From Ramazzottius varieornatus (Eukaryota > Animalia > Tardigrada), in the NCBI GenBank assembly GCA_001949185.1, contig BDGG01000005.1:1663249-1727248 (forward strand): a stretch of DNA of 64,000 nt, given 5' to 3'. Each line of letters starts with the position of its first letter. Position 1 is the stretch's first letter. The position numbers and the translations under genes were made by a program. The notes beneath the pieces were generated by a model that searched no databases, had not been told where the DNA came from, and saw only the letters and a program-made list of their open reading frames with translations. Below are positions 1 through 64,000 of this stretch, piece by piece.

Positions 1-2442
1 AAGACTACGCGAAACTTGATGCCGGCAAGCTTCACGACCTCGTTGCGTCCATCAAAGAACAGTTTTCTTTCGCTCATCATCTTTCAGTCGGAATGTGTAG
101 TGTAAACGCTTTCAAAAGTACTTTCTTAACCAAACAATGCCCGTCATATCTGCATATGACCATGGTAGTGCTGTTGATGCTTCGAGCTCTCGGAGTGGAA
201 GTTCGGTTGGTCTACAGCATGCAGCCAGTGGCTGTCAAAGAAACAAAAGCCACCAAAGCAGCTTCTGCCACGAAGCGGAAAACCCCAGCGAAGTCCAAGA
301 AAACCGTGAAAGAAGAAGAACTGTCGGGAAGCGAAGCTGAGGGGAAGCCAAAGACAAAAGTTAGGGCGAAGCGAACTGCTGGTAAGCGGAAAAGAGCGCA
401 GTCAGAAAGCGGCGAGGAGGAAGTAGACGAGAAGAATGCAGTGAAAAGACCGGCAAGGAAAGCAGCAAAGAATGCGTCTGGGAAAAGAACGGCGATCAAA
501 ATTGAAGAGGACGAGTCGAATGCTGATGTGGAAATGTCCGAAGCGGAATTGTCGGAGTACGAAGGGGAGAAGAAGGGAAGGAAGAAGAAAACTCTCGCCA
601 AAAAGACCTCGCCTAAAAAGGTGAACCAAACTTGCTCATTCAAGGCCATGCTCGTATCTGGTGCTCAAACAAAGCCGTGCCCATAGAGCGTTGTTTTCAG
701 ACTTCGAAAGTATTTTGAATTTATTACATTAAATCGGCTTCTTCCGGGTATTGTATGCAAGAAACATGACAGTGGGGTTTTTCAGGAGACAAAGGGGAAA
801 CCTGAAGAAGCGACGAGGAATTTTCTGGAAGTTCCGAAAGCTGCGTCGGTGAAGGGCTCTCCGAGCACTTCGTTTGTTTCAGCTTCCTCTGCCGTGTCCC
901 GCAAGTCAGTAGCGAAGGAGAAGGGTGTTGACTACTGGCTAGAAGTCTATTGTGGTAAGACTCGGGCGTATGTCTCTGTTCACTGCATCAGCGGAGAAGT
1001 GGAAGCTGATGCGGACATCGAGCGGAGTGCCACACAGCCGCTGCACTATGTGGTGGCATTTGGCGAGAAATCTTCATTGAAAGATGGGACACCGAAGTAC
1101 GCTACTGAATGGCTCACCGTTAACCGGAAACTCCAGGTAAGCGAGAATCATTTCAAACCTGGGCTCAAAGTAAAATGGAGCGAATTTTGCGAACCTGCAT
1201 ACACGGTACTGCAGATTAACTGTAGGCGTAAGTATTCAGGTACGTGATGGATGAATGTATAGTCTGTTGGGCGACGCTTTCAAGGCTTGATTACGATTTT
1301 GTTCTATCTTTGTTCCGTTTTCCAGGTCGATGTGGAATGGTGGAAGGATCAGATGGACATGTACCGACCGCTGGACAAGAAGAAGGACGAAGCGGAAGAC
1401 AAAGCGATCCACGAGATACTTCTTCAACGTCCACGACCCGACATTCCACAGCTGTACAAGGGCCATCCACTCTACATTCTTCGTCCTCATCTCGCCAAGT
1501 ATGAAGCGCTGTACCCACCAAATCCAATCCCAGTAGGCGAAGTCAAAGGCGAGCCTGTCTACCTACGAGAGTGTGCGAAGCTGCTGCATACTAGGGAGAA
1601 CTGGTTGCGCGAAGCTAAGACTGTTAAGAAGGGTGAGAGACCCTACAAGGAAGTCAAGAAGGTCCAAAGAAAGAAGAAGATGGGCCGAAGAGGCAGAAAC
1701 GACCCGAACGCGATGTTGATGGCCCAGATTACCGAGAAGGAAGCGCAGAAAGTGGAAATGGTCGGTCTGTTTGGCGAATGGCAGATTGAAGACTTTGTTC
1801 CACCTGTTGCTGAAAATGTAAGTTGCCTGTCATGTACCTGCATGCACTAAGCCTTTTATAATAGGAGACGTTGGAGTATGCAGATGTATGAAAGTGTGTG
1901 GATTTTGCTTGATTTGATGTGATTTCTGGGGTGTAATTAGGGAAAGGTTCCGAGGAACTCCTACGGAAACGTGGAACTCTATCAGCCGCAGATGCTTCCC
2001 ATTGGATGTTCCTACATCAACATCAAAGGTAACGGCTTGAACCGAGTAGCGAAGAAGCTCGACATCGACGTGGCGGCAGCAGTGACCGGATGGGAGTTCC
2101 AGGGATGGCGAGCTCATCCGGTGATTGAAGGATGGGTGGTCTGTAAGGAGTACGAGAAGGAGCTGATGAAAGCTTGGAAGAAGGAAGAGGTAATATGCCT
2201 GCATTTTCTTGCAGTGAAAACGATTGTGTCTCGCACGAGTGGGTTTTTAGGTTGAAATAGCAAAGCGAGCTAAGGAAAGGAAATCTAAGAAAGCGATGGA
2301 TAACTGGCGGAAGATCTTCAAAGGCCTGGCGTTGAAGAGAAGGTTGCAGATGAAGTATGGAATTGACTTCACAGCGAGTGAAAAGCTGAAAACCTTCATA
2401 CAGAAGACCGACATGACGAAAGTGGAGAGCGACGAAGAATAA
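1..2442 (+). CDS. XPC: XPC/Rad4 DNA damage recognition protein, 5' part outside window; exons approx <1-620, 786-1136, 1326-1817, 1941-2189, 2251-2442
   Basis: Motifs DYWLEVY, YKGHPLYILRPHLAKYEALYP, LHTRENWLREAK, LFGEWQ, GKVPRNSYGNVEL and GWEFQGWRAHPVIEG match the Rad4 transglutaminase-like and BHD domains. GT-AG junctions keep the frame. Confidence 0.95.
1193..1246. repeat. Family B bipartite inverted motif (XPC intron)
   Basis: acctgcatac-N29-gtattcaggt. Confidence 0.7.
1831..1890. repeat. Family B bipartite inverted motif (XPC intron)
   Basis: catgtacctgcatgc-N30-gtatgcagatgtatg. Confidence 0.8.
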
Positions 2443-2841
2443 TCTTAATAGTCCTGACCGTATCAACTCAAATTCAGTTCTTTGTCTTAGAATATTCCTC
2501 GTTGCGAACCTGCTACTGTAATATTGTGTTTACTTGAGGAGTCTGCTTTGGGAGGTCCTACGTTTCATAATTGTCAGGTTTATCGTTCTCATTCTGCTTA
2601 ATCGTCTTTAATTTTATTACATGAGTATTTACAATGGCTCCTCGAAGTCTCGCAGAGAAGATGCATGGAGCTACGGATTCTTGATTTTTCAACAAAACAA
2701 AATGTGCGAAAATGTTGTATGTGTTCCATGGTTCTAACAACGTCACGGCCTCGGTGTGACATCAAAATTATAGAATTCAAAAAAGATCTTAATATTTTGG
2801 GGGAGTGAAACGCAAACGGGTCGTGAAAAGATGAGACAAAC

Positions 2842-5203
2842 TTAAACTTCCATTGGTCCACTCTCATCAGTTTGAGCCTTCAAAAAGGCCTCGTACTTTT
2901 CCTGGTCCAGCTTTGTGAAACTGTTGGTCTTCCTCTTGCTTATGGGCTTTCCTTTGTTCGTCAAGTTTCCGCACGGTTTACCGGCTGGTGAAGCTTGCTT
3001 GGCGGGAGTTGAAGGGGCAGATTTCGCGGCCTTGTTGGCAGCACGCTTCTGCAGCAGCCCTCCAAACTTCTGGTTGTTCGTCTTCCTTCGGACTTCTTGC
3101 TCGGCGTTACTGCAAAACATCGAGTTCAGGAAGTCCTTGTCAACCATGGAACTACCGTTCTCGAAATCATGAGATTCGTAAGTGCCATCACAGGTGAAGT
3201 GCGTGCCGTAGATAAAGCTCTTCTCTCGACCCATAGATTCTTTGCGAGTTACTATATCCACCGCAGTGGTGAAAACGCGAAGGCTTTCGAGCAAATACTC
3301 CATTGGTTCTCCTATAGAAATAAAAAGGTTGATCGTCATAGGACAGCGACGTGAATACATCTGAAGACTTGGCCAACGAACTCGACAAGGTTGTTTCCCA
3401 AGTGGCGCACACTTTCTGTATTACTGGCAGTAAGCGTGCCCCACTTGAGGAAAAAAATTCTTGTCAGAGTCACTCCCATTTCAAAAATACAAGCAGAAGA
3501 ATTCCGATCAAATTTCACATTTACAGTCCACAAGTTCTCTGTTCCATCTTGGACTCACCCTAGTGATCTTCACGTTCGAAAACAATAGCATTGGACAAAA
3601 ATAGGTAAATTTACCTGTGACGCCCTTCTTCGAAGTCTCGATGATCGTCTGCAGCAGCTTCTTGAAGCATTTAGCCGCTTCTTTCTTGTCACTACTGGCC
3701 TGAACGCATTATTTTCAAAATATCACCACAGTCAAAAGCAGTACACAATGACAACAAAGTTCACCAATGGAAGATTTGGACAGAAATACTCACCAGTGAT
3801 TCTTCCGTTGCCTTTTCGTCGTTGGCGAGTCTTTGAGCCACAGCCGGATGAACTCGCGCGCGTTCGAACTTGGAGGTCTCGAACTCGGTGGGAACCAGCT
3901 GGGCGCTCTCGGTCTTCGAGAACTCCACCATACGCTTCTTGACCGTGCCGATCGATATTTTTGCCAAGCTAATCAGCTTCTCCAGGTCGATCTCAACGTT
4001 GAACGTACGGGATGCGATGACGATGGCTGCCGCAGTCACACCAGCCGGTTTTCGACCACTGTCCAACCAGTCTTTCTTCATGCGCTGCACTATGGTTTCC
4101 GCTCGATCGCGAACCTAGAGGGCCGCACATCATTCTTCGTAACGCCACTTTGACAAGTCAAAAATATTATAGAAATGGGGCTCGGCAAGCAGGCTAAACA
4201 AGATCGCTTTCCCAAGTGGCGCACATCTTCAGTGTTATTGGCTGAGAGCGTGCGCAGCTTGAGAGAAGCCATCGTGTTCAGTTTATTGTCCAACTTTGCC
4301 GAACTACCAAGATGTTCTGACTGGAAGAATTTACCTTTGTGAACAGCCAGCTGTCTCCGATGAGCTGGTAACACAATCGCTCAACTTGTCTCACCAGGTC
4401 TTGACTGGGCATTTCGATAGACAGACAGAGAACCAAATCGCGAACTGTTTTACGCAGCTCGTGGAACGTAGAGTTGCTTGGCTGAAGAAAGTCTGACATT
4501 GTATGGCTCATCTGAGCTCGCCGAGTGCCTGAAGAAAACGAAACGTCGTTCGTCGGTTCAGAAGGGACGAAGAGTTGTAATAAAGTGATCTGGCGCTTAC
4601 CGATGTACAAGCAAGCGGAGAGAAGCAGTTGGTTCTTTCTTCCGCTGGTCATCAGGTTCCTCTTGGCTTTCTTGTAGACTTCGAAGGCATCCCGAACGAC
4701 TGCTTCGTCGCACTTCGTCCCTGTCGCAATACCACGAAGAATGTCTCTGTTCTTCTTGAATATCATGGCTTCGGACTGTTGCTTTGACCAAGCTGGAGCG
4801 TCCACTGAAACAGAGAGAAAGCAAGCCAGAAACGATCGGATTTCCGTACCAATCTCTGGTTTTCTCAGCACTTTCCGACGGTCAGAATGCCTCGAAGTCA
4901 TATATACACATCAGTAATCACTTACGGTCCAGCTGGCTGTTCTGTCCAGAAATGCAGGTCTTCCCCGACGCGTCCTTCTCGAACAAAAGAGGGCTGATGA
5001 ACGGCTGGTCATCGATGATCAGACCACAACCTCCGCAGGAAATGGAACTGCGAGCCTGCTGCAGTAGTAGTGAGTCCGTCAAAAGACAAGCCTCTGAGGA
5101 ACCGTACAACAAGGAAACTCACCTCGGAACCTGAAAGTGATCTGGTGTGGCCATAACATTCTCGGCAGACTGGAATTTCCGTCTTGCCGAACAAGTCAGC
5201 CAT
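2842..5203 (-). CDS. BRF1: Divergent TFIIIB BRF1-like factor (Zn ribbon, two cyclin folds, degenerate C-terminal TBP-binding block); multi-exon
   Basis: Zn ribbon CRECYG...CGGCGLIIDD; SGRKNQLLLSACLYI; MQRMKKDWLDSGRKPAGVTAAAIVIASR...TVKKRMVEF resembles BRF1 [21 protein letters not shown]...TLRKRLTEF. Confidence 0.85.
3391..3455. repeat. Family A palindrome (BRF1 intron)
   Basis: cccaagtggcgcac-N25-gtgccccacttgag. Confidence 0.85.
4173..4280. repeat. Family A palindrome (BRF1 intron)
   Basis: aaatggggctcggcaa...cccaagtggcgcac-N25-gtgcgcagcttgag. Confidence 0.85.
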
Positions 5204-5901
5204 CCTTCCGCCGACCAAACCGTCCGGTCGGCTCCTTTAAAAAGTTGTGGGGAAGTCGTAGCCTGGAGGAACTTAGAAGAGGGAGGATACCGAGAAGCCA
5301 CCTCCTTTTGCTCAAACAAAGTCGTACTTTCAAAATCAAGAATCAATCGTACGAGGGTGATATGCGGAAAGTTCGGGCGGAGTGTACCGTCGCCAAACAA
5401 GCTGACCAATCATCAGGCTTTCCACAGTGACGGCGCGAGCACAAACTCCCACGCGAATCTGCGACATGCACATGAAATGCACAACCAGTGGTTCTAACCG
5501 GTTCTTCATACGCAGCTGACTGAGCTGAGTACGCTGGGGCATACCAGCTTCACAAGGGAGAATGGGCAATGGCCCATGGCAGCAAAGTGACCGGAGGAAC
5601 TTCTGGTTTATTCAAAAAATATCGTCGAACTTCTCAATTTTCTGTACCGCGGCGAACTGAACTTTGCATTTTAGAGCCTGTGAAGAGTAAATCTGGAAAA
5701 GGGTAACCACATCTTGAGCGAAACGAGCTCTGGAGTCTGTAATGCATGCAGTATTCAGGATTATAATCATATAAACGACCAAGGACAAAAACGTCACGGG
5801 AAAGATCTCCAACGACGAGCAACTCGCCGTCTCACAAAAACTGCAGAAGAATTTAAAAAAAGTTATAGAATACGATAGAGCTACCTAAAGGCCCGAATAA
5901 C

Positions 5902-7157
5902 TTAGGCTTCTTGAGACTGGGCATTGCTGGCGGCGTGCTGAGTGGATGCTCTGGTAGAGGCTTTGCCTTTTCCGGCAGGAGGCTTACTGGTGCGAGGTTT
6001 CGGCTGAGGAGGGGCGAGCTTGACTGCTGCAGGTTTCGGCTGAAGAATAACCTTAGACATTACGTGCTTTGGTTGAGCAGGAGCGGGAGCCAGTAGTTCC
6101 TCCGGAAATGTATCATCTCCACTTTCTCCTTCGTCGTCTTCAATGTTCTCGTTGTTTTGGGCACCTTGATCGTTCTCAGTGACATTCTGAGTATTTTCAT
6201 CGTTGCTGTCATGGGCGTCGTCCTCTTCCTGGTCGTCTTCTTCCTCCTCTCCAGAAGACTCCAACTCCGACTCTTCTTCCACTGTATCCGGGCGAGCAGG
6301 AGCTTTGTTCGCTGGAGCTGGTGCTGACTTTGGAGGAGGAACTTTCGACGAAGCGATCCGAGACTTCTTGGCAGGAGGAGACTTCTCTGTGGCTGCAGCA
6401 GGACGCTTCTTTAAAGTCTGCTTGGCCTTCCGCGGTTCTTTTACTGCCTCTTCAGCTCGCGAACCTCCAGGTCCTCCAGACGTTGCCTTGGTCTTGAGCG
6501 GCACCGACTGAGTCTGCTCTGCTCCCGCACCTCCAGACTCTGTCTTCTTCTTCAGCAAGACCGGTTGGATTTGAGGGATGACACCGCCCTCAGCAATGAT
6601 CACATCTCCGAGGAGTCGACTCAACTGGAAAAAGAAAGCAGAAAGTTAGGAACCATACTTCCTGGTCGCGATACAAAGCCATTTTGCGTTGCGCGGACGC
6701 ATGACGTCGATCATAGAAGTCAAGTGGATCATCCGACGCCATTCAGAAAGCAGAACAAGGAAGTGGAAGTTTCCTTCAGTCTCACCTCTTCATCGTTACG
6801 AATAGCCAGCATGATATGTCGAGGAGTAATGCGTCCCCTCTTGTTGTCACGAGCAGCATGTCCCGCCAGCTCCATGACTTCCGCAACCAGGTATTCGATG
6901 ACGGCGGCAGCGTAAACGGAGGCTCCAGTTCCGATACGCTGGGCATAGTTGCCTTGCTTCAGCTAGAAGGCACAAAATTGAATGCTTTATCAGTTGGTCC
7001 TTGGGCTCACCTAGCAGCGAGAATCACTTACGTGCCGATGGATACGGCTGACAGAAAAGACGATTCCGGCCTTCTTGGCGTGACTGGTCGGATCCTTCCG
7101 TCTTCTGCTTCCTTCTCCCTTCTGCCTCTGAGTTCCTCCTCCCTGAATCGTAGACAT
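5902..7157 (-). CDS. Histone H2A variant (~341 aa) with a very long C-terminal tail ending SQEA; exons 7157-7032, 6962-6786, 6624-5902
   Basis: Spliced translation gives [101 protein letters not shown], a clear H2A fold, followed by ~210 aa of low-complexity tail. Confidence 0.93.
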
Positions 7158-7616
7158 GGCTGTAGGAAGTCCAGAACTAAAGGATGGATCAACAAAAGAG
7201 CACCACAAACACGCTGGAAAGTAAATATAAAATGGCGAGGAAGAGGAAGAAAAATGAAGAAGAAATCAGGAAGCGAAGACCCGACGGCGAAGCACAACCA
7301 TCGAAATGACTGTAGTTGAAGTTGAAGACTGAATAATCGCTGCTCTTTCACCCGAAGGCTTTGCTCACCCGGATCCCTCATCACTATCGCTGTCGATGAC
7401 TTTTCAGACCCTTTGTTCATGTTGTTGAATCTCCAGTCTCATTGTAAGAAGGGCGGTTCCTCATGTACGCGCCAAGACTGAAATACCCCGGGAATGCATC
7501 ATCAAAACATGAAGTTTTCCCGACTTATTCTTTCACTGATTGTTCTCAAGCAAAACAGTAAACAAAGTTTCGAAATATTTTGAGCTTTTTTGAGCGAAAA
7601 CTGTTTGCTAAGGAGA

Positions 7617-8685
7617 CTAAGAGTAAAACGAAGCAAAGGTAAGGAACCCCGAATGCCCAGGTACTTCCCACGGTACAATGGCAGTTGGAAAAGAAACTTG
7701 GCTGAAAGGAGTCTTGAGCTTGTTATCTCTTCGCTCATCCGTGTTTGCTTCCGCTTGAGTAGGAATCCAGCAGTTCATTGTCAATGTTTTAACTTCTAGC
7801 GGTCTCATCAAGCATTCTAAAGTTACAATATCTTTGAACCCATGAGCCTTCAATTCCTTACAGGTTCTCTGGACTTGTTCGATACAGGGAGAAAAAGATC
7901 CGAGGCGACCTCCGCTTTTCTTCAAGGCTTTCTTGGCATGAGGAACTGCAAACCACGGACAAGGAAGGTCGAGCAGGATCGCATCCAGAACGCCATCTAG
8001 CGTTCCATATCCATCCTACAGAACACGGAAAACAACTTAACCGCCATGCACGCACGACGTCACAGAGCTGCGAACGAGTAGCGACAATGTGTGAGATACT
8101 GTAGTGACGTCACACGCAAGCGGTAACAACACGCTAAAATGACTAACTTAAGCTGAGCCAAAAATGGAAATCACGAACCTTGTAAACGTCCGAATGTTGT
8201 GCCGTGACGACAGAAGCGAGCCCATGGCTATTAATCTCTTTCTGGAACTGCAGAACGCGTAGTTCATGGTAGTCGAACGTGAAAAGATGACCATGCGGCG
8301 CAACGGTGCGAGCGATGGCGTGAGAAAGCGATCCACTTCCGGTGCCCGATTCTCCCACGACGGAGCCAGGCTTCAGGTCTAACTGCATCAGGATCATACT
8401 GATATCGGGGAGATAGAGGATCTGCGTCCTGAAAGGCATAGTTTTGGTCCACAGTTCTGGCGTTGGTTGGAGTAGCTGGACGTAGCCATTCTTGCAGCGA
8501 AATTTCGTTCCATAGCGATGTCCGATTATGCTCTGGAACGGAATTGCGCCGTATTTGGTATGGATCGCGGTCTTCCCCGCCGATAGATCCACATGGACAG
8601 CCAGCATGGTTGTAAAATCGATGTAGACTATAATGACATCTCCGGCCGCGACAGTATCCTTTCGGTTTTGGTTGAAGAAGCTCAT
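7617..8685 (-). CDS. TRMT61A: tRNA (adenine-58-N1)-methyltransferase catalytic subunit; exons 8685-8179, 8015-7617
   Basis: PTPELWTKTMPFRTQILY, GESGTGSGSLSHAIAR, LDLPCPW, SFSPCIEQVQR, GHSGFLTFA. Confidence 0.95.
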
Positions 8686-8908
8686 TCTGAACGACTGGCG
8701 TCCTCCTGCTTCGTGTCCGAGCGTTTCACTGAGGCGCAAACAGCCTCCAAAACTTCCGGGAATTTGACGTCCGTGTGAGCAGAAGATCAACTCCAGGAAG
8801 CTTCATCCGTCCCAGAAACCTAGGAAAGAAGAGTCAACGGGACAAGGAACAGGATTAAAGATTCAAAAATAATGCGCCATTCGAACGAAATTAAAATTTA
8901 TTCAGAGC

Positions 8909-9112
8909 CACGTGGTTAAGCTGTACTTACGAGAGGGCACGTGCTCTTTGTTTGCCCTGTTGATGATAGAAAACAGCCACCAGGCACCTTTGCCCTGGAT
9001 ATGAGTCATAGTAGGCGGCACCGCAGCAACAACGCATCTCCAGTGTCAACTTCAACGTCACGTGTCCTCTCCAGTAAAATCAGATGGGAAGTCAGCGCGA
9101 ACAGACCACGTG
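8909..9112. promoter_or_regulatory. Cluster of four CACGTG E-boxes in the TRMT61A/TOPORS head-to-head promoter region
   Basis: CACGTG at 8909, 8938, 9059 and 9107 between divergently transcribed genes. Confidence 0.5.
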
Positions 9113-9482
9113 GAGATTTTAAAATCGTTTATTTTTTATGGCCATGTTGTTAGCTGGGTGTCTTTGAAGTTCCTCAGTTTGTTTTCTGGAAATCTCAAAA
9201 TCGATCTGTCCATCCTACGTATCTGTAACGCGTTGGTTTGTAGCCTAACAAGACGGATCTTTTTTGTTAAGGTAAGCCGAGGAATGCGTTGGGACAGATG
9301 GTTACTGAGCGCAGAAGACGCAGCGACGTACGGTCATCGCAGCGACGCAGCGCGCGACAGTAGCGAAAGCCAGTCAGGTGTGACATTTCTTTCTTCGCAG
9401 GTCAACGTGTCGTGCATCTTCTGGCTGTGTAATCATGGATGCCTCTTACGACTTTAGTTTTCCCGAACGTTTGCTCCAGCAA

Positions 9483-12400
9483 ATGGATACGTCCGGAATG
9501 GGGAGCCATCTTCCACAGCCTAGCGCGGGATCTTCTAACGCGTCGCTTATGCAGATGAGCACTCCTCGATCGACGTCACAAGGTTAAAAATACTCCTCAC
9601 TATAAAGTAAAAACCCATCGAAGATAATTCCTATATCGTCTTCTTGTCTGCGAAGATACGGGGAATTGAAGCGCGGAAGCCAGCCGGATGTTTGGCATAA
9701 AATTAGGAAAAAATTCCAGCTCGGAAGATTATTTTCGTACGATTGATTGCATCAGTTTCTGTTTATTTTTCCAGATGATCGTTCTCATCAACCGATAAAT
9801 GGTCAAGTCCACTACTTCGGTCCTTACTCTCCTCCCGCTGTCACTTTCTCCGTCAGTTCTCCGTCAGTTGGTAGAGCTTTGAGCTCTACCAACTGGGAAG
9901 CGTTGCTGAACAGCCGCGACATGGATCGCATCGACGGTATTCCTAACCCCGAAACAGACGACATGGAGCTCGACATGGAAACGGAGCCGCCGTCCACCGA
10001 GCTAGCCTTCGCTAATCCTCTCCCAAGACGTACCGGTCCTGAAGTTCCTTTCCGTCTACCGTCCAACGACCATAATTACGCCCGAAGAGAGTCCAGTGCC
10101 GAACACAGCTCGCCTGAGATCGCCTCTAACGTTCGAAGCTTCACTTTTCGACCTCTTTCTCGCTCCACAGCTAATATTGACTTGACCGAATCCTCTTCGT
10201 CATCCTCCCTTTCCTCTTCTCTTGAAGGACAGGCCAACAACTCGACAATCAGTTCGATTACCAGTTCTGGGGAAAATCGGAACGAAGGCGGGTTTCGATC
10301 GAGGTTTTCAGCGAGGCTTCGCAACGCTAGTCTGTCGCTTCTGGGCGCTGTAACGGGAAGAAGGTCTGCCTCCCCGGAGATCCCCTTACCTTCTCGTTCT
10401 ATGGCACGACGTGCAGCTGCTAGTCGGGAAGCTGATAGACCGAGGAGAGTCCTGAGGCCACCTAGTCGTCATACTCCAAGATTCACCGACATGTCTCCGT
10501 CGCTCGATTCCCTTTTCTCGAACTTCTTACCTCGTTCAGCGACTGTGAGTAAAGTGGGTGAGACGGGGCTAAACGCCTCGAGCAAGAAGAAGATTTTGCC
10601 GAAGCTGAAAGAGACCATGCAGAAGTTGGGGATTGACAGTGACCAGCCCAGATCGAGCCGAGCCATGACGCCGGACAAGTGCTCCATCTGCCTGGAAGTA
10701 CCGACGAAGTTGACGGCCAGTCTGACGTTCCCTTGTCTTCACACGTTCTGTGAAGAGTGCATTTCGCACTGGGTGAAGACCAAGAATTCATGTCCTAATT
10801 GCCAAGCTAATGTGACGCGAATTGTCTTCAACCTTCGCTCCGAACACGTAAGTGACGAGGCTATCCCGAACTTTCATCAGATTGAACTTCTATGTGACAA
10901 AGATAGGAATCAGACACGCAAAACCGTAATACACGTGACAGAGAAGGCTGAATATTTTGCATAAGAGGAAGGTGGAGAAAAATTACCAGACAAGATCCTA
11001 GACAAAAAAACTTGTTTCTCTGAGTGGCGCACGTTGTCAGACAATAAAACCGGAAGCATGCGCCACTTAGGGAAGCGACCCGCCCGTGTTTGTTTGCCGA
11101 GCTCCCAAAATATTAGAGTATTAAATTTTGTGAAAATGGAAGCGAAGTTTTGGAATAGATTTCAACAAGGTTTTCTGGTTTCAGGATTACGATGTGAAGC
11201 CTGTGGAAGAAAGGAACGAGTTGATGAACCCTGCATTGCCGGTTGATGGGTATGATCTCGTCGTGGTTGTCGAAGAACCCTCGTCCTTCGATGTTGCACG
11301 GTCTTTTGTTTTCAGCGACGTTTTCGAAATCTTCTGGCAGCTGCATCGACATCGTTTGGAACGACAACGACAGGATCGAGCACCAGAACGGTAAGAGTAT
11401 TTTGGTTTTTATGGCTGTTGAAATCCGGTTGAAACGAGTAGAGTTGATCTTCCATGTGTAACGAAGCCTGCAGAATAACTGATAGCGCATATAGCACAAC
11501 CTTTGTGACTCAACGTTTTCTTGATTTTGATGATCGTGAGTCTTTGTGACTTGTCATGCCTGCTGATAACGCTTCGGTGATCTAATGAATACTGATTACC
11601 TTTTGTTTGCGTTTTTTCCTACTTGTCTTCACTATTGGAAGACAGGAGTTCAGTCAACTGAGGGACGGGTCTTTCTTATTGATCTTTAAAAATTACTTAT
11701 CCCGTCTTTGATTTCGTTGCAGAACTGTAGCCGAACCCGCTGCGCGAGCTTCCGTAACTCGACAAGTGACGGTTGGTCGCGGTAACCCGTATACCAACCG
11801 GCATCCCATCCGAGAAGCTTTCGAAGTCGGGAGACTTTACGATCGCGCCTTTCCTGACCAGCCGAACGCTGAGATTCAAGCCCTGGTACTGGTCAATGGC
11901 TTTGAGGTAACAGCACTAACAAGAAATCTAACAGAGAATCAGTATTTTTCTCTTTGAAAATATGCGCTGACAAAGATGACCTTGACTGTCATCCACGTGC
12001 ATGCAGTGACTCATGCAAGAAGTGTCCTATGCAGGCATGCAGGTGGATGCGAAACTACGGATTTCGTGAACCGGGCATCCACCTGCATGCTTGAAGCTGT
12101 GCATCGAGAGCGGTACATGAGTACGTAGGAGGGTACGCCGTGGGTGTGTCTTTTTTGGCGAACTGTCAGCTCGCCGAGGGACTCAGGTATTGTGTCTGAT
12201 TAATGGTTTTCTTTTATAGGTATCTCGTGTGGAGTTCCGTCGTCGTGTATACGGCGAGAACCTTCAGGGTGGTGTAAAGATTTTGTCGGTGGAACAAGTT
12301 CGCCTAGCGCCTAGTCAGCTCGAAGCTTCCACCACCAACTATCAAGGGTACTGGGACCGTCTCCAGCCATGGCTGCGTCGAGAAATTACGGCAGCTATGG

Positions 12401-14621
12401 TGCCAGAAGTCTCCAACGCTCAGCGCGAGCATGCTTTCGCAGTCATTGGTCATGTCATGCGATCACCGTCTGGCGTCCAGATGGTGGCCTTCACCAGCGC
12501 CGTAGATAACTTCATGTCGGCCACTCGCGCGCTGAAATTCTGGGACGAGGTGATTATGCGTTTCCATTCGTCTTCCAGTAATCTGGCCCAGTGTGATCTA
12601 TGTATTATGAAGAGGAACGCAGGTCTTGGAATTTGTTTGGAAATACGTAACATACTGAAGAGCAAAACGCTATCAGTGTTTCACCAACCTACATACACGG
12701 CCACTGTTATATGTTTCAGATTTGTGTACGCAGGTCGCTGAACATCGGTGAAAAGCTTTTTCCGGTTTTTATGACTCCAAGTCGAACGTGAAGTTTTGCT
12801 CTTTTGAACAACTTTATGTTTCGGCGGTGGAATTCCATTGTGGTTTTATTGTTGCAGATGTCACAGTTTCTTTTGAGTCGCACTCAAATGGGCGTGTGGG
12901 ATAAAGACATGAAGTACTTTGACGTGAACGGCAGCCTTGTCACAGTCCCTTCGACGCCTGTCCTAGTGGGACCTGTTCGCGGTCGCGATTACGTCGTGTA
13001 TAGTGTTCCAGAGACCGACTACTCGGACAGCGATGACAGCATTCAGTACGTTGGAACGGTGGTGCACAGTCAACAAAGCCCGGCACGTACCAGATCGGTG
13101 ACGACGACTTCTTCCATCGTGGCGAATTTCGATGAGGACGATTCCATGAACAGTCTCGGTATGTACAAAACACCTTCCTCACTTTCGAAAACATCCAGAT
13201 CAGTTGAATGCTGCAGAATTTTTGATCAAATCTGAACTGGAATAAGCTTAACTCACTGCTTGAGGCTCAACGGCTAATATTTCATGGACCTGCATACTGG
13301 CTTGACACCGCAACTAAGGTTTTGTGTGTTCAGGTGGACGATATCATTTCATTTCAAGCCTAACAGCCAGTGGTGCTCGGAGTCGGAGACTCGGAGAGTT
13401 CACCAAACGGCATAAAAATACGCAAGGTCACGTGCTCGACCATAGGTCAAGCCCTTGTCTAGCCTTACGCCACACCTCCTATATTCTGATTGGCTATCTT
13501 CTGAACTGTAATTTAACATCAAGAAGACGTCCGGATAAAGGCCACGTGCACGTAAGACAGCTGTATAACATTTACAGTTGTTCTGGAGCGTGATTATAGC
13601 TTTTCGAATTTCAAACAAGTAACTGCAAGAGAGTTACAGATGAAATTGGCATATGTTTACCCGGAATTCCGGCACATTGTAGAACGAAAATTATAGTTTT
13701 CCCAAATGGATGCGGGATGACGAAGAGCGAATCCTCTCAATCAAAACGTGCAAAACGGCAAAACGGTCAGAAGTTCGCTCAAGATTTTCCGGAGAAAATG
13801 ATCTGATCAGCGGCCCAGAAATTTCCCTGTTCGAGAGTGCTCCCTTCCCTGTTGTGAACCCGACCTTAGTTTTTAGGATGGACAAGCGTCGTGTGTGCCT
13901 AGTTCACATATGAAATCCTAGTTCCACCTCCGTGATTGCAGTCAAAAGTATTTAGGTTTTTTGGAATTAGAGTAGTATTATGGTCTAATTACAACCCTTA
14001 ATCAAAGCGGTCAAGTTGCCGCTGTCCCATGTTTATGCCGTTTGGTGACCTCTCCGAACACCACTGCTGACAGCATCTGCAGTGACATGCGCTTGTTTTC
14101 TTTCAGGCGATGAGTACATTCCTACGCGTCCTACGAGCTCCATGTATACGAGCGACGCAGACTCTGAACGTATTTCCTACCGAAGAAGGCTGCGAAGTCC
14201 TTCGCTTGCAAGTTCTGATCCTTTCGACGACGACTTCGTGGTAGCGCTGAGAACATCCAACAGAGCTGATAGAAGCCCAACTCCTCCAAGAAGATTCACT
14301 AGGAGCCCAGGTCTCCCAAGAAGGATGGTGAGTCGCGCAGTGCGTGAAGAGTCCTCCCGGTCTTCGAGATATTCCATGCTTCGACGCTTAGCCAGAGAAG
14401 GTCGCCATCGTCGAAGAAGCCCTACGTCATCCGAAGAATCGCGTCCTTCCTCACATTTGTCCAGTCGAATACGCCGCGGAAGAGAAAGCAGCGAACGTCG
14501 TTCGACATCGTCCAGAACTCCGACAAGTTTTTCGCATAGAACGGAACGCAGACCTGGGCGGCTGGAACGACGAGCGAGAACAGTGCGGTCGCGTCGAGAA
14601 GAAACAAGTTTGCGCCGATGA
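9483..14621 (+). CDS. TOPORS: TOPORS-like RING E3 ubiquitin/SUMO ligase with Arg/Ser-rich C-terminus; multi-exon
   Basis: C3HC4 RING CSICLE...PCLHTFCEECISHWVKTKNSCPNC; FRRRVY...WDRLQPWLRREI resembles Topors FRRTLY...HRLVPWLKREL; RS-rich last exon (~14109-14621). Confidence 0.8.
11011..11107. repeat. Family A palindrome (TOPORS intron)
   Basis: gagtggcgcac-N25-atgcgccactt...tttgccgagctccc. Confidence 0.85.
11990..12129. repeat. Family B, two adjacent units (TOPORS intron)
   Basis: catccacgtgcatgc-N30-gcatgcaggtggatg and catccacctgcatgc-N30-gtacgtagg. Confidence 0.8.
13283..13340. repeat. Family B bipartite inverted motif (TOPORS intron)
   Basis: catggacctgcatac-N28-gtgttcaggtggacg. Confidence 0.65.
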
Positions 14622-15974
14622 AAATGGGCCATAAAAGGTTTTCAGGGAATTTCTTTAGTATTTTTTTTTTGAGTGGGGACTCTGGCTGTGAGATGGACGG
14701 TCTCATTTTCTCGATGGAAGGTTAGCTGTTCATTAAGTAACTTTGCTTGTGAAAGTCGTTTTCCGTTCTACGCGCAGTGTCTTTCGTGGTTTCGTATTCA
14801 ATAATTATGGAATTTTCTCTTCTGTATTCATGTTGCACTTACTTCGATTATGGCTTCTTGCAGTACCGAGGAAGTCTTCCGATCTTCAGTGAAATTTTAC
14901 CTTTTTTCTGCATCTTGGGGAGACTTTCTGATCTTGTGTTTTACCTGCTCTGGTGGTGGTGTTTCGTGATGAGAATAGTGTTCTTAGTCCAGTTACTTAT
15001 CATAGATACCGTACTCCATCAGCCAGTGATCCTCCTGAATCAAGCCGGACGGTGGCCCATGCGTGGACTTCTTCGTCAAATGGATGCACGAGAGAGCTTT
15101 TGGCGGCATCGTCCTAAACAACTGGAGTGGTTGGAAAGTCTTCTGAACGACTTCCTCTTGGACAACGACGTCGAGAAACTCGCAACGCTGAACGGGAAAG
15201 CACGTTATACTTTCGCCAAGTGATGCTTCGATGCTTTAAAGAAGTCATGGCTGAAAAACGTTTTCGAGAATTGTCGAAATGAACTGGCGCGACTGGTCAG
15301 TATGGTGAACGGGGCTTTGATTGTTGGGGATAGGTGAGTGAAACGGACTTCATGGGAGGGGGACCCATGCGGAACGGTGTCGTTTCGAAAACTTTCTGGC
15401 GCGCTTAGAGCCCAGCGGACCGAGTCACCACAACTTGCAGCTGCGATGATACCATTAATACGGGATCTTGTACTGAATGATGCCTGTCTTCGGCGCTTCG
15501 CTGTCCGAAGTTTCAGTCTTTCAAGCGATACGACTAGGTAATAAATTTTTTCCTTGTCGATCGTTGCAAGTTATACGGTACTTGATTTGATGATTAACTT
15601 TGGTCGGGGTTTCTAGCATCGACCAGTTCTCTGTCATCTATGTAGAGCCGTCACACGCAGAAATAGAGGACACCGAAATGAACGTCAGTTATGGAACAAA
15701 ATTGGTATACTGAAGGTTTTATCGGTTTTCAAATGAGAAGAGCCAGTCCAGACCGCGTGCAGTGAGATCAAAGGATTAGTGAGGAGAAGCCGAGAAGAAA
15801 TACTCTGCCGAACCGTGCAAAAGAGAGTGAAGTAAACCCACAACTAAAATAAAATCTCTGAAAAAAACTAAACATATCAAGTACTACAGAAAGCACCGGA
15901 GCCGCCAAAGAATACCTGACTATCAGATCAAAACAAAATAAAAATCAAAGCAAACCAAGACCCAGAAAAACAGA

Positions 15975-18900
15975 TCAATTGGTTCTCACTCCAAACTGAG
16001 AAAAGGCGCTGGAAGAAACCAGCGTAGAGGCCATGCAGAACCTCGGCTGCCGCACATCATCACATTCCGGCAAGAGTAAGGGAAAAGTCGCGACAGCCGT
16101 CCCACCATCTTGAAGAACCTCGAAGGCCATCGGCATGTAGACAGGAGTTCTGATAGTGGCAGGTGGATCACCCGAAGACGAGGGTTGGTTGGAAGGACTC
16201 GCAGAGCCTTCGTGTGGGTTGACATCGTTGCGTATCCTTCTGGTCAAAAACATCAAGCGCTTGTTGATTCCACCTGCTGTAGAAACAGGAACGCTGGTGG
16301 AAGGTTCAGCTGCGGAAATGCTAGGACGGTTTTGAGAATCACTCGGCAAGACTGTGATTTGAGAAACGGGAGAAGAGGAAGGGTCACCTGCGCCAGTCTG
16401 AGAAGGAAAACCCTCACCGGTCTTTCGGTCTAAGACCAAGTACACCGTGGCGAAAGGTCGACGTGCCATGGTCTGCATTTCAATGGCCACTCTTTGGCGG
16501 CTCTGTCGAAGTCCGTGAATCTGTTTAAACTTCCACAGGACTACACAGGCAGCGAGGAAAAGAAAGAAGCAAGAGAAGAAGACTGAGAAGAAGACGAACA
16601 GGTCGATGTGAGGCTGGTCTTGGCGGAAGAGTATGCGGCCGCGGGTAACGTCGGAGAGTGGCGACCCGATGCCGTGGATAACCACGTAGAACTTGGAGAG
16701 CTTCAGGTCGTGACCGGTGTAGGGGATGGTCAGGATGACGCGATGGCGAACGTCACGGACGATGACGACTTTGGTTGGATCGGAAGCCGTGACATAGGTG
16801 ACGGTGTCGGTGGCGCGGCGGAAGTCGACTACTTCGTCGATACCTCGAGAGTTTGCCATGTATTTCTTGTCGACTTGGGGTGAGTGGAAGCCGTTTTTCT
16901 TATCCACAGTTACGGTAAACATGTCCTCCTGAAACATAGCAAAAAAATTGCTGGCAGTATATCGTAGGAAAAAACTCCAAGAAAGCAAGTCGTCTAGTCC
17001 CTCACAATAACAAAGTGGGTGACCACTCAGAATGTCCAAAGCAAGTGAATACAGATGCTGGACGGCGAAAGAAGAATTGTTTTCCACCTTACAAATTGAA
17101 TGGATGAACCGATCGCTTTGTCACGTACGTACCTGGTCGGAAATGTACAAGTCGATGCCTCCAACCGTCACATCAACGTAGATTCTGATATCCACATTGA
17201 GGTACTTGGGTTGAACGGCGAAAAAGACAGTCCGGCCCTGGCGAAGAGGTTTCGCAGATTCGCCACTCAGGCATCTTCCTCGCGGAACTTCCGGGTCGAA
17301 GCTATAAAAAAACCCGGTAAAACATGACTACTTCGTCGACCGTTTGAACGGGCAAGGAAGTGCCATACCAATAGTCTTCCCCGACGGACATTTGACGGTA
17401 ACACTGGTGTCCATTAGTAGGTCTTCCCACGAAGTACTCTTTGCACTGAGAGCACTGTACTGTCCAACACGGAACTCCACTCGGCAGGTCCTTCTTGTCA
17501 CTTCCCTCACATAACGGGTCCGTCGCGGTGTTGTTCCCGCACTTACAGCTGGTCCCGGTGGCAGGGTTGCAGGTGTTATCGTGGCCGTTACATTCGCAAG
17601 CTCGACACTCATCTTTCGTAGTGGTGAAAGACGGCGGACGGAAGAAGCCCGGTAAGCACGAGTCGCATCGGTAGCCCGTGGTGTTACCATCACAGTTGTA
17701 GCACAGGGCGAGGTTGCTGGAAGGGTCATGATCCAGCACGTTCTTGATTTGCATTAAGTCAATTCCTGGAAAAAAATTCCAAATACGTAAACATTCGTTC
17801 GTGACAGCATCCAGTAACTATTGCGTTATGGCCATTCGATGCCCGACGCTGTTGCCATTTGAGACGTGGGCGAACAATTCAAACCAGATCGTTTTCCAAG
17901 TGGCGCACACTTCGGTCAATAATAACAGAAACGAGCGCCACTTAAGACAACGATTTGGTTCAATCCATTTGCTAACGCCCCGTTTTCGTCGACACATTTA
18001 CCATCCGACGCGCTGCTCCCGTGAGAGCTTTTACATCAGACTACATAAGGCCTAAACCGCGAACGTACCTTGGAAAGGGTTATCAGGCAGGTAAGGCGCA
18101 TTCGGTCCCGACGTGTTGAATATCTGGTTCAGCGTCAAACAGACCGTCGCATGCCCATTACAGTACGTCGCACAGGACTGGCACTTGCCACCACTACGCG
18201 CATCGCCCACGAAGCCTTCCTCGCACAATTCGCAATGCGCTCCTCTGGTATTGTTCTTGCAGCTGCTACACGTCGTCAGTTCGTGGTCGCTCGGACAAGC
18301 ACTATGGCCATTACACTGACATGCCGTCGTACAGTTGGGTCCCACGAACCCAAAGTCACATTCACAGACACCCGGCTCCACACAGACGCCTTTCTGACAT
18401 CCGCTGGGACATACCGGCACACAGACGAATTCCTTTAACGGATCACTGTTATCTGCCACTTGTGTATAGCCCTTCTTGCAGGTGCAGTTGAATCCCGCGA
18501 GAGTGTCCACGCAGTCTTCACTTCGTTCATCGCAGGTGTGATGTCCGTTCAGGCATTCATCTTCGGATGGGCAGGTTAAGAAATGCCATGTGTGGACTGC
18601 GTCGTCTATGATTTGTGTCTTCAGTTGTTTCTCGGATGACTTGTTGGTTTCTTCGGTCTTCTTCTCTGTGGTGTTGGTGACATGGTTGGCGGTGAAGCAC
18701 GAACCGGAAGAAGGTCCGCTTAGTCCGCCGGTCAGACAGCGCCCAAGGCCGTTACCGTTCTCCTCTGCGCACCAACCGGCCTTGGGGATATGAAGACAGT
18801 CGGCACAGCGCGTAGCTGTTCGAGGTTCTTTGGGACACCGATCACGTGTACCTCCGTAAAGCAAGGCTCCACAGTTGCCCAATGGACACTGGAGGAGAAC

Positions 18901-21900
18901 TAAGGCTGGGTTCATGCATTCTTTGTTGCGCTCACTCCATACACATTGCCTGAAATTGACAAATAAAATTCGAAATGAAATTCGGATGAAGAACTGACCA
19001 AAAACTGAGAGCCCGACAGCAGAGACACGAACGGCAGATTAGGTTAATGAAACACTCGGGACATGGGCAAAAAATCAACCCTGATTGTTGTCTTAAGTGG
19101 CGCACAACTTCATTGTCATCAGCTGAGAGCGCGCGCCACTTGGGAAAACGACTGGGGTGACTCCATTTGCCGACGACCCAAATGAGCTGATGGCTCACCT
19201 GAATCCACCAGTATGGCCGTCAGAGACGAGGCATTCCTGGCATGAATCGTAGCGGCTGCATGGGGCGGGACATTCGGCCGGTGGTGAAGCTTCCAAACTT
19301 TCCCCAACGGTGGAAGCGATCTTTTGATAAAGCTCTTGGGGGAAGCAATTCCAGGAGAAAGTTGGCAGCTTGCGGAACTTTTTGACGACTTCGGTGCTCC
19401 GTTGGAAATGGCGCGTCCAGAAGCAGGAAGGACGTGAGTCGGTGCAGTGTTGACAGTCGGCAGCATGACAGCGTTCGTCCAGGCACATTCCGGGTTCGCG
19501 AATGACGGCGTTGCTGCGGTTGCATGACAGTGAGGACTCGCAAGATTCGTAACGAGCGATGCACATGCCATTTCCACAGTTCGTACACCACTGACACCGC
19601 TGCAGAAGAAAAAAGAAAGGTCTGATCTCATTGTGCTCATAGCAGCTTGTTTGCGAAATCAAAGACTCGTATCAGTCTAATCGGTAAAGCTTCCCATAGT
19701 TTTCAAGCAGATTTCGGACTTCGAGGTTAATGGAGGCCTTCTCGCAAGTTTTTCTACGATGCTTCCATATTTTACACTCACATCCAGCGGTACACTTACG
19801 CTTTCATCCTCGCCAATACCGATCCACGGAGCCACACAAGTCCGGCACTCGATCTGCTCTCGACAAATGCGCATTACCGACAAGTTCTCATCGCAGGCGA
19901 TACCGGGGTAGAGATTGTACTTCGGTCCACAACTGAAACTGACAAGACAACATGAGACCTTCATGGATCGAATTTGCGGATTTTCCCAAGCTGATTCCGT
20001 ACCTGGCCATACTGCCACCGCTATTATCGAAACAAAACGAGCCATTCCCCGTTTCACTGACGCACATTCCACAGCCAACTACCGACAAGCATGCGCCGGT
20101 AGTGGCGTACTGCGGACAGAAATCTTGCACGATCGGCACTCTGGAGCTCCTCAATTGAGACTGGCTGAAGGAGAAACCCGAGAGAATGTGTAGCTGGGAC
20201 TCCGAGCCATTCAAAAAACGCATAAAAGAAGGACCCATCAACGTTGTAATACTGGAACTGGTCTCATCCAGCCAGTCTGCAAAACTCCCTGTGAAAATTT
20301 TGAAGCTGAAAATTATATCAAAAAACATTTCTTACCGTTGCATCGAAATCGAAAAATGAGAAGTGACTGATCAAAAAGGTTGTTCGGTGTTCTTCCGCCA
20401 GCGACCGTCATGTAATTCCCCTCCACGACATACTCCGCCGCATGAAAGATCCGTGGTGGGAGCGGATTCTCCTGCATCAGGCTTGGCAGAAGGATCCACC
20501 GGTGACGATTCAGGTCGAGGACGGTCAGCATACTGGACATGCCTGTTCGATCCAGGTCGAAGCGGTACCCACCGAAGACAAAAATGGCGTTCCTGATCGG
20601 GTAGTATGTTGCGCTGTGGCCATACAGACCTACGGGCCGGGAGCCATTCGCCAGGAAAGGAGTCCAGCGGTTGCGACTCAGCTCGAAGGTGTAGACGACG
20701 TCGTTGAATGTTCCTGCTGCACCACCGATGACGAAAATGATGTCGCCCACTAGTGTCATAGTGTGACCAGCTAAAAACGGTATCTGAAAAAACCGAAAAT
20801 GACAGTCGAGTGCAACTTCGAACTAAATACAATTTTGATATCACCGAAGTAAATTAACTCCACGATTTCATATAAGGACAGAGAACGGAAAAATCATGTC
20901 GTTCTTCTATAGTTTTTTAATTCGGACTCACGGTAAGAAATTAAGAGCAAATGTTTCTCGCATCTACCTTCTTCGAGAGGGGTTGCATTTCCTTCCAGCC
21001 CTGGGTCGTCGTGTTGAAAACCCACATGTCGTTCATGACTTCAGAGCGATCGGCATTCACCACGAACCCACCATGAATGATCATAGCGTCTTTCACAGCT
21101 GCCGAAGCGTGGAAGAACCTCGGTAGGGGCTGCTGCGTATGCCCGAAGTCTATGGCTGTCCAGTTACTCTTTAATCCTCTGCTCCACAGATCACCCGAAA
21201 CCCCGGTCAGGATATCCAAACCACCAAAGAGGTACGCCACGTTATTCACGACCTGCACCGAGTAGCCTAACCGACTTCGCAGCTGCCCACTGTTCCCATT
21301 TTCCGCATCACGTTTCTTCCTGCGGTCCTTTCGGTTCTCGAGGTAGTACGTCGCGTTGAAACGTTCGAACCTGCTGGAGCGCCAGAACGCGATCGTCATG
21401 ATGCCGGACGGGGCACGGACTGTGAACGGAAACTTTAAGGGGCCACATAGTCGGCTGATGGTTGAGCTTGGGCGTCCAGAAGACTCCCAGGTGTCGTACA
21501 CCCCGAGATTGTCCACGGACATGTCGGCTGAGAGACTGAGGTATGTCAGGAAGTCAGGTAGTCCGTCAGTGACGGTGAGGGAGTTGTTCGGGCAAAGGAG
21601 CTCCATGCTGTCTTGGATGGTTAGAGTAATGGGAAGCCGGTCTCCGAAATAGTCAAACTTGCCGGAGATGAGGATCCACAGGCAGAAACCCTCGGGTGTG
21701 TCGTTAGCGTTACCGAGCCCGCCGGAAGTGGCGTTGACTATAACGGTACGAGACCGACATTTCGAATAACAGATACCACCATTCCTGAAAATCAAAAGTT
21801 ACGAATAACATAATGTGACAAAATGGGAGGTCGGCAAACGAAACGTGCCAGATCACCATCTGGAGTGGCGCAAGTTTTCCTTCAAATTGGCTAGAACGTG

Positions 21901-24900
21901 CGCCACTTAATATAACGATTTCGTACGTTCTGCTTGACCGGCGTCCCAAATCCCGGTCAACAATAAACAGGAAGCTATGATCAAGGAACCTACAGTGCTT
22001 CCCCGTAGAAGTCATTTGGGCAAGCTTCGCAGTTGTTCCCGGAGTAAGGAAACTGGCATTTACACTTTCCGCTTACTCCATCACAAGGTTCGTTCGGGTC
22101 CGCATGACCATTGCACGAGCAGGGCAAACAGCCTGTAACCAGAAGACTCTCATTCCATCAAGCTCAGTTGTGGGTTGAGAAGGAGGGTGACTGACCTTTG
22201 TCGGCGGTAGCGTTACCGAAGGTTCCCCGGACGCACCGTTCGCAATGTGGGCCTTCCGTATTACCGTAGCACTGGTCACACTGGCTGACGTTCTTTAGGC
22301 ATGTACTGTGGAAATTACAGCCACAGTCGATGTCACACTGCGGTCCCGTCCAGCCCAGATCGCAAATGCACACGAAGGGTTCGATCCGTGGGACTGTCTC
22401 GTCAGAGCACTTTCCGTGTAGACAAGGTGCGTCACAGCTCCTCTCACATCTTGTCCTCCCATCGCCTTTGTAGCCGACCGCGCATTCACAAATGTAGTGG
22501 CCGTGCGTGTTGATGCAGGTGGCGTTCGGATGGCAGTCCGCCGTTCCCAGAGCACACTGTATAAAAAATTCTCGTAAAAAAAAGTCCAAAAGCTTCGGAC
22601 AGCAGACAATTTGTCTTGGCGTGAAAAGATTCATTCGACCAGTCTTTCCACGAAATAATCATTCTACTTGAGCCGATCACAGGAAACGGCTGTACAGAAT
22701 TCCCATACGATATTTCTTAGATTATCTTTTTGCAAAGTATGAGTCTTTGATTGCTTTAACGTTGGAAACTAGTCGTAATGAGTTTCACGCACCTCGTCGA
22801 TGTCCGGACAGGAGCCATAGGACCACAAGCTTACTCCCGTATCGTTCTTCGCACCAGGACAACTCGGTCCCACCGGTCCTTCGATATCTCCAGACAGGCA
22901 CTGACCATGTCGCGGATCGCTCACAACCCTCGAACACCAACCGCAGTTCGGTCTGTTCAGACAAACTTGACAATCGCTAATCGCCGAACACACCGTGCAA
23001 GCACCTTCCACATAACTATCCTCCCAAAACGAACAGTAGCCGAAAACCGTCAGAAGATCGAGGACTGAATGCGGGAGGCACTGCTTGGTCGAATGACACC
23101 AGGCACACCCATCAGACTGAAGACATCCGGAACAACTGCTCCTTCTTCGACACTCGTCAACTGGATTCGGCACTGTACCCGGACGTTCGATACCGGAGAC
23201 CATTAAGGTTCGCCGGAAGCAAGATTTTGTCCGAGTGTCCCACAGACAGATGGACAGATCTCTGCATGTCAGGGCGTTGGTAATGTCGGAACACTGGATA
23301 CACTGGTCGACGTCCACACTGAGAAGCAACGCCAGGCCGCTAGGTGATTTGCAGGTTTCGGATTCTTTGGTCTCGGATGAACGGGTGAGGCAGCGGCTGG
23401 AAGATGGGCACCAGCCGCAACTTCGGTCAGACAGGCACAGCATGCAGCTGTCGTGCTTGGAACAGCCGAAGCCGTCGGTGGAGAAGGGTTCCAAGTTACG
23501 TACGTCGAATGGCTACAAATATACGAAAAAAGTGGCTGTTACGCGATGCGCGGGGCGTCCGAAGGTCAGTGCATCCCAGAGAAATTCAGAAGTCGGGACA
23601 TCGGTAGATATGAAGTGAATATGGTCACTATCTCGGGTGGCGCACGTTCTCATTATTTTTGGCTGAATGCGTGCGCCACTAAGGAACGCCAAACTACGCC
23701 ATCTACCGGTGTCCCAACCAGAGAGTCTCTGTCCCCACTATTAGATCACTAATACGGACACAAAGAACGGCAGATAAAATTAGAGCCTAATTTTTGAGCC
23801 GGAAAAAAGTCAGAAGATTTCATGGTCTAAAACATTACGGATGAGAACCTACCTGAGTAATGATGGAGTTTCCATTCCAGGTCAAGTGCATGTGCACTTC
23901 AAAGTCGGGTGGCAGGCGGCCCCGTTGCACTCGTATTTGATACACAAACTTGACAAAGTACTTTTCGTCAATGACAGGAAACAATTGTAGCTCATCGTGC
24001 CGATTTACCTCCGTCTTCACCGGGAAAATGCCTCTCGATTCAGCCACCAGCTCAACATTCTTGGGGTCTCCATCACGACTCAGCCATAGCTGTGACGTAC
24101 CATCAAAGCCCATCGAGTTCTCCGTCTTCATCCACATTCGGAGCTGCGTGTCCCAGGTCGACTTCGGATTCGCACCCAATGGGTGAATGAAACCCTAACG
24201 AAAAACCAACGGCGGTGATTAGAAAGTCACTCCCTCCGTGCTAAAAAATGGGAGCATGACAAATAATCTCGGCCAGATCGCTTTCTCAAGTGGCGCATGC
24301 TTGAAGCGGTATTAGCCAAAAGCGTGCGCCGCTCGGGAAAGCAATCTTGTCTAGTCCCCAAGTGGCGCACATTTCCGGTGTTATTGGCTGAAAGCATGCG
24401 CCACTTGACAAAACGATTTGGAGGAACTGGTTTGCCGACCTCCCATAGTTAGCCTTACCTTCATCTCGGCCATAAACATTCCCGTGTCTTGGTTTGGTGG
24501 GAACCTGACAACCGGGTGGAACGACAACACCGACGTCTGTACTGTCAAAATTTCATCCGGCACTTCCGGATCCGGATCCGGGTAGTACAGCAACACCGTC
24601 AGTCCCGGCTTGCTCTGCGTCTGCTCACACTGCTCCACGTTCTCCAGGTTTGCTAGACTCTTACTCGACCACCAGCCCACCACGTCTTTAAACCTCTTTG
24701 CTGTACAATCGTCCCTCGATTTCGAAGTCCCGACCATACACTTGGCTGTTCTCGGACACCACGAGCATTGAGAGTCCTGTATGTAGGACATGCAGGACAC
24801 GCAGTGTGTCAAAGATGGGCAGAGCGTCGGACAGGAAGGGTTCGTGACAGAAGCGCCACAAATCATCTTAGAGTACTGAGTCCCCACACAGAAACCTTCA

Positions 24901-26714
24901 TCTTCGCTCTCAGGTCCTTTCGCGCACCATACGCAGGATGGGTCGATTTGACAGGACTGACGTTTGCTGTAGTCTTTCATACAGTGATCGCTGTTCGAAG
25001 TAACGAAATCAGGCAGCTGCAGGGATGACATCTTCGCCGTAACAGAGTGCTCCGTTCCGCCGAAGAGGAGTAACTGGCCTGCGAACAGCGTCGCTGTATG
25101 AGCGAACCTGTTCACTTCCGGTACTGTCAAATTCTTCTCGTCGAAGAAACTTCCAGTTAGGAACATCTGGCATTCTAGATGGTAGAAGTGGACACTTCCG
25201 CGTTCGCATGACTTTCCTCCATTCGCTACATATCCGCCGGATATGACCATGTAGCTTCCGACTAACGTAGCTTGGTGAAAGACTAGCTGCAAACTTGGGA
25301 CTCTGGCATTGACGCCGTACTGTGGACTGATGGAGGTCCATATCTGTTCTCGAATGTTATAAAAGAAAAGGTAATGCGCAGCGGAAGATACTCGAAATCC
25401 TCCAAAGACCACCAGGCTATGCAAAGGCCGATAGTAGATCGTTGAGTGACCAGCGGTTGCGATGACCAAGTCCAGATCAGAGTTCCTCGGACGTTCGGTC
25501 CTCCAAGAGCTCTTCGCAAAAGACCACACCTACCAAAAATCATCGATACAATATTTTCCAATTTGGCTGCTATTTGGGAAGTGGGCAAATGAATTCTCCC
25601 AGATCATTAGTCCAAGGGACGCATGTTCCCAGCAAGTAACGAGAACTACGTGCGCCACTTGAGATGACGATCTTGGTTGAACCATTTGCCAACGTCCCAT
25701 TTAAATCAAGCTACGCTCACTTACGAAGATTATGGACGAGAGAGAGCCGTTTTTCAAATAGCCACCGACCAGGAAGATTTCATCACCAACGAGGGTGGCC
25801 GAATGACCAGCCAATGCAGGTACAAAGTCGTTATACAGCAAGGTCCATGTTCTCGTCGTGAAGTTAAACACCCAAAAGTCGTCTAGAATGTTCGCGTCTT
25901 TGTCTACACCGCCAAAGACGTGAAAGGAATCGTTCATAACCACAGCCGAATGCAGATACCGCGCTGACGGTTCCTTTGCGGAGATTTGAACACTCGACCA
26001 GGTTTCACCTCGAATATCAAACCCATCGAGGTCGCTGACGACGGAAGTTCCATTCGAGCCACCGAAGACCCAGACTGTGCGATTATACAGCACAGCCGAA
26101 TGTCCGGCTCTGCCCGTGGATACCTTCTTCAGATCGAGTAGAGCGAAATGGTGGTTTACAGTGGACAGATCGGTCGAGTCCGAAAGCTTCACACAGGGGT
26201 TGTTCGGACACCTTATATCGCAGTCTTTGGGTGTTGAGCTCGAGCAGTTCTCATGGCAAGAACAGACGAGTACTTCAAACGTCGCGACGAAAGTACTCAG
26301 CTCCGAACACGACGCTACGATACTCACGGTGAGTTTCGGTGTGAAGGACACCACAACGACAGGATGTATTTCGGACCCGGATAAGGTGGCGAGTACTTCG
26401 CTGGAGTCTGGCTCGCCTTCGTGGACCTGTATGCAGTTTTGTAGTTCGCAGCTTCCGCCAACTTGAGTGACATTGAGGAAGATATTCGTGCCCAAGCTCG
26501 ATCCGTCGATAAACCACTGACATGCCAGAGACCTTTTGGAGAAAGATCGATAGAGCAGAGTTCCGTTATGTTGGTCGTCGATGATGTGTCGGGAGGAACC
26601 ATTCCGCGAGCACTCACTCTCGAACACTGCGCCTTCTGATCCACCAGTCCAGAATATAGCTAGAAATATGACGATCCCACAAACATGATAGGGACTATTC
26701 GTCGAAGGGACCAT
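15975..26714 (-). CDS. MEGF8: Multiple EGF-like domains protein 8 (signal peptide, CUB, Kelch, PSI, EGF, laminin-EGF, TM); multi-exon
   Basis: Signal peptide at 26714; CUB, Kelch repeats (GHSAVLYNRTVWVFGG), PSI and EGF exons; TM segment QDQPHIDLFVFFSVFFSCFFLFLAACVVLWK typical of MEGF8. Confidence 0.93.
17857..17985. repeat. Family A palindrome (MEGF8 intron)
   Basis: ccagatcgttttccaagtggcgcac-N24-gagcgccacttaagacaacgatttgg. Confidence 0.85.
19055..19183. repeat. Family A palindrome (MEGF8 intron)
   Basis: aagtggcgcac-N25-gcgcgccacttgggaaaacga...tttgccgacgaccc. Confidence 0.85.
21821..21951. repeat. Family A palindrome (MEGF8 intron)
   Basis: aaatgggaggtcggcaaa...agtggcgcaa-N24-gtgcgccactt. 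Confidence 0.85.
23595..23715. repeat. Family A palindrome (MEGF8 intron) with covarying outer arms
   Basis: gggacatcggtagat...gtggcgcac-N25-gtgcgccac...atctaccggtgtccc. Confidence 0.85.
24246..24446. repeat. Family A doublet (MEGF8 intron), 72-bp period
   Basis: Two caagtggcgcaY-N25-RtgcgccRctYg cores within one pair of outer arms (aaatgggag ... ctcccat). Confidence 0.9.
25573..25702. repeat. Family A palindrome (MEGF8 intron)
   Basis: tttgggaagtgggcaaa...caagggacgcat-N25-gtgcgccacttgag...tttgccaacgtcccattt. Confidence 0.85.
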
Positions 26715-27478
26715 CGTTCGCCCCGACTAGAAGTTCTCCCTATGAGAACATAGGTAAACTCATAAGAATAATTATATAGTTCACCTCTATAATCTATATA
26801 CAGAAGATGCACATCCCGCAAATTGTTCTGACAACTGTTACATACTGCGAAGTCTATTGACACATATAGCTTACCTCATAGCTGCTTCAAGCGAGGTCCA
26901 GTGTGTCGGAGATGGTCTTGAGGAGCAACTCTTTATCTCAAGTACGGACCCATCTCAAAGATGACTTGATGCGTATATACATCTCCATATCCATCAGACT
27001 TCCTTGGACGATCCTCGACGCTGGTCCGCGAGCACATCGGTAACTCAGTACATAGTCGACACGACTGCCTTAGACCCGCAAGACGCAGCATCCACCAATA
27101 TCTTGGAAGGTAACATGCTGATGCTACGTCGAGAAAATTAATAAGATCTCATAATCGATAAAAGAGGAAAATAACTATCAAAAAATCCATATTTTGTAAT
27201 TGTAAAGAAACGGAAACCACACTACATGGCAGGCCGGATTGTGTGTCACGTAAATTGGCAGTCAATGAATCTGTGCGATCGAATTCACCGAAAAGTCCAC
27301 CATGAACTCGTACAAAAACATCGCAAACTTGCTACTGAACTTTAATGGGTTTTGATTTTTGAACTTTAGGCCTTTTTGTCATCAGAGTCTGCTCTTCTGT
27401 TCGAGATTAGAATTCCATTTCTGTCTACGTGAACACTAACCCAGACCTTTAGTCTTGTTAGGTTCGACGACTGGTGTC

Positions 27479-28900
27479 ATGGAGGAGAAGCCTGCTGAGC
27501 CAGCGCAAGAAGATGGAGCTGCACAGAACGAGGACGTCTTGAAGGCATTCCTATCCGAGGTTCGTAACACGCTTTCCATTTGTAAGAGCCATTCAGCTGT
27601 TTGAACCGTGGCCCGTGTGGAAACATTGGTGCTGGCCCGTTTCACCCAACTGTATCTGTTTTTCAGGTTAAAGAGATTGAGAAAGTCGATAGTCGTCTGA
27701 CACCAGGACAGCAAATCGAAAGACTGTGTCGTCCCGGAGCAACGTATGCCAACCTGAATCCCTTTGACGTTCTTCAGGTAACACCCGAGACGCCGTTGGA
27801 AGAGATTAAAAAGCAGTTCCGTCGATTGTCCATTTTAGTCCACCCGGACAAGAACCCTGATGATGCTGAGAAGTCACAGAAAGCGTTTGACGGTAAGGGC
27901 AGTGTTAAGATACTTACAGAGTACAGACTCTGATGTACTGTAGTGAGACTGTACGTGCATGTGCTTACGATGAGTTTAGCCTCGCCTTGTTGTGATATTA
28001 TTCGTTTCTTTTAGCTGTAGCCAAAGCTTGGAAAGTGTTGGAGAATGAAGAAGGTTACAAGCGCTGCATGGAGATTGTGGAAGAAGCGAAGGGGAGAACT
28101 GAACAAATGGTAAGCCTACTGTACGCACAGTATGTATAACAGCGAACCGGAAGTGATTAATTCGTGAAGCAGCCGTGACGTTCTGCTTTCCAGGTGAAGG
28201 AGAAGAAGAAAAAGTTGAAGAAGGAGGGAAAATCTTCGAACATCGAAGAAGATGATCCCGTTAAGGTAAGATGTTCTTCATTTGATCGCATCGTCCTCTT
28301 GCTGAGAAAGGGCATCTCTGTTGCAGTTTGACCACGCCGTGTATGTGCTGACAATGAAACTTTTTGCAGATGTAAGAAATGAAACCTTCAAAGTTTCACC
28401 ACTTGTATCGTATCATGGTAGTCGATGTAAGTGTGTATGTGAGGCTGAACAACATCTCTATTGTAGCTCGAACGAAAACGGAAGGAGCAAGAAATGAAAA
28501 ACGCCCATGAAAAGTAAGGTCTTTACACTAATCATTAGCTTTCCGTATGTCTACCATCTGTTTCGTGTCAGCTCATTCCGGCTAACACTGATCCATAATC
28601 TTCTGCAGGAAACGGAAGCATTTGGAGGAAGAAGGCGAGAAGGAGAAAGAGAAGGAGGATAAAGAGTGGGCGAAAAACTTTGAGGTACTTTTGTCCGTTC
28701 TACGTGTGGCATTTTTCATCACAATGCAACGTCGTTCTCTCGCTCTGCAGGCTTCTCGGGCACAACGAGTTGATAGCTGGCGGTCATTCCAAACCAACAA
28801 GAAAGCTTCTGCGCCAGCTCCGGTCGCTGCTCCTGTTCCTGCCCGCGCACGGCCGGGCTTTCTCAAACCTCCAAAGAACAAACCCGAGCAGCGACACTGA
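27479..28900 (+). CDS. DNAJC8: DnaJ homolog subfamily C member 8 (SPF31); multi-exon
   Basis: EVKEIEK...QQIERLCRPGATYANLNPFDVLQ...LSILVHPDKN; KEWAKNFEASRAQRVDSWRSF; FLKPPKNKPEQR. Confidence 0.93.
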
Positions 28901-30428
28901 CTAAGAACCATCATGTACCACAGACAGAGAGCGGAATTAGTTTACTGAAACGTTACTGCTCTTTTCCACCGCCAAGACTTAGTCCAGCCAGCACTCAGTT
29001 TCGCGCATTGGATTTCGTTTCGCTTGGGAACGTGTTAGAATCGTGTAGTACAAGTCGTACATCGACATGGCATTCTAATTTGTTCAGAAATCGAATTTAG
29101 TCTAGCGTAGCCAGAAAAATATCATTTCTTCAACTGTGGGGACTACAGTAATACCGCCGATCGTATAATTAAGTGTTTTAGCGGTCTTTGCCTATGATAT
29201 CATCGTTTTTCGCTCTAGTTCTTTGTGAACTCCAACTAATATCTTTGCTCCCAACTAGTTTCGGTTGCGTGTAGGAGTAGCACGTGAATGAGAATACAAA
29301 AACGAACATACTTTTATCACGATCCAAGAGTAGAAACTTGACACTTTCAAAAAGAGCGAAGCTCATAAACGAGGCTCCTCTAGCAGGAAAAGATCTAGCT
29401 ACTCGTGGATATCATGGTGAAGGCACCTTACGGCCCGCTACGCTTGTACACTGGAGCCATCGAAACTTGTGGTGGCCGGGTCTGCCAGGCTTCAACCGAG
29501 CAACTAATTCCTCGAAGTCATTCCGTTCTGCGCTGCTGTCTCCTCCAAGTCTCGTCTCCTCGTCTTGTCCGTTCCAGTTGAGCGACAAACTATCCGTACA
29601 AACTGGCGGACTCCTTCTGCCAAACACCTCCCAGTTACTGTAGAAGTCATCACCAGAGACAGCATTCGCGCCAGTTCACTTCAACCTTCTGAAACAGGAC
29701 TACCCTTAATTTCCATTTGGCAATAAGCTTTCGAGCCGAGTCTTGTTTGAAGTAGCAACGCCTCACTCGACGAAGGGTTTTCGCATCGACGGGCCTTCAG
29801 CACTGCCAGCTTGTCACAACCGTCGTCCAAGCCTGGCTCGCCACCATAGTTTTGTTGGTCGAGCGCGTACTGGAAAAAGACACCTGTTTGTTGCTCATAG
29901 CGAGTAAGTTTGTAGCAGGAGCAGCCACAACGGTACCGAAGACCGGTCTTCATGAACACGGAGGTCGGATTGTTCCCGCGGAAGAAATCGTGCAAAGTTT
30001 TTAGAGATACAATAAGTTTCGTACCTAACAGGTATGGAGAGACTGAAGCTTTACACTGCTGTCAGCCACCGCGGAAGGAGGAACCGCTCACCAACAGCTT
30101 TCTGCGGTTTCTGGACGTATCAAATCGTATGGTCTTTATTTTCGGTTCCGGTCCGACTAGGTATCTCAGCTCGAAATTCCGACGGAAATAACTGAGTGTA
30201 TGAATCACACAACCCTGCAAGGGCCATGCTTTTATCCACAAAGTCATACACGCCCTGTTAAGTTTTGCGTTTCGCGTTGGGAATGTTAACAGTGGACACG
30301 ATGTTATGTGAGTCAATGATCGGAAGTGAATAATTAGTGCAAGACTGGAGCGAACCGGGAAACGTAAGAACTGAGCAGATCATAAAGTTCCGAATTCGGA
30401 AATGGTAAGTCAACTGGTATGTCTTCAG

Positions 30429-32074
30429 TCATGCTGAGTCATGCACTAACTTGTAATGACTGGCTCCATCGGGCTGTAGGCGAGCAAGTCCATGCTCAAA
30501 GCCCTTCTTTTCCAGTACGCTCTCTCCCGCGAATTGGCTCTCTTCCTTGTTGGCCACACAGTCAAGGACTAGCTTATTCATGCCAATCGGAGGAGGTGGT
30601 TTTCCCAACAGTTGCCATTTGGCAGTTGCCAGAGCCAGGAAGAAGCAATCGCGCCAGTTCAGCTCGACCCTCTCAAAGAACACTCCAGTCGGTTCCCACT
30701 GCGGAATCAACTTTCTGACGAGGTCGTCGTGAAAGTACCGTCTTATCGCTTGACGGAGACTCTGCTCGCCTTTCGCGTTCATCCTTGTGATCCTTCCGGG
30801 GTCCCCATCGTTGTCCAAAGGATATCTATCCAAGAGACCCTTTAGCCACTGTAACTGCTGAAGTGGATACGGCCAAAAAAGTTTCCGTTTATCCATCTCC
30901 CGAAGAAGTCGAATATGACGTTCTACTTCCGCCGAATCTGGACGGATTTCAAACGAAAGATGCGGAATTTGAAGGGTGTAGAAATATGCATCGTTCCCCT
31001 CGCTTTTGAACACGTAGGGTGGTATGATGTTTTTGATACTAGGGAAAATGTGAAAGTGGTGAATAGAGCAGTCGTGGAGCACTACCCTCAGATTCCTCGG
31101 CCAGCGAGTGTGTCCGTTGAACAGCAGTATGCTCCTCTGAATGTCCGAGTTCAGGAAGAGTAGCCCGGTCAACATCAGTGAGCGGATGTAGCTATGTTTC
31201 AGGAGATACTCGTGAGAAAGGCGTGAATCTGTTCCCCTGTCAGCCTTTAGAAAGCTGTCCACCGCGTAGACTTGTGGGGGAAACCGGAAAATCAAGCGTC
31301 CGATTTTTTTGCATGTCTTCTGGTTTGTACTCAGCACGTGCCGTAGAGGCCTGGACACCCCTTTATCATGGTATTCTCTACATCGTAATGTTTACTGAAG
31401 TCGAAGTAGAGGCAGCGGTTGACTTCTGCATCCCAGTGAGATTGCATGGTCTCGTTCCATTCTCTGCATACTCTGAAATAAGGCGACAAATTATCTCCAG
31501 CCTACACAGGTAAATTATTATGGAACTTTACTGCGCTTTTCTCTGTCGTCGCATACCTGCGGAGTCGGCTGCGGTAGATTACGTCGAAGTAAGACAGAAT
31601 GTCCACCTGGAGGTCTCGATGAATGCAGTCCCAGCTCGCCTCCGATTCCATTGGTGAATATTCCTCCACCGTTCTCAAGCGAACGCAGAAATCATCCATA
31701 TACTAAAGTTAGAATTTCGTCAGCCAGGTTTGCAAGGTTTTGCGAGGTTGTGCGTCCTGAGATCGTCGGACAGGGTGGATACTCGTATATACTGTATAGA
31801 GTGCATGGCTATTCTTACGGAATCTTACCTGCCACTGCTTGTCATGCATCGCCAAGTCCATGGCAGCCCTGGTAAAGAAAATCACTCTCCATGTCGGGCT
31901 GCCATGATTTCCTTTCACCGCTTCGCATCTTTCAGAAATGATAGGCGAGATGAAGTCCTCGATTCTGCTGCGATTGCAGTCCGCAGGTAATCCATTCGCC
32001 AGAAGAACAAATCTCCCTTGCTGATTCCAGAGGTTGTTACGCGCCTTGTTTAGTTTAGTAAGTCGGATTAGCAC
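30429..32074 (-). CDS. Lineage-specific protein with an RRM-like segment and an F-box; 5' end unclear, possibly a pseudogene
   Basis: FVLLANGLPADCNRSRIEDFI...WRVIFFTRAAMDLAM is RRM-like; spliced WDCIHRDLQVDILSYFDVIYRSRLRRVCREWN is F-box-like; long exon 30429-31270 has no recognisable domain; no in-frame ATG immediately upstream. Confidence 0.5.
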
Positions 32075-32175
32075 AGTGGTCAGCCAATCAGATCAGGCGA
32101 GGGAGGCTGAGCTGAACGCATTGAACCCACCATGCTCTGCACATTTCTGATCGGTGCTTAGCGCGTACAGCACAC

Positions 32176-32595
32176 TACTGTATTCTCTCCGGTAATCTCC
32201 GTACGTCACTTGAACGGTTTCTACAAACGATGTAACAGTGAAATTGCGGTGTACGTCACAGCGGCAAACCGTGTCGTCCTCACACTCAATCAAGCATAAG
32301 CAATTAATCGTAAGTGTGATTCGCATTGTGCTATTTGTTGCATTCTTTCTAGAAAAACTTTTTTGTTCAGGTCATACTTTGATTTCTAACCTGCTTGTAC
32401 GATTACTGTGAAGGATGAGTAGATTGAGGAACCGAGCTTAGAAACTTCGCTTCGGAAGAGTAAGTCAGTGTTCACAAATTTTCGTCAGAATGACCTAGTA
32501 AGGTGACGTAAATCAAAAGCTGGCAGTTTGCTTCGGAAACTCCCTAACATAAATATCGGCTGTGACGTACGGAGATTACCGGAGAGAACACAGTA
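32176..32595. mobile_element. MITE with ~32-bp terminal inverted repeats flanked by TA (Tc1/mariner-type target)
   Basis: tactgtattctctccggtaatctccgtacgtcac (32176-32209) vs gtgacgtacggagattaccggagagaacacagta (32562-32595): 33/34 reverse-complement match including terminal TA. Confidence 0.7.
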
Positions 32596-32989
32596 AGCCC
32601 TGTTTAGTAAAAAGTGGTTAGTGGCCTAGTCATGTTCCACCGGGGGCATTGACTACTATATAGCAGCCATGATGCTACTTGTATCCGTAAACTTTACCTG
32701 TCGTCTACTTCACGGCGTCTTTTGACTTTTTCCAACGGGCAAGTTTCGAATTTCTACCTCACAGTCCCAGTCTCACTGGGAAATGTCTTTTTGCTTGTTG
32801 TCACGATCGTTTCATCGACCCGCCCATAGTAGACAACTCGTGCATGAAACACAGAACCATAGCTGACTAGAAAACCAGCTCGAAGTTCGACGCCGCGTTG
32901 AAAAAAACGTGGCTAGCAGCTTTGGAAACGATTCGCAAGCAGCATTCGAAAGACAAAAGCGCTTTCTTTTCCGATGTAGAATATAGCAT

Positions 32990-33300
32990 CAAGACTACAG
33001 CTGAAACTGCAGTTTCCAAAATGCTCCAGTCTCTGATCAAAACTACAGTTAAATCTACCGTCGATGTCAGCTTACTGGACGTGCGCGCACAACTACAGTT
33101 GACGGTGCCGTTAACCGTGGCTTTGAGCTGCTCATCTATACGACTGTAGGTTTAACTGTAGCGTTGGCTATTTTCTTTATTTGCTATGAACAGTAGCTTT
33201 TAACTGGAGCTTTGTTTCCACAGCCTTTTAGTAGTTCGACTTCGCACACTCTGACTTTAACTGTAGCTTTGTGTACAGAGCTTTAACTGCCTCTTCAACT
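32990..33300. repeat. Degenerate foldback built from ~12-bp ACTACAGTTAAA-like subrepeats, centred near 33106
   Basis: actacagttaaatctaccgtcg (~33042) pairs with cgactgtaggtttaactgtagc (~33141); further actacag / ctgtag units on each side; central gttgacgg-tg-ccgttaac. Confidence 0.55.
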
Positions 33301-35445
33301 GCTGGTTCGCGACTGCCGTTGTACGTACGTTGCACTAAGCTAAATCGAGTCTTGCATAAGGGGTCGCAACCTCTGCGTGTTTAGTGTAGCTAGTGGGCGG
33401 AGTCTGATTGCTGTGCTGATTCAAAACAGTAAACTAAACTAGGCAAGTATCAACCTCTCTATTGTCTCCTTCCCCAACGATGGTTTCGAAGTCCGTTTCC
33501 CTGCGGTAGTCCATGTACTAGGAGTTGTAGTGAGAAGCAATCCCTTCTTCCATTGTCGTCGGTACAGGAATAGGTCACAGGTGTTTTCTTTCGATGGAGC
33601 CGTGCGAAGTAGCTTCAAGTAGCAATTGATTACTAGCTCCGAAGTCAGAAGTCCGGAGAATTTTGAATTGCCCCCCGGCGTATTCGGAATGGGTAGGAGG
33701 CGAGGTGTCATGCGACGCAGCTTGGCCTGAATGAGTATGGTGAGCCGCGCGACTCAAAATTCAACAGTACTTTCACCGCGGGTGCATCGTACCAGGCTCA
33801 AGGCTGTACTTACCAACCCGTTCCGCAAAGAAGCGGAAGACACTAAGACTTATCAGAGTCCTCACGTCGAACCCAGCCACGGCTCACGTTTCCGCCTTCT
33901 GCGTAGATCCGCTCCTGTGACATGTGGTTCCGGCTGAAGAAACTTTAAAAGTGCTGAAAGAGACACGAAAGAAATCGCACAGTTCAGGCATGAGGAGCCT
34001 CAAACGGACTCCACAGTCAGCCACGGAGGACGCTAGAGAAGCCCAACAAGAGTTGCAATGGTTCCTCGCTTCCGAGTTTTAGGTGGGCTACTTTACTTCC
34101 TTCACCGGATTTCTGGTCGCAGCAGCTGAGCCGAGAACCGGGTGCGATTGCAGTTTATCCGCGTAGCTTAATATTTTGTCGCACGTCCAAAAAACTGAAA
34201 ATTTTGCACGGATGGATACAACTTTTCTTGCCAGAGCAGCGCTCGTGCTCTCGTTTTGGGGGCTGGAAACAACCGCGTGTACTTTGAATTTGATCAATCG
34301 CAGTATGATACGTCATCGCTTGTTACCCACCTCGATTTTCCCCGAACAGCGAACGTGGGCTGATCAAAAGGCACGTAAGCTTTCAAGTGTTCGTTATCTC
34401 CGATTCTGAGTACAGTATGAAACTGCGATATCGACTTCCAGCTACGCCCGGCACAACATGACCAATCCCTTTGTGTTCGCGTTTGTGCAGGTATAAAGTT
34501 TGTGAACCTTCCGTGAATCTACAGGCTGTGGAAGTCTTAGTTCCTAAACCTAGAAGGCAGTCCATCGGACAGGTAAAGCTTTTCGAGTCCTTCGAGGCGG
34601 AATAATATTAGTCCGCGAACATGGCACAGGCCAAAACGATGCTGTGCATTGTCGTTATGGCTCTTGGATTGTTGCTCATTGTACAGTAGCTACAGTTGAT
34701 GCGGCATGTTTTGGGGTTGGATGGGGAGGAAGCTCCGGAAGCTGCTTCGACTTCGGGCCAGCCTACTACTGTTCCAACTTTGGACGTCCACCAAACAATC
34801 GCTGCCGCTGCACCAACAGATTCGGCCGATCCCCGACGAGTAAAGCTTACTTTAGAGCGGCCAAAGAAGCAAGCAAAACATCTTTGTGCACATTCAAGAG
34901 TTCGCCATCCGGAAGACGAACGCTGACCACCCTGCGAAGAAAGCGACTTCCAAATACTGTAGTATCAGATATATTTTACGGCAAAATGGGAAAGAATCAG
35001 ACTTACGAGGAAGTGAAAGCCGACTTGAGAGGAGCAGGTTTGCCGAACGGAAGTTTCGACTTCTTTTCGTTGGCCATGTAGAAAGTCATGTCGGCAATTT
35101 CCTCTCCAGAGAGCAGCTTATCCTGCAAGTTACGGTATTCGGTCGAAAAGAACAGCGGGATATTGTTATGAACGTGCCTGTTTTGTTATGTTATGGTGTG
35201 GAACTCTGTGAGGGACATTCGAGGAAACGAAAGGAGATGGAACATTCCATCGAAAACCTGTCGAAGGTTTTTGCGGTTATTAACCGAACCTCCTCTGCGC
35301 AAGCATTCAGCTTCCCCCCATCTAAAGAACCATAGGATCTGTACGACACGAGTTTTACAATCGAATTTGACGCATGATACCCCTATTGCAAGTCGTATCA
35401 TGACTTTAAACCGTCAGAAGTGACAGACTAATTTTCAGTCGTAAC

Positions 35446-36464
35446 TTACATTACTGCTCCGTTGTAAATGTCAGTTTCTGGAAGCTTGTTTGCGCCTTCC
35501 GGGTTGGTATCGTGCTGCCAGATGGAGGTTAGATGCTCCAACGACAAATTTATGAAGTATTCCTCCTTCTGAGAAAGCTTCCACGCGTTGCATGCGAGAA
35601 AGTCTGAGCAGTGCTGGTCAATCACTTCATCGTCGTACAGATCATTCTGAAACCCAGAAAGGACCGCCATACTGTACGTCGAATACGGTAGCAACCGATC
35701 TCAGGCACACAAACACATGATTATGATCTGAAAACCGTACCAGCTCCAAGAATTCCCCAAGTTTTTCCATCGAGATGCAGTCCTTTACTTTCTGGGCACA
35801 TAGCTTCTTTAACGGACCAATGTCGTACTTATCCGCCAAGCGATACATTTCAATGATACTATCCTGGTTGATCCCGTCAGAGCTGTCGCGGTAGATGAAC
35901 CTGAAAATGAGAGCGCTTTCGTAACACGTTATTCACACTACGAAACAGCATGCATCCAGATGACAATACTTGGGACGTGGGAAAATTTTTTGAATCAGAT
36001 CGTTTTCCCGATGCGGCGAACACTTTCGGGCAATAACAATGAAATGTGCGCCACTTGAGATCACACTTTTGTTCAGTTCATTCGCAAGGTCCCAGTCCAG
36101 CTTACTCGAGTATCAGCTTGAAAATATCCGGGTCACAGTCCACCAGTTCGATGATCTCCTTCTGCTCTGCCACTGGTCCGTAGAACATGGCGGCAAAGAC
36201 GGGACTGCGCGAAGCCAACAAATTCCTGTAGATCAAGGAGCAACAGGTGGCTGAATGGTACGAAGGGACGATACAGCACAAAGTACAGTGGCTTTATTGT
36301 GCTTACCGATGAGCCTTGATGTCCTCCATTTGGCCAGCAGCTCCCACCCGGAAGATCACATCGCAAAACTGGTTCTTTTGGAAGAGGGATCCCACCATTG
36401 AAGTGACGCTGCTGACCACGTTCTGCCATGAAGTCTCCACTTGCTGCTCGACGTTCTTTAACAT
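35446..36464 (-). CDS. BTB/POZ domain protein; 4 exons
   Basis: CDVIFRVG...IKAHRNLLASRSPVFAAMFYGP...IELVDCDPDIFKLILEFIY...LADKYDIGPLKKLC. Confidence 0.88.
35970..36062. repeat. Family A palindrome, degenerate (BTB gene intron)
   Basis: agatcgttttccc...gcggcgaac-N24-gtgcgccacttgag. Confidence 0.75.
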
Positions 36465-36748
36465 AGTTGGTGGTTGAAGCTGTTCGGTTTTACCCCGTGA
36501 GCTAGACACCGCCAAACCTGGATATCGTATGTCAAAAGTACAAGAACGTTTAGTCTACAAAAGATTTGCCTGGTTTAGAAGTGGTTTCGAATGGACAAAC
36601 CGGGAAGAGAAAGCGACAACAAAGGGAATTCCGCACGGCAAATGCGATCATGGAATTTCGAACTGGTGAGCTTGATTGCTTGATTACGTTTGTTCAGTCC
36701 TAAATATTTTTCGGTTTGAACAATCACAATATCGGTCATGTGGTTTAA

Positions 36749-37281
36749 CACTTTCAGCATGATCGTTTTCATGTTTGCAGAATACTACCGTCATCTTTGT
36801 GTATACAGGAATTTAATTGACTGGTACCGTTTTGCGGAGGCTGGTCCAACCAATACGCAATTTTCGAAATTTCAAAATTCGGATAATTGTCAGGCCATGA
36901 ACGCCAAATCTCAAAAGGGAGAACTGGTCGTCTTGATTTTCTTCTGACCGCACTGATGACTACAAAATTTATCCCAGGCTCGGCTTCGATAGATAAGACT
37001 GTCCCCAGTGCTCCAGTTTTTTCTAATCGTAAGCGAATACCGAGCACGTGTCTCGCGCGAAGAGACGAAACACCAAATTTCACCAAAACCACCCGAAACC
37101 GTAGAAAAGATTTCCAGCGTGCTGGGGGTTTGCTGACCGCTGGTCATTAGTGTTGCTTTGGTGAGAAGACCGAGGTACATGCAAAGAAAAAGACCCAGAC
37201 CCGAAAGACCAAAAGCTAAAACTGGGAGGTGAATAAAACCGAGTGATTGTATACACAAAGAGGACGGTCGTACGCAGAGTG
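36749..37281. mobile_element. Non-autonomous piggyBac-type MITE, copy 1 (533 bp)
   Basis: TTAA at 36745-48 and 37282-85; ends CACT...AGTG; asymmetrically placed subterminal inverted repeat tacNaccgtcNtctttgtgtatac; near-identical second copy at 48643-49174. Confidence 0.85.
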
Positions 37282-39216
37282 TTAATGCGCCATCATTCCG
37301 TAACCGTTTGCGGGGGAGATCACCTTCCCCATCTTTCCTTCTTCCCTAGCATTTTTTACAGCAGCCATCTTTTTATGATTAGGTTTATGCCTTCGTTTGA
37401 GAAGCATTCTGTTGTTGAAAGAAGAGTACGTTGCAAGATGTGCGGTATCACTATAAAAACGCCCGCTTCCATCGTCTGCAGATCCGGATGGTCTAACGCC
37501 CTTCGTGCTCTCGTCTGTTTTGGGGAACACCATCAACGAACCGACCATCTTTCGCTGCCTAAAGTTTTCGAACTTCCTGGTAAGTGACCGTGGCGACAGC
37601 GAGACCGTCTTGCCTTCGTACATATGCAGATCCGGGGTTCGATATCTCTTGGGTTCGTACTTCAGGATGACAGGGTCGATCTTCTCCGAGGTCTCTTGTA
37701 AGTCTTCCATATTCTTGTCGAGGTACTCTAACAACTGCGTGTCATTCTTTGCAGATCTCCTTGTACTTTTCTGACCTTCCAGGTAGACCGGTTCGCATGT
37801 AATCACATCTTCGGGACGAGGCATCAAGAAGCGGACGCGTTTCTGCTTGGCCATCTCATACAGGTCTTCTTCAGACAAGAGGGAATCTCTCGCAAACCGG
37901 ATATCTCGTCCGAGAACCATAGACTTCTGCTTCGGAAGACCATTTTCTTCTACACCTGACCCGGTACTGTCTCCATGCTCGATGCTCATTTTTCTCTCAT
38001 AGTCAGTTGACGTGAATCCTCGACTTCTTCGTCGATGTCGTTTCTTATGTTTGGTGTCTTCCGCAGGTCGCCGAGAACTCTCCGCATCCGGACAACCAAA
38101 CATGGAAGGTTTGGCGTTAGATGTCAGTGCAAACTTCATCATTTCATCGACGTCCTTCAGGCGCGGCGGACACCAAGGCTCGTCGAGGAACTTATCGTCG
38201 GAAACGCCGGATACTTTCGGAAGGAACAAACGTAAGTCCACCGGTTTCTCATTTGCTGACAAGAGACATTCCGAACTCTCGTCAGCTTCATTGTTGCTGT
38301 CACGATCCATAGAACGTAGGTAGGATCTGTACTGAACGTCTAGCGAGTCCTTTCGTGCTAGTTTCGCGTTGAATAATGTCGGAGTTTTTTTCTGCGTAGT
38401 GTTTTCTGTGTGTCTGCGTTCGTCCTTCATCGCTTCTTCCAGGTAACTATCGGTCATTTCTTGTTTTCTGCTTTCAACAGGATGAACGATACCCTCGACT
38501 TTATCTTGAGGCGTTCCTGCTCTGCTCTTAGCTTTCGCAGCTCGCATCAGAGTGAACAGGGGCGATACTTTTTCTCCTCTCGACCATCTTAAGCTGATTC
38601 GCGCAGAAAACTTTTCGGCCCCCTTCTGCTTTCTGGCTTTCTTTCTGAGCTTCTCGCCTTGCTCCATCCTTTCCTCCACTCGTTTCACAATCATTTTCTT
38701 CAGTTCTCTCTGAAGGAACTTGTGGTCGGTTTGTCGTCTGTGACTTTCGCGGTTAAGCATGTTTGCTTGGCTTTCCTGAAATGCGATCTCTTTGATCTTC
38801 CTGTGCATGGTTCTCGTTAGCAGGTTCCTTTGCTTCAAACTCAGCCAGCGGTCTTGGTCCTTCCCGCTGACGCTAGCACGAGGCTGGCCAAAAGAGGGCG
38901 CATAGTTCTTGTAGCGAACGTCAGGCGCTCTTTGAGTCTTCTCGGGTTCTTCGACAACTCCAAAAGTTGGAGATAAGCGCTTCAACAGTGATTGTCGTTC
39001 TTTGTAGCTTTCCTGCTCCACGTCGTCAATTCTTCCGAGTACGTCATACCTGAGCTGTGCTTCTTCCTCCTCGAGGGACTTTAGCCTCAGAAGCCTCGAG
39101 GCGTCGTATAGCTGAGGAGCATAGGAAGACTTTGCCGAGGCTCGAATAGGTGAGGCAAAGTTAATGAGTCTGCCTGGTGGCGCTATCGTTGGGTCGTCGT
39201 GAAATTTTGAATCCAC
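37282..39216 (-). CDS. Large uninterrupted ORF (644+ aa), charged and Lys/Arg-rich, no recognised domain; true start probably in an upstream exon
   Basis: 1.9-kb open frame with protein-like composition; frame stays open to ~39369 with no ATG upstream of the annotated GTG. Confidence 0.7.
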   Translation of the reverse strand: MDSKFHDDPTIAPPGRLINFASPIRASAKSSYAPQLYDASRLLRLKSLEEEEAQLRYDVLGRIDDVEQESYKERQSLLKRLSPTFGVVEEPEKTQRAPDVRYKNYAPSFGQPRASVSGKDQDRWLSLKQRNLLTRTMHRKIKEIAFQESQANMLNRESHRRQTDHKFLQRELKKMIVKRVEERMEQGEKLRKKARKQKGAEKFSARISLRWSRGEKVSPLFTLMRAAKAKSRAGTPQDKVEGIVHPVESRKQEMTDSYLEEAMKDERRHTENTTQKKTPTLFNAKLARKDSLDVQYRSYLRSMDRDSNNEADESSECLLSANEKPVDLRLFLPKVSGVSDDKFLDEPWCPPRLKDVDEMMKFALTSNAKPSMFGCPDAESSRRPAEDTKHKKRHRRRSRGFTSTDYERKMSIEHGDSTGSGVEENGLPKQKSMVLGRDIRFARDSLLSEEDLYEMAKQKRVRFLMPRPEDVITCEPVYLEGQKSTRRSAKNDTQLLEYLDKNMEDLQETSEKIDPVILKYEPKRYRTPDLHMYEGKTVSLSPRSLTRKFENFRQRKMVGSLMVFPKTDESTKGVRPSGSADDGSGRFYSDTAHLATYSSFNNRMLLKRRHKPNHKKMAAVKNAREEGKMGKVISPANGYGMMAH

Positions 39217-42200
39217 TTTTCCAAGCGTCTGCTTTGGGGTGCGCAGCTGGCTCTTTGCTGTGCTTAGGGCTGTCGTCGATATGCATAGATCAGAACAATT
39301 CAGTAGATCAGTTATTAAGGAGTTTCTAGTACGACAGCGCCTGTTTAATAAGTACGATCCACGTGGTAACTAATGTGATCCAGAGCAATCAGGGAACAAT
39401 CTTAGTTGGAAGCTGAGCTAACTTGTAGTACACGTACTGTAATCCCCCAAGCGAGTTGCTGAGCTCATGATCACGGATAAGTCTTCGCAATCAGCTCAAA
39501 GGTCAAACGTGTCAAAGTTATGTTTGCACTCTGTAGTAATCCTGCAAGAACGTCCCACGTACGGCAGAAATCGTTCAACATACAGTGGAAGAATTTCATC
39601 TTGCTTTCCTTTGGTACATGTTTCTTCCGCCTCGTTAGGCGGAAGCCCGCTTATAGAACTCAGGATATGCGGACAGATATGAATGATGGGTTGTTGGCGG
39701 CAAACGGTAATGAGAACAAAAGAAGGCGTAAAAATGAGCGTTCTCATCGTTAGCATAGCGCTTTAATCAGGATAGGAGGATACGATAGCTTGTGCATTCG
39801 TGCTTAATGTTTCCCAAGAGAGCGATTGTCAGTCTTACTGGTGCCAAACGTTCGCGTGGGAGACCGGGAATTTCACTTATGTCAGGGACCTTCGCCGGCG
39901 GGCGGGCGGGCGAGCTTCCGGTAGTGCGTACTGCAGTCGCTGAAATTTGGCGGCTTTACCACTACACTTCGCAGGCAATGCCGGCCGAGGTTGAAGAGCG
40001 AATACACTAATTGCGATAAAAATAACCGGAGGTACAATCAGTTGATACCAGGTGTGAAAAGAATCGATGGAAGGTGCAGTTACCTCGCTGGGACCACAGG
40101 GTTTCTGACTTGAATCGTAAGGACTACCCTAGTCTTCCCCTGCGCGAGATCTGTTGTTAGGATGAAATTCTCTGATCGTCTTAATATGCTATTGCTGAAT
40201 ACGGTAAGACGGTATCCTGTCGTGTCGTCAGATCTCTTATGCTGCACTGTACCTTAGCATTCCGCAGGGTCCTTCTGTGTATTTCCTGAGGTCTCCGAGT
40301 TTTACTGTACGCGTGGGATCATCTGTTTAGACTCGTCGGACTGTAGTACGATATTCTGAAAGCTTCGGTTAACGTTAGCAGTGCCGACTGCTAAGAATCC
40401 GTTAACGTAATTGCATTAAGGATAATTGTTGGAACTTGCATCGATCGTCGAGATTGAGGAATGCACTTGACTACCGCATAGCGACATGTGACGAGTTTGA
40501 CAGCTAAGTACCACGATCAACGAGAGTTATCGTTAGAGACCCACTCGCAACTTTGACTGGAATGAAGCTGGGAAGCCACAGAGTTGGCACTTGACCTGTC
40601 GTCACGGTTGTTCCTTCAACCTCTCCCAAGTTCCTACAACGACGTCAGAGCGATCATAAAACATGGCTGGAACATTGCATGCCAGCGATAATAATACTTT
40701 ACAGTCTGGTGAGCGGTGATTGCTTCCACATGGCTGACACTTTCGTATACGACGTCGGAAATGACTACTATTGGCCTGCCAGGCTTTTTTGCCTGGAACT
40801 TTACAAAAGATAAATCGCGGCTGCCGCTGCTGGCCAAGTGAGAAGGATAGCGACTCTATCGCTGCCGTACTCTATTACCTTCCCGGACGAAACGATCGAT
40901 GTCGGCCACTTTCAAAGACAACATTTGACAGTTGGACTAGAGATCGCACTTGAACACTCTCTCCTCCATGTAGTACACATATCAGGATTGAGACAAACTT
41001 GACGCTTAGCTCTTTTGGGTCTTTCCCTTTGAAATACTATCTATCCTCTTCTTTTAATGCCTCGTTCAAGGATTTGAAGTGTACCCCATCCCGATTACGA
41101 AAATTTAGAGTTGTTCTTGTTGAGACGCTAACCTTTGCCGCTCATTCGAGAAGCCTTTTCACTGGAGATGATCGAGTTTAGTGGGCATCGTTGGAAGTCA
41201 TGATGAGCACGAGCACGTTCGAGGAAGCTCAACCGCGCTACACCAGAAAGCAGCGCAGGTCCTCGGCGCTGGCTGTCACAACGGAGACCAAGCATCTCTT
41301 GGAATGCATTCAGGTGAGTTGTCTTCTCCATTTAGCTCATTATGTCGTAATGATTGCGTTGACGTATTAATTGTCGCTGTGGGTGCGTGATGAGGGTAAT
41401 TGAATGGGTAACTTGACCGTGAGGCTCAGGCGGCATATTCCGGGAATAATCAGCCGGCAGATACAATTACGCAGTTGCAATAGCTCTTTCCAGAACCACA
41501 AAGCTGTTAGGCATCAAGGGGATCTAGTCCGCGGTGCGGAACGCGTAAGTGACAGAAAACCTATGGGGTTACAATGTGATTATTTTCCGAGGAAATATAA
41601 AGAGAAAACGAGGAACGAACTCGAGGTAGAAACTGGAGTAACAGAAATTCCTTCAAAGGAAATTTACTCTGCTTCACCTTCCTTCGCAAGCATGCGAATG
41701 AGAGGATTAAGATAGGATCCGGAGTGCAGACTAGGAAATTATCAATTCTCTGGAGACAACTACAGTGATAGCGATACCACGCATTGCTTTCTCTCGCTAT
41801 ATGATCATGAGGTCGTGGATCATGCATACATGCAAGAAAAACCACACTGATACCACGCATCCATCAGTACTTCAGTTGCAGTTCTTCGCTCTTTGCATTT
41901 CAGAGCTGGAATTCGATTCTTTAGCGGGTGGAAACTGGAGAACGAAGATGGAAACAATTGTTGACCATTCCATGAAACACTTTGAGAAATTTCGGTCGTA
42001 TCAGGTTTCTGAAATTCGAGAAAGCCCAAAATTTAGTAGCGGGATATCGGCAGAGGAAAGCCAATAAGTCAAAAAAACGGACTGGACCTTTTTCGTCCTG
42101 AACCGCAGCGGAGAAGACTACTGAGCTGTTCAGCGATCTGAATAGATCGGCGTTCAGGCGTGCGGTATGAGCTTTCGGGATAATCCCGTTGGATTATGAA

Positions 42201-42619
42201 ACCGATAGTCTGCAGCATGCTACGCAATGATTCTGTTGTGTGTGCTTTTGGGGAGCCGGCTTTCGATCTATCCCTATCGGAAACCGATAGCGCAACGTAA
42301 TATTTTACATTGACTTTCGATTAAAATTGGTGGAACGTTTTGTTGAGGTATTGTGATCCTCATTGCGTTATTCAAACAAATAACTTTTTCTTCAAAAGAA
42401 GACCACAATGAAACAGGAGACTAAATCAAAATCAAAAAGTTACGTGGACACGGTTCTTCCCTTCCCAAGATTCAAAACGTAAAATATTTCTTCGAGTCCT
42501 TTAGTCTCCTTCACAGTACCCATGACACAAAAAGCATTACCTCGCTGTATGTCAAGAGACAAGCGCTGTTTGAAATATTGAAGAGATCTAGGTATTGTGA
42601 TGGTTTTCTTCTATTGTAG

Positions 42620-43326
42620 TTTACGGTGCAGGTGAACGAGGACATTGCTCAACTTCACGACCTTTTGACGCAGCTCGGGTCCAACAAAGACACGCCCGAA
42701 GTGCGCAACGACATCCACAAAGTCATCCTACATTGCCTTGACGTTGCCAAAAGTGCTAAAGACCGCTTCCTTTACATTGTGATTCAGTAAGAAATACCGT
42801 CTAAAATGTTGAAGATATTTCTGTTAGTTTTGCATGTCTCTGCTGGTGGCGGAGAACCCAACAACACCGTCATAAACCTGCATGCATGGTATTCAGTTGA
42901 CCGGCGCGCACTGGGGTATGCGGGTTTGTGATAGTTGGAGGCAGACGGTTTGCCGCTCTCTCCTTCGTAGTGGAAAGTTTTCTTCTGATTACCGATTGAA
43001 TGTTCTTTTGCAGTTGCCGCGATAACGTGAAACTGCAGAACCAAGCTGGCCAGCATATGGGCATCTTCGGCTTTTGCCTGACTTACATGCAGAAAGAATT
43101 ACAAAAGTGCCTTAATCTAATTACGGGCTTTCCCGGAAAGGGCGAAGTCTTGACTCCAGATAGCCTCCATATGTAAATTAGGACCTTTTTTCCCCTCATA
43201 AACCGTCTCGAAACTTGTTCGTGACTGTCATGGTTAATTTCATTTGCAGTGAGATGGCTGAGCTCGACGATGTGCTGCATAACGTGGAGAAACACGTCCA
43301 CTACATCCGCCCAAGTACGGAAACAG
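42620..43326 (+). CDS. Internal exons (42620-42786, 43014-43171, 43250-43326) of an R7BP (RGS7-binding protein)/syntaxin-N-like helical protein; gene ends unresolved
   Basis: Spliced frame FTVQVNEDIAQLHDLLTQLGSNKDTPEVRNDIHKVILHCLDVAKSAK...FGFCLTYMQKELQKCLNLI...EMAELDDVLHNVE; splice phases are consistent. Confidence 0.55.
42871..42930. repeat. Family B bipartite inverted motif (R7BP-like intron)
   Basis: cataaacctgcatgc-N30-gtatgcgggtttgtg. Confidence 0.8.
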
Positions 43327-43470
43327 GTACGGCCGAACTCCGCTGTGATCATCCAGGGCCTGCATGCCGTCATAGAACCCATAGGTTGATTCTGCGTTCT
43401 ATTTTCTATGATAAATTTCTATTCCCTGCTGACAATCGAAAAATAGGCAGTAAAAACTAAGCCTTTGTTT

Positions 43471-43590
43471 CACCTGCATACAGTGTGCTGCGTGGTTAGC
43501 ATAGATTACGGGTATGCAGGTTTTCGGATTCCATGCACCTGCATACAACGGACCTTGCGGTTGCAGTGCGGTCTCCGTATGCAGGTGCGA
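43471..43590. repeat. Family B, two adjacent units
   Basis: cacctgcatac-N30-gtatgcagg and catgcacctgcatac-N30-gtatgcaggtgc. Confidence 0.85.
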
Positions 43591-44274
43591 GCAAGCAGGG
43601 TATCTTGCTCGTGCCGGCCTTTTGGTCGTCCAGACGGAAGAGGGAACTGCTCTATTCGCCCGGTATGGTTGAATACGATAATAAGAGTTCGCCCTCGAAA
43701 AGCTGTCAAGAGCGTGCGACTGTTTGTTCGTCATAGCATTCAAATCCCTGATTTGTAGTAAGACATGGCTCTTCAGTCATGTGAGAGATCCCCAAGGTAG
43801 TGCACCGGATGAAGGTGCACGCGACGTCCCAGAAGTAGCATTCTCAAAGTCAATACGGGCTGATTATCGTTCCACCATGCTGCTCCAGACACCTTTTTGC
43901 AAATAAAACCTTTCAGCAGCTTTCTGAGTTACACGCTGTACCTAATCGGCGGAAGTCATCTGACGTGCAAGCACGCCACATTGCGCAGCTCGACAAACGG
44001 ACGACAGGGAAACAAGAAGAGGTCCCCTTGATAACCAAATCAACTTCAAGGCCTTAAACGCGCTTGAAAGTTCGTCTCTTAGATTACGTAATGGAATAGA
44101 GAAAATAATGGTTCGACCATTGCGTGCTTCCAAATTGCCATCAAGGACTCAGTCGCAATGTTCGTTTGGGTCGCTGACGTTTAGACTCTTCCCAATCGGT
44201 GATATAGGAGTTACATAGCTTTAATTTTGTCGCCCTTGAACGTTCCTTTGTAAATTTGCTGGCTAGCTTGCGAT

Positions 44275-44404
44275 ATGGGACATCGGCAAATGAATTTTCC
44301 CAAATCGTTTTCCCAAGTGGCGCACGCTGTCAGATGATGTACTGTATAACAAGGAAAATCTGCGCCACTTGAGCTAACGATCCAGGCGAAATGACTTGCC
44401 GACA
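44275..44404. repeat. Family A palindrome with lengthened (34-nt) spacer
   Basis: atgggacatcggcaaa...cccaagtggcgcac-N34-ctgcgccacttgag. Confidence 0.85.
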
Positions 44405-45676
44405 TTTGGCAGAGCGGTGAACTTCAACCACAATGACATGACAATGATGGAACGTTTTGTGCACTTTTGTAGAAATGGTGGAGCTGTACCGAAGTAAATC
44501 AGACCGTGCGCCGTCGTCACGGTCCGTTGAGCGTATTTCTGGAACTTCCATAGTGACTTCCCCTCTCGCTTCTTCCACTTTTCCTGTCTGTAAAGGATTA
44601 CTGTGCATGCCTAGCAAATACATGTGATAAACTCTTTTGTGACTTGCAGTTGCTGCAATAATCGAGTCGTTGCTGTGTGCTATATTTAGACTTTAGAGCT
44701 TTTCGCGGTTCGCCGAACATTTATGAGCTGGGTCTAGTCCGGCCTTAAGTTTTAGAAGTTTGTATTGAGTTTGACAGCCGTAAACATGATCAACAGAGAT
44801 TGTGAAATATGACTGGTAGCTTCTTTTAACTTGGTAATGACCCTCCTAACGCTATATTAGATTATTCATAGCCGATCAAATGGAAGATCATAAATCTTCA
44901 TCCCACAAGCTCACTACTCATGGGACCAGAACGAGCTCACTGCACATTTATCAAATATCGCTGCGATGCAATCACGGAGTATTTATTGCGTGAGAATACA
45001 TGTTCATGGTTCTTCCTTTTCTTTTTCCTTTTCGCGGTCGGTCTTGCAAATTGTATAAAAAAATTGAACTAGATTGCTGTGCTGGATGGCGGAAGTTCTC
45101 ATTGCTGTTAGGTGGGCACCTGCGCCGCTTGGATGGGCGATTTGGTTCAGTTCGTTTGCCCACGACTCCAATACGAGTAACTTCCGGTTGCTTCATCGAC
45201 GTTGCGCGGATTCACGTTCAGGCTCTCGCTGTTCTTTCCACCAGGAAAGAGTTGGTCTCGAGTGCTTTCGCCTTCGAATTCAGTCTAGCCTGAAGAGGGA
45301 TGTTTCAGCAAGCAAGTGTTGGTAAATACCCCGAGGCAATCAAGCGAGAAAGAGAAAGCATGCAGCGAGTGCGAGGTATCGCCGTGCGAGATGCACTGTT
45401 GATAACTCGTACTCGATACCTGAAAGGATGTCTTGACCGACCTTCAACCCTCGCCTGCATCTTCAGCTCACTCGTTGACGATTTCATTGTCATGAATTCG
45501 TGGTAAAATTTACTTGGTGCAAAATGAAGTGGTGATGAAAGCATCATCAGCAGAACAGGTTTAATCCGATACAGCAGAGTTTATCGAGATTTCAGTACCG
45601 TTGAATCACTCTACATCACTTGGCGCATTTCTCGAATATCTTCTTCAACGTAACTAACTTCCCGGACCGGTGTTTC

Positions 45677-47592
45677 ATGATGCCTGTTCCCAGCAGAAAG
45701 CATGTGGTGGTGATGCCATTGCCGGCCATGGGACACATCTGTCCCTTATGGGAACTGGCCAAGAAGATTGCCGATGAGGACCACTTCGAGGTTACCTTTG
45801 TGGTGTCGGAGTCGAAGGTCCACGAGATGGAGCAACGCAAGATCTCTTCGACGTCCAAGAAAGGCAACCACGGTGTCCGCATTTATGGCTTGAAGGATGG
45901 GTTGACCGAAAGCCTGGACAAAACTATCGATCCCAACCATCTACTGGCTCTCGTCAAGGAGATCAGTCCAGCTCAAAGAGCCTTCCTCGAAGCTCTTCCG
46001 ACGAGGAACCAGCCCGGAAACCCCATTACGATCCAAGGTACCGTAGTACACTAAATTTACGTTCTTGACACTCTCAAGTGCTCACTTTCTTTCTTTGTCG
46101 ATTGATTGGGGCAAAATACTGTTTAAAAATGCTACACAAGGCAGTATCGACACGGAAGTGAAATCAAACTGCGGTACTCAATCAATCTGAGCGTCCTGTT
46201 CAGAATCTCTGCAGAAGAGATATTGCGCGCACTGTCACAGACTTTTTCCTACAGTGTTCCGTCTGCCTTTCTCACAGGCATATCTCCCGTCGATGCGGTC
46301 ATCGTGGATAACTGCTTTCCCGATCCAATTCCCATTTGCCGGAAGCGCGGAATTGCAGCTCACGCCTTCAGCGCCTCCGCGGCCTGGACAGTCCTCGGCG
46401 TTATGACCATCAACGACCAGACACCAACCATGTCTGACGAGGCCTTCTTCGACGGAACTCACGAGGACCTGGCACATACTAAGGCAGTCAAGAGCCTGAA
46501 GGAATGGCTGGTGGCTTGCCACAATGCCATGTCCCAGGCTTCTTCCATCTGCTTGAACTCTTTCGAGGACCTCGAACCCGACTTCGTCAAGAACCTCAAG
46601 ACCGTCGCACCCAACGTCGCTGACACTCCGACGTACTTCCTCGGTATGGGTAGCTTCCGGTCTCACGACAAAGTAGATGGGACGTTGGCGAATGAATTTA
46701 GCCAGATTGCTTTCTCGAGTGGTGCAGGCTTTCAGCCAATAGCAATGCACACGTGCGCCGCTTGAGTTGAAATCTAGCTGATTCGGGTCATTTCCTCCAC
46801 GTTCCGGACTGACTTATCATCTGAGTAACCTCACTTTCAGGTCCGCTATTGCCTTCGGTTTCCGACTTTGCTGAACAAAAGACCGAGTACGCCGCCAACG
46901 TGGTGAAATGGTTGGATCAACAGAAGGACAAGTCGGTCATCTATGTTTCCTTCGGGTCGATCGCCTTGCCTAGTGCGGAACAGATTCAGGAGATCACGAA
47001 AGCTCTCTTGGCTACAAAGCGACCCTTCATTTGGTCCTTGGAGAAGCAAGCCCAGTCAACCCTGCCTCTGGAGTGCTGTAAGCATCTGAACAACTGCGAG
47101 AAGCAGTCGGACCTTGCTGACTGCCCCTACTTGATCGCGTCCTGGCAGCCACAGAAAGAAATCTTGGCCCATCCGGCCACCGGACTCTTCATCGGACACT
47201 GCGGCTGGAACAGTACAATCGAGAGCATTGGAAACGGGGTACCCAAGCTCGCATTGGTAAGTTGCTAACTGCGTCTATTTTTCAGTGTATCTTGTTCATT
47301 GTTCTAAATATTTTAGCCGATGTTTGGCGATCAACACGAGAACGCGGAATTGGTGGAGAAGATTGGCTGCGGTATAATGATACCGAACATCTCTCAAAGA
47401 GGCGAACGGCTGGTCCCTGCCGAGGAGATCCTGACCAACATCAAAGCTATCACTGGTGAACAAGACGGGAGCAACGGAAAGAAGGTCAACTATTACGGAA
47501 ACGCGAAAGAATACTCTGCAAAGGCACACGAAGCTATTTCGCCATCTGGGAAATCTACCCGCGACTTCCATAACTTCTGCATGAATTTATAA
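45677..47592 (+). CDS. Soluble UDP-glycosyltransferase (GT1) with plant-type PSPG-like box; exons 45677-46037, 46278-46643, 46841-47256, 47317-47592
   Basis: HVVVMPLPAMGHICP; WLDQQKDKSVIYVSFGS; WQPQKEILAHPATGLFIGHCGWNSTIESIGNGVP...PMFGDQHENA; no signal peptide or C-terminal TM. Confidence 0.92.
46677..46800. repeat. Family A palindrome (UGT intron)
   Basis: atgggacgttggcgaa...gagtggtgcag-N25-gtgcgccgcttgag. Confidence 0.8.
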
Positions 47593-47822
47593 AAAAATTG
47601 CAGACTGGCTAACAAGAATGAAACTCAAAATTTCTCGAATGTAACACAACTAGTTAACAGGTAGAAACAAGAACCCAGGAATACGAGAAATCACACTGTG
47701 CGATTCAAAAATAATCTAAACTCAAATCTCATCGTAGACAAAATCTCAGTCTTTGGCAACCGTTTTCACGTACGTACCACTTATAAAGCGTACAACGAAA
47801 CTAGTCTACTTTCTTTGGTCTC

Positions 47823-50800
47823 TCAAACTGCAGCGAGAATATTCCGACGAACCACCTTCCAGTTCAGGTACTTCGTCTGGACCTCTCTTGCTTCTTCGTA
47901 CTTTCTTCTTCCCACATACAAACCATACAGATTGAATGCCGCCCGGTACGAAAAGTCCACCACCGGGACCAGGTCTTTGGGCAGCTTGGACAAGTCAGTC
48001 TTCTTTTGGAGCTTGAGACACTCTTTGTAGAACTTGATGGCCTTCTTGACATCGCCGAACTGTTGCGCAGCTCGGGCTTTGTTGTAGGAGACCTCTTGAC
48101 ACACTCCCCGAGCCCTGCCGTACTTGTCCAGGTACTTCATTGCTGCGTCGAAGAGCTTCGCGCGGTTGACACGTGAAACGGCCTTGCCGCAGGCCAGTTG
48201 CACGCTGACGACGCCGAGGTTCAGCCAAGCTTGCCATGGCATCTTGTCGTCGCCCACCTTCTCTTGTAACTCAAGGTACTACAACCAAAACCAAAATTTG
48301 GACGTGTGACTGAACAACGTAGCAGTCCGGACACCGAACGCCTCCATCTCATAGGCGTGCATATTCAGTTAGGCACTTAGGTCACTGTTAAGACTGCATG
48401 CATGTGCATGCATAAGTGCACACATGAAAACAGCGCTGGAAACCCTGATCTCAAGCACCTACCTACCCGCCTCGACTAACTTCTGTACGACCAACTGTAT
48501 GCAGGTACGTGCGAAGCTCGCACCTTTCTCTGTCAGTTAATCAACGTCAACTTTCGCGTTTCAATTAGTTTGGCGAACAAAACATGGACAAGGTAAGAAA
48601 GCTTACAGTTCTGCAAAGAACAGTTCAAAAAACTTTATTTAACACTCTGCGTACGACGGTCCTCTTTGTGTATACAATCACTCAGTTTTATTCACCTCCC
48701 AGTTTTAGCTTTTGGTCTTTCGGGTCTGGGTCTTTTTCTTTGCATGTACCTCGGTCTTCTCACCAAAGCAACACTAATGACCAGCGGTCAGCAAAACCCC
48801 AGCAGCTGGAAATTTTTTCTACGGTTTCGGGTGGTTTTGGTGAAATTTGGTGTTTCGTCTCTTCGCGCGAGACACGTGCTCGGTATTCGCTTACGATTAG
48901 AAAAAACTGGAGCACTGGGGACAGTCTTATCTATCGAAGCCGAGCCTGGGATAAATTTTGTAGTCATCAGTGCGGTCAGAAGAAAATCAGGACGACCAGT
49001 TCTCCCTTTTGAGATTTGGCGTTCATGGCCTGCCAATTATCCGAATTTTGAAATTTCGAAAACTACGTATTGGTTGGACCAGCCTCCGCAACACGTTACC
49101 AGCCAATAAAATTCATGTATACACAAAGAGGACGGTAGTATTCTGCAAACATGAAAACGATCGTGCTGAAAGTGTTAAGTTTGGAACTGCAAACTGAGTA
49201 CTTACCAGTTTTCTGGCGCGGGTCTTTGTGCCAATGGCCAGCGCCTCGTTAGCCATGATCATCTGAAGCTCCACGCTGAAGACCTCGTGCTTCTTCATGA
49301 AGTGTATAGCGAACTTCCCGACGGAAGCTCGGTACAGCACGACAGTCCTATCTGGTATCAGGTAACTCATTAGGTTCCACAACTCCACCGGCATCTTACC
49401 ATTCCGTCCCGCGTTCACCATGCCACGCAGGTAGTCGTACACAAACCGTAACTTCTTGTTCACCGAACTTTCTCCCATCGAAGGTTCTATTGTCGAGTTC
49501 CGCGACCTAGAAGCTGATGTGTCCGCCGATGTGATCTCCAGGGAAGCTTCTGCGGCATGTTTGCGGCCCAAGTGGAACGCCGCCACGACGATGGCCAGCT
49601 TGATCTCGTGAAGCTTTTCTGGTTCATCGTGGAGCTCTTTGGTGCGTAGAGCGTTGAAAGAGATCTCTACCATATCAGAATACCTAGGAAGATCCAAATG
49701 TGCCATAATCATCTTTACGGCAGGACTGGGAGCTGGGCAAATAGACTCAACCAGCTCATTTTCATCAGTGGCGCACACTTTGGGTGACATTGGCCGGAAG
49801 CGTGCGCCACTTGAGAAAATCATGGCTGATTCTACCGTTTCGTTACGACAACTCCTAACAAGGCCGTGCCGGGCACAAACTTGATAGGCGATTTCGTAGG
49901 AAAAAGGCGAAACCAATCGGCGATCCAAAATTGGCGACTTACTTTGACCAGAGTTTGTCATAATTATCAACTGACTTAGGCAACCCAGTCAGAGAAAAAA
50001 CGGACTTACTGTTCAAGTTGGAATGCGATGGCCGCTCCATCTACAGCGATGCGTCTCCACGTCGCCAGATTGATTGTCTTAGCGGCGATGGCTGGGCAGC
50101 TTTCTCTGTAGATCTTCATGGGCTTGTCCAGAATGTACGGAGTCTTCAGTTCCCACAGAAAATCTTCGGCATTCAGAGCAACACGGTGCTGGAAAGTGGA
50201 CTGGAGTATCTTCTTGGCCAGTTCGACTACTTCCGCCTTGCTTTGTCGATCTTTATTCAGCGTCGCCTTGGCGTAGTACTCTTCGTACAGCTTCACCTGC
50301 GTTTCAGCTTCAGAATCGACATGTAGCTTCTCGTTACCGTAAGGTACAACGTTAGGGAACTCAAAGGACAAAGCGTACAGACGGTTCTTGGCGTCGCGAC
50401 AAGACTGACGACAGTTGAGACTCTGCTGGTAGGCTTCCTTTGCGCTTTCAACGTTGTGGAGGTGCTCGTAACAGTTCCCCAACAGGTTGTACATGTGGGT
50501 GTTACGGAAGACGGCGATGCAGCTTTGGATGTGGAGGATGAGGTCTCGAGCCATGCCAGCCTCACCGATGTGGAGAAGAGCCCGACCCAGGCGGAAGTAC
50601 ACCTCGCTGCTACTGCAAAACAAAACACTGTTACCGGACCAACGCGTGCATGACGTCACGCACTCTGATTCAGCCTGCCATGAACACATGACCAAACATC
50701 ACACCAGGATATAGCAGATTTAGCAAGCCATAGTGTCAAACCACAGCCAGCCCATTGGTTGAGACGTCACTGCGAACTCGGCCGTTGGCAAGTCGAACTT

Positions 50801-52054
50801 CCGGTTTCAAACTTTCGATGCTTGATTGTCGACCGAATATCGTTTGATTTTGGGACTTTATATTTTTGGCCACTTTCTCTGACTTTTATGGGAGAAAGGC
50901 AAGAAACATGTTACCTGTAAAATTTTTCATGAAGCAGGTTCACCGTCAAGATCTTCTGCACGCGTTGGCAGGACTTAGACAGCTGGACTTCAGCCAAGCA
51001 GACCGATGCGAGGATGGCCATGAGGGAGCCTTTGTTCTGGACATTCAGGTAGCCACTGTCCACGAAGATCTGGGTGGCGTTCTGGATGATTTCATGGCTA
51101 CTCAGGAACGGGATGACTTCCTCCATCTTTCCCAACTTTACCAACGCTTCCAGATGAACGGCCACGGCATCCACGAGGTCCAGTTTAGGTGTCTCCTGCC
51201 CTTGCTTGAAGGCGAACTCCAGTTCCAGGTGTCCTTCGAGCATCGCGATGGCTTTCGTCATCTTGTTCTGCGCCAGATAGCCTCGTGCCACTGTTACGGC
51301 TTGGTAGAAAGTACTCGGGTGGCCTTGCTTCTCGCAAAGTTTGTACAGCTCTTCTTGATACCAGATCTTTTGCTTATCCGTCTGAAAGCAGAACAGAAGT
51401 TCCGGCCGAACGTTCAAACCGGAAGTCCTGAAAATAACGTACCAGAAAGTCCGAGTTGATCAGCACGGTCAAGTATCCCATCTTCTCGTCGTCCGGCAAA
51501 GCCTTAAGCTGCACCAGAGCTTTCAGACATCGACACTGCTCGTCCTCATCTTCCGCTGCTTCCGCCATGTTGTATAACTTCTTCCAGACATATGGATTAA
51601 TCTTTCCAGTCAAAGTCGTCAATGCGCTTTTCAGATAAGCCAGAGCCTTTGGAAACTTTCCAAGAGCCTCGCAGCAGTTACTCATGGCGATGAAAGCTTG
51701 TTCGTCATTTGGACATTCAGTAACGATGTCCTGGAAGCTCTGTAAGGCTTCTTCATGTTGTTCAGCATAGTACAGCTTCATGGCCTTCTGGCGCATCGGC
51801 TCGAGTTGCAGCTGACTGAGGAGGCGAGTTCTTTTCTTCGGGAACGTGCCCAGTATCTAAAAAAGCCAGGAAGTAAAAACATGAGACTGAGAGGAGCAAA
51901 ATCTCGTCCATACCTGAATTTCATCGTCCTCTTCTGCGTCGTCGGCTTCTTCAGATTCTGCCTCGAGATCGGACATCGTGACGGTAACTTCTTCCTTTTC
52001 AGAAGGCTCCAGTAGGTTATCCAGGAACCTGGACAGCTCAGCAGGTCGATCCAT
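47823..52054 (-). CDS. GTF3C3: TFIIIC TPR subunit (Tfc4/TFIIIC102)-like; exons approx 52054-51914, 51856-51467, 51381-50915, 50612-50010, 49683-49206, 48278-47823
   Basis: TPR repeats; C-terminus YLDKYGRARGVCQEVSYNKARAAQQFGDVKKAIKFYKECL...AAFNLYGLY resembles GTF3C3 RYLSLRGPCQESFYNLGRGLHQLG. Confidence 0.8.
48350..48511. repeat. Family B, two units (GTF3C3 intron)
   Basis: cataggcgtgcatat-N31-gcatgcatgtgcatg and gcacctacctac-N30-gtatgcaggtacgtg. Confidence 0.7.
48643..49174. mobile_element. Non-autonomous piggyBac-type MITE, copy 2 (532 bp), inverted relative to copy 1, in the last GTF3C3 intron
   Basis: TTAA at 48639-42 and 49175-78; reverse complement of 36749-37281 with scattered substitutions. 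Confidence 0.85.
49727..49830. repeat. Family A palindrome (GTF3C3 intron)
   Basis: agtggcgcac-N25-gtgcgccacttgagaaaa. Confidence 0.85.
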
Positions 52055-52755
52055 CGTCGTTCCTTCCGCTTTGTCTGGAAGGGAGACAACACGTAGAAAA
52101 TAACCAGAAACATAAAACAAGAAAAGATCCAAAGGCAATGCTTACCACGGAGAACAGCCACTTGTAGAAAAATACACACAATTTCTGGATAGATTCCGCA
52201 GAACAGGAAGAAGTAACTTACATCGCCCGAAGGCGCTCACAGTTTTTCTACGTCTTGCCGACAAGAAAAGGAACAACAAAGAACCGGAGATGCTGAGAAA
52301 AGAGATTGGAACTTCTGATTTGATAACATCATAATGTTTACTAACTTAGTTACTACTTTGTAAGGCCAAAGCCTAACATCGTTGTTCTGAACCAAAGTAA
52401 CATAGACAGTTAGCCATATTGCAATACCGCTGTATCGCACATGCTGACAAGCAGTGTTTTGGTAAGCTAACCGGGTTGAAGTCTGTCCGGCACCGTTTCG
52501 TTTCCTACCGGTTGTGACCTGCATAATGCCACAGCTGCTGTTGTGTTTGATTGAATGTTCTGCTGGACTGAGCAACAGGTAGTAGGTCAAACCGCTCAAC
52601 CTTTTCCGCCGTTCTTTTGTTCAATGCGCCGACGCTGAGAGTTTTACATCTGCATCTCGATGGTGTTTGGAATAGGCCGATGGTTTACGGCTTCCATCGT
52701 TCTGCTCCCGTTCTGATTCCCATATCTCTGGGGAGCAACAACGCTTATCTTCAGG

Positions 52756-53580
52756 ATGTCGGACCTTCTCGCCATTCCTTTGGTTCTGATAATCGCTGCG
52801 GTGATCGGATGGTTTGCCAAGAAAACTGCCAATTCTACATCCGGTAATCTCACGGATTCACTCGAGCAAGCGCGGCAAACCGTCCAGCATCCCGTAACGC
52901 TGCAAGAGCTCGTCTCATCCTCCACCACATTTCGTCTCGTCATCCTTCAGAATCCCCTTTCTCCATTAAAAGCTAGACCTTCGGAATGGCTGATTCCTGA
53001 TCCGCCAACGTACTCCCTTTTACTCAACCCTGCCTTCTCTGATTTCTTGCAGTTACTCGGATCCGCTACCCAAACCATCGACATCGCCAGCTACATCCTC
53101 ACTGGCCAACTCATTCTGACGATACTTCGCGAAGCAGTAAAGAAAGGAGTCAAGGTTCATCTCATCGTCGATGGATTCAAGCAAGCCGAGAAAGCAGCCA
53201 AATCCTTCCAAAGAGACGGAGTTCTCGGCCAGACAGTGTCGGTATCCGAACTGGAGAAGTATGGACTTCACGTCAGGCCTTATATTGGGAAGAGTCGAAG
53301 AAGCCAGGAAGCAGCATGGGAACAGGATGAAGAACGAGAAGCCAAGTACGGTAAACGGCACTTTATACCAGTTCGAGAACGGACTCCGGATAAACCTCTG
53401 TGCATGTTTCACTGCAAGCATGTCATCATTGATGGCCGGGTTGTCATGTTCGGGTCTTGTGACGTCTCGGAAGACTCCTTCGCGACCCACTTTGACGATT
53501 TCATCGTGACCAACGACACGCACTTCGTGCAACCGTTCACGCAACAGTTTCAGGATACCTGGCACGACTTCCGCGTCTGA
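52756..53580 (+). CDS. Intronless PLD6/Zucchini (MitoPLD)-like protein with N-terminal membrane anchor and single HKD motif
   Basis: N-terminal LLAIPLVLIIAAVIGWF; ATQTIDIASYIL...REAVKKGVKVHLIVD; HCKHVIIDGRVVMFGS (HxKx4D). Confidence 0.8.
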   Translation: MSDLLAIPLVLIIAAVIGWFAKKTANSTSGNLTDSLEQARQTVQHPVTLQELVSSSTTFRLVILQNPLSPLKARPSEWLIPDPPTYSLLLNPAFSDFLQLLGSATQTIDIASYILTGQLILTILREAVKKGVKVHLIVDGFKQAEKAAKSFQRDGVLGQTVSVSELEKYGLHVRPYIGKSRRSQEAAWEQDEEREAKYGKRHFIPVRERTPDKPLCMFHCKHVIIDGRVVMFGSCDVSEDSFATHFDDFIVTNDTHFVQPFTQQFQDTWHDFRV

Positions 53581-54819
53581 TAGTCGACTGAAAAACTGAC
53601 TCGTCCCGATTAACTTCCGGCGTAAAGAAGCCATGTTTCGTATTTCGTTACCTCTTCATTTAATATACGAGTACAAAAGTCTTTCACAAACACTTTTTGT
53701 TACAGGACTGTGAATACGCTGCCAACGATGAAGTTTTTTAGACTGGTTCGTTGTGTTCCTCAAGCTCGCTCTTTAACCGAGTGCTTTTCTTAGCTCTTCT
53801 TTTTCAGTTCTTCGCTAACAGACTTTTCTTCTTCACTTTCCCTGATTTGCTCTACAGACCACATGTATGTAAGCTTCAGACATGGCGGCCAACGATTTGG
53901 CTGTAAAGTTTCGCTAGGTTTTCGCAGACCTTTTCATACAGCGTAATGCATGGATACAACCACCTGTTGCATAAATTTCCTGGCACATCTATCGAAATTC
54001 CCAAAAGCTATCTCAGGTATCCATTTCCCAAGATTGCTTTCGCTCTCCCGCAGTGGGGCAATTGTCGGCATCATATTCTGTGGGCAGCAATGCAGAACTG
54101 ACCCGAGCACCATCAGCGCCACGCAATAAATATCCGGCGCGCTCGCACCGGCAGCATAGCGAGACAAGACAGTTACCTCAAGCGAAAGAGACGACTTGAG
54201 CTCTACCATACTGTACCTAGACGAATTGAATTCTAAGATTGACAAACGCATACAGTAGCAGCAGCTAGCACTTGCAAGTCAGAGCTAGCTGTCATGGGTA
54301 AACTTCTCCTGCAGGCATAATATTACTCACCCACCAAGCATCAATTGCACTGGCATGTCCACGGCTACCTTAGCTTCTACGCTACACTAGCTACCTTCAC
54401 TTTCCACAGGTAAGTATAGCACATGGGTTGTCTGTACAATTTCACAAAATAGAAAGTGAGGGAAGGAAAGGCAGTGCATGGTGGTGTTTTCGCAACCACC
54501 TGATGATTACCGCATAACACATGCAGCGCCTGATATTACACTGCATCGCCTGAGTATTCACTGTATAGTTCTTCTCCCTTATAGCTTATCCGCCGACGAT
54601 TATATTCCATCGCGCTATACCTGGGCATGTTTGCCGAGCCAGCAACAGCCTAAAGAAAAGAAATCGTAAAAGGCCCAGAAGATTGCTGCTCTATGTGCCG
54701 GCACTGCTAACCCGTGGCACGGCAAAATCCACAAGCTTGTTTGTTGTCTTTGCACTGCCAGTCATATATTCTCAAGGACACCTTATCGAGACCTCTGCTA
54801 TTCCCCATCACATGAAAAT

Positions 54820-54935
54820 ATGCCGGAAGATTCCTCCACCGTCGTCGTTTCCGGTTCGGTCTCACCGGCATCTTCTCCTTCCTCGTCCCAACGCTCATCC
54901 CCGAAGACCCATACATCACCTACAACAAGTGAAAG
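54820..54935 (+). CDS. Possible first coding exon (MPEDSSTVVVSGSVSPASSPSSSQRSSPKTHTSPTTSE) of a long-intron gene
   Basis: ATG, Ser/Pro-rich open frame, strong donor AG|gtaagc; upstream UTR-like donor cag|gtaagt at 54409. No downstream exon identified. Confidence 0.3.
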
Positions 54936-56424
54936 GTAAGCAAGCAGGGCGAATGGAAGAGTGTTTAGATGTTTGAAATGGTTACTTTAACTGTGAGTGT
55001 CTCGACGATCGTCTTTCCGACAGCCTCTCTATATACTGTATATCTGTTATATGTAACGCGATTTGGAAGACCGGTTAAGTCCGTGGCTTCAGACCAGTTT
55101 GATGCGGAAAACCTGCTTCCTAAGAGCTTGCGCGGCTACTTTTAGAGACTTGCGCTGTATATCGATATACTTATTTTCCTTTGCCCACCAACAAGTTTTA
55201 CAAGAACCGCGTGAGTACACCGCGTACTCAAACAAGTTCTTCCAGTTCGAGACAGAAAGCTGACGTCGATGAATGAATCTTGTTCTTCCAGTCCATAGTC
55301 TAGACTCTTGCTGCTCTTGCGAATATTTCCAACTCTTGCGGTCAACTCTCGTGCGACACAAAAACTAGTTCTAGGTCGTCGTAGAAATGTTGGCAGTTTC
55401 ATTCGAACCAGCATACAGTTCGTTGTTCGTTTAGCTAGCGTTGATGGCATTGTCGGATACATTTCTTGCGGTTTAATTTCTTGGTTATGAAACCGTAAGC
55501 AAATTAGGCACATCCTCTCAAGCATGGACAAGTTCAAGATCGCAGCCAGCGCTGATTGTCGTGTAATTTGAGTTTGAAGTGATGGTGGAGTAAACAATAT
55601 TTGAATGCCATATTTTCCTTGCAACAGGTGTCATCAATACACCGGCCTATTCGCGATAACTGCTTAACTAATAAGAATATTTTTCTAACATTTTCACTGA
55701 TTAACTGTTTTACTCTGTCATTGAGGAGCAAATTCCTTTCTTGTTAAAATATATTCGAATATTTGAAAATAATTTTTCGTTGTTGTCGGTAGGTTGTTAC
55801 CCGACTAATGACTGGAAATCTCTTCAACGCTCAAGCTTGGTATATGTCGTAAAAATATCGATTTTTGAGGAAGGTAGGCGAATCACAAGGTCGTGCGTGA
55901 TCGGGTCGTGAGTGATCAGAAAAGAAGGATCATTAATTTGTCCTTGTTGAAGACTGGAGGACCCAGTCACACTGCAGAATGCACCGTATGTTTATGCGAC
56001 GTTGACGGTTTCAAGTATGAAGGGAAGGATGCATGATTAACGAGAAAGTGCTTGCTGCTGTACTCGTACCTGCATTAGCATGACTGAGTGCTTCGGGCCA
56101 TCACGGCGCAGGAATTTTCATTTTCCATCAATGTTTTGTGACTTTGTCCACGGTTATTTGGCATTGAACTGAAGCATCTTTCTGCAATCTTTCTGAGCGA
56201 CGTGGCACTTTTCCTCACTGAGCGGCTGGCAATCCTTTGCTGATGAGGCAAAAAATCCAATTCTTTCACGTCGGCGAAAACTTGACCTTGAAATCTGTAA
56301 CAAACAGACCCATTAAAACACGCAGATTATTTTGTCCGGAATATTAAATCTTCACTTATCACATCAGTTTACAATCTTTTTCCGATATCTTGACGATACA
56401 CAAAAACACATTTGGTACCTAACA

Positions 56425-56612
56425 AAGCAAACGAGACAACATCGTTTTCCAAAGTGGCGCATGCTTACAGCCAAGAATGAAGGAGACATGCGCTACTTGG
56501 AGAAACGATTTCGTCCACTTTTGAAGGGGCGCACGCTCCCAGCTAATAGCACTGAAACCGCGAGCCACCTGGGAAAACATCTTTACTATGTTTGTTTGCC
56601 GAGCTTCCGTTT
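56425..56612. repeat. Family A doublet, 72-bp period
   Basis: aagtggcgcat-N25-atgcgctactt then aaggggcgcac-N25-gcgagccacct. Confidence 0.85.
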
Positions 56613-59038
56613 CTTATTTAACTTACGTAATATTCGTATCATGATTCACTTCTTAGTCCTGTTTCCAAATAGTTGTCTCGAATATGGTTTACTTCTTGCC
56701 GCTACTGAATTTTGGCAAATTTATTACGTCAGTGATAGGATTGTTCCACATCGTGCGAGTTGTCTGATGGACCAGGAAGTATTTTTTCCCCATCATGTGA
56801 CGCGTTTCCTTTCTCACACCATACTACCCCCTTTCGCGCCCATTTTAATTCCTTGGACCAATATTTTCCACGTTATGCAAATATGCATCTTGAAGAAATC
56901 TCAGTTTGCGTCTGAATATGAGGCAGTGCATATCAGCATATGCACTTGCCGCATAATTCATGCCTTTGGAAATCTCCTGTCACTGTCTACGGGTCAAAAG
57001 CAGCGGTGTATAAGTCCCTGGGCAAACAGAAAATTGCGTGTTATTGCGTACACTGACAAAGATGGGTTTTGTGAGCTCCGTGGAAAGTGTTTTGCTAGTG
57101 TCGAGGCGGAAGAAGAGCGACTGAAGGAAAAGGCTCTGCTTTCCATCACGCACCGATGCAAGAGGTGTTTCCATTTTTCTCAAGTTATGCTCACTGCCCC
57201 AAGGGGAATGTGAAAGACGATCCGATTTAATGTGGTCAGCTAGGTGGATCAAGCAGGAAGAATGGCGCTGCTTCATGCACTTGACACTGGCATATCCTAC
57301 TATGCAATCTGTCCCGGCACGTCCGTGGCTTCGTGCGGCTTATGGTCGTAAAAATAGAATGATGGTCGGCATACCTGATGCTTGTGACCCACTGAATCAT
57401 GTCCAGCTTTGAAACCATTCTTCCAACAGAAATCTTCGTACACTGAGGTCCTGACGCAGTCCTCTTCCGTCCACCTTGAAGCCTCAGCGGGAATCCTGAA
57501 AAAAAATCAGTTTTGTCATAGACAGTTGGGTACTTCGTGGCAAAGGACCGGCGGTCCGTTGATGGATATCGCCAGAAACTCGAATAAAATTTTGCGAGGT
57601 TTTCGGGCAGAATTCCCGTATCAAAGAACTGGCGGTGGATTTGTACGTTTTAGTGGAGCGATACTTCCCTGTTGTTTGAGGACCTGATGATGGTACATCC
57701 TTGTTCTCTTTTGCGTCTTCCTGGCCCGTTTTGGCAAGAAGAAAAAGATTTACGGTGGAACATGGTTACTGTTTGGCTTGGTTTGGTTCGGGAGGAAATG
57801 GCCGATGGTCAGTCGGATAAACAGGCAGGCAGCCTTGGCAGACAAATGCTCGGAGGAGATGTCACCCAGCATTACTAGGTCAGCAAGTCTGAACTTATCC
57901 GAAGCACTCAGCCTGATCGTCCGGCCCTGTGTTTGTCTATCCAACCGACCATCTTTTCCATGGACTGTCCACTTTTCCCATTTTAGATTCTGTCTCCACC
58001 TAACAATGGCGGCTGTTCATTCCAGCTCCTGGATAATTATCTCAGCACTAGTCTCCAATCAAAACTCTTTTCAGATCCCGGACAAAAAGGGACAAAACGA
58101 GGTATCTGTCCCGAACTGACCATTGCTTATGTATGATGGTAACTTTCGATTTGCTCTCCCTTTGGAATATCTTTCTTCGATCGTCTGGCTTTTCATCCCC
58201 ACCAAGAAAAGAAGAGGTTAAAGATGGCCTGGGGCTACTTGGACAGCAATTTTAAAATTGTCACGCCTCGATGAGCAGGCTTCAAAGATAGGGAATGACT
58301 CTACGCTTGTTTGTCTTTGCTTCCGTGCATGCACATCTGAGCGCTGAGCTGTCTTGCCTGTGTCAACGTGGGCTTACAATCATCTTCAACTCCCCAACAA
58401 GTGCTTTCCGCTGCACTTTTCCGCTTTGCCGGCCGCTTCCTGTCAAGCTGGGGGAAAACAGGTGGGCGTAGCCCTCGTGGGAACAGACACAATTGCTTGT
58501 GCGCGTACGCATACATCGTGCTTTCCACCACACAAACTATGGTCCGTCTGGGACAGAAAAACCACCTAAATTCCGAATGAAATCTACGTGATACCAAAGA
58601 ACACATAATAGAATAAGCTATTGGCTACAAATAATGAATTATGGACTTGTTATCTAGATATTCATTTCTATTTGATGTTCCTGCAATTATGAATTCTTTG
58701 CCGGCATTCGAACGTAAAATATTGCTTTATCAAACGCCCATTAAAGCCTCTTGGACATAATCGCGTGGTAACAATATTTCAGACTGGCACTGGAAAGCGT
58801 CTGCAGCAACAGTTCCGTCACTGTCGGCCCCTCATACAAACTCCGCAGTGACACAGTCCCCACCTGTTGATATTCACTGGCCCGCCGCCAGATGGCGTGG
58901 TGCGCCTTTGAAGGGTGCTAGAAGGCAATGCAACAGGTTCCCACCATCCCGCCCGTTTTTCTACTTCGGCTCTAATGCAAATCTTTAGTTGCCCAAGTTC
59001 GAACTGAGTGAAACAAAAGTTAGATCTGGGCTGGAGCG

Positions 59039-59105
59039 TGTTTGGTCCCGCATATGTGGCAGCCATGTTTGGTCCCGCATATGTGGCAGCCATGTTTGGT
59101 CCCGC
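59039..59105. repeat. 27-bp tandem repeat, ~2.5 copies
   Basis: tgtttggtcccgcatatgtggcagcca repeated exactly. Confidence 0.9.
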
Positions 59106-59670
59106 CTAGCCTACGCCCCAAGCTTGCCTTTTCGTCCATTGCCGACAGAAGGGACTTGACTTGAATCCAGAAATGGGAGCGAGATCTTTTTCTAACAGGC
59201 GGACCCGGTAGTACCTCAGACAGCTGAGATGACGCCGTATGTTGCCGGCACCAGAAAAAAACACAGTGCACACATGTGGACACAAGGCTGGTTTTATTAC
59301 CGCACACAACACACAGTTCCTTATGGCGAATGAAGCATCACAATTTTGTTCAAGGTCGACTACATAGTGGTTGTTCATTGATTACGCAATGTACAGAGTC
59401 GGTCTACAGCACAGATCTCTGTCTAAATAGCTGCAGGTATGCCATGTTTATCTTAACTGCAATACACCGCGGAACCTGAATTGGCCTCCGTTGATCGATC
59501 TAAAATGTTACAAAAACGCGTCAGATAGGTGGTGTGTTCCTTCCATTATGCACGTCGACCTCGAACTTGCCACCATATCAAACGACATAATCCAAATCCC
59601 TTCCCTACAATCCACTGCAACGTCATAAGAAAATAAATTTTCAGAATTTTCAACTTACATGACGGCTACA

Positions 59671-59725
59671 TCAAGTGGCGCACATTTGTATTGTTATTTG
59701 CTGCAAATCTGCGCCACTCAAGACG
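59671..59725. repeat. Family A core
   Basis: tcaagtggcgcac-N25-ctgcgccactc. Confidence 0.8.
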
Positions 59726-60639
59726 AAAGATGTTGTACGTTTTATTTGCCTAGCTTTCAAATTCTTCTGTCAGTTTTCTGATGGTCAACTCAAAATGGAA
59801 GATTCGAGTCTTCGTCTTGATGGCTGGAGATACGGAGGTACTCGGAGGTCCTGGTGGTTTGTTTGAGAGGGTGAAAGGCTATGTAAACCTCGGCGTACCC
59901 TTAGGATCCAACTCGCGCACAGACTGTAGCTGGCACATGCCGAATATACCTTTGCCGGTACACAGGTATGTATATACACTGAGGAGACAGCACAGGAAGC
60001 ATGCATCACATTATGACCACATTTATTTGAGCTACCATGATCAACACGTCGTCCGGGAGCAACTATCCACCAAGGTCACGGTCTAGCCTCTGTAAACATA
60101 CAACATAATTAGAACTAATAGCTCGTACGAACACACAATCCTCGCAATTATGCATAACCCTTTCATCAAAGACTCGTCCTATATGTAGGCTCTATACACT
60201 TGTGCGAAACCTGTTCAAGTTAGAAAAAGGGTCTTCGATATTTTGGACGTACATTGTGACGTTTAAACGTTTGACTGACAAATGTCCGAGGTTTGAGGCT
60301 CGCAAAGCCGATAATTACGGCAACAGCAGGATCTTATTACCAGCCCGGACTTTCACTTTGAAAAACATGACTCCCTGCCGGTCCATTGCGGACATATCTG
60401 TCAATTACCTCTCCGTAAGCTTTCTGGGTTTTCCCTTGCTTCAGGCTTAGCAATACAGTTCAGCAAGTCTTGGATACGGTGTCGTCTGTTTCTTTCTGAT
60501 GAGCAAACCGTGACAAAAAGCGACCGACACTAAGCGAGGAATGTTCCTCGACGATCCTGGTTATCAAACAGATAAGAACTGCTGGCGCCCAAACAGTTCT
60601 TTCCGTCCCTACATGGAAGCTTTACAAACTAGCTTGACA

Positions 60640-60800
60640 AGGATACTTTTCCAAGCGACGCGCGTTCTCGGTGCTACTGGCTGACAGCTTGCGCCACTTC
60701 AGAAAACGAGCTTCCTGAGTTTCCAGATGGCGCACGTTCTTGACCCAATTGGCTGGAAGCCTGCGCCACTCTGGGATAACGATCTGGTCGAGTTTGCTCG
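60640..60800. repeat. Family A doublet, 72-bp period
   Basis: caagcgacgcgc-N25-ttgcgccactt then gatggcgcac-N25-ctgcgccact. Confidence 0.85.
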
Positions 60801-62144
60801 CCCGGGTTCCATGTGGGAAAACAGTGTCCGGGACTGTCAAATGGCGCTGACGAGAAAGCGATAATGTCCATAAACAAAAGCAGTGCTTGTGTTCCACCTT
60901 TAAATTACAGCTGTGTACTCCACCCCATCAGCAAACCAGTCTTGGCTGGCTAAAGCGATTCCGATGGAGCAGAGCTCACGATATGTCCATCACAAAGTAG
61001 TCTGTCATTTCCCCGTTTGCCAATCAGAGCATTTCAGAGCGCTATAGCGTCTTAACGAACGCCTTACTTATTCCTTCAACGTACGTGAGGACAGGAAAGG
61101 AGGCTACACGCTTCATTGTAGAAATTAATTCATTAGGCCATAGAGAATGTCGACATTTTAAATTCTCATACAGAGGGAACGCCCAAACACTCGGCCAATC
61201 ACAGCACCCAAGTCTTCGGGTGCTGATACCTAGGAGGAGGAAAAATAGCTCGTTTGAGCTCACCACTATAGTATACCTACACCAAGTGGAAAGTGATATT
61301 CTGCTAAAGGTATACTTGAATCGATAGGCAAATCATCTCGTGTGTTGAGGTATTTTAATGGTCGTGTTCATTCATCAAGTAGCGCGTGGGGGGAAGATGT
61401 ATCAAGATGGGTCCTTCTGAGCTTGTTGTCCTGCACTTTCCCCACTCTCGAACAACATCGCTGCTACCTGCTCTTCATTTCATATATCCGATCTAGATGG
61501 CCATTTCCCCATCATGTCTGAATCGAAGTTCGAAGACGAGTCTTGTCAGTTTTAGCCCACCTTCAGGCTTGTATTCTGGCCACTCCACGTACGTTCTCAA
61601 TGAAGTATCTTCTTCATATCTGATCCAATTTCGCCTAATCTCTACTGATCCACTCGAACTTGGAATTTTTCCATTGTCCGGTTTCGCCCATATTTCGCCT
61701 GCTTGGCCATACTGACGACCTAATTATTGCACTGACGTGGGCTGCGTCACTTGCGTATGCTTATCCATTACGGAAGCCATGTCCAGCCCGTGGACATAAC
61801 CTTTGGCCCGCTGCACTTGAGCTTCTCAACTATGCTTGAACTGCGGTTCCTTGCTATCGGCTTCTGTTGCTTTTAAGAGGTTTTCGTTGGTTTCGATCCA
61901 CTGGAATCTGAAGGTGCCGGGCGGCAGAGGGGAATACACCTGTTGATCATATTGCGTCGAACTGCAACGTGTAGGCCCGATCAAGTTTCGGTCAAAAAAT
62001 GATGATTGATTTTGGCAATAATGGATATATTCAACACCCTTATTACAAGTGAGTCCTCCCAGCTGCAGAATATTTACTAGTAATTCTTTTTTAGGTTTAG
62101 ACAGAGTAATTTTTCTGTGAAGAAGAACAATCCCGCCAAGAGTG

Positions 62145-62240
62145 CTTCAAGTGGCGCACGTTTCCAGTACTGTGTGCTATAAGTGTGCGCCACTGAGAAA
62201 AAATCTGCTCTAGCTTGGTTAAATTCCCAATTGGCGCACA
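62145..62240. repeat. Family A core plus orphan half-site
   Basis: tcaagtggcgcac-N25-gtgcgccactgag; ttcccaattggcgcac at ~62224. Confidence 0.8.
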
Positions 62241-64000
62241 ACACCGTTGTGGAAGGTTTTGCTCGGGTGGGAAATTTCAGACAGTCTGAAAGATCCTGTA
62301 TGACTGATGCAGAATAATGGAATATTTTGTCAAGGCTTAAGGCTTCGCGAGACTGTCAGAATATATTTCGCAATATTGTGCTTGCCACCTGTGGTGCGCG
62401 TCTTGGAAGCGTTTATGGCAGAATGATTTTAAATTTCTGTGAAAAAGGAGACGATTCCGCACGAATGAGTGACCACACTGATTGTCGTCGGCAGAAGAAA
62501 AGTAGTCTTCAAAGCAATAAGAAGGACCGACCATGTGCTCACTTCAATGTTGCGTGCGAATCGTCACCAGCAGGAAAAGTAGAAAAAACTTTTGGCGGAA
62601 GGTGCGATGAAAGAGATGGTTAAGTCTGTTTCGCCCCGGCAACACCTCCATTGTCTTCGCGGCTTAATTTACTCTAAGACAGATGTCCCACAACTTGCTA
62701 AAGGGTGATACCGATGTTTAAAGATTACAAAGACTAATCAAAAACGGATAGGCGCACCTTTCCTGTCCGGGTTACTTTTTTCATTCAGTCTCTACTTCAC
62801 CCGTATAATGCTCAGCTTCCGGAGACTCTTCCGACATGCAACTGCTCAAAAGCCTCAGCCATGAAAGTCGTCCTCAACAAGGCCCATTAGATCTTTAGAA
62901 ATTCACCAATGGCCAACATTTTCTTCCGTGGCAAAGTGGCTCCTTTCCATTCAGACATAAGTGCCCTGTTTTCGTCAGCTCCTTCTCCTGCAAGTAAGAT
63001 GTACCGACCGACCGGCAAACAGCGCTCGTAATTATATACGTTCGTTGCGATGCGCGAGCCTCCGTCGAGCCGCCAGATGGAAATCAGAAAAGATGAAACG
63101 GACACCAAGCTTGAAGATGATCAAAGGAAAAGTGTCTCTTGGGCATCGCAAAGATCGGCCACAAGTGACGTAGCCAGCCACTTGACGAGGTGGAACCTTT
63201 TTCTTTAAGATGCTGCCATTTTGTCCGTAAACCTTGTCACTTGTTTTCCTCGTAACAACCATCTTCGGCTCTAAACCATTCTTGCGCCTCGGCGACCCAC
63301 CACAGGGAATATTTTCAGGATATTCGCGCCTCGTGAGAATTTGCGTACCCTTGCACCTTGATAGATTTTTGTGAAGTTGGACATTCATAGCATCCTGCTG
63401 TGTCAATTTGACTGCCATCAGACGAATTTAGCCTCCAATGGTGTATCGATGGAACTATCGGTAAACCCTTTCTGCATATTTTGGTCGAGGGAGAAGAAAA
63501 AAACTTTTTGGCATGGCGGAGTATAATGAGTGGTCGTATAGTCGAGAGCGTGATATAGCGAGGTACCTTTGCCGGTACCAGATGACAGAGTTGGTGTCAT
63601 ATCGATGATATAACAGGCTGGACCGTGTTGGTGTCACTTTATTGCCTTTCTCTTTCTTCCGTGTAGTGTGTATTTCTGTCCGTCAAACGCCTCATTGCAC
63701 CGAGCTCGTGTATTCTTTTGGTGGAGGAGATCGCGAGCTTTGAAGGTCGAGCTTCAGTTTCAGCCAAGCTCTTCCCTCTCACGCTCATCCACCCGTCCAC
63801 TTTTTTCTGTAATACCTTCACCGGGCTGCCGATATTCCATTCGAAATCGAAGGGGGAGGGTCCCTCACGTTAAATTTTGAAATTCGAATATTCGTCTGCA
63901 CTAGTTCTACTATTTTTGGAATATTCGGTATTGACTGGTTTCTGGCTTTTCGCATAGTGGTGGACAGAAAAAGAGCCATGTGAACGGGAATATCGAGCCC

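Follow-up and report, generated by a model that had tools for sequence, protein, structure and literature searches.

Flanking target-site duplications of 2-9 bp are among the described features of MITEs (PMC12595863). The elements analysed here (family B) come from the tardigrade Ramazzottius varieornatus, where they were noticed in a window of 64,000 nucleotides (contig BDGG01000005.1, positions 1,663,249 to 1,727,248), and they resemble MITEs such as Stowaway and Tourist in being very small, non-coding and dispersed in thousands of copies, in having inverted ends with 5'-CA..TG-3' termini, in lying in both orientations near or inside genes, and in having ends that are better preserved than the interior. 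On the other hand, family B departs from MITEs in several respects: i) no target-site duplication was found and, within 310 kb, no sign of an autonomous partner; ii) a unit length of 60-70 bp places it at the small extreme; iii) its best-preserved part is an inner 10-bp box and not the extreme terminus; iv) subfamilies are not recognisable.

The internal eliminated sequences (IES) of Paramecium are likewise of interest. They derive from transposons and are removed from somatic DNA; their short inverted end consensuses and peaked length remain around interiors that are unrelated, and the requirement for excision preserves the ends. Family B shares with them the short inverted ends and the peaked length, but its conserved part spans 10-15 bp, whereas theirs is a loose 8-mer. 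V(D)J RSSs and Transib ends also have CA-first termini and occur as paired inverted signals; in contrast to both, family B lacks the heptamer CACAGTG, the nonamer and the 12/23 spacers, and carries the same 15-20-mer in both arms.

Each family B unit consists of two inverted half-sites around a spacer of about 30 nt. All ten units listed in the earlier note are present in the window, and an eleventh, missed there, was added at 12682-12740. The XPC/Rad4-like gene (plus strand) holds one unit at 1188..1246 in an intron (spacer 29 nt; mismatches in left/right core 0/1) and another at 1831..1890 (30 nt; 0/1). A RING finger was found in the gene at 9500-15000, which holds four units: a doublet in the intron 11907-12219, formed by 11990..12049 (30 nt; 1/0) and 12076..12135 (30 nt; right core decayed, 0/3), the added unit 12682..12740 in the intron 12550-12857 (29 nt; 1/1), and 13283..13340 in the intron 13159-14106 (28 nt; 0/2). 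For all four of these, RNA contigs demonstrate the position in an intron. Further along lie a unit at 42871..42930 (30 nt; 0/1) and a doublet at 43467..43526 and 43532..43591, each of whose members has a 30-nt spacer and two perfect cores, with 15 nt separating the cores of the two units. Finally, a decayed unit at 48350..48410 (31 nt; 3/1) adjoins a TPR (GTF3C3-like) gene on the minus strand and forms a doublet with the unit at 48452..48511 (30 nt; 2/0). The names XPC and GTF3C3 given earlier fit the two genes concerned, while the ORFs at the gene that had been called R7BP-like had no Pfam match. Two of the reported starts needed adjustment (1193 marks where the core begins in the CA..TG unit 1188-1246, and 43471 becomes 43467) and the others stand, as does the count of seven spacers of exactly 30 nt among the original ten (29, 30, 30, 30, 28, 30, 30, 30, 31 and 30 nt). 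Half-sites with at most one mismatch numbered 26 in the window, against 5.2 expected.

The family is genome-wide. Exact units with spacers of 20-40 nt numbered 275 in the 55.8-Mb genome and 0 in a reversed-pattern control; allowing one mismatch gave 446 units with a 30-nt spacer and allowing three gave 1,026 (control, 2), and there were 2,087 perfect half-sites versus 143 in the control. The total was estimated at ~3,400 copies, or about 0.4% of the genome. The sharp spike at 30 nt that had been expected of a genome scan for half-sites was seen: within 310 kb, spacers of 28, 29, 30, 31 and 32 nt occurred 4, 11, 35, 7 and 2 times respectively. At the same time, 17 of 36 perfect-core units (47%) had a spacer other than 30 nt. 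Units were arranged as singlets, doublets and one triplet, with gaps between units varying from 15 to 45 nt; a CRISPR-like repeat-spacer array was rejected on account of this arrangement and of the inversion of the repeats.

The half-site consensus is tcTtTCA.GC followed by ACCTGCATAC, and the opposite side is its mirror; the arms on both sides read CAYGC + ACCTGCATRC, and core complementarity between them is 92-98%. The terminal CA is retained in ~80% of arms, and the three bases that separate CA from the box are retained in ~45%. The boundaries are sharp: the conserved half-site stops ~20 nt outward of the spacer, and between 20 and 180 nt outward the flanks share no homology. A larger introner-like element was considered and rejected, there being no palindromy over whole introns and no homology in 160-nt flanks. 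Direct matches between flanks, searched at offsets of 0 to 13 nt from the core and lengths of 2 to 8, showed no excess that would indicate a target-site duplication; absence of such a duplication could reflect decay in old copies. Unpaired family B ends, which would hint at a long autonomous element, were not seen in 310 kb.

A sister family in the same genome (family A) is a palindromic MITE of 113 bp in the model plus ~10 bp per end (~113-130 bp). Its boxes read CAAGTGGCGCAC and its middle has 25 nt; boxes at the termini and inside are preserved 2-3 times better than the remainder. Like family B it is palindromic, enriched in introns and found in doublets, and the paired inner boxes of the two families have diverged from their consensus to a similar degree (0.11-0.14). 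Unlike family B, it is longer, ~five times commoner in the local sample and built on unrelated box sequences, and it retains a clear consensus over its whole length, with free positions diverged by 0.29 versus about 0.53 in family B. Within 310 kb the two families never occurred in one intron, and family B never lay <480 bp from family A. Nesting of B in A could not serve to date the families, since no copy of B lay close to one of A; a clear target-site duplication in family A, sought as an insertion clock, was not found either.

The claim that the arms are far better preserved than the spacer was borne out. Box divergence in family B is 0.11 per site versus about 0.9 at free positions (~8-fold), a contrast that is a genuine oddity of this family and large for a transposon family. 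Arm-to-arm repair was ruled out as its source since changes in the arms are uncompensated, and so was CpG decay, since non-CpG outer positions have also diverged and the box of family A contains CpGs. All 10 core positions decay evenly (p about 0.2 by chi-square; 53 transitions, 29 transversions). Where one arm is perfect, mismatches in the partner arm approximate a Poisson distribution of about 1.0; moreover, the core counts at up to one mismatch (446) and up to three (1,026) agree with a Poisson mean of 2.2 per 20 nt, which excludes an exponential spread of ages. The decay of the cores looks neutral and single-aged. Except for the slow decay of its boxes, family B is an ordinary kind of element.

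The spacers had been described as sharing no similarity, which holds for pairwise comparison but not at the level of the family, where an oriented consensus was recovered. This consensus (ACCAAGCCGTGCAT..ACTGTGGTGCGCAA) is asymmetric and faint, with 5.3 bits versus 2.2-2.5 in shuffles, and the consensuses of two disjoint subsets, units with good and units with decayed cores, agreed at 24 of 28 positions. A shared, oriented consensus points to copying from a common ancestor, and since it is inherited the spacer travelled along with the arms. The earlier note would have taken a recoverable consensus diverged as much as the arms to indicate an ordinary old MITE; the consensus exists but is much more diverged than the arms are, and therefore the excess conservation of the arms still has to be explained. 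No close relatives were found among 1,830 local spacer pairs, no transposition-derived relatives were seen by eye among ~110 oriented perfect units, and BLAST with the perfect doublet matched only itself. The sole similar spacer pair lies in paralogous flanks and thus reflects segmental duplication; its members differ at 0 of 20 core, 7 of 30 spacer and 3 of 8 outer-arm positions, a comparison that is biased by having been found among perfect-core units only. Furthermore, units with better cores carry spacers farther from the consensus (Mann-Whitney p = 0.012).

As for spacer length, its retention had been read as selection on geometry, of which little or none is needed. Indels are rare: the unconstrained arms of family A have 0.0155 indel events per nt at a JC distance of 0.4 and the spacers of family B about 0.019 per nt, a rate of ~0.04 per substitution, and nearly half of the perfect-core units (47%, as above) are off 30 nt. 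Thus the length is explicable without much selection.

The explanation that we place foremost, holding it about evenly poised between right and wrong, is that family B represents ~3,400 decayed copies of an old 60-70-bp palindromic, non-autonomous, MITE-like DNA transposon. Its boxes would bind a protein, most likely the element's own transposase. In the ancestor, a T-rich flank would have been followed by CA, three unconstrained bases and the box ACCTGCATRC, and these by an asymmetric middle of 30 bp and the mirror image to TG; the element would have moved as a DNA transposon, inserting in both orientations, chiefly in introns and frequently directly beside another copy. Its CA/TG ends would have served transposase cleavage and its two boxes transposase binding; ends and boxes may then have been kept intact during the mobile phase of the family, with drift at all positions afterwards, and the 30-nt spacing would have come down from the ancestral element, with occasional indels smearing it, and not from separate selection on geometry. 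Against this stand the missing target-site duplication, which ought to remain visible in copies as young as the cores suggest, the lack of close relatives, some of which should exist because selection for mobility implies replication, the autonomous partner not seen in 310 kb, and the size of the ~8-fold contrast in divergence. Alternatively, a single ancient burst of a palindromic mini-transposon may have been followed by purifying selection on the boxes, as putative sites of a host factor or domesticated transposase, with neutral decay of the spacers, of the outer arms and of whatever target-site duplication there had been; we consider this possible but somewhat doubtful. It is consistent with star-like spacers that have no transposition-derived relatives, with a core mismatch distribution that is peaked and not exponential, and with the unchanged cores of the paralogous pair (biased as noted); age would account for the missing target-site duplication, and the homotypic doublets and the single family per intron could be functional. 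However, the decay of the cores is even over positions, unlike that of a typical binding motif, and selection in place does not predict better cores with more diverged spacers; a strict dimer geometry is ill-suited to the 47% of perfect-core units off 30 nt, thousands of weakly selected sites would be difficult to maintain, and the retained terminal CA is a transposon trait. In its fullest form, which we think unlikely, selection would hold the boxes in place in several thousand intronic copies, as a putative two-part dock for a dimeric host factor or domesticated transposase; the one-family-per-intron rule would in that case stem from a role of these elements in organising the introns or chromatin of an animal whose genome is very compact. 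If family B is only an old MITE, it is chiefly an aid to annotation, with one 60-70-bp element explaining a good share of 300-nt introns. Possibly weightier are the ~8-fold lower divergence of the boxes and the mutual exclusion of families A and B at the level of the single intron; if selection in place were true, the units would provide a tardigrade with many binding sites of transposon origin.

A role of the units in recombination or excision, either as RSS-like or IES-like ends round a 30-bp piece or as arms inserted about pre-existing DNA, we regard as most improbable. The CA..TG ends, the inverted symmetry, the peaked interior length and the absent target-site duplication would all fit, but the arms (CAYGC + ACCTGCATRC on both sides, 30 bp apart) are identical 15-20-mers and not a heptamer plus nonamer with 12/23 spacers, which leaves the RSS-like signal suggested in the earlier note unsupported; in addition, the asymmetric spacer consensus is inherited, and in the paralogous pair the entire unit was inherited in place. 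Action in RNA is also highly unlikely. Here each unit would fold within the intron into a stem of 10-15 bp closed by a 30-nt loop, and would act in splicing, as the precursor of a small RNA, or as a masked U1 or recursive splice site; its arms do pair in predicted folds (five of six units had z-scores between -2.2 and -3.3). Moreover, 55% of non-coding units lie between same-strand coding segments, versus 26% of random non-coding positions, and the right arm reads CAG|GT, with a donor in one minor RNA contig (exon end 13333, in the right core of unit 13283..13340). On the other hand, mirrored spacer positions are complementary no more often than expected by chance (about 0.25), the free arm position lacks covariation and mismatches in the arms are uncompensated; no Rfam match covers a unit at either gathering or permissive thresholds, and in the RNA contigs introns are either wholly removed or retained. 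Recursive splicing intermediates did not appear among the contigs, a type of data in which they would not show up. Orientation is unbiased with respect to inferred gene strand (35 sense to 38 antisense). The proposed cassette for small RNAs, or RNA hairpin, thus found no support in the spacer pairing, the Rfam search or the strand counts. A hairpin extending past the arms was discarded because of the chance pairing of the spacer mirror positions, and a sense-orientation bias apparent by eye (six of six) was dropped upon counting. No pyrimidine tract precedes the CAG|GTRNRT motif, which was used once, in the minor contig, as an ordinary donor.

Family B units, each with two mirrored 10-bp cores, or boxes (ACCTGCATRC), around a spacer of ~30 nt, occur far above chance: with at most one mismatch, 26 half-sites were found in the window against 5.2 expected. 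All ten units reported in the earlier note were located, together with an eleventh at 12682 which it had overlooked. In the 55.8-Mb genome assembly (200 contigs; the window lies on contig 5), with the reversed pattern as control, exact units with 20-40-nt spacers numbered 275 versus zero, perfect half-sites 2,087 versus 143, and units with a 30-nt spacer 446 at up to one mismatch and 1,026 at up to three (control: two); counts of perfect half-sites and perfect pairs gave an estimate of ~3,400 units in total. The predicted spike in half-site distance was found in the 310 kb of fetched sequence analyzed locally: inward spacings of 28, 29, 30, 31 and 32 nt were seen 4, 11, 35, 7 and 2 times respectively, while outward and direct spacings were broad. 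On contig C1, no perfect units were present at 0-1.02 and 4.71-6.36 Mb, compared with ~1 per 0.17 Mb elsewhere on this contig; these stretches may hold few genes or differ in some other way.

The spacers had been described as unrelated, and under pairwise comparison they do look random; however, once units were oriented by expectation-maximisation, the summed spacer information was 5.3 bits, versus 2.2-2.5 in shuffled spacers. The resulting consensus (ACCAAGCCGTGCAT..ACTGTGGTGCGCAA; 40-55% agreement per position) was equal at 24 of 28 positions between disjoint subsets of units with 0-1 and 2-4 core mismatches, and its prefix recurs in lists of perfect units oriented by first base. Because this consensus is asymmetric, it was inherited and does not reflect the symmetric preference that a dimer would have; thus the unit spread as one piece. 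Stacking of 150 half-sites gave tcTtTCA.GC followed by ACCTGCATAC, with no conservation further out, and in units not selected for perfect cores, departure from consensus was 10.5% at core positions, ~20% at the CA lying five bases out from the core and ~55% at the three bases between them. Therefore the unit can be written as CA-NNN-box-N30-box-NNN-TG with T-rich and A-rich flanks. No target-site duplication surrounded the units at any offset tested, no flank homology among units extended beyond 20 nt, and whole introns showed no palindromy. About half of the units occur as doublets, whose cores are 15-45 nt apart and whose spacers are unrelated.

The main anomaly of family B is the contrast in rate between core and free positions: the latter differ pairwise by 0.685 on average (~0.53 from the root; JC distance ~0.9), while cores have diverged by 0.105 (JC 0.11). 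This contrast is not an artefact of how units were picked, as three distributions revealed: partners of perfect arms carried 0, 1, 2 and 3 mismatches in 9, 15, 7 and 1 cases (Poisson ~1.0; ~13% orphans), unselected units with 0-4 core mismatches were distributed 3:12:15:10:7, and the genome ratio of 446/1,026 (0.435) agrees with a Poisson of 2.2 and rules out exponentially spread ages, for which at least 0.5 would be expected.

Family A, the genome's other spaced inverted repeat, is a palindromic MITE with better-kept inner boxes: its copies (113-130 bp; 84 merged copies in the 310 kb) share a recoverable 113-bp consensus extending ~10 bp further per end, with CAAGTGGCGCAC boxes 25 nt apart, and divergence is 0.11-0.23 in the terminal and inner boxes versus 0.30 elsewhere in the element. 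Copies in the window include those at 3401, 11023, 17899, 19096, 21864, 23636, 24289, 24361, 44316, 49767, 59674 and 62150. Across the window and 35 loci fetched from the same genome, same-family doublets were common, and family A lay within 480 bp of family B clusters in 0/58 cases versus 8-15 expected (within-locus permutation; P of zero 5e-5 to 5e-10). One gene can carry both in separate introns (e.g., 10848-14106 in the window).

Selection on strict geometry, as the earlier note proposed, was not supported. Unconstrained arm positions of family A (JC distance 0.37-0.40) carry 0.015-0.016 indel events per nt, or ~0.04 per substitution, and family B spacers ~0.019 per nt (from the 44% that are not 30 nt). 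At the free-position distance of 0.9, ~1.1 indel events are expected per spacer, leaving ~1/3 unchanged, but 56% were observed; thus the indel deficit is at most two-fold. Moreover, 17 of 36 perfect-core units had a spacer other than 30 nt.

Why the boxes stayed is best weighed among readings to which we assigned unequal odds. There is about an even chance that selection for mobility over a long active life kept them, consistent with the retained terminal CA ends, the likeness to the family A terminal box, uniform core decay over positions (p ~0.2; 53 transitions, 29 transversions) and the association of better cores with more drifted spacers (p = 0.012). One old burst followed by in-place selection is a less probable account, favored by the missing target-site duplication, the peaked distribution of core mismatches and the finding of no transposition-derived relatives. 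The only similar spacer pair found (C3:1145602 and C11:88205; 23/30 spacer positions match) is a segmental duplication, because its flanks are homologous: the same unit sits in both C3:1145522-1145730 and C11:88125-88333, with a 34-nt flanking block differing once. The pair shows 0/20 core differences, but was found among perfect units only. All remaining readings together are less probable still.

A cassette releasing small RNAs, or an RNA hairpin, was not supported: spacer mirror positions pair at the chance rate (0.25), no covariation is seen at the free arm position, folding yields only the trivial arm stem, no unit matched Rfam, and orientation to the inferred gene strand is unbiased (35 sense, 38 antisense). 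Nor is family B the RSS-like recombination signal once suggested, and neither a repeat-spacer array nor a known RNA fits. It has most MITE features listed in PMC12595863, but neither a target-site duplication nor a known partner. Apart from the rate contrast and the pattern of A/B exclusion, family B is an element of an ordinary kind. At L031:1214-1288, in one fetched locus, the mir-9465 precursor model matched weakly (28.4 bits, with gathering set at 63; E = 0.044), probably by chance.

For four units, intronic placement was borne out by RNA contigs, which define a RING-finger gene (9500-15000, + strand): units 11990 and 12076 lie in intron 11907-12219, 12682 in 12550-12857 and 13283 in 13159-14106. 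In these contigs whole introns were removed or retained, and nothing else was seen. Four introns of one gene (10848-11184, 11391-11722, 11907-12219 and 12550-12857) are 308-337 nt long, the others there being 58-66 and 192 nt, and three of the four hold either a single A element or a single B cluster. An alternative exon lies at 13216-13333: in one RNA contig 13157 is spliced to 13216 (58-nt intron), and another, of low depth, joins 13333 to 14106 using as donor the CAG|GT of a family B right core.
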